Shown one piece after another: positions 1-64,000 of a stretch of 64,000 bases of DNA. The notes under the pieces were generated by a model. The model did no database searches, had not been told where the DNA came from, and was given only the letters and a program-made list of their open reading frames with translations. How positions within the stretch are numbered: position 1 is the stretch's first letter; every line of letters begins with the position of its first letter. The translations under genes were made by a program, and so were the position numbers. The stretch spans positions 186,001 to 250,000 of IMG/VR virus record IMGVR_UViG_3300027985_000918. One strand, given 5' to 3'.

Positions 1-25
1 GTGTTCTTGGTTCTCCACAAAAAAA

Positions 26-53
26 GGTAATCCCAACGCATATGTAAGTAGTG
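26..53 (+). promoter_or_regulatory. Candidate bipartite promoter GGTAAT-N16-GTAGTG
   Basis: GGTAAT at 26-31 and GTAG at 48-51, 24 nt upstream of the ATG at 76. The same motif and spacing occur at 13835, 34882-34910 and 34998. Confidence 0.55.
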
Positions 54-75
54 CTGGGATGGTAAGGAGAACGCC

Positions 76-330
76 ATGAGAGAGAAAACGCAGTTAGTCG
101 CCACCATCCTGATTTTTTTGGCTCTATGTGTGGCTTGGTTCTTCTTCTACGTGAAGCCGGCTGAGGATCATCGCAATAAGGTGTGGAGCTGCATGGCCGA
201 ATTGCCGAACATGCCTCGTTTCGAGGCATACAAGGCCTGCCACAATGACAATATCGGTCAGGCCGGTCTCCTCATTGGTTTTTTCGACCCACCCATCCCC
301 GTCGGCTACCACCCGCCCCGTCGTCGTTAG
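76..330 (+). CDS. Small membrane-anchored hypothetical protein
   Basis: AAGGAG RBS before the ATG and an N-terminal hydrophobic helix (LVATILIFLALCVAWFFFYV). Its stop overlaps the stop of the convergent gene. Confidence 0.6.
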   Translation: MREKTQLVATILIFLALCVAWFFFYVKPAEDHRNKVWSCMAELPNMPRFEAYKACHNDNIGQAGLLIGFFDPPIPVGYHPPRRR

Positions 331-2597
331 ACCCCGTCGATGTACGCCAGGTAGATGGCGGAGATATCCACCACCACGGCATCCCCACCATATGTGTCCG
401 CCCCCGCCCCCGCCGCCCTTTTGACCGTGATATAGAGAATGTCCCCATGCCCACCGGCTCGGCGAGCCCTCGCCTGAGAGATCTTCAGGACGAACTCACT
501 ATCCACCTCTTGCCGGGCAACCCCCGGGGTTGCGGTCACCACGGGAAGACTCTGCTCATTCGGATGGGGGATTCCTGGGTTAGCGAAACCCAGTACCTCT
601 CCGCTTGCCACGAAAGTCCAGTATACGGTCCACTCAACGTTGCCTACAGTGGCGTCGGAAGGACACCATTTCCACGAAATTCTGATAGGGGTGGAAGTGT
701 CCGTATTCTCGGGAAGAGTGCCTGACCGAGTCACCCGGGAGTCGAACCCTGCTCGGAAGTTGTTCTCAACCGTAGGTGCGGCGATATTCATAGAGACCCA
801 GATGTTCTGGTCAGTCGGAGCGGTGCCGAACCCTACCACCTTCCCGAACTCCCCCAGTGCCCAAGGCAGCGATTCCTCCACCCGAGCCAGCCCATCCATC
901 TCTCGAAGGCCGTTCTCGTCAAACCGAGTCCTGGTGGGGACCATCTTGATGAGGTCTACGATGGGAGATGTGGCGATGGGAGCAGTGATGCGGAACCGCA
1001 CCCAGTACAGGTCTACCCCCAGAGCCATCGGGTCATTAGCCACCCAGAGAGGTGGCATGTTTCTGTCGAACCTCAGGTGTTCCCCTCCGTTGAGGTTCTG
1101 CCACAGATCCATCGCCTGGGGGATAAACGGTGACTCTTCCTCGGTCACCATGAACGTAAAGGCCGTCCAGGCTCCGCCGTCCCAATATTCTGCCTCCACC
1201 GTCCCGCCCCCCAGGGCCATCACCTGAGAGATAGGGGAGAATTCCAGGCCGTAGAAAGGAAACCCACCGTCAAGCTGCCATCCCACGTAGAGGGACGTGT
1301 CGACATTCGTGTTGGGAAACACGGTGACTGGGGAACCCTCAGTTACCGCAGCCACCGACACGTCTGCGAATGCCGTCCCATCCCAGGTGAATGCTCGAAC
1401 TCCAAGGGTTGTCACGTCCCCTTGGCCCGTGACCAGCTCTCGGCCGATGCCAGGGGTACCAACATGTAGGGCCGACCAGACGGTGAGGGACGGGTCGATT
1501 CCCGCTCCGGAGCGGTCGCCATATCCCGTAATCTTGGAGTAATCCTCGGCCCTTACCCTCTCGGCATCCAAGGTAACCCCGTGCAGAACAATATATCCGT
1601 TGATGTCCTCCTGCAGTACATCGAGGGCTGCTGAAACGGTATGTATCCGACTTACACCATTAGCTACGATAACCCCTCCTCCAACCCCCGTGTGCATCAC
1701 TGCCGTCGTTGCCCCCAACACAAATGCACCTTCCCCCCTAATCTCACCCCCGTTTTCGACATACAACGCCGAAGCACACCCTTCCATAGAAGTAGACGAA
1801 AATGCAGAGAAAGCTCCCGCCCCAATAGACTCAAGAGGGTGAATCACCGCACGGTTTACCAGGCCGTGGTTTATGACGGTAGACGCTGGTTGTGCCCGTA
1901 GGCCGTAGGAAATGCCGTCGTTAATCAACCCGTGGCGGACGTACAAGATCGAGCCGTCTTTCGCCGTAGCAGCACCAAACCCCCCCAAAAACACCACACT
2001 TTCGAGCAGCCCTGAGAGGGCTCCTTCTACAACCACCCCCCAGGCGTTGGTTGGTGAGACGATGTTGACTTTTCGGATAGACGCCCGATCCCCAAGAGTG
2101 ATGAGATCAGTGTTCGGAAAGGCCGCCTTCGCCTGAATAGTCACTACGTCGACACCCCAGCAATCCAGATGCACCTGTGCGGCGACGCTAAAAGGATCTT
2201 CCTCGTAAACCCCCGGAAGGAGGAGGATGAGTGTCCCAGCCGTTGTCTCCGCATCGCAGGCGGCCTTGATTGTGGTGTAGTCACCTTGGATGGGGTCCGG
2301 GGAGACACGAACGACCTTGTCGATCTTCGTACCCATCGCCACCTGAATGTCGTCCTCAGCCATGAGCTGAGCGGTGACGTGTCCCCTGTTGATATATCCT
2401 CGAATGACGCCGGAGGTGTAGGAAAGGGAGACCTTCGTGTCGTACACGAGGTCCACGTGCCCACGGGCTGGGACGTAAGGAGGTCCGGCGGCTCTGAACT
2501 TCCCCTCTCCGTCGTCCGTAGTGGTAATGTCGGAGAGGATCAGGCTGTCGCCGGCCAATCCGGTATGGGTCACTCGCAAAAGGATGCCGCCAGCCAT
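327..2597 (-). CDS. Virion fibre/spike-like protein with parallel beta-helix (pectin-lyase-like) domain
   Basis: 756 aa with a GGAGG RBS. GDYTTIKAACDA..LILLLPGVYEE is a typical beta-helix cap motif, followed by V/G/A-rich coils and a beta-rich C-terminal domain ending ..DTYGGDAVVVDISAIY. Confidence 0.65.
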   Translation of the reverse strand: MAGGILLRVTHTGLAGDSLILSDITTTDDGEGKFRAAGPPYVPARGHVDLVYDTKVSLSYTSGVIRGYINRGHVTAQLMAEDDIQVAMGTKIDKVVRVSPDPIQGDYTTIKAACDAETTAGTLILLLPGVYEEDPFSVAAQVHLDCWGVDVVTIQAKAAFPNTDLITLGDRASIRKVNIVSPTNAWGVVVEGALSGLLESVVFLGGFGAATAKDGSILYVRHGLINDGISYGLRAQPASTVINHGLVNRAVIHPLESIGAGAFSAFSSTSMEGCASALYVENGGEIRGEGAFVLGATTAVMHTGVGGGVIVANGVSRIHTVSAALDVLQEDINGYIVLHGVTLDAERVRAEDYSKITGYGDRSGAGIDPSLTVWSALHVGTPGIGRELVTGQGDVTTLGVRAFTWDGTAFADVSVAAVTEGSPVTVFPNTNVDTSLYVGWQLDGGFPFYGLEFSPISQVMALGGGTVEAEYWDGGAWTAFTFMVTEEESPFIPQAMDLWQNLNGGEHLRFDRNMPPLWVANDPMALGVDLYWVRFRITAPIATSPIVDLIKMVPTRTRFDENGLREMDGLARVEESLPWALGEFGKVVGFGTAPTDQNIWVSMNIAAPTVENNFRAGFDSRVTRSGTLPENTDTSTPIRISWKWCPSDATVGNVEWTVYWTFVASGEVLGFANPGIPHPNEQSLPVVTATPGVARQEVDSEFVLKISQARARRAGGHGDILYITVKRAAGAGADTYGGDAVVVDISAIYLAYIDGV

Positions 2598-2660
2598 GAG
2601 TCCTCCGTGGGAGGTCCTAGACCCCCTAACGGTTCCGTCTCATAGGGCAACTATCACCTC

Positions 2661-3089
2661 TCAGGAGTAGCCATCCTTATACCAGCCCCCGCCCTTCAAC
2701 TGGAAGCTCCCCCGGGACATGAGCTTGAAGGTAGGACTCCCACATCTCCGCTCTACGTACCCCACCAGAGAGGTCAGCGCTTCCCCTGTCTCGGTATCAG
2801 AAAACCCCTGGCTCTCGTGGAAACCCCCCGCACTCAAAGGCTCCCCAGCATCGTTGAAAAAGTGGCTCACGTCATAGAGGGGCACGGTACAGCAGCCAGC
2901 AGGAACATGGGTCGGAAGCACCCGGGATGCTCCGGCAGAGAACCCGGGCTTGAGTTGAAAACCGTCGTACTGGAACGGCCGAAGCACTCGGATTCCCACT
3001 GCGGGGCACGACGGGTTGGGATCTGACATCTTCTGGAGGATGTCGAACTTGTGACCGCACTCTTCACACTGGAACTCGTAGATGGGCAT
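2661..3089 (-). CDS. FmdB-family zinc-ribbon protein with a large insertion
   Basis: MPIYEFQCEECGHKFDILQKMSD..CP..CG..SFQLKGGGWYKDGY matches the FmdB (CxxC_CxxC_SSSS) pattern. There are 86 residues between CP and CG. Confidence 0.8.
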   Translation of the reverse strand: MPIYEFQCEECGHKFDILQKMSDPNPSCPAVGIRVLRPFQYDGFQLKPGFSAGASRVLPTHVPAGCCTVPLYDVSHFFNDAGEPLSAGGFHESQGFSDTETGEALTSLVGYVERRCGSPTFKLMSRGSFQLKGGGWYKDGYS

Positions 3090-3091
3090 CT

Positions 3092-3637
3092 CTACTCCGG
3101 GATGGTGACGTCGTATAGGCTAATGAGGGCCAGGCCGTCACAAGGGTCATAGGTGGCCTGAATAGCGCCATGCGGAACTTCGGCCCCCTCTTCCTCCAAA
3201 ACCTCCCTCAGCCGTAGGGCCTCCGGGATGATGTCGCCAGGTGGGGACACCATCATGTGGACGTTGGGGATGTCCAGAGCACACCCCAACGTGTTCGCCT
3301 TGGTCCCGTCCCCGCTATCGCATGTGTCAAAACCGTTTCGGCGAAGCACCCGGACCGTGTGGCGGATGCCGTCATCGAGCTGGTCGTAGTCGAGGTCATC
3401 CACAAGGAGACCGACCCGGGCCGCCCGGAGGGCCTTCTGCTCGGGAGTTTCTTCCTCCGTGTACACCTCGACCGTACAGCCCTGCTGGGCGATCAGGTTC
3501 TCTGCGGCTTCCCGGAGGTTCCTGGTGCCACAGAGCTTCCAGACCGTCATCTCGCCATTATGCTCCAGCTTGGGGTTCCCCGGGAGAGACATCTCCAGGG
3601 GACTTCCGCCCCGAAGGATAAACGTCCAGACCTTCAC
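3092..3637 (-). CDS. Hypothetical protein with a D.GI..V..L...GF.T.DSG.G motif
   Basis: GTG start overlaps the upstream TGA (GTGA) with a GAGGT RBS, so the start is revised from the track value 3694. LDDGIRHTVRVLRRNGFDTCDSGDG resembles a TYW3-like N-terminal motif. Confidence 0.65.
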   Translation of the reverse strand: MKVWTFILRGGSPLEMSLPGNPKLEHNGEMTVWKLCGTRNLREAAENLIAQQGCTVEVYTEEETPEQKALRAARVGLLVDDLDYDQLDDGIRHTVRVLRRNGFDTCDSGDGTKANTLGCALDIPNVHMMVSPPGDIIPEALRLREVLEEEGAEVPHGAIQATYDPCDGLALISLYDVTIPE

Positions 3638-3933
3638 AGCACCACCTCTTGATGACTTCCCCGCCACAAGGTTGCTCGGGGATCTTTGGAGCACCCCAAG
3701 AAAACGACCTGGTAGGGTTTCTCCGTGTTGAATGTCTCGTCATCTAGGCTGACGACAGAGACATGGCCGCCATCTGGAAGGACCGCAGTTCTTCCCGAAA
3801 ACGTGGCCTGGTAGGGGATTGCTGACGCCATAACTTTCCTCAACAACTGGGCCGAAGCGTCATCCCGACAAACTGCCACCAGCCAGGACCTTCTTGATGC
3901 CGCCTGGCCTAGCAACTCCAACACCTGGTTCAT
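3634..3933 (-). CDS. Hypothetical protein (99 aa)
   Basis: ATG at 3933 with a GGAG RBS just after the upstream stop at 3948. The track ORF extends upstream into the neighbouring gene. Confidence 0.65.
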   Translation of the reverse strand: MNQVLELLGQAASRRSWLVAVCRDDASAQLLRKVMASAIPYQATFSGRTAVLPDGGHVSVVSLDDETFNTEKPYQVVFLGCSKDPRATLWRGSHQEVVL

Positions 3934-3947
3934 GTGGGGGTCTCCGA

Positions 3948-4982
3948 TCATGCCGTCAACCGAGCGGCCCACCCCACCGACCGCACATCCACGGTGTTTT
4001 TGGGGGTCACCTCCAGATAGAAAGTCCCCTCCATGTCCCCGGGGAGGGTCCGCAGGATACCGCTGGCAAGGGCAGCCGAAGCCGTTTCGATTAGGCTGAA
4101 TGTCTCCTTGACGGAGCCCTTCCCGTGGATGTTCACCGCCCATTCGTGAACAGCCTTGACTTCGACCTCCCGAGTGGGGTCGAACTCCCTCTCCACCACC
4201 CCGAACGTACCCCCTCGGAGTTTGACGGCCACCAGTTCTCGGATGGTGTCCACGGCGCTCCTACGGCCCTGGGTAGTGCTCAGAAACTTGTAGGCGGCCT
4301 CCCGTCTCTGCTCGGGTGTGAGGGCCGCCAGGGCGCTCCCAGAGGGCTTAGCAACCTCCACTGGGGCAGGTACCTCTCCCCTGCGATACAGGGCTAGGTC
4401 GGTCTCGGGGGACCCTTGTACAAGGTCCCCGAAGTCGGGGTCATCCCCCACACGGGCGAGCCAGGTTTCCCCCTTGGCGATGAGAGCTGTGGTGTCTACT
4501 CTCCCAGCAGCCAGGTCCTCGACAAGAGCTGCCCGAGCCTTCTGGTGTTGGCGGACTTCGTTGTCCACGGCGTTACTGGCTCGTTCAAGCATGAGGCCCA
4601 GGGCAACCGGGCTTCTGGCGTTCGTCCGCACCGAGACCGCCGGCTTGACCCCCTCAGGGAGATCACCCGTCCGCATCTCCGGCACATCCTCATCGAACTG
4701 GAGGCGTTCCGCCAGGGCAGCCTGAACCAGAGGGTTCATTTGGGGGCGGCCCACCTCATTGAGGAACAGATCCCCAGGGAGATCACATTTAGTCGCCACG
4801 GAGGGTGAGGCTAGAGCCGTCCTACGAGCCATCTCCATCAAAGCATCGTCGAAGGTTAGGGTGCCCTCTTTGGCGGCATCTAGGATTTCAACCAGTTCGG
4901 GAGCTTCTTCCCGGAGACGGGCAATAACCTTTTCCGGGTCTCCCCCGCACTCATCGAACAGTGTTGCCAGATCAACCCTCAT
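3948..4982 (-). CDS. Hypothetical protein (344 aa)
   Basis: Long ORF, tightly packed in the operon, with phage-like codon use. Confidence 0.75.
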   Translation of the reverse strand: MRVDLATLFDECGGDPEKVIARLREEAPELVEILDAAKEGTLTFDDALMEMARRTALASPSVATKCDLPGDLFLNEVGRPQMNPLVQAALAERLQFDEDVPEMRTGDLPEGVKPAVSVRTNARSPVALGLMLERASNAVDNEVRQHQKARAALVEDLAAGRVDTTALIAKGETWLARVGDDPDFGDLVQGSPETDLALYRRGEVPAPVEVAKPSGSALAALTPEQRREAAYKFLSTTQGRRSAVDTIRELVAVKLRGGTFGVVEREFDPTREVEVKAVHEWAVNIHGKGSVKETFSLIETASAALASGILRTLPGDMEGTFYLEVTPKNTVDVRSVGWAARLTA

Positions 4983-5832
4983 CGATCTCCCCCGTAGCCG
5001 TCAGCTTGATCCGGGCTCCAGCCGGAACCTTCTTGCTTGTACCCCCTGCCTGCCTTGGGTCCACCGGGACAGCCCACGGATCTACGGGTTCCGGCAGCGG
5101 GCCACCCCCCACCATGCCCCCCTGAGCGGGGGCATTCCCTTTCCCTGGGACTCGCCCCACGGATTTCTTGGGATGCTGGGGTGCCGGTGCAGCCGGAGGA
5201 GTTTCGGGCTCTGGGTTGAGGTGTTCTTCAGGGGGCTCGGTGCCTTGCGCCAGCCGATTGTAGATAGCCTGGGCATATTCCTCGATGTGGCCTTTCCCCT
5301 GCTTGGTCGCCAGGTCTTTGGCTCTTTGCCAGAGGGTTTCATCCCGTTCCGGCATTTTTGGGGGTTCTACTCCCTTGGCCTGGGCAAGTCGGCGAACAGC
5401 CTCATCCACTCCATCGGGTTGGTTGGTCCTGGGTACCCCGTCGGTGATTTCAAACGAGGGGGCATCCACAGGGTTCCAGTCTCCTCTTCGGGAGCTAACC
5501 TCCAGTCGCATGGCTTCCTGAAGCAAATTGGCGAAGTCCTTGCGGGCAATGTCGGCGTACTTCGGGAGGTTAGGGTCCGCCTGGATGGGCCGAGTCAGCC
5601 GCTCATGCTGACTCTGCACTCGGGTCTTGAACGGGTCCCCCGCCTGGTGGTGGACACATGTGGGGTTCCGGCAGGCGTGGCAGAACAACCCCTGAAACTC
5701 CACCACCGAGGACTGCCCCGAAGTCCCAATCTGCTGAGCCTTCTGTCGCCAGTCGGCCATGCAGTCCTCCAGCAGATCCCGAGTCCTCTGGTCAACCGGG
5801 GCGGCCATGCTCTTGAATGTAGGGTATCTCAT
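4972..5832 (-). CDS. Hypothetical protein with CxxC..C..H motif and Pro-rich C-terminus
   Basis: FCHACRNPTCVHH motif. The start overlaps the upstream stop (ATGA). Confidence 0.75.
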   Translation of the reverse strand: MRYPTFKSMAAPVDQRTRDLLEDCMADWRQKAQQIGTSGQSSVVEFQGLFCHACRNPTCVHHQAGDPFKTRVQSQHERLTRPIQADPNLPKYADIARKDFANLLQEAMRLEVSSRRGDWNPVDAPSFEITDGVPRTNQPDGVDEAVRRLAQAKGVEPPKMPERDETLWQRAKDLATKQGKGHIEEYAQAIYNRLAQGTEPPEEHLNPEPETPPAAPAPQHPKKSVGRVPGKGNAPAQGGMVGGGPLPEPVDPWAVPVDPRQAGGTSKKVPAGARIKLTATGEIDEG

Positions 5833-6266
5833 CCGTCGCTCTTCGTCCTGGGTCGGGAATGCTCATCCCGCCGCTGACCCGCCAACTTGGCGGACCGACT
5901 TCCTTGGGTGGCTGCGATCAGGTTCGCCCTGCTATGGCCACGGGTAGCGATGTCCACCGAGTCCACAACGGGGTAGCTGTGCTCCCCGTCCAGGCTCTCC
6001 AGGAGGGGAGGCTTGTTGGGACGGCTCACCAATTTGCGGACATGTGGGCACTTGAGACACACCTCGGGATCCATCCCCGAGGCAAGGCCACAAGCTCTCT
6101 CCCACACCTTGTGCCGCTCGTAGTCGGCCGTGTTGATGAGTTTCAAGGTCCGCTGCTCTTCTACACCGATGTCCATCAACGCCGTAACCGGCGGAAACTG
6201 CCGCCAGTGGTGGCAGTAGAAGGTCTCAATTTTCCCCTGGTACGGGGTCTGCATCGGTCTGAGCAC
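5829..6266 (-). CDS. Hypothetical protein, possible Zn-binding
   Basis: AAGGAG RBS before the GTG; contains C/H motifs (YCHHW, CLKCPH). Confidence 0.7.
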   Translation of the reverse strand: MLRPMQTPYQGKIETFYCHHWRQFPPVTALMDIGVEEQRTLKLINTADYERHKVWERACGLASGMDPEVCLKCPHVRKLVSRPNKPPLLESLDGEHSYPVVDSVDIATRGHSRANLIAATQGSRSAKLAGQRRDEHSRPRTKSDG

Positions 6267-6675
6267 GGGACTCTCCTTGGGCCAACTGGGCTCGGACCTG
6301 AGCCAGCCGATTCTGTCGGGCAGCGTTCAGGTCCGAGCCTATCTTACCGACCGCCCTCTCCAATTCTCGGCTACGGCGGAGCTGCTGCTCCAGCTTCTCC
6401 GCTTCTGCCCGAAGGCGGGCGATCTGTACCAAGTCTTCGTTGACCACCCCCCTTTCAAACAGGATGTTCAGGAGGTGGTGGAGCACGCTCATCTGCTCTT
6501 GGATCCGGTCACTTCCGTCGAGAGCTTGGGATAGGCGGTTATTGACGGTGGGGCAGGTTTCGATGCTGCACCGGGAGTCCGAACAGGTGTCAGGCATCCC
6601 GGTGCAGCCACACTCGTCCAGGTCAATCCCTAGGGCCGATTCGATGACCCTCAGACGACGCAGAACGTCTGTCAT
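6226..6675 (-). CDS. Hypothetical coiled-coil protein with a Cys cluster
   Basis: ATG lies 1 nt after the polymerase stop. Contains CGCTGMPDTCSDSRCSIETC and a heptad-like C-terminal half. Confidence 0.7.
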   Translation of the reverse strand: MTDVLRRLRVIESALGIDLDECGCTGMPDTCSDSRCSIETCPTVNNRLSQALDGSDRIQEQMSVLHHLLNILFERGVVNEDLVQIARLRAEAEKLEQQLRRSRELERAVGKIGSDLNAARQNRLAQVRAQLAQGESRAQTDADPVPGEN

Positions 6676-6676
6676 C

Positions 6677-9600
6677 TCAGCAGAGCCGGCGGGCTCGGGC
6701 TGTCCAGAAGAATTCGCTCTCATTGACGAGGACCGCCTCATCCCCGAACAGCTCCTTCCAGGGTTCGAGTTCCTCCAGCATCGTACCGTCAGGCAGCTTG
6801 ATGCGGAGCAGACGGGTGCCCTTCCCTCGACACTGGATGATGACCCGAGCCAGCTCATCCACGGTCTCGTACCGTAGAGGTCCCCTCAGCTCGAAGATGT
6901 ATTCGTCCCCCTTCTTGAGACCCATAGGAGGGCCGGCAGGCTCCTGGGATTCGACGGCGGCGACCGCCAGGGCAGCCACAGCCTCATCCTGGACAGCATG
7001 CAACGCCGACTGGCCATCGGGGTCCCCATCGGCTCCCGTGTAGGCCAGCGGGACATCCTCAGGGGGACTTAGCTCGGGGTCTTCACGAGGGTCTACCACT
7101 GGGGCAGACAGCGGAGCACTGGGCACAGGCTTGGCGGGCACCAGCGGCTTGGCCTCGGGCCTCTGGCTCGGGTCCTTGGACCAGGCAACCACCTCATCGA
7201 AGTTGTGCATCCTGAAGTACGGGGCCAGCTCAGCCGGGAACTTGGACATCTCGCCCCAGACCAGCCCGTCGGCCACTGCCTTGTCCGGCTTTTTGTACTT
7301 CTTGTTGCCGTTGAACCGTACCTCCCCCGCCCGCATGGCATTCAGGTCCCACTCCACGTCCCAGGCGTGACCGATCTCCACGTCCGATGTTAGAGGGATC
7401 GGCCACTTCTTAGCCAGGATGAAGGCGTTTCGACTCATGAGCGGCTTGATGATCTCAATGGCCTCTTCCAGCACGTCCCCGCTAATGTCAAACACCAGCT
7501 CGTCGTGCATGGTGATAATCATGAGGACCTTGTCCTTGTCCCATCCCCGCTGCTTCATCTCCTTGTACACGAGGGCCATTGCGATCTTCGTGATGTCGGC
7601 GCTGGAGTTATGGACGACCACACCGTCGCAGACGAAGGCGTGTACGCAATCCTTCACCTCCACATCGAACATTTCTACCGGCTCACCCGTGTCCTCTACC
7701 TCTACTACCTGCTCGTAGTTATACTCCAGAAGGGCCGTGATGGTTGAAGGTACCTCTTTCGGAGGGAGCTTTGCCAGATACCGCTGGCACTGTGACTTGC
7801 TACCCGATCCCGCTCTGAGACGAAGCACAGCGGATTTCTCACTACGCTGCAAATCAGCATAGATGCTACTGCCATACACCGTCTCCCCAATGCGCCGGAT
7901 CAAATCCTGTGGAAGTGTGTGCCACTGCCCCGTCCGGGGATTCGACTCGATGGCCCACAATCGGGCGGATTCCTCTGGGATCAAGAATCCTACCTGATTC
8001 CGAAACGCCACCCGGTCCTTGACGAATACACGTTTGCTGTCCAACCGGACAGTAGACCGGATGCCCAGGGTGCGCAGGAGTTTATGGGTGTCCATCAACA
8101 GGTCGGGATTCGTACTACGCACGTCTACTGCCTGTGCCACGTTCACGCAGCCCTCGGCACTGAAATAGCCTCGAAGGAAAGCTGCCCGGTGTCTTGCTGA
8201 CTGGGCCCACACGGCTTCCGGCACCCGCTTGGTCCAGGTATTCCAATCACCCAAACCCAACATACGGCAGAACTCCCGGAAAGCTGTGTTCCAGAAACAC
8301 ACCTGCCACGTCGGGAGGCGGCCATCCCCGTCCACACGGGGCTTCTCCTTCACCGTGGCGGCCAACCCCAGAGGGGGCGCCAGACGGTCAGCATAGTAGC
8401 GGGCCTGCTGTGCCGCATCCGGGCCTCCAACGTGGATGATGAGGCCATCTTCCTGAATAGACCCATCTCCGATGACGAGCCCCAGCAGTTCCCACAGTGC
8501 ATCGTGGTTGCCCTCGAACCTGTAACCTTTCTTGTCCTCGAAGGACAGAACTTGATCTGGCAGTTCCACTCCCACGGCATCTGTGACAACCCACATATCC
8601 GGGGTCAAGTCCTCCTGTCGCACCCAGGTGAGAAGCCCTTCCTCATACACACGGAATCTATGGTCGGGACTGGTTCGCATCACCAACCCCGACATGAGGG
8701 TGGTGTGCATCAACTTCTTGAGCCCCGATGGGAAGGCCCTGCCTTTCGCCCAACAAGTGCCAGTCCACACGTCGAATGTTTTTCCCGACAGATCTTCGAT
8801 CCGTCGGATACCCAAGCTGGTGGGCACTCGACTACCACCGTGCAGACAGCCCTGGATGGGCCCATTCACACTGTTTCGCTCCGCCTTGGAGCGAAACCCG
8901 CCGTCCTCGCTGTTGATGTCGGGCACAGGGTACTTGCGGCCGAAGGCCGTAAGCACATACTCGTGCTTGCGAGCGAAATCCCACTGAGCACGCCACCAGG
9001 AAGCCAGCGTCTTGTACGTCTCGTCGAACTGCCTCTTGACCCTCCAGCCTTCGTTCTTCGAGCATCCCGTGGCTCGGATGACAGCGTTGCCGCCGCCGCC
9101 GTAGCACAGGGCGAAGTTGGTGGCCTTGGCATCCTGACGGAGCTGCTTCCAGTTGGGGCGATCGAGGGCGTCCTCCCCAAAGATGTTCAGGGCGGTCAGC
9201 GTGTGCAGGTCCCCGATCTTGTCGGACCCGCAGTTGGGGCACCGGGGAGGCGGAGCCTCGGGTGTGCAGGTACCATCCCCCTTGTCGAAGGTTCGAGAGC
9301 ATGAGCTACACCGGAAGAACTCGGCCATCCATTTCGGCTCTCGGCTGAGGTTCGTGACCAGCCGCAGCTCCACGCCGCTGAAGTCGATGGCGACGATGTA
9401 CCGCCGGGGGGCTTCCGGGGACTTGGGGGGTCGGGCGGCGATGCACTCTCGTAGCCGCCTCATGCACTCAGGTCTCTCGGGATCGTAGGTTGCCGGAACC
9501 GACTGCAGGTTCATCTGGGGCCAGCCAACAAGCTGGACCTTCGCCTTAGCAGGAGTAGCAAAACGCCCCGTGTCCACCTTGTGGGCACGGAAGTTGATTC

Positions 9601-11098
9601 GCATCGTCCCATCGGTAGGATCAGCCCACTCCAACATTGGGAACAGGTAGTTCGTCAGCGCCTTGTGGACCTCTCGGAACCTCTTGATCTTCCCCATGTA
9701 GGGATACTTGTCCTTGGCGCTCTCGATGACGGCATCCAGGATATCCCTGGATGTCTTGACTTGCCCGGATTTCTCGGTGAACACCAGCCCCGGGACCCCC
9801 AGCTCCCAAAACATCTCCCCGAGCTGCTTGGGGGAAGCCACATCGTAGATGGCGGGCCAGGGTTTCCCCGCCCGAACCACCGGCTCCTTCGGGTCCGTGA
9901 ACCCTAGGGCCTGGTACTGATTTTTGGCCCGCTGGATCTGGTCGTTCAGGAGGTTATTGGGGTTATGGGACTCAAACGTCCGCCGGATAGCCTTGTAGTA
10001 GCCCGGCATCACATCCCTGCCCAGGACCTCGGAGACCGCCTCATACAAATCGAAGATGGACTCGAACCACTCCTGTTGGCCAAGCTGAAGCAGCTCCAAC
10101 ACCTTGGACTTGTCCCGGTAGATGCGGTTACGGTGCATCCACCGGACAGCTCCCACACAACTCTTCTCGATGCCGTAGATAGACTTCTGGGACCGCCCAT
10201 CCTCAGGGTTGACAACCTGGTCGTACACGTTGTCGAAGTGGCGGTAGGTCATAATGCCATCGCCACCGCCATACCACAGGACTTCCTGTCTTCCCGGATC
10301 GAGGGTGGCGAAGTCCATCTCCCCAGTGTGCCCTTCGGGGAACAGCTCGTGCAGCTCGATTTGGTCACAGTGCAGCTCCTGCTCCGACAGGTACTTGAGC
10401 TGCTTGTTCTTGCGCCGAGAGTCCTGAAGGTAGTACAGGATTTCGGTGTCCTCCCAGACACTGGGCTTGTCCCAGTCCCCGAAAGGCTCACCACCCCAAT
10501 ACGTCAGGAACTCTTGATCGAAGATCCCGCCATGAAAGACGGCCCGGACCCTCTTGCCCATCGTGGCTTCAATGAGGCGACGGAACTCCTCCTCGAACAA
10601 GTCCCATGGGATGTTGTGCTCAGCTCCAGCGGTATGCCGGAGGGGGATGTAGTAGCCAGTGACACCGTCAGGGCTCATGCAAACCCCAACGATCTTGTCC
10701 ACCGTCTCTCCCACACCCTGAGCGTTGTAGAACACCCGATTGTCCAGGCCGGTAGTCTCCAGGTCGAGAGCGTAGTACCCGTGTGGAGCGTTGATGCAGT
10801 GATCGATGCAAGCCGCAAGGTTGTCCTGATTCACCAGGACAAACTTACAGTCCGTCATCCAGTCCCGCACCGCTACCTGGGGGTACTGCTGATCGATCAG
10901 GAAGTCGGCACCCGAGAGGGCGTCCTCACCATCACATACGGGAGGGGTGCTCTGGGGGGTCAAGGGGAATCCCCCCTCGTCCTCATCTTCATCATCGTAA
11001 ATGTCGAGAGCGCCCAGGTTGAGAATTTCGTCTTCCGGCAAGATAGGTCCTCCGATGTGTCGTCCAAGCCTCCCTACTCGGTTAGAGGCTGAACTCAT
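6677..11098 (-). CDS. polA: Family A DNA polymerase (3'-5' exonuclease + polymerase) with intein
   Basis: ExoI YALDLETTGLD; KVDTGRF; motif A AIDFSGVELR; motif B RQDAKATNFALCYGGG; ERNSVNGPIQG|SSAD; motif C TMHDELVF. The true start may be TTG at 11041 (GGAGG RBS). Confidence 0.95.
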   Translation of the reverse strand: MSSASNRVGRLGRHIGGPILPEDEILNLGALDIYDDEDEDEGGFPLTPQSTPPVCDGEDALSGADFLIDQQYPQVAVRDWMTDCKFVLVNQDNLAACIDHCINAPHGYYALDLETTGLDNRVFYNAQGVGETVDKIVGVCMSPDGVTGYYIPLRHTAGAEHNIPWDLFEEEFRRLIEATMGKRVRAVFHGGIFDQEFLTYWGGEPFGDWDKPSVWEDTEILYYLQDSRRKNKQLKYLSEQELHCDQIELHELFPEGHTGEMDFATLDPGRQEVLWYGGGDGIMTYRHFDNVYDQVVNPEDGRSQKSIYGIEKSCVGAVRWMHRNRIYRDKSKVLELLQLGQQEWFESIFDLYEAVSEVLGRDVMPGYYKAIRRTFESHNPNNLLNDQIQRAKNQYQALGFTDPKEPVVRAGKPWPAIYDVASPKQLGEMFWELGVPGLVFTEKSGQVKTSRDILDAVIESAKDKYPYMGKIKRFREVHKALTNYLFPMLEWADPTDGTMRINFRAHKVDTGRFATPAKAKVQLVGWPQMNLQSVPATYDPERPECMRRLRECIAARPPKSPEAPRRYIVAIDFSGVELRLVTNLSREPKWMAEFFRCSSCSRTFDKGDGTCTPEAPPPRCPNCGSDKIGDLHTLTALNIFGEDALDRPNWKQLRQDAKATNFALCYGGGGNAVIRATGCSKNEGWRVKRQFDETYKTLASWWRAQWDFARKHEYVLTAFGRKYPVPDINSEDGGFRSKAERNSVNGPIQGCLHGGSRVPTSLGIRRIEDLSGKTFDVWTGTCWAKGRAFPSGLKKLMHTTLMSGLVMRTSPDHRFRVYEEGLLTWVRQEDLTPDMWVVTDAVGVELPDQVLSFEDKKGYRFEGNHDALWELLGLVIGDGSIQEDGLIIHVGGPDAAQQARYYADRLAPPLGLAATVKEKPRVDGDGRLPTWQVCFWNTAFREFCRMLGLGDWNTWTKRVPEAVWAQSARHRAAFLRGYFSAEGCVNVAQAVDVRSTNPDLLMDTHKLLRTLGIRSTVRLDSKRVFVKDRVAFRNQVGFLIPEESARLWAIESNPRTGQWHTLPQDLIRRIGETVYGSSIYADLQRSEKSAVLRLRAGSGSKSQCQRYLAKLPPKEVPSTITALLEYNYEQVVEVEDTGEPVEMFDVEVKDCVHAFVCDGVVVHNSSADITKIAMALVYKEMKQRGWDKDKVLMIITMHDELVFDISGDVLEEAIEIIKPLMSRNAFILAKKWPIPLTSDVEIGHAWDVEWDLNAMRAGEVRFNGNKKYKKPDKAVADGLVWGEMSKFPAELAPYFRMHNFDEVVAWSKDPSQRPEAKPLVPAKPVPSAPLSAPVVDPREDPELSPPEDVPLAYTGADGDPDGQSALHAVQDEAVAALAVAAVESQEPAGPPMGLKKGDEYIFELRGPLRYETVDELARVIIQCRGKGTRLLRIKLPDGTMLEELEPWKELFGDEAVLVNESEFFWTARARRLC
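7607..8848 (-). mobile_element. Intein (414 aa) with LAGLIDADG homing endonuclease in PolA
   Basis: Starts CLHGGSRV and ends VVHN followed by Ser. Endonuclease blocks LLGLVIGDG and FLRGYFSAEG. Removing it restores NGPIQG-SSAD. Confidence 0.95.
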
Positions 11099-11528
11099 CC
11101 CCCTCGACTACTACGACGTACCGGCCCTCTTTCCACGCCTGGACGACCACTGAGGCAACCGCAGAAGCGAGATCGTTCAGGGGGGCCTCGAAACACAGGG
11201 GGACCCGGGGGCAGGGGTAGCAGTCCTCCCTGGAGAACATCACGCAGTTGCCGTGGATGCGACAAAGGTCCTGAGGGGCCATCTTGAGCAGGCGGGCGGG
11301 GGGACGCCCGATAGCATTCATGAGCGGGGTGCCCATGCCGTGGAGGGCATGGCTCAGGTCCTCACCATCTACCACGGAGATCAGGGGCTCGTAGGGGGTC
11401 CCCAGGAGGGGGCTCAAAACCCCCCAAGGTCCAGCGGCATCTGGTAGAGGGCGGAGGACCATCACGGACCCCCAGTCTGGGGTCGTGATGGTGAACCGAC
11501 GAATGCCGTTTTCGATGTCAGAGAGCAC
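11082..11528 (-). CDS. Hypothetical Cys-rich protein (148 aa)
   Basis: GTG start overlaps the primase 3' end. LCRIHGNCVMFSREDCYPCPRVPLC holds 5 Cys. Confidence 0.65.
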   Translation of the reverse strand: MLSDIENGIRRFTITTPDWGSVMVLRPLPDAAGPWGVLSPLLGTPYEPLISVVDGEDLSHALHGMGTPLMNAIGRPPARLLKMAPQDLCRIHGNCVMFSREDCYPCPRVPLCFEAPLNDLASAVASVVVQAWKEGRYVVVVEGDEFSL

Positions 11529-13032
11529 TGGCCCACTCTTTGTACTTCTGGGAGACCTTCTGGCGAACCCTCTCCAGAGCAACCCTCCCCTGGTATTCGT
11601 TGAGCTTCTTGCCTTTGCTATCTGTGGTGAGGTAAACCACCTTGTCGAAGGCCTCCCACATAGAGGCAACGGCTCGGGGGTCCATGTCTCGCTCCGACGT
11701 GATTGACTGGAGAGTAGTCTCCAGAGCCCGGCAGTCTTCCTCGAACGTGCGACCGGGGATCAGCTTAACCTCGGGCTTCGGCTCAGAGGCAGGCGGAGGG
11801 GAGGGAGCTGGTGTCGGGACCACCTCTCCGGAAAAGGGTTCCTCCTCTTCCAGCTCTTCCGGGGATTCCACCCCGAGCAGAACCCCCATGTCCAGTTCCG
11901 AGTCTTCATCCAGGCGAACGATCCCCCGGGACAGGAACTCGGCCGGGGAATGGGCTTCGGAAGGGATCGGCCCGGTATACCCGTTCAGCCGGAGACTCTG
12001 GTAGCTGGTCGGGCTGTACCCCGAGGCTAGAGCCTTGTCGAAGGTCCGATCCGTCTCGTCGGGGGTATACCGAGGGTCCAAGGCGCTCAGGCGGTGGAAT
12101 TCGGCCCGGCCGGCATCCCCGAACACGGCCACGAGGTTGGTAGCGAGACCCCACCAGGTATGGAGGTTGACACCCCCGGGTTCGGACTCCGCCCACTCGA
12201 AGAACGGTTCCGTTTCCAGGCCGGACACCTGCCCACGGAAATCCTCACCCGAAATAAGAGCCTTGGCCGTCTCTCCGTAGACAGCCAGCCGGATCTCACG
12301 GTGTTTGCGGTATCTCCGCTCCGAGGACTCTTTGACGTGTCGTTCGTAGGCCGCCACGTCGAACTCGGGGATGTGGGCGATGAACCAAGGGACATCCAGG
12401 GTGTCTAGGTTCACCTGGGGCTGGTAGATGCGGCCGGTTCGGTGCAGGGCCCCAGGGGCCACCACGTAGTTCCGCTTGGATTTCACGTCGATGGCGGTTT
12501 TGCCCCACTCGGCGTGCTTGACGATCTTTTTGCCGTCCTCGACCTCGTAGTCCCAGGAGATGACCCCTTCATCGGGCCCGATAATTTTGTTCCGCCCTGA
12601 GACGTGGATCCCGGCGGGGGTCCGGTAGTAGTGGTGGCTCCCACCGCCCTCACGCCCCGTGGTGACCACGAAGGGTGTCACCCCATACTGATCTTCGATC
12701 CAGGAGGCCATACGGGGATCGTCGGCATCCACCACTGTGAACCGGACCCGGGTCCCGGAGTCGGGGAGCAGAAGGGGGGTGGCGTCCGGCCACTCCCGAG
12801 CCCACTCCAAGATTTGCTCGGGGCCCAAGAGTTCTGGAGACTCGCCGCTGTACGGGGCAAACGGGACATGAGGGGCCTTGTTGACGCTTCCGGGGATGAC
12901 ATTGAACCCCCAGGAGTGCCAGCGCATCGCCACCCTGTAGTACAGGGTTCCCTTCCCCTTGCGCTCGGGGTCATAGGGGGTCGAAACCAGGGCTTCAATG
13001 GCGTCGTCGAGTTTTTCAGGGGCATCCCACAT
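11518..13032 (-). CDS. Bifunctional primase-polymerase (AEP Prim-Pol) with PriCT-2-like domain
   Basis: WGFNVIPG..NKAPH, VVDADD, VTTGREGGGSHHYY, IDVKSKRNYVVAPGALH, then WWGLATNL..GRAEFHRLSALDPRY. No fused helicase. Confidence 0.9.
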   Translation of the reverse strand: MWDAPEKLDDAIEALVSTPYDPERKGKGTLYYRVAMRWHSWGFNVIPGSVNKAPHVPFAPYSGESPELLGPEQILEWAREWPDATPLLLPDSGTRVRFTVVDADDPRMASWIEDQYGVTPFVVTTGREGGGSHHYYRTPAGIHVSGRNKIIGPDEGVISWDYEVEDGKKIVKHAEWGKTAIDVKSKRNYVVAPGALHRTGRIYQPQVNLDTLDVPWFIAHIPEFDVAAYERHVKESSERRYRKHREIRLAVYGETAKALISGEDFRGQVSGLETEPFFEWAESEPGGVNLHTWWGLATNLVAVFGDAGRAEFHRLSALDPRYTPDETDRTFDKALASGYSPTSYQSLRLNGYTGPIPSEAHSPAEFLSRGIVRLDEDSELDMGVLLGVESPEELEEEEPFSGEVVPTPAPSPPPASEPKPEVKLIPGRTFEEDCRALETTLQSITSERDMDPRAVASMWEAFDKVVYLTTDSKGKKLNEYQGRVALERVRQKVSQKYKEWASAL

Positions 13033-13053
13033 GGCGGTACTACCCCCCGAGGC

Positions 13054-13293
13054 TCAGAATCTGCTGGGGTCTTCGGTGATCCACCCCAAATCGTAGGACA
13101 TGCTCTCGGCGGCCCGCTGGGCGGCGATGACGTCGTAGTGGGGGAATGAAACCTGGATAGTGCCGCTGGAGTCTTGGAGCCTAGCAATGTAGCCGGACCG
13201 CTTCCAGAAAACCTGGAGGACCTGGAGAGGGTTGCCCGGAACCCGAGCACAGAGAATCCCGTTCTGATCCTGATCCCAGCTCAGCTTCAGCAT
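13054..13293 (-). CDS. Hypothetical protein (79 aa)
   Basis: GGAGG RBS; fills the gap between def and the primase. Confidence 0.65.
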   Translation of the reverse strand: MLKLSWDQDQNGILCARVPGNPLQVLQVFWKRSGYIARLQDSSGTIQVSFPHYDVIAAQRAAESMSYDLGWITEDPSRF

Positions 13294-13313
13294 CCGATCC
13301 TCCAGGCCCTAAG

Positions 13314-13787
13314 CTATAGGGAACCCTGCATCTTCGCCCGTTTCTCAAAGGTGATGCCGTCGAGGTGATCCAGCTCATGCTGGAAGCAGATCGCCAGGAG
13401 ACCGGAGACCCAGTCGGCAAACGGCTTGCCGTTTTCATCTAGGGCTCGGATGCGGATACGGAAAGCCCTCTGAACCTTGAGGGTCTCCCCGGGGAACGAA
13501 AGGCACCCCTCAGGGATGGAAGTCTCCCCCTCGAAATCCAAGATCTCCGGATTGATGAACACCATGGGGGCGCTCTTCGGGGACACGTCCATCACGAAGA
13601 GGCGGTGGGTCAAACCCACCTGGTTGGCAGCCAGGCCGATCCCGCCCTTCTGGTACATCGTGACGAACATCCGGTCGATTAGGGGACGGATGGCGGCCAC
13701 GTCCTCGACGAGAAGGCAAGGGGTTTCCAGGCGGACATCGGGAGCCTGGATCAGAGGAAGAGGTTCGGATGCCATGTCGGGGATCAC
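13314..13787 (-). CDS. def: Peptide deformylase
   Basis: All three PDF motifs are present: GIGLAANQ, EGCLSFPG, QHELDHLDG. Short C-terminus. Confidence 0.95.
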   Translation of the reverse strand: MIPDMASEPLPLIQAPDVRLETPCLLVEDVAAIRPLIDRMFVTMYQKGGIGLAANQVGLTHRLFVMDVSPKSAPMVFINPEILDFEGETSIPEGCLSFPGETLKVQRAFRIRIRALDENGKPFADWVSGLLAICFQHELDHLDGITFEKRAKMQGSL

Positions 13788-13834
13788 GGGCTACTCCTTT
13801 CAAGGTTTCTACCTTACCCGCAGGGAGAAGGAGG

Positions 13835-13863
13835 GGTAACCCCGAGTGAGGGTCTGGGTAGTT
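13835..13863 (+). promoter_or_regulatory. Candidate bipartite promoter GGTAAC-N17-GTAGTT
   Basis: Upstream of the plus-strand SF2 gene. The GGTAAC sits inside the GGGG-TAA-CCCC inverted repeat. Confidence 0.55.
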
Positions 13864-13868
13864 GGAGG

Positions 13869-15617
13869 GTGAACGACGGAGACCACTTCATGAAAATCGG
13901 ACACGAAAAAATCTTTCCTCAGCAAATTCAGATGGCCACGCTGATTTGGATGCTGCTCTTGGACCGTCTCCAGGGTAACCCCCATGCCAGAACGCCTCTA
14001 CTAATGGCCCAGCCCCAGCAGGGCAAGACAGGGGCGATCATCTGCCTCATCGACAAGTTCATCGACTACTGCGTGAAGCATTCCAAAACATTCCAGGTTA
14101 TCGTGACCTGCGGACTGGCAGAGTTGTCCCTACGGGACCAGACGCTGGCACGCCTCACGGAATCTGTAGCAGATGACGGAATGACGCTGACAGGGGCCTG
14201 CCTCGACATCAAGGCTCGGAGCACTGGGTTGGCTCGGTACAAGCCTGTTGCGGGTACGACAATGCCCGGGATCCTCGTGGTGAACCGATCCACTAAACTT
14301 CGCAGTCTCAAAAAACATCTTCTCTGTGATGTGGATCTTCGACTGGTCATCTCCGATGAGTGCCACGTCGGTAACGGGAAGGGTGGCTGTATGGATAAGT
14401 TCCTGCAGACACTGGGAGTGCGACCAAATCAACAGATCCATACCTGGCAGGACGATGCCTGTGGCGGGAAAACACTCTTCGTCCCCGTGTCTGCAACCCC
14501 GTTCGCCCATTTCGCCCTCTCTGCCAAATATAAGGGGGCTCCGGCATCCCGCACTCTCTATGACACGGTGTATGTAGCCCCAGGTGAGAACTATACAAGC
14601 CCACTGGATTTGTGGGACAACCGTCTTCTTCCTACAGGAGCCCTTTTCTGTAATGTAGGGGACGAGCTGGTCCCTTCTCCCATCCTGGGAGACATCTTCG
14701 ACCATTTCGAGCAGGAGTGCGAAAGCTACGGTCCGGGGTATTCCCTCATGAGGGCTACCGGAAAAGAACACGAAGCCCTCATGGGTTACATTGAGAACCG
14801 TAACCGCAGAGGGATCCCGACTGAAGTCATGTGCTTCGACAGCAAGCCTGGGAAGGATTCGGACTCCAGACCAATTTCAGAATTGCTGTCGCAATTGGCA
14901 ACTCGGCCACAGGTTCCCGTGGTGTTGGTAATCCGAGGTGCTTTCCGGGCGGGTATGACCCTCCCCCAAAACCACTACATCCGCCTCTGGGTAGAAACAT
15001 CTTCCGACAACGTGGATACCCAACTCCAGGCAGGAGTAGGACGGGCCTGCGGGTATGGGCGAAAAGGGGATGTTTTCCCCATCTACTGTGACATCCCCAA
15101 GATCCAAGAAGCCTTGGACTTCTACCGGAATCTGGAGTTTTTGGAGCCGGTGTCCGCAATCCCCTCTGGGGTACAGAACCACCAGGCCCTCAATACGGTC
15201 GATGTCGCTCCCGTGGGGTGGATCTCCAAGCAGGAATGGATTGATGGAAAGGGCATGCTGCATCCCGCAAGAGACCGGATGTGGTTCAAACCAAGGCATG
15301 CCCAAATTGCTACCACCAGGGGCAACATCGCCAAAGATACCGCTCTGCTGACACTACGAGGAACCCGTGAAAGTGGCAACACATGGGGGCATGAGGTCAA
15401 CGGCAAAGCCGATTCGGAGCGTTACCGGGAGTATGTGAGACTGTACCCCGACCGGCAACCCGATTCCACCCTGGAGGCGATGCACCACCACTATGACCTG
15501 TTGCTTAAAACTTTTCCGGGGTGCGAAGGCAACGTAATCGTGTTCGAGCACACTGGGGATGAATCCCCGGATGGTGACTCTATTCAGAGGCGTCGGTCTG
15601 CTCTGGCGGAATACTAA
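13869..15617 (+). CDS. SF2 (DExH) helicase/ATPase-like protein, Z1-endonuclease-like motifs
   Basis: Walker A AQPQQGKTG, Walker B ISDECH, motif III SATP, and DTQLQAGVGRACGY. The likely start is ATG 13890 (GGAG RBS). Confidence 0.75.
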   Translation: MNDGDHFMKIGHEKIFPQQIQMATLIWMLLLDRLQGNPHARTPLLMAQPQQGKTGAIICLIDKFIDYCVKHSKTFQVIVTCGLAELSLRDQTLARLTESVADDGMTLTGACLDIKARSTGLARYKPVAGTTMPGILVVNRSTKLRSLKKHLLCDVDLRLVISDECHVGNGKGGCMDKFLQTLGVRPNQQIHTWQDDACGGKTLFVPVSATPFAHFALSAKYKGAPASRTLYDTVYVAPGENYTSPLDLWDNRLLPTGALFCNVGDELVPSPILGDIFDHFEQECESYGPGYSLMRATGKEHEALMGYIENRNRRGIPTEVMCFDSKPGKDSDSRPISELLSQLATRPQVPVVLVIRGAFRAGMTLPQNHYIRLWVETSSDNVDTQLQAGVGRACGYGRKGDVFPIYCDIPKIQEALDFYRNLEFLEPVSAIPSGVQNHQALNTVDVAPVGWISKQEWIDGKGMLHPARDRMWFKPRHAQIATTRGNIAKDTALLTLRGTRESGNTWGHEVNGKADSERYREYVRLYPDRQPDSTLEAMHHHYDLLLKTFPGCEGNVIVFEHTGDESPDGDSIQRRRSALAEY

Positions 15618-15619
15618 GC

Positions 15620-16498
15620 ATGTACCGAGGTGACACCCCCGCAAAAACCCGGTGCCGGAAATTGGTATGGGGCCTGCACAAGCGGCTCTTGGGAGAGGCT
15701 TTTCTGTCCACCCCCCACGTTTTCACGGCCTCTCGCTTCGGTGGTGACATCGAGGTACTATTGAAGAAGGGGGTGCCCCCCGATAATGTGTGGGCGGTTG
15801 ATACTGACCAGGAGGCCGTAAGAGACCTTATCCCCCTAAAGAAGCAACGGGGGTTCCGGCTATTTCCCAGAAACATCACCCAAGTGGTACAGCAGAACCC
15901 CTCGGTGCAGTCGGTCTACCTTGATTTGTGCGGGCATCTGAAAGGCCGAGATACCAGGATGTCCATCACGGAGACCGTTCGGTCCTTGCCCCGAGGCAGC
16001 GTTCTAAGTGTCACGCTGCTTCGGGGGAGAGAACAAAATCTCCATATGGACAGGGAACAAGAGCTGATTGGCCTGATCCAGCAACACACAAAGCACCCCG
16101 TGACTCTTTTGCAGGCCCTTTCCTACTTGTCAAACGACCATAAATCGAAAGGGTCCCCCATGATCACTTGGACTTTTGTGCTTCGGGAGCATAAGTCCAA
16201 GGTGAGGAGAGTTGATTTGAGCAAAAACACCGAAAACAAGTCCCAGAAGCAAAGCCAGGCGGCTCGGAAGGCGTGGGAGACTCGCCGTCGCCTAGCGGCA
16301 GAGAAAGAATCCCTGTCCCAGAAACGAAGCCAGGCGGCTCACAAAGCGTGGGAGACTCGACGCCGCTCCACTGCGGAGCAAGAAACCCTCAGTTTTGTGG
16401 ATGAGGGCCTCGGGTCTCCCACTAGCACCACCGTTGAGCCCCTAACGGTGAAGTTGATTCAGTTGTGGCAGCACATGACCCAAAAGCTGAGGGGATAG
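15620..16498 (+). CDS. Putative SAM-dependent methyltransferase-fold protein with tandem basic C-terminal repeats
   Basis: TASRFGGD..VWAVDTD..VYLDLCG looks like Rossmann MTase strands. Two copies of SQAA(R/H)KAWETRRR. Confidence 0.5.
   Translation: MYRGDTPAKTRCRKLVWGLHKRLLGEAFLSTPHVFTASRFGGDIEVLLKKGVPPDNVWAVDTDQEAVRDLIPLKKQRGFRLFPRNITQVVQQNPSVQSVYLDLCGHLKGRDTRMSITETVRSLPRGSVLSVTLLRGREQNLHMDREQELIGLIQQHTKHPVTLLQALSYLSNDHKSKGSPMITWTFVLREHKSKVRRVDLSKNTENKSQKQSQAARKAWETRRRLAAEKESLSQKRSQAAHKAWETRRRSTAEQETLSFVDEGLGSPTSTTVEPLTVKLIQLWQHMTQKLRG
16241..16365 (+). repeat. Two-copy 75-bp direct repeat (SQK(Q/R)SQAA(R/H)KAWETRRR)
   Basis: tcccagaagcaaagccaggcggctc.. at 16241 and tcccagaaacgaagccaggcggctc.. 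at 16316. Confidence 0.9.
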
Positions 16499-16500
16499 CC

Positions 16501-17283
16501 CTATTCTGGGGTATCGCCGAACATAGAAAGGATGTCCTTGGGGTCAGTGTGGTTCTGCCACAGAGCTTCCTTACTCACCTTCCCTCCGTGCTTGGCATTA
16601 CTGGCTTTTATGTCCAGATAGGGCTCGAAGGGAAGCCAGTTAGCCCCTACATTCTCACACACCATGACCTGCCCTTTTCTCCCTCGGCACCACTCCCCTA
16701 GACGCTCAAAGTCAATATCTGTCGAACTACACTTGTAGTATTTTCCGGCCTTGGCATAAGGAGGATCGATGAACCAAGTCGCCTCAATGTCAGGAGCATC
16801 CTCATAGCTACTCTCGATCAGAGTCCAATGCCGAATATGGTCCACCTGGGAGGCGATTCGTCGCTTCACAGGGGACCCCCATCCAACATTGAACGACCTG
16901 CTAGATGCCTTGCCAAACTCTCCCCCTCTGTGCCTGCGAGCCCAGGAACTCAAAGTTTTGCCGGGTCCGGTACCCGCCTGATTGAGCCACCAACCGATCA
17001 AATACCGGGCTTCCTCACACACATTCAGATCCTCCACGCTCTGGCCCTCTTGAATGTCCGGAAGGGCCAGAATTTCCTCGGGTTTGACCCGAATCAGGTA
17101 CTTCCATGTGGCGGCGATCACCGGATCCTTTTCGATCAGGATGATGTTTTTTTTGTGGTGGTATACCGAGTACCCGGCCCCCCCGCAAAAAGGTTCCACA
17201 ATGGTATCGTAGTCTGGCTCAGGGTAATGGGGAGCCGCCCGATACTTCCCGCCGTAGAAGTAGAAAAAAGGCTTAAGGATCAT
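16501..17283 (-). CDS. DNA adenine methyltransferase (Dam-like, D12 class)
   Basis: FYFYGGK, IVEPFCGGAG (motif I) and FIDPPY (motif IV) in alpha-class order. Confidence 0.9.
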   Translation of the reverse strand: MILKPFFYFYGGKYRAAPHYPEPDYDTIVEPFCGGAGYSVYHHKKNIILIEKDPVIAATWKYLIRVKPEEILALPDIQEGQSVEDLNVCEEARYLIGWWLNQAGTGPGKTLSSWARRHRGGEFGKASSRSFNVGWGSPVKRRIASQVDHIRHWTLIESSYEDAPDIEATWFIDPPYAKAGKYYKCSSTDIDFERLGEWCRGRKGQVMVCENVGANWLPFEPYLDIKASNAKHGGKVSKEALWQNHTDPKDILSMFGDTPE

Positions 17284-17309
17284 GCGGCCCCCCAGAAGCA
17301 GATGCTGGA

Positions 17310-18896
17310 TTAAATTGGCTTATAGCCCACCATGAAAGGTTCCCAAGATGGGCGGAGGGCAGTTCCGTACCCCTCCCATAGAGCGGCTTCGGATGAGGCG
17401 GCTTTCGTGAGGTACTGCACCCCAGCGGACCCGGCATCCCCTTCCCCCTTGAAACCGTCAACCTCCCCTGCGTTTTTCCGCTTGGAGTTGGGTCGGCTGG
17501 AGGGATTGACTCCTACCACCTCTCGCTGTTCCTCAACACCCAGATACTTGTCGATGCCCCTGCTGACGTTGAGGTTCTTCGGAAATCCGGAATTCCCCGT
17601 GATGAACACTTTGTCCTTGCGGCGAGCCAGGAAAGCACCTGAGGGCACCCGGACGCACCAGACAACACCCTTATACGAGGTCTCAGACTCTCGGAGATGC
17701 CGAGACTGGAACTGCGTCTGAGGGATCATGTGGAGGCTCACTGAGCCCTTGTCGAAGTTTACCCGCCCCTGGCGATCCATTAGGTGGGCCAGGGTCTGAA
17801 ACCAGACCAGATCCCGGGGGTCTTTCTGGTACAATACGGGACACCCGCTCTCGGTAGACCCGTCACTCTTGATGGCAACGCTCACGAAAGCGTGTTTTTC
17901 CTCCTGGCTCATCCCCCACAGTAGCTTCCAGGTGGGGTGTTTGCCCGGCAGGTCCTCCCGCACCCGCTGGGCCGTCTCTCCCGAGAAGAACCAACAGAAC
18001 TCGGTGTCCGGACGGCCCTTGTGCCCCCGATCACAAAGGGACACTTCGTGTTCTGGCACGAGCTTGTCCAGCAGATCCTGAATCTCCTGGACATGTTCGG
18101 GGTTGACCGAACTCTGATAAATGCGGACCCCCGTACCCTTGTCGTCGAAGCCGCCCTTCGCCCAAACCCATGCCAGAAGGCGAGCCCAGTCCGGACCCCC
18201 GATCCCCTGACCGTGGTGCATCCCAGCCAAAGGCAGGAACATGTGGTTCCACCGAGGGATCAGTCCAGCTTCCTTGACATCCCACTTCGGCTCGTACCAC
18301 GACCAGAGGCCCCCTGCCTCCATCTTACGGTGCTGGGGGCGATGGTAGACCCGGTGGTTGGGGGTCAGGAGCTGATCGGTATTGTCGTTGCGGAATACGG
18401 TCATCTGGCCCTCGAAAGGTGCCCGGATAACTTCTGCCACAGCCTCCAACTGGATGGTGCTGGTCTCCGCATCCCAGGCAGCCACCTTTTCCCCCTGCTG
18501 GACATCCACACCCAGCTTCCAGCCCTCAGCGGTCAGAATCTCGGTATCCTCGGACAAGCAGCCATAACCCCACGCCTCCATCTTGAGGTCCTGGAACCCC
18601 ACCTCTTCGAGCACCTGGGCCAAACGGTGGTAGGTTCGGGTGGCCGAGAACACCTTGACCACCCCACCGGGCTTGAGCTTTCGGTACACCAGGGACCACA
18701 GCTCAGCCGAGAAGGCAACACCGGAGCGGTCCCAGTCCTTGGACATGAATCCAATCTCAAGTCACTCGTAGGGAGGATCAGTGACGATTGCGACGACCGA
18801 GTCGTCGTCCATCTCCTGAATGCGGACAGTGCAGTCCCCAAGCAGGAGGCGGAACGTCAGATCCTCCCTACGAGCCTTGGCAATCTCCTTCGGCAC
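17310..18896 (-). CDS. Beta-class N4/N6 DNA methyltransferase, N-terminal catalytic fragment; in-frame TGA at 18762-18764; contains intein
   Basis: LLLGDC..IVTDPPYE*LEIGFMSKDWD..KLKPGG..TRTYHRL..WGYG|intein|SGFPKNLNVSRGIDK..WEGYGTALRPSWEPF..KP. It lacks the FxGxG motif. Start is GTG 18896 (GGAGG RBS) or ATG 18980. Confidence 0.85.
17592..18560 (-). mobile_element. Intein (323 aa) in DNA methyltransferase, probably degenerate LAGLIDADG
   Basis: Starts CLSEDTEILT and ends KVFITGN followed by Ser. Excision restores WGYG-SGFPK. Endonuclease block C reads LLAWVWAKG. Confidence 0.92.
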
Positions 18897-19069
18897 GAGG
18901 GTTTCCTCCAGTGAATGGTTGAACGAACATACCCAGGCTGCGGCACGAGTGGCAGGCCATCTGCTCTCGTGAGTGCGCATACTCCTCACGGGCTGAGAGA
19001 AAGCCTACCCCCTGTACCCACCTGTGGAAGGAGGGCTTCGGGGGGACCCCGTGAAAACAGTCTGGATGG

Positions 19070-19369
19070 CTATCTCCTGCCTTCTCGGTTGACGGAGCAC
19101 GCCTCGATGGCACTGCAGCTCTGGATCTCGGCCAGGCAAGTCGGGTTGAGGGCGTGACCCTGTTTCTGAGTGACCTCGCAGAATACCTGGCAGGTCGTCC
19201 CATCCTCCAGCGGGGCAGCCTCCGGGCACCTCAGCTCGGCCATCTTGTCGCAGGCTGCCTTGCACATGTGGGTGTCGTTGGGCTCAATAGGGTTCGGGCG
19301 GAGGAAACTGGTGCAGGACAGGGCACCCGCCAGCAACACCGCCCCCAGCAATGCGATCAGCTTCTTCAC
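19070..19369 (-). CDS. Cys-rich lipoprotein
   Basis: Signal peptide with lipobox MKKLIALLGAVLLAGALSC, then 8 further Cys in about 80 aa. Confidence 0.8.
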   Translation of the reverse strand: MKKLIALLGAVLLAGALSCTSFLRPNPIEPNDTHMCKAACDKMAELRCPEAAPLEDGTTCQVFCEVTQKQGHALNPTCLAEIQSCSAIEACSVNREGRR

Positions 19370-19372
19370 GGC

Positions 19373-20170
19373 TTACTCCTTGAAGGGCTCCCAGCCGGCC
19401 TGGGGGACCCAGAACGATTTGGAGACGGGAGAGGCAATGGTCTCGGGAGCCACGATTCCGAACCCGTCCTCCCCCCAGTAAGCCCCCCATGAGTTCTCGA
19501 TGATGAAGTTTCCGCCGACGAACCCCACAATGACGATGGCGTGACGACCCCTTTTCGCATCCTCTGCCACTGGCATCAACGGTCTTAGGGGACCGTTTTC
19601 CTTCCAGTGCATACTCCAGGCCCTATCCACGTTGGTCCCGAACACTACCGGGTTCCCCGCCCGGAGGCAGTTGATGACCTCGTCCACCCGGTTGTTGCCG
19701 GTGGACTGGATCTGGTAGAACGCCTTGACCTTGGTCAGGTACGCCTTCCGCATCGCCATGAAGCTGGGGGGCGTGTTGATCTTGTCCGGGTCGAACGGCC
19801 AATCCTTTTCCGGGGGAACGCCGAACCTCCGCAGAGCGTCAAAAGCGTGTCCGATGTAAGTTCCGTCGTCGACATGGGTCTCAGGAGGCTTCATCATCTC
19901 CCGGGCTAGGTAGTAGACAGCCATCCGACTCAAGTCCACATGGGCAGCATGACCGTACTTCTGGATGCGCTTGATCTCCAGAGCTTTAACCGTGGAGTTC
20001 GCCACACAGGAGTTGGTCCACTGCTGATCATGGCGGGGGCTGGAGAACGGACGGAGGTCGGGTTCGGGGTCTCCGCCGACGACCATCTTCGGCTTGAGCA
20101 GGGCTTCGTATGACCAGTGCTTCGAGGAGGCCGGGTCAGCTCGGAACCCCCCCAACGGATAGGTTCTCAT
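19373..20170 (-). CDS. Papain-like cysteine peptidase (family C1A)
   Basis: QQWTNSCVA (Gln, Cys), RHAIVIVG (His), IENSWG (Asn), WGEDGFG. Confidence 0.92.
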   Translation of the reverse strand: MRTYPLGGFRADPASSKHWSYEALLKPKMVVGGDPEPDLRPFSSPRHDQQWTNSCVANSTVKALEIKRIQKYGHAAHVDLSRMAVYYLAREMMKPPETHVDDGTYIGHAFDALRRFGVPPEKDWPFDPDKINTPPSFMAMRKAYLTKVKAFYQIQSTGNNRVDEVINCLRAGNPVVFGTNVDRAWSMHWKENGPLRPLMPVAEDAKRGRHAIVIVGFVGGNFIIENSWGAYWGEDGFGIVAPETIASPVSKSFWVPQAGWEPFKE

Positions 20171-20559
20171 TCTCTACTCTCCGGTGCATTCAGGTTCTTG
20201 AAGAATGTGTCAGCATCCTTCGACTTCTTGCCCAAAGCCTCCACCGGACAGCCCAAGGCACAAGACACTGACGTGCAGTTGTCTTTGTGCAGCAGGAGGA
20301 TATTGGTCGGAAACTTGCCTTCAGGGTTCCAAACGGCACGTTTCTTGAACGCCTTGTTAAAAACGAAACGGCCCTTTTCATTGTAGCTGTCCCCCTCCCA
20401 GGGGGAATTCACATCCAGGTTGGCAAGAGGAGGAGGGCCGTTGATGTTGGGAAGGCGAGCCCCATCAATGTCCAAAGCCCCCGTCCCATGGGTCAGCACG
20501 TTCTTGACAATGCTGGATTCCCCCAGTGGCTTCCGAACCATATGAATGGCGTACATCAC
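20167..20559 (-). CDS. Middle fragment of beta-class DNA methyltransferase
   Basis: MVRKPL..NVLTHGTGALDIDG..GKFPTNI..CP..L..TFF matches the central ARKPL..NVL.HGTGALNID..GRWPAN..RFF segment of phage N4/N6 MTases. Confidence 0.8.
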   Translation of the reverse strand: MMYAIHMVRKPLGESSIVKNVLTHGTGALDIDGARLPNINGPPPLANLDVNSPWEGDSYNEKGRFVFNKAFKKRAVWNPEGKFPTNILLLHKDNCTSVSCALGCPVEALGKKSKDADTFFKNLNAPESRE

Positions 20560-21353
20560 TCTCCTTCAAACATCAAGTCGAACAGGTTAGGCTCCGTTTC
20601 CACGAGTGCTTCCGCCGCATACCTTTTCTCAGTCTGGAGGTTCAGCAATCTCTGGCCGGGGTGAACCTGACTCCAGTGCTCCAGCCGTGCGGTGGCAATC
20701 TCCACGTACTCGGGCGTCATGTCGATGCCGGTGAAGTCGTGACCCGTCCGCAGACAGGCGATGCCCGTACTTGCCGTCCCCATGAAGGGGTCAAGGATGT
20801 GACCCTGGGGAACATCCCTCAGAAGGTTGTGGAGGAGCCTCCAGGGCTTTAGGGTTGGATGGTCGTTGTGGACCTCTTTGACCGTGCGGGAGGCCCCTGC
20901 ACGGGGGCTTCTGAGGCCATCCGAACCCTCTTTACGCCCGGTGGCCTCCGCCCCGGACTTACCTGGAAGATGCCCGCAGCCGGCTTCCCTTTCCGCTCGT
21001 CCTACCTTGGGGACGTAATGGAAGGGGTCCGTAGCGTCCTCGACCACCAGGATGGTGTCCCGGATCTCGAACCCCCCGTCTTCGAGGTTTACTGCCCCCC
21101 GGTGTCCGAGGGGGTTCCCCTCGGGAGCAACCACTAGCATGTGGGCTCCCGGCTTAAGGACCCGCATCATCTCAGCGGTGTCCTCTTCCGTCGGAGTCCC
21201 CACTGCCAGGATGCCCGTCACGGTCTCGTCTTTCACCGACGACCAGTTCATCTCCTGAATGTCAGGGATGAACATCGCCCCCGGGTGGGGATCCGGGGGC
21301 GACAGGAAGGTGAGCAGATACTTGACCATGTCCGAGGGGAGGGGTCTGCTCAT
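20556..21353 (-). CDS. C-terminal (SAM-binding) fragment of beta-class DNA methyltransferase with degenerate N-part
   Basis: RVLKPG and LEDGGFEIRD but no DPPY, then FHYVPK..RAEREAG, NDHPTLKP, ILDPFMGTASTG, FTGID..YVEIATARL. Confidence 0.88.
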   Translation of the reverse strand: MSRPLPSDMVKYLLTFLSPPDPHPGAMFIPDIQEMNWSSVKDETVTGILAVGTPTEEDTAEMMRVLKPGAHMLVVAPEGNPLGHRGAVNLEDGGFEIRDTILVVEDATDPFHYVPKVGRAEREAGCGHLPGKSGAEATGRKEGSDGLRSPRAGASRTVKEVHNDHPTLKPWRLLHNLLRDVPQGHILDPFMGTASTGIACLRTGHDFTGIDMTPEYVEIATARLEHWSQVHPGQRLLNLQTEKRYAAEALVETEPNLFDLMFEGE

Positions 21354-21994
21354 TTGCTCTCTCGAATCTCGTCCACGAGACCGTACTTAAGGGCGGTCTC
21401 GGGATCCAGCCACAGGTCCCGCTTGAGGGTTAGGGCCAACTTACGGGCCGGGATCTTGGTCCGCTCCTGGTAGATCGCCTTGACGTGATCCATCAATAGG
21501 GTGGAGTTCGCCAGATCGTCCTTCTGCTCCTCGAAAGTGCCACTGAACCACGTCGAAAGCTGGTGGATCAGAATGAACCCATGCTTGCCGATAGTCCGGT
21601 GGGTCCCCGCCACCGACATGAGGGTAGCAGCCGAAGCGGTAGCACCCTCGATGTGGGTGTGGACATCCAGTGGGCACTCCCGGATGGCGTCATGGAGGGC
21701 GAATCCGGCGAACAGGTCCCCTCCGTGAGAGTTGATGTGCAGATGGATAGGCGGTGGAACAACCCCCCACGTCAGGGCCATCCGCTGCAGGTCCAAAGCG
21801 GTCTCCCGGATGTCAAGGATGAGGGACGCCGCCGACTCTTCGGACACGTCCTCGTAGAAATACAGGTGGTTCCGATCCCGAGAGGATTCCTTCCCCAAGC
21901 TCATAGCCTGGGGCATTCCGGCCTTGATGATGGTGATCGGGGGCAGCTCTTCCACTTCTTCCGCCCCATTCGCCCAGTGTCGCCTTCGAGTCAT
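21350..21994 (-). CDS. clpP: ClpP-like serine protease
   Basis: LHINSHGG, ASAAT (Ser), LIHQ (His), KRDLWL (Asp), ALKYGLVDEI. Confidence 0.92.
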   Translation of the reverse strand: MTRRRHWANGAEEVEELPPITIIKAGMPQAMSLGKESSRDRNHLYFYEDVSEESAASLILDIRETALDLQRMALTWGVVPPPIHLHINSHGGDLFAGFALHDAIRECPLDVHTHIEGATASAATLMSVAGTHRTIGKHGFILIHQLSTWFSGTFEEQKDDLANSTLLMDHVKAIYQERTKIPARKLALTLKRDLWLDPETALKYGLVDEIRESK

Positions 21995-22003
21995 TCCCGC
22001 TCC

Positions 22004-23557
22004 TTAGTCCATTTCCAGAAGTTCGCCGAGAGCGTCGATCTCGGCCTGATCCTCGGGCTCCTGAGAACTGCCCGCCCCACCTCCCTCTCCAGGTGGGAGA
22101 TCGTGGCAGGTCAGAAGTCGCCTACAAGGCCATTCTACTCGGGCAACGAAGATGTTGAACGGGGCCTGGTCACGGGACTTCAGGCACTGGAACTGAGCAC
22201 GGTTGATTTCCCGTAGATCATCATCCACCCATGAGGCGGTGACGATGTCGGCAGACCGTTCGGCTTCGTTGGCGTAACTTAGGTGAGTCAAGTCGTAACG
22301 GGCCTGCTCGGTCCGTTCCTTTCGCTTCATAGCGGCCTTGTAACCTTCACGGTTGATCTGGAACAGGGCCACTACGGCGATCCCCATGCCCCGGTTGAAC
22401 GACATAGCGAGGCGCTTCAGGTCTCGGATGACCTCGTTCAGCCGCTCGGTGGTAGAACTGTTCCACTTCCTGGGGCTCATGAGCCCGACGTGGTCCACGA
22501 AGATTGTGGCGAAAGGGCTCTTGGCGAACAGGATCTCGGACTTGGACCGCAGGTCTGCCACGGTGAAGTCCGACTTGTCCGGGTCACCCACCTCGATGTG
22601 GATCTTGCCATACTCGTTGGCTGGGTTGTTCAGGTCCGGCACCACGTAGTTGAACAGGAATTCCCGCTCTGCCGAGTTCAGGACACCGTCTCGGATCTTC
22701 TGGTAATCCAGGCCCACCGACAGATCGGGGTGGCTCTGGAGCCCCAGCTTGTACCGGATATCCTTGAATTTTTCGTGCATCGAGTGCATGGCGTACAGGA
22801 TGCGCCGGCATTGGTTGTAGGGCATCTCCAGGCTGAAAATGACCGAGTCGTGCTTGTAGTAGACGGCCTGATTGTACATCCAGTTTAGGGCGAACGTAGA
22901 CTTCAGCCCACCCGTGAAGGCGGCATGAATCCACAGCTCGTACCTCTTGGCCCCACTGAGGGTCACATCCGCCTGCTGAAGACCCGTCATCTGGCCTACG
23001 CCGGCCAGGGGGTCTGCCTCGATCCGCTCGTACTCCGATTTGAAGTCTTCCCCGTCCGTCGTCACCTCACCGGAGAGACGAGTCCCCAGGGTGGGGGCCA
23101 CGATGTCGTGGCTCTGCTCCATCACATAGCGGGCAGCGTCAATGGGACCCTTGAGGTGCCGCTCGTTCTTGCCCTCCTTGATAATGATGCCGCCACTGGA
23201 GATAGCGGCAGCCTCCTTCATGATCTCTTCCCAGCGGCGGCGGCGGCGGTCCTCTGCCTTGTCCTCCAGCCTCTTCAGGAAGTCCCCTTTGGTTCGGGCA
23301 GGGAGGGGGCTGAGGACCGTCTCCAGACGGTCCACCACTTCCGTCTCGTTGCCTCTCTGGAAGTGCTGCTGGAGGGTGAGGAGGTCGGGGACATGGTTGT
23401 GGGACCGGACGAACGCCCGAATGAAGTTCCAGATGGCGATGTCTTCCGGGATGTCGAAGCCCAGCTCCGACTCCTGGAGAGCCAGGAAGTTGCGAAGGAA
23501 CAGGGTCTCGTTGTCATCGGGGGAAACCCGAAGGCAGGACCGAAGCAGAACCTTCAT
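22004..23557 (-). CDS. dnaB: DnaB-like replicative helicase
   Basis: Variant Walker A AFTGGLKST, FSLEMP, IFVDHVGLM, LFQINR, EAERSADIV, LKSRD. Confidence 0.85.
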   Translation of the reverse strand: MKVLLRSCLRVSPDDNETLFLRNFLALQESELGFDIPEDIAIWNFIRAFVRSHNHVPDLLTLQQHFQRGNETEVVDRLETVLSPLPARTKGDFLKRLEDKAEDRRRRRWEEIMKEAAAISSGGIIIKEGKNERHLKGPIDAARYVMEQSHDIVAPTLGTRLSGEVTTDGEDFKSEYERIEADPLAGVGQMTGLQQADVTLSGAKRYELWIHAAFTGGLKSTFALNWMYNQAVYYKHDSVIFSLEMPYNQCRRILYAMHSMHEKFKDIRYKLGLQSHPDLSVGLDYQKIRDGVLNSAEREFLFNYVVPDLNNPANEYGKIHIEVGDPDKSDFTVADLRSKSEILFAKSPFATIFVDHVGLMSPRKWNSSTTERLNEVIRDLKRLAMSFNRGMGIAVVALFQINREGYKAAMKRKERTEQARYDLTHLSYANEAERSADIVTASWVDDDLREINRAQFQCLKSRDQAPFNIFVARVEWPCRRLLTCHDLPPGEGGGAGSSQEPEDQAEIDALGELLEMD

Positions 23558-24621
23558 CGGCGACCTCCCTTCCGGCGACCCTGCCGGGGGCGCTTGTCCT
23601 GCTCTTCCTCCCGGGCCAGCATCCCCTTGCTCATCTGCTCCAGCCTCCGCTCTTCCTCGCTCATCCCCGAGGCCGGGGTGCTCACTTCTGCATCATCTCC
23701 TAGGGCCGACAACACCTCTTCGATGACCTCATCGGGAGTGTCCTCCTGGACCATGACCGGGACGTGGCTCGAAGTTGGGAGGAACGACATCGTCTTGATC
23801 CCACCAGCCCCGGAGTAACCCTTCTGCACTGCCTGGTCGATGCTCTCCCCTTCCGCCTGGGCGCCCTCTTCCCGCCGGGGCTTGTCAGAGAGCACCCGCC
23901 TCTCCCACATCTCCATATGCTCTGCGATCCGCTGGTCGAAGCTCACCTCCCAGGGCTCGGAGGGGGAGTCCACTACCCATGTGGGAAGCCCCGCCTGTTC
24001 CCGAATCCGCAAGGCCTCCAGGAGAACCTCTGGGGCGGCCTGGTTGCGGGCCGCCTTGACCCCAACCCGGATAACGAGCAAATCCCATCCTCCCACCAGG
24101 TCATCGATCCGGCTGTAGCGGTCCTCTTCTTCTTGCGTGTGACGATGCGTGTCCACCTCTTCGTCGAAGATCTCATTGGCCGTGTACAGCCAGGCCGTCA
24201 TCAAGGCCACGTCAGAGGTCACCTTGAACCGCCAACGACGGCCCTGGCGGTAGGCCGTCCAACCAAGATGGTTGCGGAGAGTCTCCAGATCGGCCGTCGC
24301 CCACAAGTTCTTCTTGACGAAGTCCAGAAGGACGGACCCGTGGAAAGGCTTGCACTTAGTCAAGTTCTTCCACCCCCTCTCCATGTTCAGGAGGGTGTCA
24401 CGGTGGAAGGTGCAAAGACAGGGCTTGGTCACCTCACCTACACTGAAGGGTGGCCTCTCTCCCTCGGGCATGGGAACAACCCCTCGCCCATGGCAACGCT
24501 TGCAGTCTGGCTTTCCGTCTCCCTGTGGATACTGGTGGTCTTTCCGGCCTGGCTTGATCCGATTGGACCCCAGACCGTAGTACATCTCGACGTACTTCTC
24601 TTGCTTGTTCTTCGTCGACAT
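23554..24621 (-). CDS. DnaC/IstB-like helicase-loader homologue, degenerate
   Basis: N-terminal CKRC..CLC Zn motif, and DLLVIRVG..LLEALRIR..LPTWVV resembling the DnaC C-terminal core. No GKT Walker A. Translationally coupled to dnaB. Confidence 0.6.
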   Translation of the reverse strand: MSTKNKQEKYVEMYYGLGSNRIKPGRKDHQYPQGDGKPDCKRCHGRGVVPMPEGERPPFSVGEVTKPCLCTFHRDTLLNMERGWKNLTKCKPFHGSVLLDFVKKNLWATADLETLRNHLGWTAYRQGRRWRFKVTSDVALMTAWLYTANEIFDEEVDTHRHTQEEEDRYSRIDDLVGGWDLLVIRVGVKAARNQAAPEVLLEALRIREQAGLPTWVVDSPSEPWEVSFDQRIAEHMEMWERRVLSDKPRREEGAQAEGESIDQAVQKGYSGAGGIKTMSFLPTSSHVPVMVQEDTPDEVIEEVLSALGDDAEVSTPASGMSEEERRLEQMSKGMLAREEEQDKRPRQGRRKGGRR

Positions 24622-24623
24622 CC

Positions 24624-26456
24624 TCAGTCCTCGAACAGAGCGTCAAGGTCTTCATCGTCGTCCCCGAACACCACACCAGGCAGAACCCCCTTTTCTTTGG
24701 GGTCCCTTTGGGACTTCGGGATCCTGCGGGCCTCTTCGGCCAGCTCCTGGTGGACCTTCTTGCTGGTGTTGTTACGCTCAAGTGCCTTGAGGCCAGCCTC
24801 CTGGCGGGCCTCCTCCTCCAGGCTGGCGTAGATGTCCGCCACCTCGGGGGTTACCGGGATGAACGAGATCTCATCCGCCTCGGACTCCCCCTTGATCCGC
24901 TGTCCCAGGACGGCCTCTACGAGTTCCATCTTGTTGTCCAGGACCTCGATGACCATGTGGTCGATGGTCTTCCAAGCCCGCTTGGACTCATGGCGCCGGG
25001 ACACCAAATGAACAGCGTAGCAACGGTCGTGCCGAGAGCCGATTCGGATCATGCGACCCAGAACCTGGAGGTATTCTCCTGCCGACCAGGGGGTATCGAA
25101 GAAGACGATAGCCTTGGCTGATTGGAGATTGATCGCCTCCCCGCCGGCCGATGTGATGCAGATGACCCGGCAGGGATCATCATGGCCCTGGAACTGTTTC
25201 TTGGCCTCGTTCCTTTGCTTGGCGTCCTCATCCCCGGTCACCCGGACCACATACTGGTTTTTGTCTTTCTTGCCGGTGCTGAGGGCCTGCTGGATGGCAG
25301 GCACCAAGATGTCCACCATCGTCTTGAACCGGGTGAATACGATGACGTTCTCCCCATCAAAGTCCTCGGTCAGCAACTCGATTAGCTTATCCAACTTGGA
25401 GCTGGGACCTTCCTGCCCCGCCAGCTCCAAGTGGTTCGCCGCCTGCTGGTAGTACATAAGAGCGGTGAGCTTCGTGATCTCCTTCTCGTTCTCCCCGAAG
25501 AACATGGGGTTCTTGTTGGCGACCGCCGAGGCGATGTCCGAGTACAGGGTCTCCTGAGCCTTGGAAAGGGGGACTTCGACATTCTTACGGATGAGGACCG
25601 GCAGCTCTTCTGCCACGGCGTGCTTGGGGCGCCCGAGATAGAAGGGGTCAATGGTGTCCCGGAACTCCTGGATGCGCTCGGGGATGTACCCCACCATCTT
25701 GGGGACTCTTCGTCCCCGCCCCACGTCGACCATCTCCATGAGGCAGTAGTGCTTCTGGAAATTGGTGACGTGATTGGAGAACAGGCCGGGCATGACCACT
25801 CGGTAGATGGAGTACCCCTCCACCAAATGATTCTTGATGAGGGTAGCCGTGGCGGCCCAGAGTCTGGTGCAGTGGTTGGCAAGATGGCAGACCACCTGGT
25901 GGGTCTGGCTGTCCTTGTTTTTGTAGGCGGTCGCTTCATCCGTGATTAGAATGTAGCCCTCGTAGTCCTTGAACCGACCGAAGTCCTGCCACGCCTTCTT
26001 GTAGTTCATCACGATGACTTTGGGGCCATCGGCAGACAGATACTCGTTCCAGATCTTCCCTCTTTTCTCGGGAGGGCCTTCATAGAGGAAGGCGTTGACC
26101 CCCTCGGTGAACTTGTTGAACTCCTCCACCCACTGAGGGGCCGAAGACTTCGTGGTCAAAATGACGGCGGGGGTGTCGGGGGTCTTATCCCAGATCAGGC
26201 TGAGTCCAGCGATAATCTCCAGAGTCTTGCCCAGGCCGGTGTCGTCCCCTACAAGGAACCGCCGCATAGCAGCCAGATGAACCACCATCTGGATCTGATA
26301 GTAGCGGAGGACAAGGGGCTTCTCCTTGCCGTCCATCGGGTCAATGTAGGTGCTCCGGAGGTACTTGTTCGGAGGGAGCTTGAGGTCCGTTCGCTCCCTC
26401 ATCCTCTTTAGCTTTTCGTACAGCTTCGCCAATCGGTCTTCCGATTCCAAGTCCAC
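24624..26456 (-). CDS. SNF2-family helicase/ATPase
   Basis: DDTGLGKT, ITDEAT, ATATLIKN, TSAGGEAINLQ, QVLGRMIRIG. Confidence 0.93.
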   Translation of the reverse strand: MDLESEDRLAKLYEKLKRMRERTDLKLPPNKYLRSTYIDPMDGKEKPLVLRYYQIQMVVHLAAMRRFLVGDDTGLGKTLEIIAGLSLIWDKTPDTPAVILTTKSSAPQWVEEFNKFTEGVNAFLYEGPPEKRGKIWNEYLSADGPKVIVMNYKKAWQDFGRFKDYEGYILITDEATAYKNKDSQTHQVVCHLANHCTRLWAATATLIKNHLVEGYSIYRVVMPGLFSNHVTNFQKHYCLMEMVDVGRGRRVPKMVGYIPERIQEFRDTIDPFYLGRPKHAVAEELPVLIRKNVEVPLSKAQETLYSDIASAVANKNPMFFGENEKEITKLTALMYYQQAANHLELAGQEGPSSKLDKLIELLTEDFDGENVIVFTRFKTMVDILVPAIQQALSTGKKDKNQYVVRVTGDEDAKQRNEAKKQFQGHDDPCRVICITSAGGEAINLQSAKAIVFFDTPWSAGEYLQVLGRMIRIGSRHDRCYAVHLVSRRHESKRAWKTIDHMVIEVLDNKMELVEAVLGQRIKGESEADEISFIPVTPEVADIYASLEEEARQEAGLKALERNNTSKKVHQELAEEARRIPKSQRDPKEKGVLPGVVFGDDDEDLDALFED

Positions 26457-26507
26457 TGTCCCTCCGAGTTCGTCCCCCTTGCTACTCGGGACGGCGGGAG
26501 GATCGGC

Positions 26508-27110
26508 CTACCTCAGAAGGGAAGTCAGGAGAGGCTGCATGATGTCGGGGTACCGGAACCAGGAAGGCTCGGTGACGGCGGCTCCCCGCAAGGCCTCATA
26601 CAGGTACACGAGGGTCTTGCCAGCCAGCCCGTCATGCCGGCGGAGGATCTTCTCCAGCCGCCTCTGGTGTCTCTTGGAGATACCCAGCAACTCCTTTGAG
26701 AGGGCAGCGATGAGGGTCCCCTGAGCCCAGATGGACATCCGTGAGATCAGCACATCCAATTGGTCTTCCAGGCTTTCCGGGATCAACTGGAACCCCTTGT
26801 CGTAGTTGGGGACTTGGTCGGACCGGACCATCAAATCCCTAGCGAGGGCCAGGGCTCGCCGGGGTTCCTTGGCAAGAGGCCACGTCCGGGACTGGGTAAT
26901 CAGAGTCCAGAACACGTAGGGCAGGGCCTCCGGCGGGAGACCCGCCTTGTGGGCTTCCACGATCACCGCCATCTGGAAGTCCCGCCCCTTCGCCAAGGCG
27001 GCCACCTCGAACTCTGCGATGACCTGCTGGACCACCTCATTCTCGGGGGCCTCCCTTTCATGGGGTTCTCCCGTGATCCTGTCCCAGAACCGGGTGAGGA
27101 AATTGCTCAT
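26508..27110 (-). CDS. Hypothetical protein (200 aa)
   Basis: Packed ORF overlapping the upstream gene by 4 nt. Confidence 0.7.
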   Translation of the reverse strand: MSNFLTRFWDRITGEPHEREAPENEVVQQVIAEFEVAALAKGRDFQMAVIVEAHKAGLPPEALPYVFWTLITQSRTWPLAKEPRRALALARDLMVRSDQVPNYDKGFQLIPESLEDQLDVLISRMSIWAQGTLIAALSKELLGISKRHQRRLEKILRRHDGLAGKTLVYLYEALRGAAVTEPSWFRYPDIMQPLLTSLLR

Positions 27111-27847
27111 GCCAGGTCTCCGATGTCCACCACGACCCTACCGGGACCGCTGATTGCCAGGAGAGCACCCCCCGGGCGCTTCTGCACCTTGACCCCGCCG
27201 GCCCCCTGGATAACCACCTCCCGCCCATGGACGAAGATGTGCCCACTCCCGATCTCAGAAACTCGGGGCTGAGGAGGTTCCATTTCTGTGAGGGCTTCGA
27301 CGAGGTCGTCGAGGGAGCTGCGGCCGAGGGCTAGGGTGTGGATCTGCCCAGTGGTCCGAGGGCCGATGATGCCGTCGATGGGTCCGGGGTTCTTCCCTAC
27401 CCGGTGGAGCTGAGCCTGGATGTACCGCTCCGTCTGGTGAGACCCCTCCCACCTGCCCACATCCACCAAGGCTGCGGCCTGCATTGAGGTCCAGGCGAGG
27501 TGCCCCCTCCCTTCCGCCAGAAGGTTGTCCCCCACGACCTGCCACGGCCCAAGGAAGTGGAACCGAATGTCTGGGTCCCCCTCGATGACCGGCCATCGAG
27601 CCCAGGGGGTGAACCCCAGCGGGATGGCGAACCCCCAAGCGGCGTGCAGGGCCTCCAGTGGAGTCCTGTCCTTTCTCTTGAGCTGGATCAGAACCTCACG
27701 CCCCGCTTGGGACATTGGGGACGGCCCAGCGGAGACGGCTACCTTCCAGTCGTTCTCCGACGCCTTGGTCTCCAATGTGCGAAGAGCCTGGGCCATGTCG
27801 GGGGTCGAGATGAGGCCCCGGTAATTGATGAGTCGGGTACGTTCCAC
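27107..27847 (-). CDS. Peptidoglycan-binding-domain protein
   Basis: IQAQLHRVGKNPGPIDGIIGPRT is a PG_binding_1-like motif. GGAG RBS before the GTG. Confidence 0.7.
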   Translation of the reverse strand: MERTRLINYRGLISTPDMAQALRTLETKASENDWKVAVSAGPSPMSQAGREVLIQLKRKDRTPLEALHAAWGFAIPLGFTPWARWPVIEGDPDIRFHFLGPWQVVGDNLLAEGRGHLAWTSMQAAALVDVGRWEGSHQTERYIQAQLHRVGKNPGPIDGIIGPRTTGQIHTLALGRSSLDDLVEALTEMEPPQPRVSEIGSGHIFVHGREVVIQGAGGVKVQKRPGGALLAISGPGRVVVDIGDLA

Positions 27848-27868
27848 GTCAGCGCTCCTGCTTGACCT

Positions 27869-28744
27869 TTAGATCTCGTTGTGAATGAGTTGGCCCAACT
27901 CCGAAGAACAATAAGGGCATTCCCCTTTGGGTCCGTAGGTCCAGAAGTGGTCCGATCCCCACTCCGAGGGCTCCCCACACACTGGGCATGTGATAGTCTC
28001 CCTACCGGCCAAGACCAACCTCTTTGAGAAGTGGGGGTTTCCCTCCTGGGGGTAGCTCAGGGGATTGCACCGGAACCGGCAGTTGCCGATCTGGAAAGCC
28101 ATCGAGTCGTGAGTGTGGCCGAACGCCCACCAGTCTCCCCGCCCCAACACCTCCTGGGGCATCTGGCAGAGAAAGAAGCGGTTCATCCCCGCACTCGGCC
28201 CCTTGCGGTATTTGGGATGAATCCCTTGGGCGTCCGGGATGTGGTGAGTGACGACGAAGTCCCCCTCCTGGATGTTCTCCGACAGGTACCTCATGCTGTC
28301 GGAGCACACATCGTACACCCAGTCCTTGAACCCTCGAATGACTCGGAAATCGTTCAACCACCCCTCGTACCTGTAGCTGTCAGGGGTGTCTGGAAACCAG
28401 AGGGTCCCCCCGATGAACCGCTGCCCCGCAAGGGTCACGGTGCTGTTCTCCAACCAGTGAACGGTGGGGAACTCCTTCTGGATCACCTCCATGTGGCGGG
28501 TAATGTCCTCTCGGGTGCCCCCATAGAACTCATGGTTACCGGCCACCATCACGATGGGGGTCTCCCCGTACCGCTGAACAAGGAACCTGAGCCCCTGTCG
28601 CAGACTCCCACCCTTCTGGGTGCCGGTGTCCCCCGCCAGGACCAGGACATCCACACCCTGAGGGTTGAGGCTGCTCACAAAGGCACGGCCCCCATCTCTG
28701 TGGAACTCAAAGTGAAGGTCGCTCAGAAGCTGGATTTTTGGCAT
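27869..28744 (-). CDS. Calcineurin-like metallophosphoesterase with C-terminal Zn ribbon
   Basis: SDLH, LAGD, AGNHE, VTHH, FGHTH; C-terminal CPVC..CPYC. Confidence 0.92.
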   Translation of the reverse strand: MPKIQLLSDLHFEFHRDGGRAFVSSLNPQGVDVLVLAGDTGTQKGGSLRQGLRFLVQRYGETPIVMVAGNHEFYGGTREDITRHMEVIQKEFPTVHWLENSTVTLAGQRFIGGTLWFPDTPDSYRYEGWLNDFRVIRGFKDWVYDVCSDSMRYLSENIQEGDFVVTHHIPDAQGIHPKYRKGPSAGMNRFFLCQMPQEVLGRGDWWAFGHTHDSMAFQIGNCRFRCNPLSYPQEGNPHFSKRLVLAGRETITCPVCGEPSEWGSDHFWTYGPKGECPYCSSELGQLIHNEI

Positions 28745-28767
28745 GGGGGTTCCTCCCTGTTCTCTGT

Positions 28768-28797
28768 TTGTCTACCCTACCGGAGACGGTAGAATGG
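28768..28797. promoter_or_regulatory. Divergent promoter region with palindrome CTACCG-GAGA-CGGTAG
   Basis: Plus strand TTGTCT-N16-TAGAAT; minus strand GGTAGGGT. Lies between the divergent phosphoesterase and uvrD genes. Confidence 0.5.
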
Positions 28798-28818
28798 CTA
28801 TGCAAGGCTTCATGGTGA

Positions 28819-31800
28819 GTGCCGGATTCCCAATCCGAGGCGGAGGACATAGACATCATGCGGGATAGCATCATCCTGATTGCCACCCAACATATGCGTC
28901 GCACGGCGGCAGCAGTCGACTTGACGATCACAGGGCTGATCGATCACCTCAACTTCTTCCTGGCTATCCAGGCCCTCCGAGATTGGGTGGTTGCCAACGA
29001 GGGTGCGAAGGAGGCGGAAGACCACCTGAACGCAGGCCTGGCCTATGCCCTACGCTATCTCCCGGAGGCCCGAGAGCTGTTCATCGAGCATTTCAGCCTG
29101 CTCGCCGCTGAAGACCCCCAAATCCAGCAAGCCCTCCGCATTGCCACCATGGGTGGCGGGAAAGAAGGCGTCTGGAACTTCTGCAAGGCCGTCGTGATGG
29201 CCTTGTCCCGACTGAACCTCAAAAAAGTGGACCTGGCCAAGATTTCCGACGGGGAAGATCTCAAGAGGTTTCGCCAGATCGCTGCCATCGCCGCCACCGA
29301 ATCTCCCGCAGCTCGCCTTAATGCCTGTGCTGGGGTGATCCACAAGAGGAACCGCAGGTCCAAGGCGTGGATCACGAAGGCTGCTTCCCTGGCTCATGCA
29401 GCCCCGTCCGATGATGAGGCCCTGGTTACCGCCGCTGCTGAAGCCCGTTCGGCCGCTGCCGAGATGGCGGTCATCGAAGCTCGCATCGAGGGGGCCGCCG
29501 ATGGCGAGGAAGAGAAGGTCGCAGACCTGAAGATCCAGAAGGCCAATCTGGCAGCGGCTATCGCCGCCATTGCAGAGGCGAGCCCGAACCCCTCCGTGAT
29601 CAAGGCTGTCGCCGCCACTGAACGAACCACCCAAACCTCCCACGCCACCGAGATGGGCAAGAAGCTCGGGATGACTCCCGAGCAGGAGAAAGCGATGATG
29701 GCCTCCGGCAAGGCCATCATCGCCGCAGGTGCTGGATCCGGTAAGACCCGAGTGCTGGCGGGCAAGGTTGTGGACATCATCACCCGAGAGGGCGTCCGGT
29801 CCGACCGCATCATCGCCACCAGCTTCAGCAAGAAGTCCGCTGCCGAGCTAAAGAAGAGGGTCCTCGACTACGGAGGGGCAAACCTTCTGGATGCTGGGGA
29901 TGACGGGTTCGGCACCACCCACTCCGTCGCCCTCAAGCTCCTACGGCAGTTCAGCCCCCAGATCGCCAACGCCAAGATTATGGACTCGGACGCCTACTTG
30001 GTGAAGATGGCAATGAAGCAGGTTATGCTCCGCCCCGAGTACGGCAGCTATCCGGTGGATCCGGAACCTGTCGGAATGTTTGATGGCCTGTACCAGCCCG
30101 ACATCCAAGGTGATGCCCCCATTGACACCGGCTGGGTCCCCGAGGCCGTCGAGGCGGGACCCCCTCCAGACCGGGATTCCGGAAAGAAGGAGCTGCATAC
30201 GGCTATCCGGGGCCGCTGGGGTCTTCGTGGCCTTGGCGAGTGGGCCGACGGCAAGGGATTCTCTTGGGGCCGCAGCCTGATCCGGTTTTGTGATTACATC
30301 ACGGACAACGGCCTTGGGCCCGCCGACCTGGACGATGCGGCATGGCAGGAGCTGAAACGCATCCTGCACACCAACTCGGGGGCGAGCAACATCGGGCGCA
30401 ACCGTGCTCTGAACATGTCCTCCGACGCCTTCTGGCAGCTCATGGAAACCTCCCGAGCAAATGTCATGGGCAAGATGGCTGCGGGGACTAAAGGCCGGGG
30501 GAAGGGGTCGGATAAGGCAAGTCGGTACTGGAACGAACCAGCGAACCAATGGTTCAACCTGGGAATCAAGAAGATGGTGGACACTGGTGGCCGAGCCATC
30601 GGTGTCAAACGGTTCTCAACCGCTATTTCCAAGCACCGGGCGAACCTGGTAACTCCTTCTCAGGCCTGGGCCAAAGAGAAGGACGTATTTGCCGCCGTCT
30701 ACGGAGCCTATGACTGGCTGAAGCACAACGACCCAGTCAACGCTGGGCAAATCGACTTCGACGACATGCTGGTCGAAGCATGCAAGATGCTGGTCGCCAA
30801 CCCAACCGCTCGGGCAATGGTACAGGCCAAGTTCACCCACGTCCTGGTGGATGAAGCCCAGGACCTAAACCGAGCCCAACACGTTCTGTTCGGACTCGTC
30901 ACGGGGTACTACGACCCCCAGACCCTTCAGCCCCGGTCCGATGGCAAGATGAAGGCCAATACTTTCGTCTTCATTGGTGACGACAAGCAGGCCATCTACG
31001 AGTTCCGTGGGGCCACCCCCGATCTGTTCATCGAGCGGTCTGACGCTTTCCAGAGCGGAGAGGGACAGAAGGGTGACTTCGAGACCCACATGCTGGAGAT
31101 GAATTTCCGCTCCGGCAGTGACATCGTGGACGCCGCCAACAAGCTCATCGCCCACAACAGCAAGCAGATCCCGATGGTCTGCAAGGCCAACGTGGATCGG
31201 AAGGGCAAAGGGCTCATCCACAACGTCGAGGTCTCGACCCACGAAGAGGGGGCCGCCTACACCGCCGAACAGATCGAAGAAATGATCGATGGTGAAGGGG
31301 CCATCGCCACCCCCGATGACTTCGGTGTCGCCGTCCGCACCAACGCCGAGGCCTACGCCTTCGGTGTCGAGATGCTGAAGCGGGGCATCCCCTTCCGCAG
31401 CAAGGTCAGCTTCTTCAACGACCCGACCACCCAGGCCCTGGTCCTATGGCTCAAGCTGGCGGGCTCCTCTAACCCTAAGGACATCAACGAGGTAGTCCTG
31501 AACGCCCACCGAGTCCCCAGATTCAACCTGGACAAGACCTTCGAGATGGAAATCCAGAAGCAGGCCAGGGGGCAGAACTACCTAGAGTTCCTGAGCGGTG
31601 GCGGGTGGAGGTACATCTACACGGGTGACCGGCAGGAGTGGCGCAACGAGAAGAATGTCCGCCCCTACGTGGAAGCCCTGGAGTACGTCCACAACCTGGC
31701 GGGGGACCCCCAGGACATCCTTAACGAGATTTTGAACCTCAAGGGCTCCGAGATGTTCGGGGAGCGCCAGACGGTCATTGACTCTCTGATCGAGAAGGTC

Positions 31801-32541
31801 AAGGGGTCCCCCGAACACATGGATATGTTGTCCGAAGAGAGCGAGGACGGGTCCATCACGGACGAGGCCATCAAGGGCCTCGCCCTGGCCCCCATCCAGC
31901 CCCTCATGGGCCTCATTGGGGACTACGAAGACCTGGGCCCCGCCCTGGCCTTCGTGGAACGCCTCCAAAAGGCCAACGATAAGAAGCACAAAGATGATAA
32001 CCCCGATGCCGCCGACTACCACGAGCCGGCCGTCGTCATCGACACATGTCACGGTTGGAAGGGGCTGGAGACGAAGCACATCTTCGTACCGATGGCGAAG
32101 GGGGTGTTCCCCCACAAGGCTTCCGAGGGGGATGAGGAGCAAATGGCCTCCGAGCGTCGTTTGGCCTACGTGGCCCTGACCCGAGGAGAAAACTCGGTGA
32201 CCATCATCAACCCGATGGTCACTCACACCGGGCAGCCCGGTGGGGTCTCCCAGTTCGTGGGCGAGGCGTGCATCCGTCCGCTGGGCGGGGAAGACGTGAC
32301 CGCCAAGCAGGCGTCTCTGGAGCCCTTCGACTGGCAGGAAATGTCCCTCGGGGACATGGGTGAGTCGGACATCGACTTCACCGACTACGAATCCTGGGCC
32401 GAAGAGCAGGTGGACCTGGAGAACACCTGGGAGGGGGACCTATCCCTCAACGGTGACCCCCTGGCAGAGCAATGGAAAGACACCGGGTACGAGGACGACC
32501 TAGACCCCCTCACTGCAGCCTGGGAAGGCCTGGAGGACTGA
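28819..32541 (+). CDS. uvrD: UvrD/PcrA-like SF1 helicase with long N-terminal extension and insertion
   Basis: AGAGSGKT, VDEAQD, IGDDKQAIYEFRGA, NFRS, HGWKGLE, ERRLAYVALTRG. The likely start is ATG 28858 (GGAGG RBS). Confidence 0.93.
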   Translation: MPDSQSEAEDIDIMRDSIILIATQHMRRTAAAVDLTITGLIDHLNFFLAIQALRDWVVANEGAKEAEDHLNAGLAYALRYLPEARELFIEHFSLLAAEDPQIQQALRIATMGGGKEGVWNFCKAVVMALSRLNLKKVDLAKISDGEDLKRFRQIAAIAATESPAARLNACAGVIHKRNRRSKAWITKAASLAHAAPSDDEALVTAAAEARSAAAEMAVIEARIEGAADGEEEKVADLKIQKANLAAAIAAIAEASPNPSVIKAVAATERTTQTSHATEMGKKLGMTPEQEKAMMASGKAIIAAGAGSGKTRVLAGKVVDIITREGVRSDRIIATSFSKKSAAELKKRVLDYGGANLLDAGDDGFGTTHSVALKLLRQFSPQIANAKIMDSDAYLVKMAMKQVMLRPEYGSYPVDPEPVGMFDGLYQPDIQGDAPIDTGWVPEAVEAGPPPDRDSGKKELHTAIRGRWGLRGLGEWADGKGFSWGRSLIRFCDYITDNGLGPADLDDAAWQELKRILHTNSGASNIGRNRALNMSSDAFWQLMETSRANVMGKMAAGTKGRGKGSDKASRYWNEPANQWFNLGIKKMVDTGGRAIGVKRFSTAISKHRANLVTPSQAWAKEKDVFAAVYGAYDWLKHNDPVNAGQIDFDDMLVEACKMLVANPTARAMVQAKFTHVLVDEAQDLNRAQHVLFGLVTGYYDPQTLQPRSDGKMKANTFVFIGDDKQAIYEFRGATPDLFIERSDAFQSGEGQKGDFETHMLEMNFRSGSDIVDAANKLIAHNSKQIPMVCKANVDRKGKGLIHNVEVSTHEEGAAYTAEQIEEMIDGEGAIATPDDFGVAVRTNAEAYAFGVEMLKRGIPFRSKVSFFNDPTTQALVLWLKLAGSSNPKDINEVVLNAHRVPRFNLDKTFEMEIQKQARGQNYLEFLSGGGWRYIYTGDRQEWRNEKNVRPYVEALEYVHNLAGDPQDILNEILNLKGSEMFGERQTVIDSLIEKVKGSPEHMDMLSEESEDGSITDEAIKGLALAPIQPLMGLIGDYEDLGPALAFVERLQKANDKKHKDDNPDAADYHEPAVVIDTCHGWKGLETKHIFVPMAKGVFPHKASEGDEEQMASERRLAYVALTRGENSVTIINPMVTHTGQPGGVSQFVGEACIRPLGGEDVTAKQASLEPFDWQEMSLGDMGESDIDFTDYESWAEEQVDLENTWEGDLSLNGDPLAEQWKDTGYEDDLDPLTAAWEGLED

Positions 32542-32544
32542 CAG

Positions 32545-33582
32545 ATGGCAGGTGAGCGATTCGTCCCTATCACCCGGGAAGAGTTCGAGCAGTGGCTCAA
32601 TGGGTTTGCAAAGAAAGCCCCCTACAAAGGCTGGAAGCGGTATGGCTCCACGGCTGGCTCTTACATCGTCAAGTTCTCCGACTATGTGGGCTGCCTCATC
32701 ACCACGACATTGACCAAGGGTGATGAGGTCAAAGGTGTCGGAGAGGCCAGTACGAAGATGCGACTAGTCGCTGTGGAAGACGGACGCCTCCTGAATAAAA
32801 AGGCCTCCCCCCAGAGATACTACCGCACCAAGGGCTGGGCGAAGACCTGGAAAGAGAAGGGGGTAGACTGGTGGTACAAGGACATCTACCTCGCCTCCCA
32901 GGACTTCTACGAGGACAAGGCCAGCATCCCTGACGTGGGCGCCCACGTCGAGGAATGGACGAATAACATCAAGTCCATCCCCGAATGGGAAAAAGACCCC
33001 TTCCTCAAGAAGCAGATGGAGGCCCTGAGTAAGGGCTGGACAATCAGCAAGAAGGTTCGGGATTCCATCGAGAGGATGATGTCTCGCCCCAGTCGGTCGA
33101 GCCGCCCCGCTCCCGAGGAACTGGGGGACGGCGAAACCTCGAACCCGGGGCAGGCCGCTTTGCCCGAGTGGATGACCAAGATCGAGTCCATCGAGGGCTG
33201 GAGGGACAACAGCTTCCTCAAAACCATGCACGACAAGGCTCGACGAGGGTTCCCTCTGACTGACCGGATGCAGGAAGGCATCGAGAAATTCCTGTTGAAC
33301 GAAAAGTCTCGCACTCGCCCCCAGGCCGACCCCCCTGGCAGCAGCCTCACTACGGAACAGAGAGCGTTCGTCGAGCGGATGAGGGCTATGAAAGACCTGG
33401 CTGGGAAAGCCAAGGACGACTGGACGGTCGGATTCCTCAACACCCTCATCACAAGAGCTGAGCGGGGGCAGTCCTTCTCCGACCGTCAGAAAGAGATCCT
33501 ACGGGATAAGATGAGGGTCTACAACACAGGCAGGCGGGCCGCCCTTCGTGTGGCTCGGGCATTCCTAAGGCAGTACCGCTAA
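32545..33582 (+). CDS. Hypothetical protein with three W..(F)L......G..(L/I/F)(S/T) helical repeats
   Basis: WEKDPFLKKQMEALSKGWTISKK, WRDNSFLKTMHDKARRGFPLTDR, WTVGFLNTLITRAERGQSFSDR. Confidence 0.8.
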   Translation: MAGERFVPITREEFEQWLNGFAKKAPYKGWKRYGSTAGSYIVKFSDYVGCLITTTLTKGDEVKGVGEASTKMRLVAVEDGRLLNKKASPQRYYRTKGWAKTWKEKGVDWWYKDIYLASQDFYEDKASIPDVGAHVEEWTNNIKSIPEWEKDPFLKKQMEALSKGWTISKKVRDSIERMMSRPSRSSRPAPEELGDGETSNPGQAALPEWMTKIESIEGWRDNSFLKTMHDKARRGFPLTDRMQEGIEKFLLNEKSRTRPQADPPGSSLTTEQRAFVERMRAMKDLAGKAKDDWTVGFLNTLITRAERGQSFSDRQKEILRDKMRVYNTGRRAALRVARAFLRQYR

Positions 33583-34490
33583 GATCTCGGCTTCCCATCT
33601 CCAGGGGCCGAGATGATATCCATGATGTTGAAGGCGGGTTCAGCCCCCTTCCTTCTCCGGCCCTTTCGAGTCTTCTTCTCCTCTACAGGTTCCGGCTCGA
33701 TCACCTCGGGCTCGATCACCTCGGGCTCGATCACCTCTTTGGGCTTAGCAGCCTTCGTGGGGGGAGTGATTACCCGAGCGCCGGAATGCTGCCTCACCCA
33801 ATCCCCCACCTCTGGTCTCATCTGGTGCAGCCCCTTGCGGGTCCCGTCAGGGTTCCTACGGCACTCCACCGGCAACAGGATGTCTCTCATCAAAAGGAAT
33901 TCCTCCTCAGAGACTTCCTCTTCGCCGATGTACCGGATCACCTCATACACATCCTCAAAAGGAACTAAAGGTGGTTTGTCGGAATCCTTGTTGGATTTTT
34001 CTAGCTCCAGATATCCCTGGGCAAGCCGAGCAACGATACCCAAATCATACCATAGCTCGTCAACAAAGAAGGCGCAGCTATCTCCGGGGTGAATGTCCGT
34101 AATCTTCCCCAGGTTAGGGAAAAGTTGGGAGGGATGCCCAGAGGAACGGTAAACCTCCTGGGTTACAGGAATGACCCGCATACCAGGACTCCCGAAAGCT
34201 AGCCCCTCGCCCGACTGAAATTCCTCGGGTTCCTCGGGCTGAGGCTCCTCGGGCTGAGGCTCCTCAACGACTTCGGCCACCCCGCCGTCTAGGGTCCGCT
34301 CGAACAGCCGAGACCTTTTTCCAATCTCCAAAATCTCTACCCACTTCTTCTCCCCAATCCTCTGCCAGCCCAGGTGGGACTTTGCCACACATTTGGCCCA
34401 AGAAAGGGGGCGAGATTTCCGGATGCCCTCTTGGGAGTCTCCGAGGGCCAGACTAATCGCCAGGGCAGCTCCTTGCAGATCATCACTCAT
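33579..34490 (-). CDS. Hypothetical protein with Glu/Pro tandem repeats
   Basis: 303 aa ORF with EPQPE and EVIEP repeats. Confidence 0.75.
   Translation of the reverse strand: MSDDLQGAALAISLALGDSQEGIRKSRPLSWAKCVAKSHLGWQRIGEKKWVEILEIGKRSRLFERTLDGGVAEVVEEPQPEEPQPEEPEEFQSGEGLAFGSPGMRVIPVTQEVYRSSGHPSQLFPNLGKITDIHPGDSCAFFVDELWYDLGIVARLAQGYLELEKSNKDSDKPPLVPFEDVYEVIRYIGEEEVSEEEFLLMRDILLPVECRRNPDGTRKGLHQMRPEVGDWVRQHSGARVITPPTKAAKPKEVIEPEVIEPEVIEPEPVEEKKTRKGRRRKGAEPAFNIMDIISAPGDGKPRS
33694..33737. repeat. 15-bp tandem repeat x3 (encodes EVIEP)
   Basis: ggctcgatcacctcg repeated three times. Confidence 0.9.
34222..34265. repeat. 15-bp tandem repeat x2-3 (encodes EPQPE)
   Basis: tcctcgggctgaggc repeats. 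Confidence 0.85.
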
Positions 34491-34858
34491 CCTGCCGTCA
34501 CCTGCTGTTCCCGCTTTTTCATGTGTGCAGCTACAACTTGGGCCGCCTCGCCTGGAGTATCCCAGAAGCCCACCCAGTTGTCATCCCGGACAGCGATCCG
34601 ACCCATTACCCCGAATCCGGGAAGTTCGATGTGGTCCGCCCGCCAGCGGCGCTCCCCCTGGTCCATCATGATCTGGTAGTTGTGCCGAACCTTGACCGGA
34701 AGTCCGGTCAGGCGGCAGGGCCGCACGACCTCGGATGTGTGGACGAAGATCACCTTCTCCACGCCACGGTACCCCTCGGGTGGGTTGGGCGGCGTCACCA
34801 TCTTGAAGAGGTGGTCCGTGCCGAGGGTATGCTGGGTCATGGTGACGTTGATCTTCAT
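34487..34858 (-). CDS. Hypothetical protein (123 aa)
   Basis: ATG 34858 with a GGAGG RBS. The track ORF's upstream extension is antisense to real plus-strand genes. Confidence 0.75.
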   Translation of the reverse strand: MKINVTMTQHTLGTDHLFKMVTPPNPPEGYRGVEKVIFVHTSEVVRPCRLTGLPVKVRHNYQIMMDQGERRWRADHIELPGFGVMGRIAVRDDNWVGFWDTPGEAAQVVAAHMKKREQQVTAG

Positions 34859-34881
34859 GGTGTCCTCCGTCGTTCTAGTTC

Positions 34882-34910
34882 CCCTACTCGGAGGAGCAAA
34901 GGAAGTTACC
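34882..34910 (-). promoter_or_regulatory. Candidate bipartite promoter GGTAAC-N17-GTAGGG
   Basis: 25 nt from the GTAG to the ATG at 34858. Confidence 0.55.
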
Positions 34911-34987
34911 GGGAAAGCGGTGGAATTCCTAGGGGGCGGGAACTCGGACGAGGAGTCCGCTGACCTGGCCGCTTGACAGAAAAGAGT

Positions 34988-35015
34988 GGGGGCTCCTGGT
35001 AACCCGGGAGCCCCC
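34988..35015. other. GC-rich inverted repeat/hairpin with GGTAAC at its apex
   Basis: gggggctcctgg-taac-ccgggagccccc forms a 12-bp stem with one T-G pair. Confidence 0.6.
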
Positions 35016-35025
35016 CCAAGTAGTT
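34998..35025 (+). promoter_or_regulatory. Candidate bipartite promoter GGTAAC-N16-GTAGTT
   Basis: 27 nt from the GTAG to the ATG at 35051; divergent from the copy at 34882-34910. Confidence 0.55.
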
Positions 35026-35050
35026 TAGCGGAGCCAGGAAGGAGTCCGAG

Positions 35051-35383
35051 ATGCTGATCCGGGTCCAGTGTGAAGACGATGAGGGAAACCCCAAGACCTA
35101 CGAAGTAGAGGGGTACTATGAGCCCTACGTACCGGGGTACACCTCGGGGTTGCCCGAAAACTGCTACCCCGACGAAGGAGGGTTCTTCGAGCTGAAGTTG
35201 GTAAGAGACGAGAATGGTAACGATGTCCCCGAAAAAGAGCTGCCCGGGAGCTTCCCGGACGATGCCAGTCTCTACAGGCTGGCCGTGGCAGAAGCCCAGA
35301 GTCTGAAAAGAGAGGCAATCTTCGAGAGGGCGGAACAGGCCACCGAAGGCTGCCATTACGGCGAGCCCGAGGAATGGAGATAG
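35051..35383 (+). CDS. Small acidic hypothetical phage protein
   Basis: AAGGAG RBS; contains SGLPENCYPDEGG. Confidence 0.75.
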   Translation: MLIRVQCEDDEGNPKTYEVEGYYEPYVPGYTSGLPENCYPDEGGFFELKLVRDENGNDVPEKELPGSFPDDASLYRLAVAEAQSLKREAIFERAEQATEGCHYGEPEEWR

Positions 35384-35388
35384 AGACC

Positions 35389-35619
35389 ATGCCCAGCAGA
35401 GAGGATCTGATCCGCCCCTTGGTGAAAGTGGGCACATCCGTGGAGCTGCAAACCCGGCTCCAGGACGACAGCCCCGTGCTTCACACGGGAACGGTCACGA
35501 AGCTGCGCCGGGAGGCTTTCGTGGTGAAGGTGAACGGTCTCCCGTTCCCCATCTCCTTCAATCTCTCCGGCCTCTGCGTGCCGGACCTCCACCAGCTCCA
35601 GGTGAAAGTCCCCAAGTAA
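35389..35619 (+). CDS. Small hypothetical protein (beta-rich)
   Basis: ATG 35389 after a GGAG RBS (track start 35374). Confidence 0.65.
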   Translation: MPSREDLIRPLVKVGTSVELQTRLQDDSPVLHTGTVTKLRREAFVVKVNGLPFPISFNLSGLCVPDLHQLQVKVPK

Positions 35620-35638
35620 GGAACCACCAGCAGCCTGA

Positions 35639-35675
35639 AGACAACAAAGACCCCGCCGGCTGGAGCCAACGGGGC
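35639..35675 (-). terminator. Intrinsic terminator after the holin-like gene
   Basis: On the minus strand ccccgttggc-tcca-gccggcgggg (10-bp stem with two G-U pairs) is followed by tctttgttgtctt. Confidence 0.65.
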
Positions 35676-35700
35676 CTTAAGATGCTGCCGAGGGTGCAGG

Positions 35701-36261
35701 TTAGGCCGACTCGCCCTCCTTGGTTTTTTTGTGGTTCTGGAGGAACATCTCCCACAGCCCGACCGAGGTAGCCCCTCCCAGGAATCCCTGGACGAGGGCC
35801 TGGGTAAGGGGGATATCCCCCGAGATTAGTGCAGCAGCTACCGAACCCAGGATACCGAGTACAGCGGCAACCCACGGCACGGCTTTCTTTGGGATGTGCT
35901 CCTTCAGCTTGGCTACCCCGTTCAGGAACCAAACCAGCAGCATAACTAGCACACCTGCGAACAGCGCCCACTGACCAGACTCCGCCGCTGCCAGCAGGGT
36001 GCTCACTGCCTGGGCCGCTTCCTCGGTGGTGTCAACCTTCTCCGGGGGAGCCGGGACGGGATCCGAAGCCGGGGACTCGACGTTCGGAGGGACTTCCTCG
36101 CCCACAACAGGCAGGGCCTTCTCGGGCAGAACGAGAGCGGCTTCTCCCATGCTTGCGGGGTCGACTACTACATTGGAAGGTCCGACATCCTGACTGAGTG
36201 CCGTTGCCGGGCAGAGTGCCAGGAACAGAGCCATGAGGGGGACGAACAGAATCTTCTTCAT
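35701..36261 (-). CDS. Membrane protein, holin-like C-terminal domain with N-terminal signal peptide
   Basis: Signal-like MKKILFVPLMALFLALCPATALS, an acidic linker, three hydrophobic segments and a basic C-terminal tail. Confidence 0.55.
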   Translation of the reverse strand: MKKILFVPLMALFLALCPATALSQDVGPSNVVVDPASMGEAALVLPEKALPVVGEEVPPNVESPASDPVPAPPEKVDTTEEAAQAVSTLLAAAESGQWALFAGVLVMLLVWFLNGVAKLKEHIPKKAVPWVAAVLGILGSVAAALISGDIPLTQALVQGFLGGATSVGLWEMFLQNHKKTKEGESA

Positions 36262-36281
36262 CTGGATCTCCTTGTATCCTA

Positions 36282-36503
36282 TCAGCCTACGGTCACGTCA
36301 ATCGCACCGGGGACTGGAGGTGAGTCCGCATCGTATACCCGAGGCTTCCCCACTTGGTCCAGCTCTGCCTTGATCCTACCACGTTGCTCAGCAGTCAAGC
36401 CGGGGTTGCTCAAGGCCTGGCGGAGTTGGGCCTTGTACTGCCTCTCGTAGGGACCCCGGATGTCCGGGTCAATCCCGTGTCGGCTCAGAATCGGCATCGA
36501 CAT
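36282..36503 (-). CDS. Hypothetical protein (73 aa)
   Basis: Packed ORF in the structural operon. Confidence 0.6.
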   Translation of the reverse strand: MSMPILSRHGIDPDIRGPYERQYKAQLRQALSNPGLTAEQRGRIKAELDQVGKPRVYDADSPPVPGAIDVTVG

Positions 36504-36801
36504 TACCCTTCCACTCTTCCCTCATCCGAGAGAACTCGAACAGGTTGCCAGCTTCGTCATACCGGGCAGCAACGGGTCCCCATCCATCGGCATCTACCCC
36601 GCACAAGCCGTTGATGATGCCCAGGAGACCTACCATGGCGGGGCACTCCCCTCCGCCCACCACCTGAACCGTAGGATGCCAAGAGAGGGCATTGCTGCAC
36701 GGTACACGGGTCTTTACCAAATCCTCAATGGCTGCCGGATCGATCTCCAGCAGCTCATTGAGATAGTCGATGACCTTCTGGGTCAGGCTCTCGTCAATCA
36801 T
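36469..36801 (-). CDS. Hypothetical protein (110 aa)
   Basis: ATG overlaps the stop of the 2114-aa gene (ATGA). Confidence 0.7.
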   Translation of the reverse strand: MIDESLTQKVIDYLNELLEIDPAAIEDLVKTRVPCSNALSWHPTVQVVGGGECPAMVGLLGIINGLCGVDADGWGPVAARYDEAGNLFEFSRMREEWKGNVDADSEPTRD

Positions 36802-39800
36802 CCGCCACATCCGCTCGGGGCCCCAGCGGGGGCGATCCTGGAGGCTTCGTCGTAGACGGCCAAGGTCACGCTCGCCGGGTCCGGGGTCCTACGACTGTAG
36901 CCTCGGAACATAGGGCGGCCGTTGATACGGTAGCGGTCCGCAGCAGCGAACCCCTCCCCGTAACCAGCCGGGCTGATAATACCATCCAGGTTAATGCCCT
37001 GCTCCACCGTCTGCCCGTCCCCAAGGATACCGTAGGTCATAAGGACCATCTGGATCTCGTCCCCATCCGAAACCTTGTACGGGGATCCCGAGAAGGCTTC
37101 TTCGTAGAAGTTGCGTACCAGGAAGGCACGGCAGACCAGTACCCCACCCTTGAGGACCGGGTCACTACTGGCAGGCAAAGAGTCCGAGACCCAATCAATA
37201 GGCCCACCCGGGTTCTCACCATGCAGCACGAATGCCGACCCCCCACCCCGGTACAGCCGGAACCTGCGAGTCCCCGTAGGGGTACTCGTAGTCCAGGCGC
37301 CGAAACCGTCAATGGCAATGTTGCCATCCGACATCCCCAACAGCTCCCCGGGGGAACCCAGGAACCTGGTGTACTCGTTGCCCCCTCCGGTGAGGGGCAA
37401 GAGAGACTGAATCGGCTGGATGTTCGCCGGGCTCGACCTCATAGCCGAGGCGTTCCCCCCTAGGGGGTTCTCGCACAGAAAATCGGAGTCCTGGAGCAGA
37501 GCACCCAAGGGGAGCCGTTCGGTCATGCCGGTCAGCTTGAGCTGGCTGGTACCTGCCCCAGCGTTGACCGGCATGTCCACCCCACCTTGGAGGTAAGTCG
37601 CTACGCACGGGACGTAGAGCCCAACCGGCGGGGTAGGGCCGTCGTTGATGAAGGGGGCCAGGAACCGACCGACCTCCAGTTCCGTGTACTGGGTGTTCTC
37701 GTGGTCCGTCCAGATGTAGATGCCATTGCCCTCGGCTCCCGTCGGGATGGCCTCGATCTCCAGGAGCCGGTGGTTGAACCGGGCTCGAACAGACCGCTGG
37801 AGCAGGGGGTGCTGGAGGATGGCCGTAGCCAAGTTGGCAACCGTCTGCTCCACATCCCCCTTCGCCCGGGTGAACCGGATGTTCAGATTCGAGGCCGGAG
37901 CGGGAACCGTCCAGTCTGGGTTGAACGTCACATCCTTGAGGACCGTGAGCTTCATGGTCTGGGGAGCACCAGGAACGTAATTCAGGGTGTCCGTGTTCCA
38001 GACCCAGACCTGGATGGTGTCGGGAGCGGTAACCTGGGCCACCGGGAACACCGGCTGGGAGGCCGGCTGGGAGTTGAACTCGACCAGAACGAGATCGCTT
38101 CCCGTGGCGCCAGGCCAGTTCACTGTCGTGGTGGCCGCACCTGCCGTCCTCGGGGCAATGACGCCCGGAAAGGTCAGCGTTTCGGTGCGGATCTGGTGCC
38201 CTTCCGAGTCCGGGAAGGGGTAGAACCCATCGGGGCCGGGGGTGAGCACCGCCTGGATCCGAACCTGTCCGCTCACCTCGCAGAACCCGCTTAGGACGAC
38301 CTCTGCGTTCGTGGTCCGCCAGTCAGCAGAAAACACCGGACTCACCTGGATGTGGTCTCCAGGACGAACACCGGAAACGGGCACCGTGAACGACTGGACC
38401 GGATTCTGCGGGTCGAAAGCGGTCAGGGCGAAAGAGGTGACAGTCTCCCCAAACCGCACACTACCGCTTTCGTCCACCAGGAACACGTCCTCAGACGAGA
38501 CATCGGGGCGGGCCAGCAGAGCGGCCTGGTTAGCCGCCAGGGTGCCGTAGATCTTGACGACCTCCCCGTCCAGGAGTTTGAAGTTCATGGTCCAGTGGGT
38601 GTTGGCTCCGCCGTAGTTGACCCCGTCATAGACGCCGGGGTTGATGAACTGCGGATACAGCAGCTCGTACTGGATCTTCGCCCTGCTGGGGTTCCTCTTC
38701 TGACCCTCGGAGAAGGCTCGGGGGAAGATCCTCCATCCCGGCTGAGACTCCGATTCGGGCATGCGCCCTGCCGCTTGTGGGGTGTTCTCGGTGTACCCCA
38801 CGTCGAGGACGGTACCCTGATACAGATCCCCGCCGATCTTGCCAGTCCCGAGGGTGGTGAAGAAATCCAGAGAGGCCAGGACCTCGAACGACCGCTCGTT
38901 GATGGTTTCAGGGACGAAGTTCCCGTTGGTATCGAACTGCTGAATGGGCGTCCTCAGACTCCACTGGCCCCCCACAGGGATCTGGCCGTAGCGGAACTCG
39001 TAGTCCGAGGTGGTTCGATTCTCTCCGTGGCGGCTCATGTAGGGGTCCCCCTGGTACACCGTCCGGTTGTGGGAGATGTACAAGGGGTCGTTCGACCCGG
39101 CCGGGCAAGGGATGCACATCGGGACGCCTTCCAGCTCGGGGTCGTCCCCATCCGTCCGAAGTACGCCCTGGCCGTTGTGCTTCCTCACCAGAACGTAGTT
39201 GTTCTCGGAGATGAACCCTCGGGCGAACCCAAAGACTGTCGCCACCACCACGTACTCGAAGTCCTCGAACTCGTCCCCAGTGGCGTAGCCCGGAATGCGG
39301 CTAAGATCCAAGATGTGATCCGGGAGGATGTACGTGTGGTCCCCATCCGCCTCAGTACGGTCCTTGGCCCCGTTCTCCATGATGAACAGGGACATCATCT
39401 CGGCATCCTCCCGCAGGAGGTTGGTCGCCGGGTCGTCCTCGACCTGGTAGCGGTTAGCCTTGAAGGTCCGCCCACCCTTGTTAAGGAAGTCGGCCTTCTC
39501 GAACACGCCCAGGATGCGGGCCGGTCCGTAGTACGGGGGGAGCTGGATGCCCTTGAGACCACGCCCAAACTCTGAGCTGTTCACACTCGCCAGATAGTTG
39601 ACGATCTCCTGGGCGTATGCGTTGAGCGCTGGGTTGATGTCCGTGGTCTTACGAGCTTCAACATTGGGCAAGCCGAGGAACGCCCCGCCCACCGTATCCG
39701 CCACGCCGTAGCAGGTTGGGGTGCCCGTGATGAAATGGAACAGTGTGACCTCGTTGCCTCCCGTCACGTTGTCCTGGGCTCCGCCGATGATGTTGAACAC

Positions 39801-42800
39801 CGGGTTGGTGGCATCCGCCTTGTCGGAGAACAGGTGGTTGATGCCAGAAAGGAAAGTCCCCTGACCACTCTGGGTGTCCCGGTAGTAGGGAATATCCTGG
39901 CGACCGAACCGGGGCATATACTCCCGAGGAACAGCAAAGCCCATCTGCTTGCCGTTACCTCCCGCCGGATTGGACGAATCCGTCCAGATGGTCAGACCAT
40001 CCTTGGCGTCTGCGTTGGGGTACAGGTACGTCCCCAACAGGCAGGCCGGATCCAAAATCCGGTATGTGTGGGCCTCCAGAGTCATCTGGCGATCCCGGAA
40101 GGGGCGGAACACCAGAGTCTTCGACCCCTTGTCCACGAAGAGCTGGCTCTCTCGGTCAACCTCCGTGAACCCTACGATGTTTCCGCCGTAGCTGGGGGCG
40201 TCAGGAGCGTGCCAGCCGTGACCGGGGAGACGGTTCCATGTCTGGATGTGCTGACTTCCAAAGAACGTCTCATCCGTAGGTACGCCCGTGTAGGAGCTGA
40301 ACTCGGTGTCAATGCTAGCACCGCTCTGCTGGAGGTAGGTCCCCACGCTCTGCTCGGTGGGTCCTCGAAGAGCGAATCGCACGATGTCGTCTGGGACTCG
40401 GGCGGCACCACCCCGCCCTGGGTGGTAGAGCAGGCTCAGGCTCAGGACCATCTTGTCGGGTACACCCACCTTGCCTGCCTCAACCTCACCCGTGAACCTA
40501 TTGTCGTAGGCTCCGACGTCGAGGTTGTCCGACATCCAGGGGTACTCAGAGTCCCCCCCCGTCTCGCCCTTCAGATCCGTCATGACGATGACCATGTCAG
40601 CCGTGCGGCTGGCGTAGTCGCTGGTGTCGTCGCTGTTGTGGAACTGAGACCTCATCTCCGCCACGACCTGGTTGCCCGTAGACTCAAAGCGGATCCCGGA
40701 GTCCCAGTCGGCAGAGACCGCCTGCACCACGACACTGGTCGAGTTGCTGGCGTTGTAGCGGGTGTACCCCGCAGTTGCGCCTGCTCCCACGACCCGGAAC
40801 AGCCCGTTGTTCTGGGTGCTGTCCTTGTCCCCGTACAGGACGATGTAGACCTGGGAGCTATTCCCAGATGTGTCCTTGCCACCTCCCGTCAGCATGTCGT
40901 GCAGGGTCTTCGTTCCCCGCAAGAGAGGACGGGTGATGTATCCGGTCTCGCCGGCACTCGCCAGAGGGTTCCCGATCCACAGCCCGTTGGCGTCCTTCAT
41001 GTAAAAGGTACCATCGGTGTCGAAATCCCAACCGAGATCGATCTCCTGGAGACCGCCACCCGCATTTACCAGGGACGTATCCACATCGAGGGTCGTTCTG
41101 GCGGTGGCGTCGAGCAGACCCCCGAGCACACAGAACGGCTTCTCAAAGTTGAAATTCTGCCAGGGGTACATCGGCCCCGGGTTGGCACCCTTCTGGAGAT
41201 CCGTCAGGTCATACGGAGGAGCCGCATGGGCACGGGACCCCTGGAACCGCAGAGTCACCGGGTGCTGGTTGCCCCCTTCGGGGTCCACAATGGGGTAGCC
41301 CGTCTTCCACATTTCGTTGGGGGTGACGAACCGTACCGCCCTTTCGGATCCATCCCGGAATGTCTTACGGGCACCCTGAGTGCCGTCCTCTCCACCAATG
41401 TAGAGCTGGATGCAGGACCCGTTGGTCCACGCCTTCTCGTACCCGGGATTAGGGTTGGATCCGACGTTCAAGAACCCTGTGGGTTTGAAGTCCGGGCTCA
41501 CATCCCAGCGGACGTTCGTGTCAAACTGGTCATTCGTCAGGTTGCCGGGGCTAGAGCCCACGGCACCATCGGTGAGGGTCGGGTCATCATCCAGAAGCAG
41601 AGTAACGTCCTGCTGGATGACCGCCGCATCCGACCAGATGGTACGGATACCATCCGGGCCGTCCAGGGCCTCGGTGTGATTCGGAGGGGCAATGGACCCG
41701 ACGGCGTGAAGATAATCCACCTCGTGGGCACTTACGCCCTCAGAGTCCCCGGCCCCGCTCTTCTTCCAGGCCGTCCGCAGCTCTCCCTTGACGAGGGCAG
41801 CCACGTTATGGGCCAGCAGGCGCTGGTAGTCCCAGTCCCCAGGGTTGATGGCTCGGCGGAGGTCCAGGATGTCGGCCCGGTCGACCTGATCGGCGTACTT
41901 GCCGTCCGGGCGGGTGTTGAAGAGCTGGATGGTCGTCCCAGCGACGTGCCCCACGGCTGCCGTGCCCCAACGACCACGACCCCCACTCGGAATGGTGATG
42001 GTCTCGTTCGCCACGTTGATGGCGGAGATGCCAATGACCTCATCGTTGAGGACAAGGAAGGTGTGGGAAAGCGTCAGGAAGGGGTCTTCCAGACCCGAGC
42101 CGTTCAGGTTCGTGATGCTGATCGTCCCCACCGTGTCGTGGGAGAGAGCGTCAGTCAAGCTGGCCTGAAGCAGAGCCTTAGATCCCTGGAGAGGGTCCGA
42201 CAGATACTTCGTCCCGGGGACCCGCTCACGGGAACCGTTCTGGTTCGGGTTTCCCGAACTAGAAACCGCCACATAAGGGTTGCTGTTCCGGCGGAAGATA
42301 GCACACAGGGGGATGGCGTAGGTGTACCCATCCACCGTCCCCAGGTTATTGTTAGGATCCCCATCACCAGCCCGCCAAAGGCTAGGATCTCCCAGCTTCT
42401 CCCTCATGTTCTCCCACTGGAGACCTGTCACGGGGTCACTGGCAGCACCTTGGCCGAGAATGTTGGGATCGTCCAGGCCATCGGGGTACACATCGAGAGC
42501 CACCCCCGACCCCAACCCGACACCCTGGCCGAAGACCCGAATGCGGTACTGGGTCTGGATTCGGGCCGTGGTCTCGATCCCCACCTCAGCGTCCTCTAGA
42601 TCATCCGTGAGATTCGTCCCCCCGTACTGGACATTGCCGTACTTCCAGATCTCACTGACGCTGGGCTTGTTGACCTCACTGGGATTCGGACGGACGAGGA
42701 CCTGCCACGCCTCCAGGAACGCAAAGTCCACCCGCCCGTCGGACTCCGGGGCGGGGTACAGCTTGATCCAGTTGGAGACATCGCCCTCGGGAGCGTCTGT

Positions 42801-43142
42801 GCCCGATACCGGCAGAACCCAACCGTTGACGTTGGCCCATACCACCGGGGTCTCTTCCGGACCCTCATGGACGCCAAGGGGGCTTCGGGGGGTCCCGAAC
42901 TTAAGCAAGTTAGACCACAACTCGTTGGTCTCGAAGTCGTCGTAGGCCCGGGTCGGGTCCAGAAAGAACCCCGAAGGCATGACTGACCGCACCAATAGCT
43001 GGAACCGATCCCAGTCAATCTGAGCCATCATGTTCAGCTCGGAATCCAGCGGTGGCTTGTCTTGCTGCCACACCACGCCAGCGAACTGACGCATGAGTGC
43101 GTCGAGAGTGCGGGAGACGCCATTTCCGAAATCGAGGCTCAT
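36798..43142 (-). CDS. Large virion structural protein (tail/baseplate-associated), 2114 aa
   Basis: N-terminal VVWQQDKPPLDSELN motif; beta-rich; N-terminal blocks shared with 53893..57600. Confidence 0.75.
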   Translation of the reverse strand: MSLDFGNGVSRTLDALMRQFAGVVWQQDKPPLDSELNMMAQIDWDRFQLLVRSVMPSGFFLDPTRAYDDFETNELWSNLLKFGTPRSPLGVHEGPEETPVVWANVNGWVLPVSGTDAPEGDVSNWIKLYPAPESDGRVDFAFLEAWQVLVRPNPSEVNKPSVSEIWKYGNVQYGGTNLTDDLEDAEVGIETTARIQTQYRIRVFGQGVGLGSGVALDVYPDGLDDPNILGQGAASDPVTGLQWENMREKLGDPSLWRAGDGDPNNNLGTVDGYTYAIPLCAIFRRNSNPYVAVSSSGNPNQNGSRERVPGTKYLSDPLQGSKALLQASLTDALSHDTVGTISITNLNGSGLEDPFLTLSHTFLVLNDEVIGISAINVANETITIPSGGRGRWGTAAVGHVAGTTIQLFNTRPDGKYADQVDRADILDLRRAINPGDWDYQRLLAHNVAALVKGELRTAWKKSGAGDSEGVSAHEVDYLHAVGSIAPPNHTEALDGPDGIRTIWSDAAVIQQDVTLLLDDDPTLTDGAVGSSPGNLTNDQFDTNVRWDVSPDFKPTGFLNVGSNPNPGYEKAWTNGSCIQLYIGGEDGTQGARKTFRDGSERAVRFVTPNEMWKTGYPIVDPEGGNQHPVTLRFQGSRAHAAPPYDLTDLQKGANPGPMYPWQNFNFEKPFCVLGGLLDATARTTLDVDTSLVNAGGGLQEIDLGWDFDTDGTFYMKDANGLWIGNPLASAGETGYITRPLLRGTKTLHDMLTGGGKDTSGNSSQVYIVLYGDKDSTQNNGLFRVVGAGATAGYTRYNASNSTSVVVQAVSADWDSGIRFESTGNQVVAEMRSQFHNSDDTSDYASRTADMVIVMTDLKGETGGDSEYPWMSDNLDVGAYDNRFTGEVEAGKVGVPDKMVLSLSLLYHPGRGGAARVPDDIVRFALRGPTEQSVGTYLQQSGASIDTEFSSYTGVPTDETFFGSQHIQTWNRLPGHGWHAPDAPSYGGNIVGFTEVDRESQLFVDKGSKTLVFRPFRDRQMTLEAHTYRILDPACLLGTYLYPNADAKDGLTIWTDSSNPAGGNGKQMGFAVPREYMPRFGRQDIPYYRDTQSGQGTFLSGINHLFSDKADATNPVFNIIGGAQDNVTGGNEVTLFHFITGTPTCYGVADTVGGAFLGLPNVEARKTTDINPALNAYAQEIVNYLASVNSSEFGRGLKGIQLPPYYGPARILGVFEKADFLNKGGRTFKANRYQVEDDPATNLLREDAEMMSLFIMENGAKDRTEADGDHTYILPDHILDLSRIPGYATGDEFEDFEYVVVATVFGFARGFISENNYVLVRKHNGQGVLRTDGDDPELEGVPMCIPCPAGSNDPLYISHNRTVYQGDPYMSRHGENRTTSDYEFRYGQIPVGGQWSLRTPIQQFDTNGNFVPETINERSFEVLASLDFFTTLGTGKIGGDLYQGTVLDVGYTENTPQAAGRMPESESQPGWRIFPRAFSEGQKRNPSRAKIQYELLYPQFINPGVYDGVNYGGANTHWTMNFKLLDGEVVKIYGTLAANQAALLARPDVSSEDVFLVDESGSVRFGETVTSFALTAFDPQNPVQSFTVPVSGVRPGDHIQVSPVFSADWRTTNAEVVLSGFCEVSGQVRIQAVLTPGPDGFYPFPDSEGHQIRTETLTFPGVIAPRTAGAATTTVNWPGATGSDLVLVEFNSQPASQPVFPVAQVTAPDTIQVWVWNTDTLNYVPGAPQTMKLTVLKDVTFNPDWTVPAPASNLNIRFTRAKGDVEQTVANLATAILQHPLLQRSVRARFNHRLLEIEAIPTGAEGNGIYIWTDHENTQYTELEVGRFLAPFINDGPTPPVGLYVPCVATYLQGGVDMPVNAGAGTSQLKLTGMTERLPLGALLQDSDFLCENPLGGNASAMRSSPANIQPIQSLLPLTGGGNEYTRFLGSPGELLGMSDGNIAIDGFGAWTTSTPTGTRRFRLYRGGGSAFVLHGENPGGPIDWVSDSLPASSDPVLKGGVLVCRAFLVRNFYEEAFSGSPYKVSDGDEIQMVLMTYGILGDGQTVEQGINLDGIISPAGYGEGFAAADRYRINGRPMFRGYSRRTPDPASVTLAVYDEASRIAPAGAPSGCGG

Positions 43143-43148
43143 GGTTTC

Positions 43149-43280
43149 TCAGTCCTCCGAGAGGGCCACGAAATCGACCCCGTCGTAGATGCCTTCAGTC
43201 ACAGTACCGTCCGAGTGCTGCTGCTTGAACCTGCGAGTCTCGGTATCCGCCCAGGGCTGGGTGTCGGTTGTCAGAAGCAT
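43149..43280 (-). CDS. Small hypothetical protein (43 aa)
   Basis: ATG overlaps the upstream TAA (TAATG): MLLTTDTQPWADTETRRF..VALSED. Confidence 0.6.
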   Translation of the reverse strand: MLLTTDTQPWADTETRRFKQQHSDGTVTEGIYDGVDFVALSED

Positions 43281-44125
43281 TAGAACATCACCCCAAAATG
43301 GGACAGGTATATCCTGTCGTTCCCGTCGTTGCGAAAGGCCAGCATAATCTTGGTGGCCTTCTGGCAGAAGGCCACCGGCTCCAATAGACCCACCGGGCAC
43401 CATGTGGCCCCGTTGTCGACGGAGAGATAGACCGTGAGGTCCGTGGGCTCCTGATCCACCTCGTACACGTACTTGACGGCGGGTTCGTTGTTCCCCGCCT
43501 CGGCGCCGTAGTCAGCAGCAATGTCGTGGGTTGTCTCGAATCCGTAGATTTTCCAGTACACCATGAACTGATCTGCCCCCACCTCGTTGCCATCACAGTC
43601 GAGGGTGTAGGGGCCGATGTCCAGCTCTTCGGTGATGATCAGACCAGGGCGCTCGGGGGTCACCGCCTTGTTCGAGGGCAGGATGGCCGTCATGTTGGGA
43701 GCGTTGCCCTGGTTGGGGTCGATGGGCTGCCGCCCATACTGGAACCGAGGGCCGTACAGCACCGGAGGATCCAGGTCTCGGTCCACGAACACCCTCTCCT
43801 GGGGGTCAATTCGCAGGTCGTACAGGTTGTCCGCTGTAAGCAGGGGGTTGAAATAGATGTGATCGTACTGGGGGAACGAAGCCAGTAGATGGGCGAACCC
43901 AATACTGGTCACGTCTCCGCCGTCCACAGCCCCCACCCCGTTCAACACGTATGTGGTCCCGTTCTCGATATACACGTCCCGACCCAGGGGGATGGGGATG
44001 AGGTACTTCCCGTTGATGGGGATGCCCGTAAGCTCCAGCCCCAGGTCATCTGGGGTCTTCTCGGCCTGGATGATCTGGGGGTCCCCCGTGACGAGGTGGG
44101 AGGTCAGATCGACATGGATTCTCAT
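43280..44125 (-). CDS. Virion structural protein (281 aa)
   Basis: Beta-rich ORF inside the structural cluster. Confidence 0.7.
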   Translation of the reverse strand: MRIHVDLTSHLVTGDPQIIQAEKTPDDLGLELTGIPINGKYLIPIPLGRDVYIENGTTYVLNGVGAVDGGDVTSIGFAHLLASFPQYDHIYFNPLLTADNLYDLRIDPQERVFVDRDLDPPVLYGPRFQYGRQPIDPNQGNAPNMTAILPSNKAVTPERPGLIITEELDIGPYTLDCDGNEVGADQFMVYWKIYGFETTHDIAADYGAEAGNNEPAVKYVYEVDQEPTDLTVYLSVDNGATWCPVGLLEPVAFCQKATKIMLAFRNDGNDRIYLSHFGVMF

Positions 44126-44141
44126 GGACTCTCACCACCCC

Positions 44142-47100
44142 TTAGATGTTGTTGTCCTTCAAACCACCAGCAGAAGCTGGCATGGCACCGCCGAAGAACG
44201 GTGTACCCGAAGCACCTCCGTTGGCAACTCGGTTGGCCACAAAGATCCCGGCAGCCGGGTCCGGATCGGGGCCTCCTCCTCCGACGGTGTCCTCAACGAT
44301 CAGACCGATGCGGTTCCCCACAATGACGTACCCAGGCTTGTTGACTGCAAGGTCACCTGCCATCTGGTTCCCCGTGATAGTGGGATTGAGACCCGTGCAT
44401 ACCAGATGAGACCCCACCACATTTCCCGAGATGGTGCAGCCGCCTCCACTTACGGTCAACGTGGCGACCACTCGATTCCCTTCGACTGCAGACCCATCCG
44501 TAGCCACAAGCATACTGTAGTTCGCTCGGTTGTTAGCGACTACAGTATCCACCCCAGCGTTGATATTGACATAATCGAGGTGGTTTCCATCCACGATCAC
44601 TCGGTTCCCTGTGGAGTTGAGAGCTACATCACCTCTGTTCCCCGCAATCACCATGTCATCCCCGGTGGCGTTCACCGTGTCTCCAAGCACGTTCCCCACG
44701 AAACTCGTATCCGCCCCCGTGAGAGATGTGATACCCCCGATGATATTTCCGTTGACCACATTGAGGCTGCCAGTACCACTAAATGTGAGAGCCCCCCCTC
44801 CCCCCATGTAGTTGTTCGAGAAGGTCGTGGACCCCGCCGTCACCAAAGCGGCGCCGGCGACGAAATGATTGCCCACGATGAACGTATTGCTTTTCGACGT
44901 GGTGTCCAGGCAGGTTCCAGTCCCCGCACCACTGTCATCACCCCCAACGTAGTTGCCGACGAACATCCCCGACGTACCCAAAGAGACCTTAGTCTTGTTG
45001 GCCACGTTATCGAGATAGTTCCCGACGCACTGGCATCGCTGCCCTGTCAACGTCAGCCCCGTCGCCCCCCTAATCAGATTCCCGGCCACTAGGGTCTCAT
45101 CCCGTCCCGTAGCATCCACGTCTCCAATGATGGCATTGTCTCGGAGGGACACCCGAAGGGACGACAACACACTGACGCTACCATCCACGAAATTATCGGA
45201 AACCGTCGTCTCGTTAGACGTGTAGGGAGCGACATCTCCGATGATCAGAGTACCGTCCAAGAAATTGCCATTGACAACGCAAGCGTCGGAGTTGCCCTGA
45301 GCACCCACATGGAGGCCACCTGAAGACGTGTTCCCATCGATCACGCTCTCGTGCCCTGTCACCTCCATGCTGTAGGTTGAGCCCGAAACGACACCTTCTA
45401 CGTAGTTCCCGAGGACCCGGAGCTTAGAGCCTCTGAGGGACATGCCGACTTGGCAGACGTTTCCTTCAAAGTGGCTGTAGGAAGCGGTGCTGGTCGTAGA
45501 CGACAGGACGCATCCTCCCCGGAACGAATTGCCCACCACGTTAGCGTAGTCCGAGTCATCGAAATCCACCTCGATGGCGCTTAGGAACGCATTCCCCGTG
45601 AAGGTCATGTGATCAGACCGGAACGAGAAGTCCGCAGTGGTTAGGATCGTGTTCCCCGCAATCGTCACCCACTCCGTTAGAGACGGAGTGTAGATCGGGG
45701 GATTGCCCCCCGAATTGATCACGTTGTTCGAGATCTTCATGTTGCTGGCGAGCTGGAGCCCCGCCGAGATGAAGTTCCCCTCATAAACGGCGTAGCCCCC
45801 CGAGCCGTGGTACGGGCCGCTGTAGCCAAGGAAATTGTTCGCCACCACCGTGACTGACGTAGAAGACGAAGACACGGGATGCACGATGCTTCCGCACATG
45901 TTCCCCGTGAACATAGCCCCCGCCGCCGGCCAGGCGTCTCCCGCAATGATGTTGCCCTTGATCAGGGAGTAGTCACCCGTGGCCGCCGTCCCCAGCTCCC
46001 CGTCCACAACATTGTCTGTGACTCGGGAGTTGGCCCCAAACACCAGGTTGTAATCGCAGAAATTCTCGGAGATCACCAACTCCGTGGCCCCTGTCCCGTC
46101 GATACTGCGATCTCCCACAGCAGGGGTGGACAATGTAATGCTGTTCCCCCGGATGATGTGGGCGTTGGTAGGGCCGCTGGTGATACCAATCCCGGTCTTT
46201 TTTCCGAAAGCGATAGGTACCCCGGTGTGTACATCCACCAGGTGGTTATCCAAAATAGAGGCCCGATATGCGCCTGCCCCAAACACCCAGATTCCAGCCT
46301 CGACAGTCTTCTCGATCAGGTTGGCCTGGATGACATCTTCCGTACCCCCCGTCACGATTCCGAATTGGGGGTTATCAGCGATTTTGTTGCCAACGATCTT
46401 GTTGTCCCGGCACACCGAACCGCTCGAACCATCCTCGGGGATCCAAATTCCGCCACAATTCGTAACGGTGGTGACTTTGCCGGACAGAGAGAACAGGTTA
46501 TGCTCAACCAGACACTCCGAAAACTGCTCACCCCCACCGGAATGTTCAATCATGACGCCGTAGTCCGTTACCTCAGCGTCACAGTTTCGGATGATGCACC
46601 TCTGGAGGCCGGTACTTCCCGCCACCACGTTTCCGTAGATAAATCCGTGGGCGTCTCCGCTGACTGAGTTGAATGTCACATTCTCCCACACCCACTCAGT
46701 AACGTAGTCCTGGATGTGGAACAGATTACGCTCTTCTGGGACCGTACTCACCCCCAGGGATCCCGAGTCGTAAATGAACACCAAGTTGCGGAAATGGTAT
46801 CGTTTACCCGAGTTGGGGCCGGACTGGAACAGAGAGGCATTCGTCCCAGACCATGTGATGGTGTTATAGAGATAGCTTCCTGGTCCCGTCCTAGTGGCAG
46901 CTCCCTCGATGATGAGGCCATCCACCTCAGGAAGAGTGTAAGGGAGCTTGGATTTGTCCTCCACCGTCCCAGCGATCACCCGGATGATGTACTGCTGCCC
47001 GTCCCGGCTCCCTGCCGCCATGATCTGGTTCACGTACTCAATGGCTTCGATAAGGGTCGAGAAGTGGGTACTGGAAGGCTGAGGGTGACCGGCGACGTTG

Positions 47101-50051
47101 CCGACTGTGATAACCTGCCGTTTGTCCAAGTCCAACAGCGGGCGCCGTAGATCGTAGTCAACGGACACGACCCCCAACCCATCCACGGACACCCGAGCCA
47201 ACAGGATGTCGTCCGGATCCGGGAGAGGAAGGGTTGTGGTCGTTGCAGGATGACAACCACATAGATCCACTGTGCTGTCGAGGTAGACGTAGCCGTCGAA
47301 ACCGTTGGGGAGAGTCGTGCTATCCCCGAAGTTCGTGCTGCCGAACTCGATGCGTCGGCCCTTCATGAGCACGGTTCCCGAGCTGATTGTGACCTCGTTA
47401 GCCAACCCAGAAGACAGGGAGGCTCCGTCGAGAACCCACGACGAGAACAGATCAGAGAACAGCTCCGTGTGCTGATCGACTCGGGGATCTTTCACATTGA
47501 CGTTGACGGAGCCGTCTGCCAGACGGCGAACCTCAGCCCCCTCAAACCTCATGGCGGAGGCCCGAGCGGCGTACCCCATCGTCATATCCTGACGGTAGTC
47601 CGTGCCGTGATCCCCGTCGTAGGTGTTCGGAGTCTGGATGTCCCTCCGCCACACCGCCGAGGCCGGAGTCGCCGTGTCTACGGTGTACCCGCCGTGTCCA
47701 ATCTGCCCCGAGCCCGAAATGTTCAGCAGAACCGTGACGTACTGGTTGCCGCTAATGTTTCGGCTCTCGAAGCCCTCGTACCGGAAGGTCGAGACCTCAT
47801 TGCCATCGGCATCCACGAACACGGGCATCCCGTTGGGGCCACGCCCCTGGACCAAAGTGACCCATCCCGACATGGGGATGTCCCACCCCTCAGCCACATG
47901 CTCCAGAATAATCTCGAACCGAGATGGGTCTGCAGTCGCCGTCCCCTGCTCCGTCAATGTCTGGGGGTACAGGGGGTAGGATTTCTTCTCCCCATACACG
48001 TCTGCTGAGCCCGCCCCAAGAGTGCAGTCGGCATCCACGGGCTCTCCCGTCACCCGGGGGTTGACCCCGAACTGACCGGGTTCCTTCGAGAACGGCACGA
48101 AGCTGGCGAAAAAGAAGGGCTCTCCCCGGGCGTTGTCCGTCTCAGGGTTGTCCAGAGTCAGATCCGGAAACAATCCCGAACCGAGAGCCGGAGTGTGAGA
48201 CAGGTACACCAGTCCCGCAGAGTAGTCGATGCGAATCCACTGGTCCTCATCCACTGCGGGATCGAGAACAATTTCACCCCTGGTGTCAATGGGGTTGTTG
48301 AAGTCAGGAATCCAAGTAACGGGAGATCCGGGGTTCTTCGTGGCGGGGAAAAACACGGGGCGGAACCCCAGATCCAAAAGACTGCCGGGATCGGCGTTGG
48401 AGCCATCGCTCCCGTCCAGCGACGAGCTGGTATCGAAGATGGCCTTGTCCGCCCGAGACAGGTTTGTCCCCGGGAATCCCCCCTCCCAGCTCTTTGCCGA
48501 CATCCCTGCCCAGGCCGGGTCGATGATGTTTGTCAAGCGAGCGGTGTTCAGAATCTCGGGATGTAGATAGCTCCTCTGCCACAGGTTCTCGATGGTCTCG
48601 TGGATGGAGCAATCTACGTAAGCCCGCTGCTCCGCAGCGGGATTAACCTTCGACAGGCTTTCAAAAAAGGTATCCGCTGCCGCCGGCCAATGGAGGAATC
48701 CCGCTTCCATGTCCCAAGAGGCCGTGGAGAGGACCACCCAGAACTCAGAGCCTGGGGTGGAGACGTTTACGTTCAGGACCAGGAAATCACCTAGGAGGCG
48801 GTCCACTCCCGGATCTTCCCGCTGCCCCCCGATCCCCGAGGCATCCCACTGGACCATGTCGATAGCAGGGTCCACCTGCTTGATGCGGAGAATTTTCCCG
48901 ATATCCTCAACCGATGGGATTCTCTGGTTGGGCACTGCCCATACCACAAACCTGCCTAGATCGGAAGCTACACCCGCCCTGATAGCGTCCGGTAGGGATG
49001 CCCTGAAGTGATCTTTCGAGTAGGGGACCGGAATAGGGATCTCCCTCTGATAGTCGTTCGGGTTGCCGGCTTCCTCGGAGAAAAAGTGAGCAGCACTCAG
49101 ACGATTCCCCAGAGTGTACTCCGTAGCCATTGGCCAGAAGTCCCCAATCAGGGTCGTCTTGGGCGGGAGGAAGGCGTACACCTTTCGGTTGGCCCCTGGG
49201 ACAGGAATGAGTCGGGCGGCATAGGGCCGGATCAGGGCGATGGCCCGAATCACAGGAGTGGCAGGGATCTCAAAATGATCCCGGATCCGCTTCTTGCTGT
49301 CGAGGGTGAACGAGTCGGCACTCATGTCCACCACCCGATAGATCTCGTACTTCGATGTCGTGTACTTCGGTACGACAGCCTGCCGCCCAGAGCTGATCTT
49401 TCCGTCTCCCACACCACCTGCAACGGCCACCGATGCCTGAGTAACCAGCTCCCCCGCACTGCCGGTCTCCAGGACCACCATGTACAACCCCTCGAACGGC
49501 AGGGCCGTAAGCCCGTAGATTTCCTCGATGGTGCTGTACGTTGGTGCCGCCGGGGTGGCGGCCGTGTGGGAGAACGCCAACGTGTCGATGGTCAGGACAT
49601 CGTTCGCTGGCCCCTCCGTCAGGCTCCACTGAAAGTCCAGATTGGAAGGGAGACTGATATTCTGTCCCTTGAGGGTGGGGCCGACGAACTGGAACGAGAC
49701 TGGGTGGCCAAGAAGAGACGGACCGTTCCTGCCCCTCATCAACGTATTTACGTCGTAGGGTCGGAAATTGATCTCCGGATCCCCGTCATGGCCAAGGCGG
49801 TTCCTCTTGATCTGGACACCCGCCGCACTTCCTACCCCGGGCTGCCCTACTCGGGACCCCAGGGACTCCAGAGCCCACTGACCTGCCCACGAACCCACGA
49901 AGTTCTTGAGGATTTCGGGGGCCTGCGAGGCCTTGGACGCTGGAACGGTCTGGTAGCGCTCGAAGGGTTCCTGCCACGCCCTACGGTTGTCGGACGTGGC
50001 TGCAACCGATACGTTAGCCTTAACCAGATTGTCCTTGGGATCGATTGCCAT
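44142..50051 (-). CDS. Tail fibre/tailspike with very long C-terminal parallel beta-helix, 1969 aa
   Basis: STLIEAIEYV..IRVIAGT cap, then roughly 850 aa of repeating xxGNxx/xxNNxx coils to the C-terminus. Confidence 0.8.
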   Translation of the reverse strand: MAIDPKDNLVKANVSVAATSDNRRAWQEPFERYQTVPASKASQAPEILKNFVGSWAGQWALESLGSRVGQPGVGSAAGVQIKRNRLGHDGDPEINFRPYDVNTLMRGRNGPSLLGHPVSFQFVGPTLKGQNISLPSNLDFQWSLTEGPANDVLTIDTLAFSHTAATPAAPTYSTIEEIYGLTALPFEGLYMVVLETGSAGELVTQASVAVAGGVGDGKISSGRQAVVPKYTTSKYEIYRVVDMSADSFTLDSKKRIRDHFEIPATPVIRAIALIRPYAARLIPVPGANRKVYAFLPPKTTLIGDFWPMATEYTLGNRLSAAHFFSEEAGNPNDYQREIPIPVPYSKDHFRASLPDAIRAGVASDLGRFVVWAVPNQRIPSVEDIGKILRIKQVDPAIDMVQWDASGIGGQREDPGVDRLLGDFLVLNVNVSTPGSEFWVVLSTASWDMEAGFLHWPAAADTFFESLSKVNPAAEQRAYVDCSIHETIENLWQRSYLHPEILNTARLTNIIDPAWAGMSAKSWEGGFPGTNLSRADKAIFDTSSSLDGSDGSNADPGSLLDLGFRPVFFPATKNPGSPVTWIPDFNNPIDTRGEIVLDPAVDEDQWIRIDYSAGLVYLSHTPALGSGLFPDLTLDNPETDNARGEPFFFASFVPFSKEPGQFGVNPRVTGEPVDADCTLGAGSADVYGEKKSYPLYPQTLTEQGTATADPSRFEIILEHVAEGWDIPMSGWVTLVQGRGPNGMPVFVDADGNEVSTFRYEGFESRNISGNQYVTVLLNISGSGQIGHGGYTVDTATPASAVWRRDIQTPNTYDGDHGTDYRQDMTMGYAARASAMRFEGAEVRRLADGSVNVNVKDPRVDQHTELFSDLFSSWVLDGASLSSGLANEVTISSGTVLMKGRRIEFGSTNFGDSTTLPNGFDGYVYLDSTVDLCGCHPATTTTLPLPDPDDILLARVSVDGLGVVSVDYDLRRPLLDLDKRQVITVGNVAGHPQPSSTHFSTLIEAIEYVNQIMAAGSRDGQQYIIRVIAGTVEDKSKLPYTLPEVDGLIIEGAATRTGPGSYLYNTITWSGTNASLFQSGPNSGKRYHFRNLVFIYDSGSLGVSTVPEERNLFHIQDYVTEWVWENVTFNSVSGDAHGFIYGNVVAGSTGLQRCIIRNCDAEVTDYGVMIEHSGGGEQFSECLVEHNLFSLSGKVTTVTNCGGIWIPEDGSSGSVCRDNKIVGNKIADNPQFGIVTGGTEDVIQANLIEKTVEAGIWVFGAGAYRASILDNHLVDVHTGVPIAFGKKTGIGITSGPTNAHIIRGNSITLSTPAVGDRSIDGTGATELVISENFCDYNLVFGANSRVTDNVVDGELGTAATGDYSLIKGNIIAGDAWPAAGAMFTGNMCGSIVHPVSSSSTSVTVVANNFLGYSGPYHGSGGYAVYEGNFISAGLQLASNMKISNNVINSGGNPPIYTPSLTEWVTIAGNTILTTADFSFRSDHMTFTGNAFLSAIEVDFDDSDYANVVGNSFRGGCVLSSTTSTASYSHFEGNVCQVGMSLRGSKLRVLGNYVEGVVSGSTYSMEVTGHESVIDGNTSSGGLHVGAQGNSDACVVNGNFLDGTLIIGDVAPYTSNETTVSDNFVDGSVSVLSSLRVSLRDNAIIGDVDATGRDETLVAGNLIRGATGLTLTGQRCQCVGNYLDNVANKTKVSLGTSGMFVGNYVGGDDSGAGTGTCLDTTSKSNTFIVGNHFVAGAALVTAGSTTFSNNYMGGGGALTFSGTGSLNVVNGNIIGGITSLTGADTSFVGNVLGDTVNATGDDMVIAGNRGDVALNSTGNRVIVDGNHLDYVNINAGVDTVVANNRANYSMLVATDGSAVEGNRVVATLTVSGGGCTISGNVVGSHLVCTGLNPTITGNQMAGDLAVNKPGYVIVGNRIGLIVEDTVGGGGPDPDPAAGIFVANRVANGGASGTPFFGGAMPASAGGLKDNNI

Positions 50052-50107
50052 GTCTCAGCTTTCTCCGTTCGGCCTCAGTTCCACATCTCTATAGGCCGCC
50101 CACCGGC

Positions 50108-53100
50108 TTAAAGGGCCTCAGACAGACGGCGCACCCGCATGGTGACCAGCCCCCGCCTTCTGGCGATGGATGTCCCCACGTCTGCCGCCCCGATGAACTG
50201 CGTACCATCGTGCTCGCTCTCTAGGTCGTAATCCGCAGCCCCGGCTCGCATGGTCACCTTCACCAAAACCGGAACCTCACCCAGAGGGGACAACCCGTCC
50301 TGGTATGGCCCTCCAGTCTCGGAGATGTTTTTGAACAGGTTCACTGCCGGTCCGACGTTACACTTGACCTGGCAGGATACCATACCCGATGCGTCGTCGT
50401 AGTCGTCGAATGTGTCCGTGTCCATGACCTTGCAGCCAGCCCCATCGAGGGCAGCATCCTGCTTGGAAGGGCCGGAGCCGTCAACTCGGCCCAGGTCCAT
50501 CCAGGTCGTGAGGCCCGGAACCTTGAGGAAAATCGCCAAACCATCGTCCTCCTGGCGACCCGGGCCCGGTGCCACGTATTGGAAATCTTCCAGCTTGACG
50601 CCGATGAGCTGGACCACCACAAACGGCTGGCCCGCAGCCTCTTCTATACTCAGGCTCTTCGACCATGCCACGTCGAACGCCCGAACGTAGTTCAGGACAG
50701 CATTCGTGATCGGGAGACCAGTGTACGAGGGCTGGTCCCCCGTGAAGTCTGTGCCGCCAGAAACGCTCCCAATAGGCCGGAGCGTGGGGTCATTGAAGTC
50801 CTCCTTGGGGTACATCAACAGCCCTGTCGAAGGAATACGGGCGTTAGCATTGTCGGACAGGGGGATGTTCAGGTCGGGCAGCCCCGACACCTGGAGCCCC
50901 GATCCAGCAGCACCTGAGACCAAAGCCGTCTCATGGTGTCCGCTCTGCAGCCAGGAGCAATCGTCCCAGAACGTAGAGGCAATTCCGGCACGGACCGGGA
51001 ACTCGATGGGCCCCCCCAACCAACCCTGCATCCCAGGGCCATTGAGGCAATCTGCGGCAGCGGCAGAGCCATACAAGGTCAGGATGTCCCCCGTGTTGTC
51101 GAACTCCGACACACAGCGATAGGTCTCGTCGAGGAAACGGTCCTCTACATCCTTCTCGTAGCGGAACAGGTTGGGCCAGCCCGGAGAGGGGAATGGACCT
51201 CCCGTGCCTGCCTGGACGAAGTTGCCGAACTGCCCGACCTGGTTGAACTCGTCAAACCTGGTCGTGTGCAGCATGTAGGAATCTCCGCTAACAGAAGGGA
51301 TCAGCTCCCCGTGGCCGTCCGCCCCCGTGTAGGGGAGGGCAGAGCTGGATGCCGCCACATGACCTCGGGGTCTCCGGAAGATGGCCCGAATACGGGCATC
51401 CTTAGTGAAGGCCGGCACGTCGGCATCGCCTTCCAGCTCCAAGTTCCCCCCCACCAGGCTGAAGCTCAGGGGATCCGTCCTCGCAGGGCCGTTCGTGTTC
51501 GAGAAGTACCCGCTGCCATTCGACCCCAGGTACATAAAAGGGACCTCGATGCGGTGGCGGCGGAAATTCCGCAGCACCCCAACCCCTACTCCGGGAACAC
51601 CCGTGGGGACTGTGATGGACAGCCCCGTGCCGTTGCTGGGATGATCCCCGTATCCGAAAGCACTGAGGTCCAGGAACATGGGATTCGGGCTGGACATCAA
51701 AGCTGGGGCGTTGACCCCATCGGTCAGATAGTCCGAGTCCATCCGGTAGCTGGCGTCCCAGAACCCATGAGGAGCATCGGAGTCGATGTTGATGGTGTTG
51801 ATCTGGAAGCTGGTGGCCCCAGTGATGAGGTCCCTCGGGATGAGATAGGCCACCCCCGAGATAAACACCACATTCTCCGCCACACCAAGGGCGTTGCCGA
51901 TGGTGAAATCGCACTCCGTGGTGAAACTCGGCAAGGACACCACCTGAGCGGGGTCCAGGAACAGGGATGCACGCAGGAAATGATACGGATCAGCACCGTA
52001 GCCGTAGTCGGGGGCCGGTCCGTTAGGAGCCTTGACTGTGGTCAATGTCTCCTGGTTGACCTGGTTGGAGGGGTCCTCCAGATCCGTTGACGTGATCAGG
52101 CTGAGTCCGTAGATCTCGTATCCCGAGGTAACGTCCCACGGCATGATGCCATCACGGACGAACGCCTCAAAGTCCCTCTCCCTCTTGAAGTGGATCAGCC
52201 AGTACGTGCCCACATCTTCGGGGTCCCCGTCGGCCTGCGTCGAAGGGAACATGAACATGTGGCGGTAGCGGGCCACCTGCCAGGGCCAGAAATCCTCCTG
52301 GAAGGGGTTCTGGTAGTAGCCCGCCGTCTCCAGAGTGGAGACGAGGGACCCGTCCGGATACGTGTTGGACATCGGGGTAAGGGGGTTGAAATACCGGAAC
52401 TTCTCCCGGGTGGCCGTTGGGTTGTTCCCCGACGGAGTCCACCTCAAACCCTCAACACTGTAGTCCTTCAGGTAGGGGAGGCGATACGCCAAGAATCCGG
52501 GCTCTTCCCCAATTCCCGTGGCGAGAACCGAGTTCCCCAGCACGATGGCCTGGCCTGCCGTCCCCTCCCAGCTCGCCGCCGGGATCGGGTTGTAAGCGTT
52601 GGACGTAGCTCCCAGGATTGGGATGCCCCACGGCAACACCGGGAAGGGGTATGTGCTGTTGCTGTCAGACTGCTCGTCCGTCCCCAGGCGAACCTGGCCC
52701 GCCCCAGGGATGTGGGAGTTGGCGAACCGCTGACCGTTCCCGAGGCCCGTGTAGTCGTCGAACGGCTCCTTGAGGGCCTGACCGTCGAGGGACGAGATCC
52801 CAAGGTGGATCTCGTCCAAGTTATACTGGCCTGTGGCCTGACCCGGGAACGAGAAGGGATCGTAATGGCCATCATCGTCCGTCCCTACGGCGAAGATACC
52901 ACCGGGCTCCCCGTCGCAGACGTGGTCCTGGCAACCCCCATCCGTGAAGCACGCATCACCAAGGATCCCCTGACCCAGCAGAACAGCCGCTACCACCCGG
53001 TCAAGGGGGTCTTGGGACATGAAGTCGGAAACATCGGCGGGGGCGGTGCTGGCACCCGCCGGCCAGTGGATGAGGGCCAGAACCCCCCGGTCTGCAGGGA

Positions 53101-53902
53101 AAAACGCCCCTGACACCACGACTTCCTGACGGAGGGGCAAACCAGCTCCCGGGCCGACGAGAGCCAGGGACACTGAACGGTCACCGATACGAAGGGTCTC
53201 CGTCACCGGGTTATCGGCCACGGCGAGCCCCCGAGTGAACCCTCCGGCAAACACTTGTCCATTGCCCGCCCCCGTGAGGGAAGCCCCGGAGTTCCACACC
53301 CAGTCCGTGGCAGGATCCTGTCCCGGAACCGGGACGAACCAAGCGTTGCTGGTAACCGTGAGCGTACTGTTCCACTCGGGGTCGGCTTCGTCCAAAGTGG
53401 GAGTCGGGGGTTCCCAGAAGTACGGGAAGACCTCATCCCCGGCGTTCGTCCCGGTGCCAGTAATCAGGCCACGCTCTCCCAGTTCAGAATCCCAGAGCTT
53501 GGCCCACCCCCAGTCGGGAATGGCCGTGAAATTGGTCCAACCCAACCACTCGCCAAGGTACGGTGGGCGGGGGGGTACAGCTCCCGTCAGCTCGTCCAGG
53601 GCTGCCTCGACGTTCTTGGAGAACAGAGGGGTGCTCGGATAGCCGTCCACCGAGATGGCCGAAGCGGGGTGGGCTTTGTTTGGAGTGTTGACGTGGCCGA
53701 GCAGGGCGGCCTCGGACTGATCCCGGATGTAATCCGGGAGGTCCCTAGTTGCCCCGAGGGGATCGATCCAGCCTGCCCCACCCACCAGCGTTGTGGGGCC
53801 GCTCAGTCCACCTCCCGTCAGGACCACCTTGTTAGTCGATGTGGCCGGAGTCCTTTTACCTGGACCAGTCCTGATCTCTCCGGGGCTTTTCGTTACAGGC
53901 AT
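50108..53902 (-). CDS. Virion structural protein (1264 aa)
   Basis: Fibre-like GHVNTPNKAHPASAISV..NVEAALDEL motif near the N-terminus; located in the structural cluster. Confidence 0.7.
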   Translation of the reverse strand: MPVTKSPGEIRTGPGKRTPATSTNKVVLTGGGLSGPTTLVGGAGWIDPLGATRDLPDYIRDQSEAALLGHVNTPNKAHPASAISVDGYPSTPLFSKNVEAALDELTGAVPPRPPYLGEWLGWTNFTAIPDWGWAKLWDSELGERGLITGTGTNAGDEVFPYFWEPPTPTLDEADPEWNSTLTVTSNAWFVPVPGQDPATDWVWNSGASLTGAGNGQVFAGGFTRGLAVADNPVTETLRIGDRSVSLALVGPGAGLPLRQEVVVSGAFFPADRGVLALIHWPAGASTAPADVSDFMSQDPLDRVVAAVLLGQGILGDACFTDGGCQDHVCDGEPGGIFAVGTDDDGHYDPFSFPGQATGQYNLDEIHLGISSLDGQALKEPFDDYTGLGNGQRFANSHIPGAGQVRLGTDEQSDSNSTYPFPVLPWGIPILGATSNAYNPIPAASWEGTAGQAIVLGNSVLATGIGEEPGFLAYRLPYLKDYSVEGLRWTPSGNNPTATREKFRYFNPLTPMSNTYPDGSLVSTLETAGYYQNPFQEDFWPWQVARYRHMFMFPSTQADGDPEDVGTYWLIHFKRERDFEAFVRDGIMPWDVTSGYEIYGLSLITSTDLEDPSNQVNQETLTTVKAPNGPAPDYGYGADPYHFLRASLFLDPAQVVSLPSFTTECDFTIGNALGVAENVVFISGVAYLIPRDLITGATSFQINTINIDSDAPHGFWDASYRMDSDYLTDGVNAPALMSSPNPMFLDLSAFGYGDHPSNGTGLSITVPTGVPGVGVGVLRNFRRHRIEVPFMYLGSNGSGYFSNTNGPARTDPLSFSLVGGNLELEGDADVPAFTKDARIRAIFRRPRGHVAASSSALPYTGADGHGELIPSVSGDSYMLHTTRFDEFNQVGQFGNFVQAGTGGPFPSPGWPNLFRYEKDVEDRFLDETYRCVSEFDNTGDILTLYGSAAAADCLNGPGMQGWLGGPIEFPVRAGIASTFWDDCSWLQSGHHETALVSGAAGSGLQVSGLPDLNIPLSDNANARIPSTGLLMYPKEDFNDPTLRPIGSVSGGTDFTGDQPSYTGLPITNAVLNYVRAFDVAWSKSLSIEEAAGQPFVVVQLIGVKLEDFQYVAPGPGRQEDDGLAIFLKVPGLTTWMDLGRVDGSGPSKQDAALDGAGCKVMDTDTFDDYDDASGMVSCQVKCNVGPAVNLFKNISETGGPYQDGLSPLGEVPVLVKVTMRAGAADYDLESEHDGTQFIGAADVGTSIARRRGLVTMRVRRLSEAL

Positions 53903-56900
53903 GTGCGGTCTCCCACCGTGAGCAGCAGGTTTCTGGTCCGGTATACCGCCGCCAGCGTGCGGTTGTCGGAGGGGTCATCCAGGAACAAGATGCTGTTCTG
54001 GTCATCCAGCTCGGCAAACCGGCTGAGGACCACCAGCAGCAGCTCAGACTTCCTGAACAGAATACCCCCATCCACCCCGGCGACATCCTCAACTGCCCTC
54101 ACCAGCATCGGAGCCATGACCTTGTGCCGGGTTGCCCCATGGAGGTGCTGGCTGATAATGGTTGGGCGGTAGGTGCCGATGTCGGCGTAGGGGTAGTACG
54201 CCCGGAACTCAGCGTCCTTGCGGGGCTTCTCATCGTTCCCTGCCCCACCGAACGTCAGGATGTTCTGCACGTCCCCTTGCACGAAAGGATGCAGAGCCAG
54301 GAGCCCCGTGTCAGCGTTGAAGTCGTCGATGGTGACCATAGCCGAAGCAGCGAAATACCACTCCCTCACCGAGGGAGAGGACCCGTCGTTGACCGGGATC
54401 TGGTCCAGAGGAACGGCATAAGGGAAAGCGTTGTGGCTGGCCCCCACACCCACCTGCCCAGTCCACAGGTTCGGGCTCATGAGCAGAGGCTCGACGTTCA
54501 GCGTCGTAGGCAGAGTGCCGCCCGCCGTACTGAGGATGTCCCCCTCCTTGATACCCGCCGTCTGGGGGGCGTTGGAGCGGAAATAGACCCCCACCTGGTA
54601 GCCACCGCCCACCACACCGTAGTTGGGGATAGCGTCCTGGGCGAAATACTGGATCCGGCAGAGGGTCTGCCCCGTCCCTGACAGGTTGCTGGACAGCTTG
54701 ACCAGTCGGCTGGAGCTGCCGAACTCGGTGCTCGCCTCATCCACTGCGGCTGCGGCGGAGGCCACCGTATCGGTCACAGAAGTCTGGTTCGCCATCGGTC
54801 CGCTGCTGGCCCCGAACACCCTTCGGGGGAAGTACAGGTCCGTCCGGTTGCTGCTGACGATGTGCTCCGAAGTCACCGAACCGACGGGGGATCCGTCAGC
54901 CCCTCCGGCGTGAGTCACTGCTCCGTTCGCCACATACTCCAACTGGACTTCTCGGTAGCCGTTGCGGAACCGAGGCTCCAGAAGACCCTCGTAGTCGGCA
55001 GGCCGCTGGGTTGTGCTGGTTTCGATGACGGGTCCAGGCCCCTGCCCGTCCCCGTTGTACACCGTCGCAGAAGGGATGACCTCATGGTCAGGAGTATCGG
55101 TGAGACCCACACCAATAGGGTAGGTCACCTCAAACTCGACAAAGAGGCGACGCTGAGACCCCAAATCGGCAGGATCTACAGGAACCGCTCCCGCAATGTC
55201 GGAACCCACCATAACGTGGTCGATGTTGACCGGGTCCCCACCGTTGACGAGGTTGCTGTTGGCATCGAGAGTGATCTCCACCCTCTGGGTACCCAAACCC
55301 GTGATCACAGAAAGCTGAGCTGCCTGTTCGATCGCTGTGGTGTAATGGCCGTCATCGTGCCAGAAGTTCAAGACGTTCGTGATGACCGTCCCCGGGGGGG
55401 CAAAGTCGGCAAACGTGCTGGGCAGACCCAGGGCCGAAGCCCCACCCCCATCTTCCCCGTGCCAGAAACTCCCCAGAGTCGAGACATCAAGCTGGGTGAG
55501 GTCGAGTACGAGGGTATCTCCCTCGTACCAGGCGTCGGCGTCAGCCACCACAGCGGCGGGGTTTTCGTATTTCGTGACGAACTTTCCCAGGTTCTCCAGT
55601 CCCGGGGCCACTGCCCCACCCTGCGTCAGGGCATCCGGGCGATCCCCTGGGTAAAACGCCACCACCAGACGTTCCACCACCGGCTGATCTGCGAATCGCC
55701 GAGCAACGTGGTCGAAGTTTCGGATGGGCTCCCCCCTGGTCGTATCCCCCGAGAAGGGCGGATTGCCTCCGTCCGCCTGAAGTCTCCCGATCTCGTTGCA
55801 GACCAAGAACCGGGTCGAGACATCCCCCGAGTCGCCCCCGAGGATCTGCTTGTCGGCAGTGTCCACGGACCAGGTCCGCAGAGAGCCATCCATGAGGCTC
55901 TGCATCTGGTACTGAAGCTCAGCGGCCAGATCCACCCCTGGGAACACAACATGACGGCGGAGATCCAGGAGGTTATCCTGATTGATGACATCACAGAAGT
56001 GGCCGTCAGGGCGGTCGGACTCCCCAGCAGGGATGGCCCCCAAAGCCCCGGAATACCCCCCGTGCCCATAGGTAGGAGCCCCGTTGGTGTTGTTGATGGG
56101 GTCGAACCCCTTGAACCCCACCGGAGCATCGGAGGCGTTGTTGTGGCGGTGGACGAAGCAGATGGGGATAGCGTACACGAACCCATCCACCGTGCCAAGG
56201 GCTTGGGCCGATCCATCCGTGCCGTCTCCGGCGATCCAGAGACCGTCGTCCACCACCTCGAAGGACCCAGCATCCGAATCCAGCCACGTCGAACTACCAT
56301 CCGCCCGGACAAAGGGGAACGACAGGGTATCCACCCCGTTTCCCGACCATACCGGAATGGACCTGCCACCCTGAGCGAACACGGAAGCGTCGCTCGGACC
56401 TCCCCCTGCCCGCAAGCTGGAGAAGCCATCCGGGTGGGTCTTGTAGTTGACCTGCTCGGTCACGTCCGTCGTGCGGATGCGGTACTGAAGCTGGATGCGT
56501 TGGCTCGTCTCGGTGTCGATGGTGGGGTCCACCAAATCGTCATCCACCCAGACGTAGGAAGGGCTGAGGACGTTGCCGTGCCGGTACAGCTTGTCCTGGG
56601 CATCTCCGGGCTTGTTGGGTCGGTCTTCCCCTCCCGAGAGGGCAGGTCCCGAAATGACCATCGAGCCCACCACCGCAGTCGTAAGGGTGATGGTGGTGAA
56701 GTTTCCTGTCGGTGGAACCGCCAGGGCATCACCCACGCCAACCACAATCGACTTGATGACGACCGTGTTGCCGTAGCTTCGCCCCACCACCATCGTGGCG
56801 AAGCTGTTCCCGGAGTCGTTCAAGGCAGCAGCGATGTTGATGGCCGTAACAGCCTCATCCACCCCAATCTCGAACTCATCCACCCCGGCAGGGCCTACCA

Positions 56901-57600
56901 CAGCAGTGAGGGGCACTCCATTGATAGTGAGTACGTCTCCCGCAGTAACGTCAGCGTTGGAGACCACTTGGATGTACCCGCCGGCCCTCGGACTCGGAGC
57001 CACCAGAGCCTTCCACACCTCCAAGAAGACAAAGTCCGTCCGCTTGACAGTGGCGTTGGTCCCATCGTAGAGGGTGGCCTCTGCCAGCTCAACGATGTTC
57101 CAGCCGGGGATACCCGTGTTCGTGTACTCCACCACCACTGGCCGGCCCGCTACATGAGCCACCAGCTTGGGGAGGACGAACGAGTTGATCAGGGTTCCGT
57201 CTGGCCCGATGAGATCTTCGGGATCACCGATGGAGGTCCCCACGGAACCCACGGATCCCCCCATAGATCCTGTTGAACCCCCTACGCTCCCCCCATCGAT
57301 CAACTCGTCAGGGGAGGTTTCGGTGTAGAAGTCGCAGTACCCGTCGTGCCGGGCCTGACCCCTCAACCACCCGGAGGGGGCCTGCCACTGTCGCAGCAGC
57401 CAGTTCTCCAGAAACCGGGCGTCCTGGCTGAGGTTCAGCTCGGCGTCGAGGACGGGCTTGCCTGCCTCAGACACCACCCCCGTGATCGCACGATCCCCAG
57501 GTCGAGCGTGCCGAGACACGGTGTTCGGAACCCGCAGATCAGTCGGCGTCGGGGCAGACTGAAGCTCCGAGAAAAATTTCGTGTGGTCCTTCAAGCCCAT
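53893..57600 (-). CDS. Virion structural protein (1235 aa), paralogue of 36798..43142
   Basis: Shared blocks: GKPVLDAELN, RTDFVFLEVW, ETSQRIQLQYRIR, LGTVDGFVYAIPIC, RPDG..DLRR. Confidence 0.75.
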   Translation of the reverse strand: MGLKDHTKFFSELQSAPTPTDLRVPNTVSRHARPGDRAITGVVSEAGKPVLDAELNLSQDARFLENWLLRQWQAPSGWLRGQARHDGYCDFYTETSPDELIDGGSVGGSTGSMGGSVGSVGTSIGDPEDLIGPDGTLINSFVLPKLVAHVAGRPVVVEYTNTGIPGWNIVELAEATLYDGTNATVKRTDFVFLEVWKALVAPSPRAGGYIQVVSNADVTAGDVLTINGVPLTAVVGPAGVDEFEIGVDEAVTAINIAAALNDSGNSFATMVVGRSYGNTVVIKSIVVGVGDALAVPPTGNFTTITLTTAVVGSMVISGPALSGGEDRPNKPGDAQDKLYRHGNVLSPSYVWVDDDLVDPTIDTETSQRIQLQYRIRTTDVTEQVNYKTHPDGFSSLRAGGGPSDASVFAQGGRSIPVWSGNGVDTLSFPFVRADGSSTWLDSDAGSFEVVDDGLWIAGDGTDGSAQALGTVDGFVYAIPICFVHRHNNASDAPVGFKGFDPINNTNGAPTYGHGGYSGALGAIPAGESDRPDGHFCDVINQDNLLDLRRHVVFPGVDLAAELQYQMQSLMDGSLRTWSVDTADKQILGGDSGDVSTRFLVCNEIGRLQADGGNPPFSGDTTRGEPIRNFDHVARRFADQPVVERLVVAFYPGDRPDALTQGGAVAPGLENLGKFVTKYENPAAVVADADAWYEGDTLVLDLTQLDVSTLGSFWHGEDGGGASALGLPSTFADFAPPGTVITNVLNFWHDDGHYTTAIEQAAQLSVITGLGTQRVEITLDANSNLVNGGDPVNIDHVMVGSDIAGAVPVDPADLGSQRRLFVEFEVTYPIGVGLTDTPDHEVIPSATVYNGDGQGPGPVIETSTTQRPADYEGLLEPRFRNGYREVQLEYVANGAVTHAGGADGSPVGSVTSEHIVSSNRTDLYFPRRVFGASSGPMANQTSVTDTVASAAAAVDEASTEFGSSSRLVKLSSNLSGTGQTLCRIQYFAQDAIPNYGVVGGGYQVGVYFRSNAPQTAGIKEGDILSTAGGTLPTTLNVEPLLMSPNLWTGQVGVGASHNAFPYAVPLDQIPVNDGSSPSVREWYFAASAMVTIDDFNADTGLLALHPFVQGDVQNILTFGGAGNDEKPRKDAEFRAYYPYADIGTYRPTIISQHLHGATRHKVMAPMLVRAVEDVAGVDGGILFRKSELLLVVLSRFAELDDQNSILFLDDPSDNRTLAAVYRTRNLLLTVGDRTCL

Positions 57601-57611
57601 CCGTCAAGTCC

Positions 57612-58265
57612 TCAGAACGTGAGCCGCCAGGTGATGGCGAGCACTGCATTCGCTGGCTTCGTGACCACGGAGAAGGTCAAGTAGTTGACCATCAAGTCTT
57701 TCCCCGTCACGTCGATGGAGTTGTCGTAGTCCGTCGGGCCATTGGTGATTGGGTTCTTGATCGTGGGGTTCAGGGAGGCAGTGCTCATGAGCCCCATCTC
57801 GTTCAACGGACCCACCGCCTCAGACTCCCCGAAAACTGTAGTGAAATCCACAATGTGAGTCGGGTACGACACGGCCACCCCGGAACCGTTGCGGTAGGTT
57901 GACGAAGAGAACGCCTTACGGGCGATCTCGTTGTTCAGCCTCCGTTGGCCCTGCTGAGGGGCATCTGGCGACAAGAGGTTACCTGTGGCCCCCGTCCCCA
58001 CAGCCAGCATCGTCACGCCGTTGCTCTGAGTGGAGCTGGGATCAAGGGAGTTGCGAAACAGGCGGGCCGCCAGGATGCCAGCGTCGTAGGTGATGATGTT
58101 GTCCTTGACCTGACGGTGCAGGATCTCACCCGTATCAGCATCCCACATCTCGATGATGAAAGTACCCTTGGCGTTCCCCGTGAGGCCCACCTGCTCGTGA
58201 TGCTTGAGTTCCATGCCTACCTTCACCGCTGTGCGGGCCTGTTCCATCTGCTCTCGGAACAACAT
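57612..58265 (-). CDS. Tail/baseplate protein resembling tail-fibre attachment (collar-type) domains
   Basis: DNIITYDAG..MLAVGTG..LNNEIARK..FTTVFGESEAVGPLNEMGL..YLTFSVVTK..LAITWRLTF. Confidence 0.7.
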   Translation of the reverse strand: MLFREQMEQARTAVKVGMELKHHEQVGLTGNAKGTFIIEMWDADTGEILHRQVKDNIITYDAGILAARLFRNSLDPSSTQSNGVTMLAVGTGATGNLLSPDAPQQGQRRLNNEIARKAFSSSTYRNGSGVAVSYPTHIVDFTTVFGESEAVGPLNEMGLMSTASLNPTIKNPITNGPTDYDNSIDVTGKDLMVNYLTFSVVTKPANAVLAITWRLTF

Positions 58266-58293
58266 GACGCCTCCGCCAAGATCCGGCTCATAG

Positions 58294-61200
58294 TCACTGT
58301 ACCGGGATAAGGCCCGAAGGAATCCCCTGCGATCCGTCGAGTGGGATGATCTGACCCGAGTTTGTGATTAGTGCTGCCAACACCTGCATATTGACCAGCG
58401 GGTGCAGCGGGGTGCTGTTGAGGACCCCTGCCAATGCGGGGACATGGCCGGCATAGACGTGCTCGGCAGAATCGACAGGCCCCGCATGGGCCCCACCGGC
58501 TGCGAACAGGATGGATCCAGGCATCCCCCTGTCCGTGAAGGGCTGATTCCTCCGAGCATCCTCCCAGAACAAGGTGCCGCTCAGGTCCACGACGAACCCG
58601 CCGAAGGGCTTACCCACCTTGCCGACTGCCTCCCCACTGGAGTCGTAGACGTCCTCCCCCTCGTCCAGATTGAACCCGCTGATCCCATCCAGTTCGGTGG
58701 CCTCGCAGGGGAACTGGATGAGCCCCGTCTCCCCACCGTTGTCCACCTCGAAGAACGTCATCTGCTCGTAGTAGGTGGGCTGATCGTTGTCGTTATCGGG
58801 AGCCGCATGGTCGAGGAACCTGTCAGGATCTCCCAACACGTTGGCAGAGAGAGAAACCTCGGGGTCATCCAGAAGCCGGAGGTCATTGGCGACGGCCACC
58901 CTCTTCCCCGTTTGAGCTACCTGGCTCTTGGGGTACGGCGGAGTCCGCTCATTCAACTTCGTGAGGCTGTCCAGGAACTCCTGGCCCTGAAGGTAGGTGA
59001 CCGTAACCGGCTTCCCGGGAAAAAACACCACAGACACCTGGGCATGGGCCGTCGAAAATGTCCGAGGATTCCCATCCCTGTCGGGCTGAAGGGTCAGGGT
59101 CTGGCTGGTGAAGTCGAAGTCCCACATCTCATCGGTGAAGATCTGCTCCCCGACAGGCTTACCCGTGTCCACCACCTTGTAAACCCGGCTAGCGTAGATG
59201 TGGAAAGGCTTCAGCGTGACCCGGCGGCTGTCCAGGGTCACAGTCTCGACCGTCTCCAGAATCGTGTCCTGGGTCAGTTCCCCAGATGTGATGATGTTGA
59301 ACTTGTTCAGCACCATCATCTCAGGCTGCTTAATGTCATCCTTCCAGTGGCGGTAGATCTCGTACTGGAATTCGCTCCAGTAGCTCTGGGCCACGTCTTG
59401 GCCAAAGTGACCGAACCTCACCATCCCGAACCGATTATCCGTCAGCTTGGGGAGCAGACCGTACTCGACATTGATCCAAGCTGCCGAAGGTTCCACCTTC
59501 CGGGTATGGAAGCCGGTACCAGCGGCGCTGGACTCCCCTTGGTAGGTGTTCGGGAGGGAGAGATCTGGCCTCAACACAGAGGCTCCCCACAGAGGATCGA
59601 GGACAACCCTCACATCCATGTCGGATCGCCAGTCCCACTCGACCACCTGAGCCGTCGGGGAGCTGTTCGGAACCGAGGTCCCATCCATCCGGGGGACCTT
59701 GTAATCGTTGATTTCGGCACCCCCCGAGTTCGTCCGCACCCCCAAAGTCCTCTTGACCGAGGACAGCGGGATAGCCTGATTGCTGGCAGCCCTCCATTCC
59801 ACCGAAGCAGCAATGGCCGGATCGCCAGCCCCGTTGATGTCGGTGCCGAAAGAACCCAGGGACATGTACGTGTTCCCGGATCCCGGGGCCGTGAACAAGG
59901 ACATGTCCAGCGTAGACCGGAGCACCCCGTCCACATATGTCAGCAGGGTGTTCGAGTAAGTGTCCGCCACGCACCGGAAGATGTGGTATTCGCCGTCCGT
60001 CCAGTCAAAATCGAACTGCCCGATGATGGACGTGCCGCTGACCAGACGAACTCCCGGGGTGGACCCTCCACGAAGAGTGAGGGTGATGGCCTTGTAGGGG
60101 GCAGAACCCACCTCGGCCGTCATCTCGATGCCGGTGTCCCCGTTGGCGTTGGCCGTGTGCGAGGGCACGGCTACCTGCATCTCAAAGACACGCCCCGTCG
60201 AGGCGTATGCCAGAGAGCCCCCCAACTCTCCAAGCCAGCCCCCTTCCCCAGTCGTCAGGAACGACTGCTGGTAGAAGGTCTTGGACAAAGAAAAACCCGT
60301 GGTATTCGTCCATCCCTGGGCCGTCGGGTCGAGAAGTCCCGTGAAAATCACTTCGGGCATTTCGACCAGCAACCGCTCGGCCCCCCCCTCCACATACAGC
60401 AGATTGTGGAGGCTCACCCGCCGCTGGCCGTTGGTGATCCCAATTTCCGTTTCGCCACCGGACTCCACCCGGAACACGGCACGGAGATCCACACCTGCCT
60501 CGGGGGTCAGGAATGCCTCAAGCCGACCATAGCCAAAGCGGTTCCCTGACGTGGACTTCAGCAGCATCCCCGAGCCAACAAGAGTGCTCGACCCAAAAGC
60601 ACTCTCCAAAGCCCAGCCGAAATCATCCGGGTTCTCGTCAGGCCGATACTGGGCCAGGTCCGTGCGGACAGTCTGCACATGGCCACGGACCGAAGCCGTA
60701 TCCGGTGTCACACCGTATCGGAAGAAGGACCACTCCGCTTCGTTGCTGGCCTGCTGACTGAAGGAACCCCAAAATACAGAACCCCAGGACTCAGGCCCTC
60801 CCTGTTTCACTGGAGGAGGAAGGAATGCCGAAGTCTCTGCGGGACTCGGAAGAAGAACCCCCACCCCGTCAAAACTCGTGACAGTGGTGGTGCGCTCCCC
60901 GGACATCTGGAGGACTGCGGTCTCCTGGGAGGGACTGACCGTCAGCCTGTAGGTTGCCGGCTTGACAGACCACTTAGTCTCGAATAGGGCATTCGGGAAC
61001 TTGTTGCCATACAGGTCATGGAAAGCCGGGAACGAGGGGGTTACCCCCAACGTCGTAGTGCCGTCCGTCTGGTTGACCACACTGGTCAGGGTGTAAACTC
61101 CTGCCTGAGTCCCCTCCAGAATCTGGAACCGATCCCCCACGGTGGCATCCTGCGGGATGCCGCTGGTTGAGACCGTGCAGGTACTCTGGCCAGCATTGAC

Positions 61201-63744
61201 CGTCAGTGTAGTCCCCGGCCCGATCTGCCAACTCTCCACCAGGTGGGGCTTGTCGGGATTGAGGCACAGCCCCACATGCTCCAGGCCGTTGACCAGGAGT
61301 GCGCCCGCCAAGTACAGGGTCCGGGCGTTATGCAGGCCGAACCCCACCCCAGTCCAGACACCGTCCGGGACAGGAGTCCCAGAGACCACGAACCTCCCCA
61401 CCACGTAGACCGAAGCGGGGAAACTCAAATCCAGCGCCCGGCTGTACAGGGCCACCGGAGGGTTGTCGATGTCTGGGTTGCCTGCCACAGCGTCGATGAC
61501 CGTGTAGGTCCCAGTGCTGGCGTTCTGCTGTCCGGCATCCGATCCGAACAACATCCAGGGATCAGGGGCTGCCTGCGGAGTCGTGGTGCCATCAAAAGAC
61601 ACGGCCGCTTCCGTAGTGCCGTGAACGAACCCGGGCACCTGGTAGCGATTCGGGTGGTTGTTCAGCCTCAACGTGGTGGGGCTGTTCAGGATGGCGCTGT
61701 AGGCCCTCTCGAACCCAAGGTAACGATGAGCAATAAACTTCGGAGTAGGCCGAGACTTCAGAGGCCCCAACAGGATGGTGTACGGGAACCGCTGAGTCGG
61801 AGCCGACCCCTTTGGGTAATCTGGGAGGTCCTGATTCTCCTGCCCTCTCCCCACAGGATTGTGATGGCCACGGGGGGAGTCATACTTGTTCAGTACCAAG
61901 CCCTTCGTGTTCAGCCCACGGAACGCCATCCTGGGGCTGGCCATCCACTGATAGTTCACGTCCACACTGATACTGCCCGGGGGCATGAGTGGGACGGGGA
62001 TAACGGTTTCGACTCGTCCGGTGTACGGGTTGACCTGGGAGACCTCAACGGCTGTGCCATTTACCTCAACGGTAACATCGGCTTTCGTCGCAGGAGTCCC
62101 ATCCCCGTGTCCCTTGACCAGGGGGCCTCTCTTAGTCTCCAGCCAGCTCTTCGTCAGGGCTTCCGAGCCGGTAAAAAGGCTGGACTCTTCGTGCAGGAAG
62201 TTCCAAGCCCCGGAGAAGATCGTGGAGCTAGCCGTGAGATGCAGCCGGCTCAAATCCAGGATGATGGGATCCACCAGAGAAGTGGTATTGGATGCTACCA
62301 GGGCGACCACTGAAGTAGTCGGGGTGGCCGGGGGCCTCAGATTCGCCAAGGGGGTGGCGTACACGGGCTGCTCGTCGAACAGCCAAACAGCCTGCCCCAG
62401 CTTCTGGTTGTACACGATGGACAGGGTGTGGGACCCCGAAGTCCAGTCGTACCCATAGAGAACCTGGCTGAAACCTCCAGGCCCAGTGTGGATCAGAAGA
62501 TACGGCGCTCCCATGACGCCGTCGTAACCACACCACAGGTCCGCTTCGGTTTGGTTCGTGTCCAGAAACCCGAGCCCGAACACATCCACCGCCAGAGCGG
62601 CCGGGGTGAACGACACCCTCTCAAAGTTCAGGTCCACCCGGAGGCTAGAGCCTGTTGCAGGCCTTCCCGTCAGGTCCACAAACCCGAGCCCCGAATAGCC
62701 TGGAGCTGGAGACAGAGTCAGGCGGTAATTGCCTCCCGACATCTCCCCTGAAGCCCCACTGCCGATCAGGATCGGCAGATAGTCCGGGCTGGAAATGGTC
62801 GTAGGGTCCCCGTCCTCAGCATCCCAATCCACCGAGAACGCAGGGGACAAACGGCTCCGGTACAGGATGGATGTCTGCCCGAGCGTCCGGATCTCCACCT
62901 TCTTGCTGTCCCCCTCGAAGGGGAACGTGACCTCTTGGGCTGTCAGTTCCACGGGATAAGGTGGAGTGACCCCTCGGGCATCCTCGAATCCCCACTCGTC
63001 AGTACTCAGGATCGTCTTGTGGGGATTGTCCGAAGGAGATGTGGGATACTCCGCCACCGGCAGCATCTCCTGATCGAACGTGACCAAGAGCTTGTTCCCC
63101 GCCGTGGGGACGATGGTATGGGCAGGGGCCTCCCCTCGGGTTAGGATGGAGATCTCACTGGCCTGAGCGGGGTTCCCACCCAGGTCTACCGGGCCATCTA
63201 CCCTCAGCGTGTAGGTTCCGCCGAGAGTGGTTCCCGTGTGCGTGAGAATGACTGAAGTCACCTCCGACACATAATCCCCAGCCGCCACATCGGTGGTCCC
63301 CACGTTACCCACCCGGACATTGGAGACAACAGAGGGCGCCCCCGTCACAGGGATGAGGATGTAGCTGGAAGGGTCCAAAAGGGCGGGGGCCCCGGGCTGC
63401 ATTCCCTCGGAGAAGAACACCTCAATCTCGAACCCGTTGAGGCTCAAAGCAGAACTGACCTGCGGAGCAACCACATCCGTGGAGCCGTAGCTCCCGAGGC
63501 CGTAAGGGTCACCACCATAGCCCCCGGTCACCGCTAGCGGGCTTGTCGGCCAGTTGGAAGCCCCCCCGTAGGCCCCCAAACCGTAGCCAGTCTCGCCCCA
63601 GATGTCGGAGTACAGGCCATAATCCACGCCGCCGTACCCGGCGCCAGGTGGATGCGGGACGCACGCCAGCGTCCCCCCTTCGATGGGGAAGGGGCCGAAC
63701 CCGAAGGGGCTCTGGGAGAAGCAGACGCTGGGATCGGTGCTCAA
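58294..63744 (-). CDS. Large baseplate/virion protein (1816 aa) with Ig-like domains and Gly/Tyr-rich N-terminus
   Basis: TTG start with GGAGG RBS; GYGG repeats; APQVSSA..IEVFFSEGM and LLVTFDQEM are Ig-like segments. Confidence 0.7.
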   Translation of the reverse strand: MSTDPSVCFSQSPFGFGPFPIEGGTLACVPHPPGAGYGGVDYGLYSDIWGETGYGLGAYGGASNWPTSPLAVTGGYGGDPYGLGSYGSTDVVAPQVSSALSLNGFEIEVFFSEGMQPGAPALLDPSSYILIPVTGAPSVVSNVRVGNVGTTDVAAGDYVSEVTSVILTHTGTTLGGTYTLRVDGPVDLGGNPAQASEISILTRGEAPAHTIVPTAGNKLLVTFDQEMLPVAEYPTSPSDNPHKTILSTDEWGFEDARGVTPPYPVELTAQEVTFPFEGDSKKVEIRTLGQTSILYRSRLSPAFSVDWDAEDGDPTTISSPDYLPILIGSGASGEMSGGNYRLTLSPAPGYSGLGFVDLTGRPATGSSLRVDLNFERVSFTPAALAVDVFGLGFLDTNQTEADLWCGYDGVMGAPYLLIHTGPGGFSQVLYGYDWTSGSHTLSIVYNQKLGQAVWLFDEQPVYATPLANLRPPATPTTSVVALVASNTTSLVDPIILDLSRLHLTASSTIFSGAWNFLHEESSLFTGSEALTKSWLETKRGPLVKGHGDGTPATKADVTVEVNGTAVEVSQVNPYTGRVETVIPVPLMPPGSISVDVNYQWMASPRMAFRGLNTKGLVLNKYDSPRGHHNPVGRGQENQDLPDYPKGSAPTQRFPYTILLGPLKSRPTPKFIAHRYLGFERAYSAILNSPTTLRLNNHPNRYQVPGFVHGTTEAAVSFDGTTTPQAAPDPWMLFGSDAGQQNASTGTYTVIDAVAGNPDIDNPPVALYSRALDLSFPASVYVVGRFVVSGTPVPDGVWTGVGFGLHNARTLYLAGALLVNGLEHVGLCLNPDKPHLVESWQIGPGTTLTVNAGQSTCTVSTSGIPQDATVGDRFQILEGTQAGVYTLTSVVNQTDGTTTLGVTPSFPAFHDLYGNKFPNALFETKWSVKPATYRLTVSPSQETAVLQMSGERTTTVTSFDGVGVLLPSPAETSAFLPPPVKQGGPESWGSVFWGSFSQQASNEAEWSFFRYGVTPDTASVRGHVQTVRTDLAQYRPDENPDDFGWALESAFGSSTLVGSGMLLKSTSGNRFGYGRLEAFLTPEAGVDLRAVFRVESGGETEIGITNGQRRVSLHNLLYVEGGAERLLVEMPEVIFTGLLDPTAQGWTNTTGFSLSKTFYQQSFLTTGEGGWLGELGGSLAYASTGRVFEMQVAVPSHTANANGDTGIEMTAEVGSAPYKAITLTLRGGSTPGVRLVSGTSIIGQFDFDWTDGEYHIFRCVADTYSNTLLTYVDGVLRSTLDMSLFTAPGSGNTYMSLGSFGTDINGAGDPAIAASVEWRAASNQAIPLSSVKRTLGVRTNSGGAEINDYKVPRMDGTSVPNSSPTAQVVEWDWRSDMDVRVVLDPLWGASVLRPDLSLPNTYQGESSAAGTGFHTRKVEPSAAWINVEYGLLPKLTDNRFGMVRFGHFGQDVAQSYWSEFQYEIYRHWKDDIKQPEMMVLNKFNIITSGELTQDTILETVETVTLDSRRVTLKPFHIYASRVYKVVDTGKPVGEQIFTDEMWDFDFTSQTLTLQPDRDGNPRTFSTAHAQVSVVFFPGKPVTVTYLQGQEFLDSLTKLNERTPPYPKSQVAQTGKRVAVANDLRLLDDPEVSLSANVLGDPDRFLDHAAPDNDNDQPTYYEQMTFFEVDNGGETGLIQFPCEATELDGISGFNLDEGEDVYDSSGEAVGKVGKPFGGFVVDLSGTLFWEDARRNQPFTDRGMPGSILFAAGGAHAGPVDSAEHVYAGHVPALAGVLNSTPLHPLVNMQVLAALITNSGQIIPLDGSQGIPSGLIPVQ

Positions 63745-63798
63745 GGGGCTACCTCCATGCCTACCGTACCGGACTCATACGGGAGACCGGCGGCGGCA

Positions 63799-64000
63799 TT
63801 AGATGATGAACCAGTTGGTTCCGTCGGAGTACACCGTCAGTGCTGCGTAGTCCGTGACCATGGTGAAGGATGGGTTCCCGTCGATGGTCTCCAGCCCAGA
63901 AGGAAGGACGTTGATGTTGTCCGTAAAGGCGTTCCCTACCTCATCCTTGATAGTCACCCTCCGCCCTGGCATCGGGGTAGGCAGGGTGATGTTCAGGGCA
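63799..64000 (-). CDS. Partial: C-terminus of a tail-fibre-like protein
   Basis: Manual translation ALNITLPTPMPGRRVTIKDEVG..ETIDG..TVYSDGTNWFII* is a typical fibre C-terminal module; it runs off the window edge. Confidence 0.75.
   Translation of the reverse strand, partial: ALNITLPTPMPGRRVTIKDEVGNAFTDNINVLPSGLETIDGNPSFTMVTDYAALTVYSDGTNWFII

What the first reader, a model, noticed from the sequence alone, without database searches (positions are those of the whole stretch)
26..35025. Recurring bipartite promoter-like motif GGTAAY-N16/17-GTAG at the head of four transcription units
Seen: GGTAAT-16-GTAGTG (26-53, +), GGTAAC-17-GTAGTT (13835-13863, +), GGTAAC-17-GTAGGG (34910-34882, -) and GGTAAC-16-GTAGTT (34998-35025, +). 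All four are intergenic, 24-28 nt upstream of an RBS-supported start, and placed where a new strand orientation begins. In two cases the GGTAAC sits at the apex of an inverted repeat. A related half-site CCGAGTAG precedes polA (11074-11081) and the SNF2 gene (26482-26489). Established: two boxes 16-17 nt apart is sigma-factor geometry, and these boxes are not TTGACA/TATAAT. Inference: the motif is read by an ECF-type host sigma or a phage-encoded sigma, probably for early or accessory genes.
Basis: partly seen in the sequence, partly recalled or inferred. Interest (0 to 1): 0.6.

Follow-up and report, generated by a model that had tools for sequence, protein, structure and literature searches.

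The report
Phage-specific promoter class, ECF-sigma type
The four sites belong to a family of about 100 two-box promoters (GGTAAC, 16 or 17 bases, GTAG) in an uncultured 402-kb hydrothermal-vent phage, most likely read by the host RNA polymerase carrying a sigma factor the phage encodes; this is a known strategy with a new motif and an uncharacterised sigma family.

Summary
The pattern occurs 4 times in the window (0.14 expected) and 84 times in the 402,383-bp phage genome, or about 100 by weight matrix. Spacing is 16 nt (52 sites) or 17 nt (31 sites). 80 of 84 sites lie in the 9% of the genome that is intergenic. They share the strand of the local genes, with a median of 28 nt from GTAG to the start codon.

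The extended consensus is R-GGTAAC-C ... C-R-R-GTAG. It has the 'AAC' -35 box, a 'GTA' -10 box and the spacing typical of ECF (group 4) sigma promoters.

The phage shows no RNA polymerase gene. It encodes a divergent sigma ("sigmaA", 373 aa, sigma2 + sigma4 plus an N-terminal domain). It also encodes a weaker sigma-like protein ("sigmaC") and a protein with two sigma4 domains.

Four related phage contigs (sigmaA 60-71% identical) keep the motif. All five carry one copy antisense inside the sigma gene. A distant relative has about 32 copies of GGTTCC-N16-CGTA.

The 'half-sites' before polA and SNF2, and the 'apex of an inverted repeat', are not general features. No RNA data exist, so start sites and the reading sigma remain inferred.

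Verdict: a real promoter class, and a new member of a known kind.

The parts
26..51 (+). Promoter P1, GGTAAT-N16-GTAG. It is the only GGTAAT variant in the genome and the weakest of the four sites. It overlaps the end of the upstream (+) gene.
   Evidence: Weight-matrix score 16.4, rank 90 of 101.
76..330 (+). 84-aa ORF served by P1. The RBS AAGGAG lies 7 nt before the ATG. No Pfam family matched.
13835..13861 (+). Promoter P2, GGTAAC-N17-GTAG, in the divergent gap between the (-) gene ending at 13787 and the (+) gene at 13890.
   Evidence: Score 24.0.
13890..16498 (+). Two-gene unit behind P2: 575 aa (13890-15617) and 292 aa (15620-16498). Function unknown.
34884..34910 (-). Promoter P3, GGTAAC-N17-GTAG, followed by the common leader GAACGACGGAGGACACC and then ATG.
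   Evidence: Score 25.1.
33579..34858 (-). Two-gene unit behind P3: 123 aa (34487-34858) and 303 aa (33579-34490). No Pfam family matched.
34998..35023 (+). Promoter P4, GGTAAC-N16-GTAG, back to back with P3 (87 nt apart).
   Evidence: Score 24.8.
34988..35015 (.). 9-bp inverted repeat (arms 34988-34996 and 35007-35015) with the -35 box of P4 in its loop. It is a local feature, not part of the class consensus.
35051..35619 (+). Two-gene unit behind P4: 110 aa (weak YuA gp49-like match) and 76 aa.
11074..11081 (-). CCGAGTAG before polA. It is a -10-like box only, with no -35 box. Not supported as a member of the class.
26482..26489 (-). CCGAGTAG before the SNF2 helicase gene. It is a -10-like box only. 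Not supported as a member of the class.

Best explanation
The four sites are members of a class of about 100 promoters in a 402-kb phage (IMG/VR UViG 3300028422_000919, direct terminal repeats, hydrothermal-vent metagenome). The consensus is R-GGTAAC-C, then 16 or 17 nt, then GTAG, with the -10 box extended to C-R-R-GTAG.

I propose the following. The host core RNA polymerase reads these promoters after binding a phage-encoded, ECF-like sigma factor. The best candidate is 'sigmaA' at genome 85015-86136 (-), 373 aa. Its sigma4 domain would bind the GGTAAC box and its sigma2 domain would melt DNA at the GTAG box. Transcription would start about 7-9 nt after GTAG, giving short leaders, often of the form GAAC-R-ACGGAGGAC.

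SigmaA itself sits behind a sigma70-like promoter (TTGnnn-N17-TA(A/G)AA(G/C)). The proposed cascade is therefore host sigma, then sigmaA, then the GGTAAC regulon of accessory and host-takeover genes and tRNAs. The replication core and the giant late genes use other signals.

Shown here: the motif statistics, its placement, its conservation in relatives, the sigma-like genes, and the lack of any detectable phage polymerase. Inferred: the start sites, the timing, and which sigma reads the motif.
For: - Counts: 84 exact sites against about 1 expected, spacer 16 or 17 only, 80 of 84 intergenic. A weight matrix finds 101 sites at score 14 or more, 94 of them intergenic.
- Orientation and distance: in every 20-kb bin the site strand follows the local gene strand. 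The median distance from GTAG to the start codon is 28 nt. G[AG]AC lies 5-14 nt after GTAG in 37% of sites against 10% of all GTAG. Purines peak at +7 and +9.
- Both boxes are needed: -10 boxes without a -35 box are mostly in coding DNA.
- ECF resemblance: ECF promoters share 'AAC' at -35 and 'CGT(A/C)' at -10, for example sigmaW TGAAAC...CGTA (PMC5758882).
- No phage polymerase detected: no match to T7-type, beta or beta' RNA polymerase families, and the beta and beta' searches rang in all 14 control genomes.
- SigmaA is sigma-like by sequence: TIGR02937 E 1.4e-10 over profile positions 19-163 of 165; Pfam Sigma70_ECF 21.0 bits against a cut-off of 21.1. Its family profile hits PDB 3mzy, a sigma-H, at E 3e-6.
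- SigmaA is sigma-like by fold: every listed Foldseek match to the AlphaFold model (ranks 1-50) is a sigma factor. VIA-align matches sigma2 and sigma4 separately, for example SigR region 4 (Z 7.7, rmsd 2.0 over 62 residues) and SigC region 2 (Z 6.2, rmsd 2.1 over 67).
- Conservation: contigs with sigmaA 60-71% identical keep the motif. L067 has 13 sites in 20.6 kb, L068 has 3, L082 has 4 in 4.3 kb, L083 has 4 in 1.9 kb.
- Link to the sigma gene: in all five phages one copy lies antisense in the linker-coding part of the sigmaA gene, at the same alignment position. The genome bin 80-100 kb around sigmaA holds 21 sites, including an 11-promoter array.
- Distant relative: G001, with sigmaA 35% identical, has about 32 copies of GGTTCC-N16-CGTA, the same architecture.
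- Upstream of sigmaA: sigma70-like boxes are conserved in three phages and there is no sense-strand GGTAAC site.
Against: - No transcript data: only DNA runs hold this sequence. Promoter activity, start sites and timing are therefore untested.
- SigmaA scores just under the curated cut-offs (41.0 against 42.9 bits; 21.0 against 21.1).
- A second sigma-like family, sigmaC (genome 394592-396115), is also conserved in this phage group.
- The co-occurrence evidence comes from close relatives that probably share both sigma genes.
- The -10 box has A or G where ECF promoters have the C of 'CGT'.
- There is no sense-strand copy upstream of the sigma gene, so the usual ECF positive autoregulation is absent.
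- More distant sigmaA-family phages (G002-G005) show no enrichment of a GGTWMC...GTA pattern.
- The host is unknown, so a host sigma could not be tested.
Confidence: 0.6

Rival explanations
1. The motif is a real promoter class, but it is read by the other phage sigma-like protein, sigmaC (507 aa, genome 394592-396115, coiled-coil N-terminus plus a sigma2/sigma4-like C-terminal part). SigmaA would then read something else. The antisense copy inside the sigmaA gene would be a class-switch device that shuts sigmaA off.
For: SigmaC spans TIGR02937 positions 25-162 (E 1.3e-3). Six of 11 family members hit that model, the best at 8.9e-6. SigmaC has homologues in G001, G002, G003 and G005. It has its own sigma70-like promoter, TTGACT-N16-TATGGT, at genome 394465. 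An antisense promoter inside sigmaA fits a shut-off by a later factor just as well.
Against: The sigma signal is much weaker than for sigmaA, and the profile search of solved structures gives only HTH-level matches. The gene lies in the late, motif-free part of the genome next to a gCCTATAg site. This suits a late sigma reading that second motif. The motif density peaks around sigmaA, not around sigmaC.
Confidence: 0.15
2. A host alternative sigma factor (ECF type) reads the motif. The phage borrows a host stress regulon signal, and the phage sigma-like proteins do other jobs.
For: The boxes and spacing are ECF-like (PMC5758882). No sense-strand copy precedes any phage sigma gene. Genes that look early carry the motif.
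Against: The phage carries two or three sigma-like genes and no detectable polymerase. About 100 promoters depending on a conditional host factor would be risky for a lytic programme. Related phages from five different samples keep the motif together with sigmaA and place a copy inside that gene. A distant relative with a diverged sigmaA has a diverged motif of the same architecture.
Confidence: 0.12
3. The motif is not a sigma-type promoter. It is either the binding site of a phage transcription factor, or the promoter of an unrecognised phage-encoded RNA polymerase.
For: No transcript data exist. Several giant ORFs (1,000-3,900 aa) have no Pfam match and could hide a very divergent polymerase. 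The T7-type polymerase search rang in no control genome, so it is a weak negative.
Against: Two short asymmetric boxes with a strict 16 or 17 nt spacer, both required, pointing at the gene and 22-40 nt from the start codon, are the signature of sigma70-family promoters. They are not typical of dimeric regulators, which bind palindromes, nor of single-subunit or phiKZ-type polymerases, which use one contiguous element. The beta and beta' searches found nothing while ringing in all controls.
Confidence: 0.06

Closest known systems
ECF (group 4) sigma promoters, e.g. Bacillus subtilis sigmaW (TGAAAC-N16-CGTA) and sigmaX (-10 CGAC) (PMC5758882; PMC1540707)
   Same: Two short boxes, both needed. 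'AAC' ends the -35 box and 'GTA' lies in the -10 box. Spacing is rigid at 16 or 17 nt. The candidate reader has only sigma2 and sigma4 folds.
   Different: The -35 box is GGTAAC, not GGAAC or TGAAAC. The -10 box has A or G instead of the C of CGT, plus a conserved G after GTA. There is no positive autoregulatory copy before the sigma gene. The sigma has a conserved 70-aa N-terminal domain and a long variable linker. No anti-sigma partner was looked for.
Coliphage phiEco32 gp36, a distant sigma homologue that reads the middle and late promoters (AATGTA centred at -11.5) with host core polymerase (PMC12276001)
   Same: A phage without its own polymerase uses host sigma70 early and then its own divergent sigma for a phage-specific promoter class. 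'GTA' lies in the -10 element. The gp36 complex (9m7y_F) appears among the structural matches of sigmaA (Z 6.0).
   Different: phiEco32 promoters are defined mainly by the -10 element, whereas here a strong -35 box is obligatory. No gp79-like cofactor was identified. The genome is five times larger, with about 100 promoters.
Bacillus phage SPO1 gp28 and gp33/34, and T4 gp55/gp33, sigma cascades (PMC13401047; PMC7824862)
   Same: A temporal cascade in which host sigma transcribes phage sigma genes. More than one phage promoter class is present: here GGTAAC...GTAG, and a single-box gCCTATAg before late genes.
   Different: There is no sequence relationship beyond the sigma70 superfamily. The timing here is inferred from gene content only. 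This phage has a family A polymerase and is not a T4-like 'group 2' jumbo phage.

Membership tests
ECF-type (group 4 sigma) promoter | Two boxes with a fixed spacer of about 16-17 nt, both required | tested here: met
   Spacer 16 (52 sites) or 17 (31 sites), and 0-4 at other spacers. Orphan -10 boxes are not enriched the way full sites are.
ECF-type (group 4 sigma) promoter | 'AAC' motif in the -35 box (PMC5758882) | tested here: met
   GGTAAC in 83 of 84 sites and GGTAAT in one.
ECF-type (group 4 sigma) promoter | 'CGT' core in the -10 box (the sigmaX/W/M consensus; -10 boxes are group-specific in ECFs generally; PMC5758882) | tested here: not met
   The position before GTA is A (57 sites) or G (27), never C. 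The core is RGTAG. The distant relative G001 does have CGTA.
ECF-type (group 4 sigma) promoter | A copy upstream of its own sigma gene (positive autoregulation, usual but not universal) | tested here: not met
   The sense-strand region upstream of sigmaA has sigma70-like boxes only. The motif copies are antisense inside the gene.
ECF-type (group 4 sigma) promoter | Transcription starts a few nt after the -10 box and depends on the sigma | not testable with these tools
   No RNA run holds the sequence.
Sigma70-family protein, group 4 architecture (candidate reader sigmaA) | Sigma2 and sigma4 domains in that order, without sigma3 | tested here: met
   TIGR02937 covers residues 203-368 (E 1.4e-10). 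PDB 3mzy matches at E 3e-6. The sigma2 and sigma4 folds match separately, with only a 35-40-aa connector between them.
Sigma70-family protein, group 4 architecture (candidate reader sigmaA) | Score above the curated family cut-offs | tested here: inconclusive
   41.0 against 42.9 bits for TIGR02937, and 21.0 against 21.1 bits for PF07638. JGI names several family members 'sigma24 family protein'.
Sigma70-family protein, group 4 architecture (candidate reader sigmaA) | Binds core RNA polymerase and confers promoter specificity | not testable with these tools
   The host is unknown and no complex job was run.
Housekeeping sigma70 promoter (TTGACA-N17-TATAAT) | -35 TTGACA-like and -10 TAnnnT boxes | tested here: not met
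   The boxes differ. A separate small class, TTGAC(A/T)-N16-18-TAnnnT, exists in the same genome.
Promoter of a phage-encoded RNA polymerase (T7/N4 type or phiKZ type) | The phage encodes such a polymerase | tested here: not met
   No match to PF00940, PF00562 or PF00623. The PF00940 control rang nowhere, so that negative result is weak.

The most novel reading that the evidence does not exclude
The sigma and its promoter class form a self-limiting circuit. A copy of the promoter is kept antisense inside the hypervariable linker-coding part of the sigma gene in all five related phages examined, so that the sigma, once made, drives transcription head-on into its own gene and its host-type promoter. 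In addition, the array of 11 such promoters in 650 bp, at the main strand switch and at a local minimum of cumulative GC skew about 2 kb from the sigma gene, would act as a transcription-primed replication origin or as a sigma sink. Across a family of at least 597 huge-phage sigma proteins, each lineage would have its own two-box promoter (GGTAAC...GTAG here, GGTTCC...CGTA in G001), which would be a natural set of orthogonal sigma-promoter pairs.
Probability: 0.3. Interest if true: 0.6.

Novelty: new member of a known kind. Interest (0 to 1): 0.45.

Why it matters
It gives a transcription map for about half of an uncultured 402-kb phage: 221 of 397 predicted genes lie in same-strand runs headed by the motif. 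It also ties a large, uncharacterised sigma family of huge phages (at least 597 members in the protein search) to a testable DNA target.

Huge phages without their own polymerase are thought to redirect host polymerase with their own sigma factors (PMC7824862; PMC7162821). Cognate promoters are rarely known for uncultured ones.

The pair can be tested in a heterologous reporter without culturing phage or host. If lineage-specific pairs hold up, they would add orthogonal sigma-promoter parts for synthetic biology.

Tried and rejected
- Half-sites: CCGAGTAG before polA and SNF2 lacks a -35 box, and such orphan -10 boxes are mostly coding. Rejected as class members.
- Inverted repeat as part of the motif: only one strong case in the window and a weak genome-wide excess. 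Rejected as a class feature.
- Avoidance of TATAAT: the hexamer is absent, but only 4-6 copies are expected under Markov models. Not meaningful.
- Exact motif in 57 viral loci carrying sigmaA-family genes at 45% identity or less: essentially absent. A degenerate GGTWMC...NGTA pattern is enriched only in G001. The motif is therefore specific to a lineage, not to the family.
- Using presence or absence of sigmaC to decide between the two sigmas: sigmaC homologues are present in most relatives too. Not discriminating.
- Counting SCCTATAS in relatives without gene maps: uninformative.
- RNA evidence: only DNA runs hold the sequence.
- Megablast of polA against the phage collection found nothing. 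A protein search with sigmaA found only one partial match, in an uncultured 485-kb phage, LR745208.1.
- Rfam on the promoter array: no hit.
- Paper search for GGTAAC together with phage and sigma: nothing relevant.
- Not attempted: host identification, the large representative protein search, and complex prediction (no host polymerase sequence).


Full report
**What the sequence is.** The window is bases 186001-250000 of a single 402,383-bp contig, 60% G+C. It is filed as an IMG/VR virus record with direct terminal repeats (IMGVR_UViG_3300028422_000919). The only public runs that hold it are DNA runs from hydrothermal-vent and related metagenomes.

I made my own codon-usage gene calls: 397 genes covering 91% of the genome. 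In the window they give a replication block on the minus strand:
- a family A polymerase with an intein;
- a Prim-Pol;
- a DnaB-like helicase;
- an SNF2 helicase.

A UvrD-like helicase lies on the plus strand. Several giant ORFs of 1,200-2,100 aa have no Pfam match.

**Checking the observation.** All four sites are at the stated coordinates. The pattern GGTAAY-N16/17-GTAG gives 4 matches in the window against 0.14 expected from dinucleotide-preserving shuffles. Because the pattern was derived from these same sites, the real test is the rest of the genome.

The genome-wide numbers are as follows:
- There are 84 matches, 83 with GGTAAC. Two hundred controls with permuted boxes averaged 1.5, with a maximum of 19.
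- The spacer is 16 nt (52 sites) or 17 nt (31 sites), with 0-4 matches at any other spacer between 10 and 23.
- 80 of 84 matches lie in intergenic DNA, which is 9% of the genome.

A weight matrix built from the sites finds 101 sites at score 14 or above, 94 of them intergenic. It tolerates AGTAAC at the -35 box and GTAT or GTAA at the -10 box. No further site turns up in the window. The GGTAAT site at 26-51 is the weakest of the four.

**Anatomy of the class.** Aligned on GTAG, the conserved positions are R-GGTAAC-C and C-R-R-GTAG, with a C-rich spacer. Purines peak 7 and 9 nt after GTAG. G[AG]AC lies 5-14 nt after GTAG in 37% of sites, against 10% of all GTAG in the genome. Many sites share the leader GAAC-R-ACGGAGGAC before the ATG. 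The median distance from GTAG to the start codon is 28 nt.

In every 20-kb bin the strand of the sites follows the strand of the genes. Sites head 58 of 122 transcription-unit heads in the first 186 kb but only 11 of 72 in the rest. 221 of 397 genes lie in same-strand runs headed by a site.

The -10 box alone is not enough.

An inverted repeat around the -35 box is strong only at 34988-35015. Across the class, stems of 5 bp or more occur in 8% of sites against 3% of flank shuffles.

**What could read it.** Two short asymmetric boxes with a rigid 16 or 17 nt spacer, both required, pointing at genes from a fixed short distance, are the signature of sigma70-family promoters.
- They are not housekeeping boxes. 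The genome has a separate small class, TTGAC(A/T)-N16-18-TAnnnT. The strict TTGACA form is intergenic in all 4 cases; the looser TTGAC form matches 13 sites, 7 of them intergenic.
- Members of that class stand before tRNA clusters, often in tandem with a GGTAAC promoter, and before one of the sigma-like genes. A TTGTCT-N16-TAGAAT site at window 28768-28795 precedes the UvrD-like gene.
- The 'AAC' at -35 and 'GTA' at -10 resemble ECF promoters such as sigmaW (TGAAAC...CGTA) (PMC5758882). The C of the ECF 'CGT' is replaced here by A or G.
- Searches of the whole phage for T7-type, beta and beta' polymerase families found nothing. The last two rang in all 14 control genomes.

**The phage's sigma-like genes.**
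- SigmaA (genome 85015-86136, minus strand, 373 aa) matches TIGR02937 over nearly the whole model (E 1.4e-10, 41.0 bits, cut-off 42.9). It matches Pfam Sigma70_ECF at 21.0 bits (cut-off 21.1).
- Its family has at least 597 members, many on contigs of 100-440 kb. Some are named 'sigma24 family protein' by JGI.
- A profile of 24 members hits the solved sigma-H 3mzy at E 3e-6.
- An AlphaFold model (mean pLDDT 73; above 85 over most of residues 181-373, dipping to about 57-74 at residues 261-300) matches only sigma factors in every listed Foldseek row (ranks 1-50). It matches sigma2 and sigma4 folds separately in VIA-align.
- SigmaA has a conserved N-terminal domain (residues 30-100), a hypervariable linker (102-178) and no sigma3.
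- SigmaC (genome 394592-396115, 507 aa) is a weaker sigma-like protein. Six of 11 family members hit TIGR02937, the best at 8.9e-6.
- A 202-aa protein at genome 364554-365162 has two sigma4 domains and no sigma2.

**Evidence from relatives.** Four contigs from other samples encode sigmaA orthologues at 60-71% identity, and all keep GGTAAC-N16-GTAG:
- L067 has 13 sites in 20.6 kb;
- L068 has 3 in 5.8 kb;
- L082 has 4 in 4.3 kb;
- L083 has 4 in 1.9 kb.

In all five phages one copy lies on the antisense strand inside the sigma gene. It sits in the DNA that codes for the hypervariable linker, at the same place in the alignment. In this genome two of the only four 'coding' sites are in that gene.

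SigmaA genes in three phages are preceded by TTGnnn-N17-TA(A/G)AA(G/C) and not by the motif.

At 45% identity or less, the exact motif is absent from 57 viral loci. One such phage (G001, sigmaA 35% identical) has about 32 copies of GGTTCC-N16-CGTA, placed before ribosome-binding sites.

SigmaC homologues are also present in most of these phages, so presence or absence cannot decide between the two sigmas.

**Most likely mechanism, and its standing.** The host holoenzyme transcribes sigmaA from a sigma70-like promoter. SigmaA then redirects core polymerase to about 100 GGTAAC...GTAG promoters.

These serve many small ORFs, tRNAs and accessory genes: three VWA-domain proteins, a PARP-like protein, an OmpA-domain protein and an NAD-dependent ligase.

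The replication core and the giant late genes lack the motif. Many late genes instead carry a single box, gCCTATAg, 37-62 nt before the start.

The assignment to sigmaA rather than sigmaC or a host ECF sigma rests on four things:
- the stronger sigma signal of sigmaA;
- the clustering of sites around its gene;
- the conserved antisense copy inside it;
- the position of sigmaC in the late region.

This is inference. No start site, timing or binding was observed.

**Comparison with known systems.** It works like ECF promoters and like the phage sigma cascades of phiEco32 (gp36, AATGTA at -11.5; PMC12276001), SPO1 and T4 (PMC13401047; PMC7824862). Tested strictly as an ECF promoter, it passes on geometry and the 'AAC' box. 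It fails on the 'CGT' core and on positive autoregulation.

SigmaA is barely related to sigma families of cultured phages (PHROG 1740, E 7e-4). Huge phages are known to carry sigma genes (PMC7162821; PMC7824862). In the searches run here I found no description of this motif or of this sigma family's target.

**Verdict.** This is a real, strongly supported phage promoter class. It is a new member of a known kind. The moderate interest rests mainly on the conserved antisense copy inside the sigma gene, the promoter array, and the size of the sigma family.

Noticed in passing
G000:C1:82195-82842 (= L080:396-1043), outside the window: About five tandem 126-bp units. Each has two back-to-back divergent GGTAAC-N17-GTAG promoters, giving 11 promoters in 650 bp with no ORF and no Rfam match. 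Convergent neighbours face a short GC hairpin. The array lies at the strand switch between the 71-83 kb (-) block and the 87-120 kb (+) block, and near a local minimum of cumulative GC skew, about 2 kb from the sigmaA gene. Possible roles: origin, sigma sink, or small convergent RNAs.
   Followed up: partly
G000:C1:85669-85694 and 85744-85769 (+); L067:9838-9862 (-); L068:2672-2697 (-); L082:725-749 (-); L083:512-536 (-): A copy of the promoter motif lies antisense inside the sigmaA gene, in the DNA coding for its hypervariable linker. It is conserved at the same alignment position in five related phages.
   Followed up: yes
whole genome G000 (window included): Extreme avoidance of short palindromes. 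CGCG is completely absent on both strands. ACCGGT, ATGCAT, CAGCTG, CGTACG, CTCGAG and TTCGAA are absent (68-439 expected under an order-3 Markov model). GAGCTC occurs 10 times against 344 expected, CATCAG/CTGATG 2 against 299, and AAGCTT 2 against 143. This suggests heavy restriction pressure.
   Followed up: partly
window 50089-50096 (-), and about 10 more sites at genome 168-395 kb: A second intergenic motif, gCCTATAg, lies 37-62 nt before the start codons of large minus-strand (probably late) genes, with no evident -35 partner. 20 of 36 CCTATA copies are intergenic. It may be a late promoter class.
   Followed up: partly
window 28768-28795 (+); genome 8797, 45494, 48554, 70615, 153855, 394465: Sigma70-like promoters, TTGAC(A/T)-N16-18-TAnnnT. 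Several stand in tandem with a GGTAAC promoter before tRNA clusters, one stands before sigmaC, and TTGTCT-N16-TAGAAT stands before the UvrD-like gene in the window.
   Followed up: partly
window 6677-11041 (-): The family A DNA polymerase gene (1,454 aa) carries an intein with a LAGLIDADG domain (Intein_splicing residues 773-1145, LAGLIDADG_3 residues 952-1001).
   Followed up: no
G000:C1:86948-96100 (L010:1-9000): A run of paralogous genes built from 69-bp (23-aa) tandem repeats. Several sit behind near-identical copies of the promoter plus a shared leader (genome 55853, 86494, 91119, 101306).
   Followed up: no
G000:C1:364554-365162 (-) and 394592-396115 (+): Two further sigma-related genes. 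One is a 202-aa protein with two sigma4 domains and no sigma2. The other is a 507-aa protein with a coiled-coil N-terminus and a weak sigma2/sigma4-like C-terminal part that is conserved in related huge phages.
   Followed up: partly
G001 (record of L015, IMGVR_UViG_3300007513_000007): A 180-kb phage fragment with a sigmaA-family gene (35% identity) has about 32 copies of GGTTCC-N16-CGTA, placed before ribosome-binding sites. This is a different two-box motif of the same architecture.
   Followed up: partly

Follow-up and report, generated by a model that had tools for sequence, protein, structure and literature searches.

Natural translational bypassing is known from very few systems. One is gene 60 of phage T4, which with its homologues in MobA cassettes carries a gap of about 50 nt with a take-off stem-loop, inside a topoisomerase subunit gene linked to a MobA-type endonuclease (Huang et al. 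1988; Manning & Atkins preprint 10.1101/2022.08.31.505936). A candidate UUA-triggered bypass of 7-10-nt inserts has been described in the terminase gene of the Streptomyces phage Hau3 (Antonov et al. [quoted passage not shown] 2014; reviewed in PMC5009743). Stop-hopping, where a P-site tRNA re-pairs to a matched codon a few nucleotides downstream over a stop, as +5, +6 and longer hops, has been seen in E. coli (Weiss et al. 1987 and later work, reviewed in PMC5009743), but in laboratory constructs or as overexpression artefacts of about 1% efficiency. The 2016 review states that no natural in-frame stop-hopping was known, and that shorter-distance counterparts of gene 60 had long been presumed to exist (PMC5009743). 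Here we examine a 9-base, stop-containing insert directly after the catalytic DPPY motif of a jumbo-phage methylase-family gene, which is one of at least 27 versions of the same tiny gap in related phages. Their shared features fit ribosomes hopping over the gap, which would make this a rare natural family of short-range bypass sites. No publication of this site was found.

Each of the described systems shares some features with this locus. As in gene 60, a stop codon directly follows the take-off codon, the gap, taken over the family of variants, is poor in G and lacks premature landing triplets, the insert sits at an invariant catalytic motif of a phage enzyme, and some lineages seem to have converted to plain split genes. 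However, the gap is 5-15 nt instead of about 50, there is no take-off stem-loop of the gene 60 type and no mini-SD in the gap, there is no sequence homology, the host gene belongs to a methyltransferase family (PF01555), and no homing endonuclease gene is attached to the gap; in a subset of variants, the prominent structure is a 5' hairpin made of the PPY codons. The Hau3 case likewise involves short (about 10 nt), frame-disrupting inserts in a conserved phage gene, a bypass inferred because homologues lack the insert, and a slow-to-decode A-site codon. There, though, the trigger is a rare sense codon tied to host physiology, few loci are covered, and there is partial experimental support, while here the trigger would be a stop codon, 27 variants lie at a single site, and the inference rests on sequence comparison alone. 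The byp elements also include take-off and landing pairs that match at only two of three positions, and behave as gain-and-loss insertions, but in a mitochondrial translation system with an unassigned A-site codon, whereas here there is one site in one gene family of bacterial viruses with standard stops. With respect to stop-hopping in E. coli, the variant L249 (variants and homologous loci are designated by L or P numbers) has the layout of a +5 hop, GGC-TA-GGC.

The protein family itself is that of the Dorothy_75 and ShiLan_65-type phage DNA methylases, known for an intein, the ShiLan out-of-frame HNH element and a second endonuclease (PMC9957025, PMC11855218), and already a known target of selfish insertions at conserved sites. 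Those papers describe no stop-containing mini-insert at DPPY, and the gap adds a fourth kind of interruption to this family.

The gap after the DPPY codons

The window analysed is a 64,000-nt stretch of a 402,383-bp contig (IMG/VR UViG_3300027985_000918), and all features of the gene lie on its minus strand. The upstream fragment (18762-18896) has a probable GTG start at 18896, preceded by a Shine-Dalgarno-like GGAGGAA at 18909-18903, and consists of 44 codons ending in VVAIVTDPPYE followed by TGA. The DPPY codons GAT CCT CCC TAC (18779-18768), catalytic motif IV of the N6/N4 methyltransferase family, place a Pro-Pro run just before the proposed take-off codon GAG (Glu; 18767-18765). This is followed directly by the TGA stop (18764-18762), the spacer CTT (18761-18759) and the proposed landing codon, an identical GAG (18758-18756). 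Coding then resumes (18755-17310) with ATT GGA TTC (18755-18747) and the ATG at 18746-18744, in frame with a 478-aa ORF (FMSKDWD ... EPFMVGYKPI) that ends with TAA at 17310 and has homologues at 53-60% identity. Removing the 9 nt gives DPPYEIGFMSKDWD, with the canonical spacing of the family; the intact homologue L029 reads DPPYEIGFMGKDWD, and this 9-nt spacing was found in 89 of the first 164 loci.

The preliminary description of the site, which proposed a programmed bypass from the sequence alone, was exact as to the sequence. A single site of this kind is nevertheless not beyond chance, as a pattern scan of the window for other junctions with a stop and matched codons gave more than 100 hits, mostly inside long ORFs in other frames. 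The contig was found only as itself and as an identical-length twin record, so that the window's own insert is not independently re-assembled. The preliminary description also pointed to a 3' hairpin, TTGGA-TTCATG-TCCAA (18754-18739). This inverted repeat is present and appears in the predicted fold, but it is built from conserved FM(S/G)K codons, the pairing is not conserved among the variants, and the local fold is no more stable than shuffles (z 0.09), so that its role as a signal is not supported and it is probably incidental. An alternative local stem of uncertain status, GUCACU (18785-18780) with AGUGAC (18766-18761), is predicted in the window, and in similar form in L255; it encloses the DPPY codons and puts the take-off codon, the stop and the first spacer base in the 3' arm.

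Interrupted homologues at the same site

The comparative test suggested in the preliminary description, whether stop-containing inserts recur at DPPY with matched flanking codons, was strongly positive, and it is from these related loci that the significance of the site comes. We found 27 distinct interrupted versions in jumbo-phage and other viral or metagenome contigs, all with the insert directly after the codon that follows DPPY, or after Tyr itself in one case, and DPPY was invariant in all loci. A stop codon directly follows the take-off codon in 27/27, and its identity changes between relatives (TGA 17, TAG 7, TAA 3). The inserts are 5-15 nt long, and only 6/27 are multiples of three. 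The landing codon shares its first two bases with the take-off codon in 22/26, against a chance rate of about 0.10 each, and is identical in 11; the pairs, Gly/Gly, Asp/Asp and Glu/Glu, co-vary (GGN/GGN, GAT/GAC, GAG/GAG). In 19 of the first 20 cognate cases, the landing codon is the first such triplet after take-off. It should be noted that these statistics treat the variants as independent, while many are related, and that matched flanking codons could also be a target-site duplication left by an insertion event.

The spacers of all variants total 114 nt and contain a single G, against a background G fraction of 0.32, while in-frame insertions at the same site in intact genes have a G fraction of 0.30. 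This is expected if premature landing on GGN or GAN triplets is selected against, and the same property is reported for gene 60 cassettes (10.1101/2022.08.31.505936). In the window itself, however, a near-cognate GAC triplet overlaps the TGA and could compete as a landing site. Removing the insert always restores the Y-x-x-x-F-M spacing. The second of these x residues (x2) is L or I in 22 of the 25 tabulated variants and Y in 3, using 7 different codons, and F is always TTY, with both codons used. Between relatives with evidently homologous inserts (for example L003/L165/L255, L166/L259 and L167a/L248a), these codons mostly differ only at third positions while the spacers diverge, L160 being an exception in x3. 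The upstream fragments of related interrupted loci are equivalent ORFs of 30-46 codons that keep the family pattern (hRLxhGDC...SVxxhhTDPPY) and between most interrupted relatives diverge mainly at third positions. The closest interrupted relative, L264, is about 70-80% identical in the flanks and keeps GAG...GAG and ATT GGA, but has TAA, an 8-nt G-free spacer (TAATACCT) and a 14-nt frame-shifting insert; in the window-L264 pair, the third-position bias of the upstream fragment is only weak. A strong 5' hairpin whose 3' arm is the PPY codons was predicted in 11/24 variants, against 3/111 intact genes, and shows compensatory changes and, in L252, a different coding register. The window lacks this hairpin.

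Candidate bypass and alternative readings

The interpretation that we favor, with moderate confidence and without experimental or read-level data, is that the 9 nt TGA-CTT-GAG (equivalently GAG-TGA-CTT) form a coding gap that ribosomes skip by programmed short-range bypass, or stop-hopping. It can be hypothesized that translation starts at the GTG of the upstream ORF and reads to DPPY-E, where peptidyl-tRNA(Glu) sits on GAG in the P site with TGA in the A site and termination is slow; the anticodon then lets go, the mRNA slides 9 nt, the same tRNA re-pairs with the identical GAG, and decoding resumes at ATT GGA TTC ATG, giving DPPYE-IGFMSKDWD as one polypeptide from which the intein is spliced out. 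Ribosomes that terminate instead would release only the 44-residue fragment, so the gap probably lowers output of the full protein, although the suggestion that a low-efficiency hop throttles a potentially toxic methylase remains a hypothesis. The shared layout argues against random lesions, genome-wide recoding and simple readthrough as a general mechanism.

In the window's own variant, which is in frame, leaky readthrough of TGA by a near-cognate tRNA, giving DPPYE-X-LE-IGFM, is formally possible. The context of TGA followed by C may favor weak termination, and the argument that three extra residues next to the catalytic motif would be harmful is weak, as 40 distinct intact relatives carry in-frame insertions of up to 141 nt at this very spot. 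However, we consider readthrough unlikely, since 21/27 variants shift the frame, one in-frame gap (L043) holds two stops, L264 has TAA and a 14-nt insert with the same GAG/GAG pair, and readthrough explains neither the G-poor spacers nor the matched codons. Reassignment of TGA, or a suppressor tRNA, was rejected, as TGA ends many long ORFs in the window, for example one of 2114 aa, no tRNA gene lies in the window, and the variants use all three stops and mostly shift the frame. Simple -1/+1 frameshifting at the take-off site was rejected as well; there is no slippery or re-pairing sequence, a slip in the CCC-CCC run would destroy the catalytic Tyr, and frameshifting is blocked by a stop in L252 (in the resumption frame) and L010 and is irrelevant for in-frame variants. 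Gaps of 5-15 nt are far too small for a self-splicing intron.

The main rival, which seems less likely but remains live, is a truly split gene, where ribosomes terminate at TGA and some re-initiate at the conserved ATG 15 nt downstream (Met of FMSK), with the two polypeptides assembling non-covalently, as do the products of genes split by homing elements in T4-like phages. The ATG of FM(G/S)K is universally present, and gene callers annotate the pieces separately, as a roughly 40-codon orphan plus an N-terminally truncated methylase; at least 34 of the 240 database proteins examined start exactly at the Met of FMGK. Moreover, six variants have a canonical start codon in the downstream frame that overlaps or abuts the end of the upstream ORF (L168 GTGA; L167b, L255 and L288 TTGA; L198 and L267 ATGGTTGA). 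This is enriched among the five exceptional variants, of which four have non-cognate landing codons (CGC twice, GTG, AGC) and one has no take-off duplicate: 3/5 carry such a start (GTGA, TTGA, ATGGTTGA) and look like split genes, against 3/22 of the cognate variants. In contrast, the window and 18 other cognate variants (19/22) have no ATG, GTG or TTG from which the codons before the conserved ATG could otherwise be translated. In these, x2 and F would be untranslated and belong to neither polypeptide, and yet they stay L/I/Y and F with synonymous variation only. The spacers, with their single G, carry no Shine-Dalgarno sequence, although these phages use strong ones such as GGAGGAA and AAGGAG. 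Nor does the split-gene model give a reason for a cognate landing codon, for its co-variation with the take-off codon, or for the stop always being the very next codon.

It is also conceivable, though doubtful, that the gene is a decaying pseudogene serving only as a carrier of a selfish intein, or that the insert is an assembly error, with the matched codons a footprint of the insertion event. One relative, L256, is an internally deleted 26-codon remnant that still has the gap. On a whole-protein tree of 38 rows, the state changes at least 6 times, and all interrupted rows lie in one 20-row clade, but this tree is dominated by the mobile intein, and close sisters differ in the x1-x3 tripeptide (GLE against LIS or LIG), so that it cannot decide between a single origin with losses and repeated gain. 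Arguing against a relic or artefact, identical inserts occur in independent assemblies of other variants (L003, L007 and L086 come from three samples, P0006 is on 12 contigs and P0041 on 9), both fragments show purifying selection, if only weakly for the upstream fragment of the window and L264, with no further lesions, and the same gap occurs in complete long-form methyltransferases that have motif I (L198 and L252).

A more speculative possibility, which we hold only tentatively, is that the inserts are a family of tiny, reversible gap cassettes that survive only because ribosomes hop over them, as a bacterial-virus counterpart of mitochondrial byps and of the gene 60 cassette. The built-in Pro-Pro-Tyr stall and a PPY-arm 5' hairpin would supply the drive for the hop, and the cassette would break a conserved DNA target (DPPY...FMGKxWD) of the homing endonucleases that plague this methylase family. 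The gene would then cycle between fused, hop-dependent and truly split states, with the 3-nt direct repeat allowing precise loss. The 27 variants, with different gap lengths, all three stops, three take-off amino acids, with and without a strong 5' hairpin, and with apparent transitions to split genes, constitute a natural mutational series for asking what minimal signals make a ribosome hop.

The methylase-family gene and its intein

The family of the host gene had to be established through homologues, since Pfam searches gave no hits for the 45-aa piece, the 478-aa ORF or the intein alone. Homologues carry PF01555, and a profile search hits CcrM (6PBD) at E 5e-3. A blastn search against sequenced phages gave only a 117-nt match to the intein/extein of mycobacteriophage methylases and no close cultured relative, and a scan of a genome collection with the Gly-type pattern gave two chance hits and no methylase, so that no cultured host was found. 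Not noted in the preliminary description, which treated the gene as a DNA methyltransferase, is that it is not a complete one. The ORF ends before the SAM-binding motif I, exactly where the ShiLan element inserts, and the short-form homologue P0129 matches only profile positions 4-90 of 221, while long forms such as L198, L012 and ShiLan gp65 have the C-terminal motifs X and I (HPTxKP ... DPFxGSGTT) in the same protein. In the window, the missing parts are held by separate ORFs at 21353-20559, where motifs X and I lie, and 20559-20170. The family is already fragmented, and working as separate pieces, as in the split-gene reading, is not alien to it. The missing motif-I half was not found downstream of the ORF, where the next gene is instead a D12/Dam-like methylase; the neighboring genes are this and a small secreted protein, with no endonuclease.

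Also not noted in the preliminary description was a 323-aa intein inside the downstream ORF (17592-18560), which lies between WGYG and SGFPKN, begins CLSEDTEILT, contains LLTPNHRV and ends VFITGN. The family is known to host an intein (PMC9957025), and the position is that of the Dorothy_75/ShiLan_65-type methylases (after WxYG and before SGFPKS). It is precisely absent from L264 (WGYG-TGFPKN), L167b and L198, and a profile search hits the Mtu RecA intein in PDB at E 1e-3. Its penultimate residue is Gly, not His.

The interrupted site and the gene that carries it

On the minus strand, the window reads GAT CCT CCC TAC (DPPY), then GAG TGA CTT GAG, then ATT GGA TTC ATG, at 18779-18744, i.e. D P P Y E stop L E I G F M, in frame with the 478-aa ORF at 18746-17310. 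Upstream of the stop is an open frame with a plausible GTG start at 18896, preceded by a GGAGGAA 6 nt before it, which gives a 44-codon ORF ending in VVAIVTDPPYE. The window comes from a 402,383-bp IMG/VR contig, presumably a jumbo phage, with a G+C content of about 60%. TGA terminates many long ORFs here and the window holds no tRNA gene. Not only is a matched codon within 20 nt of a stop common, but a scan of the window alone found more than 100 such places, and the single site is therefore not evidence by itself.

The closest homologues of the ORF (53-60% identity) are PF01555-family proteins of uncultured phages, several of them on contigs of about 436-438 kb, while more distant homologues are mycobacteriophage DNA methylases. 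Two features had not been noted in the preliminary description. First, the ORF carries a 323-aa intein at 18560-17592 on the minus strand, running from WGYG followed by CLSEDTEILT to FITGN followed by SGFPKN, which is precisely absent from homologues such as those in the interrupted loci designated L264, L167b and L198. The intein has LAGLIDADG-like motifs and its penultimate residue is Gly instead of His; Pfam finds nothing in it, although a profile search weakly matched the Mtu RecA intein in PDB. An intein at this position is already described for this methylase family (PMC9957025), and the relatives L043, L160 and L163 carry much shorter inteins (mini-inteins) at the same site. Second, the ORF ends at ...GTALRPSWEPFMVGYKPI, before motifs X and I (HPTxKP ... 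DPFxGSGTT) that the long-form relatives have. A whole clade shares this short form, ending at ...GTALKPxWEPxxVGxKP (17310-17340 on the minus strand of the window), and in a short-form homologue Pfam covers only profile positions 4-90 of 221. Interestingly, the end point coincides with the place where the ShiLan out-of-frame HNH element is inserted in mycobacteriophage ShiLan gp65 (PMC11855218), which suggests that the short forms arose by a split at that homing site.

The missing parts exist as separate ORFs about 1.4 kb upstream in the window, also on the minus strand. The 265-aa ORF at 21353-20559 carries motifs X and I (HPTLKP...LDPFMGTASTG) but has a degenerate N-terminus without DPPY, and it is followed by a 130-aa ORF at 20559-20170 equal to the KPL..GTGALDID..FPTN segment of long forms. 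The gene is therefore the DPPY-bearing portion of a fragmented methyltransferase, not a complete enzyme. Together with the DPPY pieces, the two further ORFs carry the main conserved motifs of a long-form enzyme, and this may be a multi-subunit methyltransferase.

Interrupted versions of the site in related loci

Many of the closest database proteins, 34 of the 240 examined, start exactly at the Met of FMGKxWD. We fetched their DNA, scanned IMG/VR and JGI metagenomes with profiles, and ran three degenerate DNA patterns on IMG/VR, one of them also on the genome collection, which gave 27 distinct interrupted versions of the site. In the first 164 loci fetched, 89 had the canonical 9 nt between TAY and TTY, 32 had longer in-frame insertions and 18 (redundant) were interrupted. 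Identical inserts recur in independent assemblies; L003, L007 and L086 come from three samples, and the variant P0006 lies on 12 contigs. Two variants, L198 and L252, are in complete long-form methyltransferases with motif I. Two loci, L167 (1346-3562) and L248 (101-1445), carry tandem short-form paralogues, each with its own small upstream ORF and its own gap. In L167, one paralogue has an intein and the other does not, and the second upstream ORF starts at a GTG overlapping the TGA of the first gene.

The interruption is always at the same point. In 26 variants it begins directly after the first codon following Tyr, and in one (L167b) directly after Tyr itself. A stop codon comes immediately, TGA in 17 variants, TAG in 7 and TAA in 3. 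The inserts are 5, 8, 9, 10, 11, 12, 13, 14 or 15 nt long, and only 6/27 are multiples of three. The three bases just before x2, i.e. the position that restores Y-x1-x2-x3-F-M and that we treat as the proposed landing codon, share their first two bases with the codon before the stop (the proposed take-off codon) in 22/26 variants and are identical to it in 11, where chance is about 0.10 per variant. The pair co-varies, being GGN/GGN in most, GAT/GAC in L010, and GAG/GAG in the window and L264. In 19 of the first 20 cognate cases examined, the landing codon is the first triplet after take-off with those two bases. The spacers between the stop and the landing codon total 114 nt and contain one G, while the flanking G fraction is 0.32 and in-frame insertions at the same site in intact genes have 0.30; the binomial P is about 4e-18 if bases are treated as independent.

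The codons that follow the landing site are also constrained. Among the 25 tabulated variants, x2 is Leu or Ile in 22 and Tyr in 3, using seven codons, and the Phe codon is TTC or TTT in all. Between relatives whose inserts are evidently homologous, i.e. L003/L165/L255 (14 nt), L166/L259 (12 nt) and L167a/L248a, x2-x3 differ only at third positions, although L160 differs from the latter pair at all positions of x3. Over the same divergence the stop changes identity, the spacer changes sequence and even length (9 against 11 nt), and flanking third positions are 50-60% diverged. Similarly, the upstream fragments keep the family's N-terminal pattern, and between most interrupted relatives they diverge mostly at third positions, for example [1,0,7], [3,3,10] and [5,5,12] differences per 20 codons.

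The nearest interrupted relative of the window is L264, a 223-kb IMG/VR contig, which is about 70-80% identical to the window in the flanks and lacks the intein. It reads TAC GAG TAA TAATACCT GAG ATT GGA TTC ATG, and so has the same take-off and landing GAG and the same ATT GGA, but differs in the stop, in having an 8-nt G-free spacer, and in a 14-nt insert that shifts the frame. Readthrough cannot serve there. This makes readthrough an unparsimonious explanation for the window as well, although the window's 9-nt insert is in frame.

mRNA structure and the case for bypass over a split gene

The preliminary description pointed to a small hairpin just 3' of the landing codon (18754-18739, minus strand). 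This hairpin is formed by conserved coding sequence and is not conserved in other variants, and the window's local fold is no more stable than shuffles (z 0.09). In contrast, 11 of 24 variants have a long G+C-rich hairpin whose 3' arm is the Pro-Pro-Tyr codons, ending next to the take-off codon. At least 7 contiguous pairs occur in 11/24 interrupted genes against 3/111 intact ones (Fisher 1.5e-7, not phylogenetically corrected), and the upstream 48 nt fold more stably, with a median of -17 against -10 kcal/mol. In L008, L251, L249, L256, L257, L253, the second paralogue of L167, and L252, the hairpin lies in the 45 nt before the take-off codon and is strong, at -22 to -34 kcal/mol in most of these and -18 in L252. 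The pairing is kept through compensatory changes (GGGAG/CUCCC against GGGGG/CCCCC, and CGG/CCG), and in L252 it is kept by a 5' arm encoded in a different register by different amino acids. Re-folding of mRNA behind the ribosome has been proposed as a driver of forward movement in gene 60 bypassing (10.1101/2024.12.09.627546), and it can be hypothesized that a stem whose 3' arm must leave the ribosome by about 9-12 nt would fit hops of 5-13 nt. However, the window's variant lacks this hairpin and has at most a 6-bp stem, GUCACU/AGUGAC, that includes the take-off codon and the stop.

The layout is the one described for gene 60-type cassettes, with matched Gly or Asp codons with wobble latitude, a stop in the A site, and a gap cleared of premature landing triplets and poor in G (although in the window itself a near-cognate GAC overlaps the TGA), but the distance here is much shorter and there is no sequence homology. 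Random decay, assembly error, TGA reassignment, readthrough and simple frameshifting each fail on several of the features shared by the variants. The serious rival is a split gene with re-initiation at the ATG of FMGK. For the window and 18 other cognate variants, there is no start codon from which x2-x3-F could be translated, yet those codons behave as coding; moreover, the spacer is G-free and so lacks a Shine-Dalgarno sequence, and a split gene has no need for a cognate landing codon. Nevertheless, six variants have a start codon (ATG, GTG or TTG) in the downstream frame overlapping the end of the upstream ORF, including three of the five variants that lack a cognate landing codon (Fisher 0.056), and the family already works in pieces. 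We read this as a continuum, as in the gene 60 family: most lineages, the window included, probably depend on hopping, which is inferred from sequence comparison and not shown by experiment, and a few seem to have drifted into true split genes. One variant, L256, is a decayed remnant; it has an intact gap (GGC TGA TT GGC; L256:600-700, minus strand), but its downstream ORF is only 26 codons (FMGKKWD/GWGTALKP...KP), an in-frame internal deletion of nearly the whole protein.

The matched codons could originate as a 3-nt target duplication, but that bears on origin and not on present function, and the repeat would also allow precise loss. On a tree of 38 rows, all interrupted rows fall within one 20-row clade and the state changes at least 6 times; however, that tree is dominated by the mobile intein, so that it does not resolve a single from a multiple origin. 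While the mechanism class is known, full-text searches of the open-access literature accessible to us found no description of a gap at DPPY or of bypassing in methyltransferases, and the two papers on this methylase family do not mention it. What would be new is the site, the very short distances, the number of natural variants and the hairpin formed with the Pro-Pro-Tyr codons.

Features of the DPPY site and its genomic surroundings

Why the gaps should occur at this site is a matter of inference. DPPY supplies a Pro-Pro run just before take-off; such runs would be expected to slow ribosomes, and progressive slowing is important in gene 60. The loop after DPPY tolerates insertions, and the site is a general insertion hot spot, with 40 distinct in-frame inserts in intact genes. 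For example, at the same position between DPPY-x and FMGK, the intact relatives L011 (2845-3001) and L096 carry in-frame insertions of 108-141 nt, and the L011 insert has a tandem duplication (TSASRGGSPRM twice). In addition, the DPPY...FMGKxWD DNA is highly conserved in a family known to be attacked by homing endonucleases (PMC9957025, PMC11855218), and a gap there could protect against cleavage, as the gene 60 insert protects against MobA, although no endonuclease gene adjoins the gap in the window.

Directly downstream of the methylase-family ORF, at 16501-17283 on the minus strand, lies a D12/Dam-like N6-adenine methyltransferase (MILKPFFYFYGGKY..EPFCGGAG), for which the Pfam hit is weak (E 4e-4). 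The neighbouring genes at 19070-20170 and 21350-21994, also on the minus strand, are a papain-family (Peptidase_C1) protease, a 99-aa Cys-rich protein with a signal or lipoprotein-like N-terminus, and a ClpP-like protease. A Peptidase_C1 gene is also next to the methylase in L003 and L168. Further along the window, a run of very large ORFs (2114, 1969, 1264, 1235 and 1816 aa) lies on the minus strand at 36798-63744.

What the first reader, a model, noticed from the sequence alone, without database searches (positions are those of the whole stretch)
17310..21353. One beta-class DNA methyltransferase split over three genes in reversed order
Established: intact phage N4/N6 (beta-class) MTases run GDC..DPPY..RVLKPG..WxYGSGFPK..GWGTALKPAHEPI..ARKPL..NVL.HGTGALNID..GRWPAN..RFFYCAK..ER..G..NxHPTVKP..LDPFMGSG. 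Seen here, in transcription order: (1) 20556-21353 carries the C-terminal SAM-binding part (FHYVPK..EREAG, HPTLKP, DPFMGTAS) behind a decayed N-part that keeps RVLKPG and EDGGFEIRD but has lost DPPY; (2) 20167-20559 is only the middle segment (VRKPL..HGTGALDID..GKFPTN..TFF); (3) after an unrelated protease and lipoprotein pair, 17310-18896 is the catalytic N-part (DPPY..EPFMVGYKPI*) with no FxGxG. The break points fall on conserved motifs that appear on both sides (..YKPI / ..VRKPL; ..TFFK / ..FHYVPK). Each piece has a clean start and stop, and the first two are translationally coupled (ATGA). Inference: duplication followed by complementary loss produced a heteromeric enzyme in which catalytic, middle and SAM-binding parts are separate chains. 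Beta-class MTases commonly work as dimers, which makes this plausible.
Basis: partly seen in the sequence, partly recalled or inferred. Interest (0 to 1): 0.8.

Follow-up and report, generated by a model that had tools for sequence, protein, structure and literature searches.

The report
Modular split phage DNA methyltransferase
A huge phage encodes one DNA methyltransferase as separate catalytic, target-recognition and cofactor-binding proteins. This layout is conserved in many huge phages, and the catalytic gene also carries an intein and a tiny stop-containing gap that ribosomes may hop over.

Summary
The three methyltransferase (MTase) pieces exist and together tile a canonical phage beta-class MTase. 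It has an in-frame TGA straight after DPPYE (18762-18764). It also has a 323-aa intein inside WGYG|SGFPK (17592-18560).

The split is old and conserved, not a local accident. At least 150 protein clusters, many on 220-536 kb phage contigs, carry the DPPY-less "N'C" module. Fusion states vary: M-N'C, N'C-N, N-M-N'C and M-M-M-N'C. One N'C is often accompanied by several N and M genes. All pieces are under purifying selection (dN/dS 0.15-0.39).

AlphaFold models suggest that the SAM-binding half (C) pairs with the separate catalytic half (N). The degenerate N' would then serve the target-recognition piece (M). My best reading is a modular heteromeric MTase with exchangeable specificity subunits.

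The stop after DPPYE belongs to a recurrent class. There are 21 junction types of the form codon-stop-short gap, and in 20 the same amino-acid codon follows the gap. They occur in all three frames and always keep every canonical codon. Plain nonsense substitutions are essentially absent. This fits a short ribosomal "stop-hop", with restart at the FMGK methionine as the rival. Neither has been tested experimentally.

The parts
20556..21353 (-). N'C subunit (265 aa). It holds a degenerate catalytic-half copy N' (GTPT in place of DPPY; RVLKPG; EDGGFEIRD), a conserved linker (FHYVPK..EREAG) and the SAM-binding half C (HPTLKP, DPFMGTAS).
   Evidence: Pfam N6_N4_Mtase aa 160-221. phrog_67 aa 60-225. 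BLASTP to intact P0054: aa 110-227, 59% identity, and aa 60-101, 50% identity. Family of at least 150 clusters. dN/dS 0.16.
20167..20556 (-). M subunit (about 129 aa from the ATG at 20556; a GTG lies at 20559). It has a strand with RKPL, then HGTGALDID, a variable target-recognition core, then GKFPTN..C..GCP..TFF. Its start overlaps the N'C stop (TGATG), with AAGGAG upstream.
   Evidence: phrog_3008. M HMM 1e-44. Maps to residues 169-260 of intact P0061. Conserved ends and variable middle among paralogues. Junction sequence.
18765..18896 (-). N-a: a 44-codon exon (GTG start, GGAGGA upstream) ending in ..VVAIVTDPPYE. It carries motif IV.
   Evidence: Sequence. N HMM positions 2-32. Conserved in L003 and L018, dN/dS 0.22-0.39 with dS 0.7-2.0.
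18756..18767 (-). Recoding or split junction: GAG (18767-18765) | TGA CTT (18764-18759) | GAG (18758-18756), followed by ATT GGA TTC ATG. A GAG-to-GAG hop would give the canonical DPPYEIGFM.
   Evidence: L018 has the uninterrupted GAG ATC GGC TTC ATG, and L003 has GAG|TAATAATACCT|GAG. Census of the same junction class.
17310..18755 (-). N-b: the rest of the catalytic half (IGF-MSKDWD..KLKPGG..WGYG | intein | SGFPK..GYGTALRPSWEPFMVGYKPI). The mechanical ORF starts at ATG 18746.
   Evidence: N HMM positions 90-141 and 142-220. BLASTP to intact MTases. dN/dS about 0.16.
17592..18560 (-). Intein (323 aa; Cys1 ... TPNH ... VFITGN | Ser+1) with a probable LAGLIDADG-type endonuclease core, inserted in motif VIII (WxYG|SGFPK).
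   Evidence: Boundaries. Weak hits to TIGR01445 (E 0.037) and to RecA mini-intein chains (E 0.014). Intein-free alleles in L003 (WGYGTGFPK) and L018 (WAYGSGFPK). Homologous inteins at the same site in L041 and P0212.
19070..20170 (-). C1 papain-like peptidase (19373-20170) and small lipoprotein (19070-19369). They are syntenic passengers between M and N, not part of the MTase.
   Evidence: Pfam Peptidase_C1. Lipoprotein signal. The same pair occurs in L003, L018 and L042.

Best explanation
The locus encodes a modular, heteromeric beta-class DNA (N6-adenine/N4-cytosine type) methyltransferase made of three proteins.

- N carries the catalytic motifs IV-VIII (DPPY, SGFPK).
- M is a target-recognition domain with conserved docking strands at both ends.
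- N'C is the SAM-binding half (motifs X, I-III) joined to a DPPY-less copy of the catalytic half.

Inferred assembly: C and N complete one Rossmann fold in trans and form the active site. N' together with the first strand of M forms a pseudo-half that holds the recognition domain. In relatives, several N and especially several M genes accompany a single N'C. M therefore probably acts as an exchangeable specificity subunit.

In this phage, N must first be matured. The 323-aa intein has to be spliced out. The stop-containing 6-nt gap after DPPYE has to be crossed, most likely by a GAG-to-GAG hop of the peptidyl-tRNA. Alternatively, N-a and N-b are separate chains.

Shown: the anatomy, the conservation and the purifying selection. 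Inferred: the assembly, the methylation activity, the hop, and the role of M in specificity.
For: Anatomy.

Conservation of the same split:
- L003 (64% identity) and L018 (62%) have N'C - M - peptidase - lipoprotein - N.
- HMM census of loci: L014 has 5 N, 7 M and 1 N'C. L040 has M-N'C, N and 5 M. L016 has M, N'C, N and 2 further complete M plus 2 partial M matches.
- Profile search: the top 150 clusters all have E < 1e-61. Architectures are M-N'C 88, N'C 53, N'C-N 5, N-M-N'C 2 and M-N'C-N 2, including M-M-M-N'C.
- No N'C member has DPPY. All have G.PT.

Selection: dN/dS is 0.15-0.39 for N'C, N-a and N-b, with dS near saturation.

Specificity role of M: M paralogues share 36 N-terminal residues and the C-terminal GCP..YFKQV motif, with variable cores.

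Structure:
- N'C alone gives pLDDT 84.7 but pTM 0.58. It matches beta-class MTases only at TM 0.2-0.25 and rmsd about 21 A, so N' is not packed on C in the canonical way.
- The natural fusion M-N'C-N (P0260) gives pTM 0.82. Its best structural matches are canonical-order MTases (Trm11, PrmC, METTL5) over 205-260 columns at rmsd 4-6 A. That needs C followed by N in one sheet.

Junction:
- 20 of 21 class-A junction types repeat the amino-acid codon across a gap that starts with a stop. Gaps are 3-12 nt and fall in all three frames.
- Stop-by-substitution cases are all TGA at Gly positions, five of six in clearly TGA-recoded contigs.
- The 12 nt between the landing codon and the ATG change only synonymously within groups that share a homologous gap.
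Against: - No biochemical evidence exists for assembly or activity.
- The pairing of C with N rests on AlphaFold models of a relative and on which kinds of fold they match. I could not inspect coordinates or run a multimer prediction.
- Only three sequences in that alignment link C and N covalently.
- The window holds a single M and a single N, so modular specificity is extrapolated from relatives.
- For the hop: junction types without a repeated codon exist (L041 TAC TAG TTG AAT GGG; L051 type; TAGC type).
- Every interrupted gene keeps an ATG 9-20 nt after the stop, where restart is possible.
- No consistent RNA structure was found at the junction.
- Synthetic stop-hops in E. coli are, from my memory, inefficient.
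Confidence: 0.72

Rival explanations
1. The stop after DPPYE is a true fourth split. N-a (a 44-aa peptide ending in DPPYE) and N-b (restarting at the Met of FMSK, 15 nt after the stop) are separate chains that reassemble. No recoding is involved.
For: Every interrupted gene keeps the ATG, 9-20 nt after the stop. Gene callers annotate such N-b proteins (P0261, P0273, P0274, P0276-P0278). The family already works in pieces. Junction types without a repeated codon fit this model better. N-a is under purifying selection, which this model also predicts.
Against: - The Met is about 96% conserved in uninterrupted genes as well, so its presence says little.
- The N-b ATG lacks the GGAG seen before most genes of the window.
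- The model does not explain why the codon before the stop is repeated after the gap in 20 of 21 types.
- It does not explain why all canonical codons (G/E, L/I, x, F) are always retained.
- It does not explain why those untranslated codons change only synonymously.
- It does not explain why single-base nonsense substitutions at the same places are absent outside TGA-recoded phages.
Confidence: 0.3
2. The N gene of this phage is a pseudogene, killed by the TGA and burdened by an intein. The MTase system is decaying here.
For: There is an in-frame TGA. No other N gene lies in the 64-kb window. MTases are often dispensable.
Against: - N-a and N-b are both conserved against L003, which carries the same kind of gap. 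Their dN/dS is 0.16-0.39 at dS of 0.7 or more.
- The 12 nt after the gap are identical in the two phages, while the gap itself differs (TGACTT versus TAATAATACCT).
- The intein keeps Cys1, TPNH, the terminal Asn and Ser+1.
- There are no other stops or frameshifts in 1.4 kb.
- The same junction class recurs in dozens of otherwise intact genes and in independent assemblies.
Confidence: 0.07
3. N'C, with or without M, has its own non-methylating role, for example SAM binding or sequestration, or DNA binding. It does not assemble with N, and the co-occurrence is only synteny.
For: N'C lacks DPPY and has its own conserved G.PT.EQ motif. In some loci no M (L041, L042) or no adjacent N was found within 10 kb.
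Against: - N and M pieces have no SAM-binding motif of their own, yet N keeps DPPY and SGFPK under selection.
- Natural fusions join N'C to N and to M in several orders.
- N ends and M begins exactly at the canonical break.
- The model of the fusion is compact (pTM 0.82), with C and N forming one fold.
Confidence: 0.08

Closest known systems
Single-chain beta-class N6A/N4C DNA MTases (Pfam N6_N4_Mtase; CcrM 6PBD, M.RsrI 1EG2, M.BceJIV 8URK; phage relatives such as L006 9890-11035)
   Same: They share the motifs and their order (IV DPPY .. VIII SGFPK .. TRD .. X HPTVKP .. I DPFxGSG). The C half is 59% identical to intact relatives.
   Different: Here the enzyme is three or four chains. It has an extra DPPY-less half (N') inserted between the TRD and motif X. 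The break-point strands are duplicated, and the copy numbers of N and M vary.
Division of labour in beta-class dimers (CcrM: PMC6787082 abstract; Type III Mod dimer of EcoP15I, from memory)
   Same: One protomer recognises the target and the other catalyses. That gives a ready route to a pseudo-dimer with complementary losses.
   Different: Those are homodimers of complete chains. Here the functions are hard-wired into different genes, and the covalent links cross between the two pseudo-protomers.
Type I HsdM/HsdS systems and multispecific phage C5-MTases (SPR, phi3T) (from memory)
   Same: Target recognition lies in exchangeable modules with conserved docking parts and variable cores. Several recognition modules serve one catalytic core.
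   Different: The fold class is different (gamma-class or C5 enzymes). Here even the Rossmann fold itself is divided between chains.
Naturally split C5-MTases M.AquI and M.EcoHK31I (from memory); complementing fragments of M.SssI (PMC3404938)
   Same: A DNA MTase fold is assembled from two polypeptides.
   Different: Those are C5 enzymes and isolated cases, with no degenerate duplicate half and no separate TRD subunits.
Phage T4 gene 60 bypass with the MobA homing endonuclease (bioRxiv 10.1101/2022.08.31.505936) and synthetic 'stop-hops' (review PMC5009743)
   Same: The take-off and landing codons match, and a stop codon follows the take-off codon immediately. The site is a recurrent insertion site in a conserved phage gene. 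Homing-endonuclease genes sit next to that site in relatives (L003, L043).
   Different: The gap is 3-12 nt instead of 50. No stem-loop was found and no nascent-peptide signal is defined. Nothing has been tested. According to the review, no natural in-frame stop-hop was known.

Membership tests
Beta-class DNA MTase (N6_N4_Mtase, PF01555) | Catalytic motif IV (D/N/S)PP(Y/F/W) | tested here: met
   TDPPYE at 18779-18765 in N-a. It is absent from N'C, which has GTPT instead.
Beta-class DNA MTase (N6_N4_Mtase, PF01555) | SAM-binding motif I (FxGxG) and motif X located C-terminal to motif IV and the TRD | tested here: met
   HPTLKP and DPFMGTAS in N'C. The Pfam hit covers aa 160-221 at 51.7 bits against a cut-off of 26.7. 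Relative to an intact enzyme the order is N(1-176) - M(169-260) - C(320-438).
Beta-class DNA MTase (N6_N4_Mtase, PF01555) | All motifs lie on one polypeptide that forms one Rossmann fold | tested here: not met
   There are three or four ORFs separated by stops and by two unrelated genes. It works like the family but is not a standard member.
Beta-class DNA MTase (N6_N4_Mtase, PF01555) | Methyl transfer to DNA | not testable with these tools
   This needs co-expression and methylome reading.
Intein | Nucleophile at position 1, block B TxxH, C-terminal Asn, and a nucleophile at +1 | tested here: met
   Cys1 (CLSEDTEILT), LTPNHRV..VFITGN | S. The penultimate residue is Gly, not His.
Intein | Insertion inside a conserved host motif, with intein-free alleles in relatives | tested here: met
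   WGYG|SGFPK here, against WGYGTGFPK in L003 and WAYGSGFPK in L018. Homologous inteins sit at the same site in L041 and P0212.
Intein | Significant match to intein profiles | tested here: inconclusive
   TIGR01445 E 0.037, below its cut-off. PDB mini-inteins E 0.014. No Pfam hit.
Programmed translational bypass or stop-hop | Matched take-off and landing codons that restore the canonical protein | tested here: met
   Window GAG..GAG, L003 GAG..GAG. In 20 of 21 class-A junction types the same amino acid is repeated. In 9 the codon is identical.
Programmed translational bypass or stop-hop | Stop or slow codon immediately 3' of the take-off codon | tested here: met
   Seven of the eight junctions found without presupposing a stop there (window, L003, L044, L050, two of L047, L048) have a stop straight after the repeated codon. 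In the eighth, L041, the stop follows TAC directly with no repeated codon.
Programmed translational bypass or stop-hop | Stimulatory mRNA structure or nascent-peptide signal | tested here: inconclusive
   Folds of five junctions show no shared or significant structure (z from -2.0 to +1.3). The nascent ..DPPY(G/E) is conserved, but its effect is unknown.
Programmed translational bypass or stop-hop | A continuous polypeptide is produced across the gap | not testable with these tools
   This needs mass spectrometry or reporter assays.

The most novel reading that the evidence does not exclude
Phage beta-class MTase genes, split or full-length, carry a recurrent micro-gap of 3-12 nt straight after the DPPY(G/E/D) codon. 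The gap begins with a stop, and ribosomes cross it by re-pairing the peptidyl-tRNA on the repeated codon. This would be a natural, widespread 'stop-hop', the short-range counterpart of T4 gene 60. Like gene 60, it may be kept because the insertion destroys the target site of a homing endonuclease that cuts at the DPPY junction. If so, the mature catalytic subunit of this phage needs a ribosomal hop, protein splicing and three-chain assembly.
Probability: 0.5. Interest if true: 0.9.

Novelty: new variant of a known kind. Interest (0 to 1): 0.8.

Why it matters
1. It would be a new way to build a DNA methyltransferase. The Rossmann fold would be divided between chains, with a shared cofactor module and interchangeable recognition subunits. 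A huge phage could then protect its DNA against many restriction systems at little coding cost. The parts could also be re-used for programmable methylation.

2. It gives a natural series of fission, fusion and permutation states for studying how enzymes break up after duplication.

3. The junction after DPPY offers dozens of natural variants of a candidate short ribosomal hop. The 2016 review I consulted (PMC5009743) says no natural in-frame stop-hop was known. The variants are directly testable with reporters.

4. Annotation pipelines currently call these genes as fragments or pseudogenes.

Tried and rejected
- Stop-codon reassignment in this phage: rejected. ORFs of up to 2114 aa read through in the standard code, and N'C itself ends in TGA. 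No tRNA gene lies in the window.
- Simple TGA readthrough as the general mechanism: rejected. L003 has TAA TAA plus a frame change, and other junctions shift frame by +1 or +2.
- Sequencing or assembly error: rejected. The same junctions occur in independent assemblies (L044/L045/L046, L048/L049, and two IMG/VR records of the window contig).
- Random repair scars: rejected. 30 of 31 insertion types begin with a stop.
- Test of whether interrupted genes ever lack the ATG: uninformative. No extra hits appeared, and Met is about 96% conserved anyway.
- RNA structure at the junction: nothing consistent.
- DNA similarity to deposited phage genomes: only a 117-nt match to mycobacteriophage MTases.
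- Literature searches for a split beta-class MTase or for a bypass in MTases: nothing found.
- Multimer prediction: not available. I used a natural fusion protein instead.
- Model coordinates could not be read, so no contact analysis was possible.

Full report
CONTEXT

The window is part of a 402-kb IMG/VR phage contig. It has about 60% GC. It uses the standard genetic code, with ORFs of up to 2114 aa, and holds no tRNA genes. Genes around the finding run on the minus strand: DnaB-like helicase (22004-23557), ClpP (21350-21994), then the methyltransferase (MTase) pieces.

CHECK OF THE OBSERVATION

Piece 1 (20556-21353, 265 aa) matches Pfam N6_N4_Mtase only over aa 160-221. It matches phage MTase profiles over aa 60-225. 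Against intact relatives, aa 110-227 align with the C-terminal SAM-binding part at 59% identity. Aa 60-101 align with the region after DPPY at 50% identity. There is no DPPY; GTPT stands in its place. I call this protein N'C.

Piece 2 (20167-20556/9) aligns with the middle segment of intact enzymes. I call it M. Its start overlaps the N'C stop (..GAG TGA TG..), with AAGGAG upstream. The overlap is therefore TGATG or GTGA, not ATGA.

A C1 peptidase and a lipoprotein follow.

Piece 3 is not one ORF. After GTG 18896, 44 codons end in ..TDPPYE, and then comes an in-frame TGA (18764-18762). The sequence continues CTT GAG ATT GGA TTC ATG TCC AAG GAC TGG...

The downstream ORF (17310-18746) is interrupted in WGYG|SGFPK by 323 aa that begin with Cys, contain TPNH, and end in ..ITGN before Ser. 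Profile support for an intein is weak. However, L003 and L018 have the uninterrupted motif, and homologous insertions sit at the same site in L041 and P0212. I accept it as an intein.

Together the pieces cover residues 1-32, 36-97, 98-176, 169-260 and 320-438 of the intact P0061.

THE SPLIT IS A CONSERVED FAMILY, NOT DECAY

Two relatives keep the same order, N'C - M - C1 peptidase - lipoprotein - N. They are L003 (a 223-kb contig, 64% identical N'C) and L018 (62%). L018 has three M genes and an intact, intein-free N reading DPPYEIGFMAKKWD.

N'C-like proteins are numerous. A word-based search found more than 60 full-length relatives at 35-62% identity, many on contigs of 220-536 kb. None has DPPY. 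A profile search of 1.8 billion cluster representatives gave 150 top hits, all with E < 1e-61.

Using HMMs for N, M and N'C, the architectures of these 150 are:
- M-N'C: 88
- N'C alone: 53
- N'C-N: 5
- N-M-N'C: 2
- M-N'C-N: 2
- These include M-M-N'C (P0128) and M-M-M-N'C (P0127).

Fetched loci show one N'C with several partners:
- L014: five N and seven M.
- L040: M-N'C, one N and five M.
- L016: M, N'C, N and two further complete M, plus two partial M matches.

N always ends at ..WEP..VG.KP, and M always begins ..(V/L)ARKPL. M paralogues of one phage share about 36 N-terminal residues and the C-terminal GCP...YFKQV motif, but differ in the core.

Between the window, L003 and L018, dN/dS is:
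- 0.16-0.17 for N'C
- 0.15-0.16 for the N-extein of N-b
- 0.13-0.38 for its C-extein
- 0.22-0.39 for N-a

dS ranges from 0.7 to above 1.5. dS for M is saturated. Neutral decay is therefore excluded.

HOW IT PROBABLY WORKS

N and M have no SAM-binding motif, and N'C has no catalytic motif. An active enzyme therefore needs N and C in one fold.

AlphaFold2 of the window's N'C with a 38-sequence alignment gives well-folded halves (pLDDT 84.7) but pTM 0.58. Foldseek matches beta-class MTases only with TM 0.20-0.25 and rmsd about 21 A. This means N' is not modelled on C in the canonical way.

A natural fusion, P0260 (M-N'C-N), was modelled with 78 sequences and gives pTM 0.82. Its best structural matches are MTases of the ordinary strand order (Trm11, PrmC/HemK, METTL5 and others), over 205-260 columns at rmsd 4-6 A, with TM normalised by target length up to 0.70. 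Such matches are only possible if C (beta 1-3) and the following N (beta 4-7) form one sheet.

I infer two things. C and N make the catalytic domain. N', which lacks a seventh strand, takes the first strand of M and so holds the recognition domain.

This resembles a beta-class dimer in which one protomer recognises and the other catalyses (CcrM, PMC6787082; Type III Mod from memory). Here that arrangement would be frozen by partial duplication and complementary loss.

The excess of M genes in relatives suggests exchangeable specificity subunits. All of this is inference. No multimer model, coordinates or biochemistry were available.

THE STOP AFTER DPPYE

L018 reads TAC GAG ATC GGC TTC ATG without interruption. 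The window has TAC GAG|TGACTT|GAG ATT GGA TTC ATG. L003 has TAC GAG|TAATAATACCT|GAG ATT GGA TTC ATG, which includes a frame change.

Proteins annotated as starting at M(G/N)K.WD led to more cases:
- GGC|TGAATAT|GGC (L044-46)
- GGT|TGA|GGT (L050)
- three tandem genes in L047 (TGAAT, TGATT, TGAAC)
- GGA|TAGTACAC|GGA (L048/49)

An IMG/VR pattern scan found 22 contigs with 15 junction types.

Overall, 20 of 21 class-A types repeat the amino-acid codon (Gly, Glu or Asp) across a gap of 3-12 nt that begins with a stop. In 9 types the codon is identical. In each case a hop of the peptidyl-tRNA would give the canonical DPPY(G/E/D)xxFM, whatever the frame.

A wider scan added two further groups. One has the stop directly after TAY (TAA, TAGC, TGAC, TGAAC, TGAGTAC; also L041). 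The other consists of stop-free in-frame loop insertions.

Interrupted genes include both split-type N pieces and full-length MTases.

Two observations speak for translation across the gap and against a mere split with restart at the ATG.

First, stops created by substitution, without any insertion, were found only six times. All six are TGA at a conserved Gly position. Five of the six lie in contigs that clearly read TGA as sense. So ordinary nonsense mutations here do not persist.

Second, within groups whose gaps are homologous, the 12 nt from the landing codon to TTY differ only synonymously. There are about eight synonymous events and no replacements, while the flanking coding sequence shows both kinds.

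Against the hop:
- Some junction types have no repeated codon.
- A possible restart ATG is present in every case. This is uninformative, since Met is about 96% conserved anyway.
- There is no shared RNA structure.
- There is no experiment.

The review PMC5009743 states that no natural in-frame stop-hop was known. Homologues of the gene 60 bypass share the matched codons and the stop at take-off (bioRxiv 10.1101/2022.08.31.505936).

Homing-endonuclease-like genes lie beside the 5' end of N in L003 and L043. In L043 a truncated N copy ends exactly after DPPY. The gap may therefore protect a homing site, as proposed for gene 60. This is speculation.

VERDICT

The system is a new variant of a known kind: a modular multi-chain beta-class MTase. 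Its catalytic gene holds an intein and a candidate natural stop-hop.

Noticed in passing
L111-L115 (IMG/VR contigs), e.g. the L111 junction DPPY*LSFM*KAW: Phage MTase genes with TGA exactly at conserved Gly positions. These contigs give ORFs 3-5 times longer when TGA is read as sense. They are probably phages of hosts that read UGA as Gly (code 25).
   Followed up: partly
L003 8001-9845: The N'C homologue of the relative carries a different intein, with a LAGLIDADG-like core, at HHP|C...HN|TVKP in motif X. The same intein is in P0009 and P0207. The window's N'C is intein-free at this site.
   Followed up: partly
L003 13326-14126 (-) and L043 10869-11852 (-): Free-standing homing-endonuclease-like genes (phrog_559/3339; Zn ribbons plus a Vsr/PD-(D/E)xK-like domain) lie next to the 5' end of N. 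In L043 a truncated N fragment ends exactly after DPPY beside the gene.
   Followed up: partly
window 16501-17283 (-): A separate Dam-like (D12 class, alpha-type order: FCGGAG first, DPPY last) adenine MTase lies directly downstream of N. The phage therefore has at least two MTase systems here.
   Followed up: no
window 13869-15617 (+) and 15620-16498 (+): A 582-aa protein has a weak match to the circularly permuted SF2 helicase of GREB1 proteins (PF20692). It is followed by a 292-aa protein with two copies of a ...SQKRSQAAHKAWETRRR... repeat and no family match.
   Followed up: no
window 19070-20170 (-); L003, L018, L042: A C1 papain-like peptidase and a Cys-rich small lipoprotein form a conserved pair lodged within the MTase cluster in four phages. 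Their function is unknown.
   Followed up: no
P0127, P0128, P0144: Single polypeptides carry two or three tandem M (recognition) modules in front of N'C. This is reminiscent of the multispecific phage C5-MTases.
   Followed up: partly
L017 14838-19160; L041 2970-5975 and 6878-9772; L040 1-4002: Relatives carry further inteins or LAGLIDADG insertions in DNA polymerase A, the SNF2 helicase, DnaB and the UvrD-like helicase. These huge phages are rich in mobile protein-splicing elements.
   Followed up: no
L089 (TAY CGCG TAC GGC TAT TCC TTY ATG): One junction has a 4-nt insertion and a repeated TAC but no stop at the start of the gap. It may be a frameshift-type variant of the same phenomenon.
   Followed up: no
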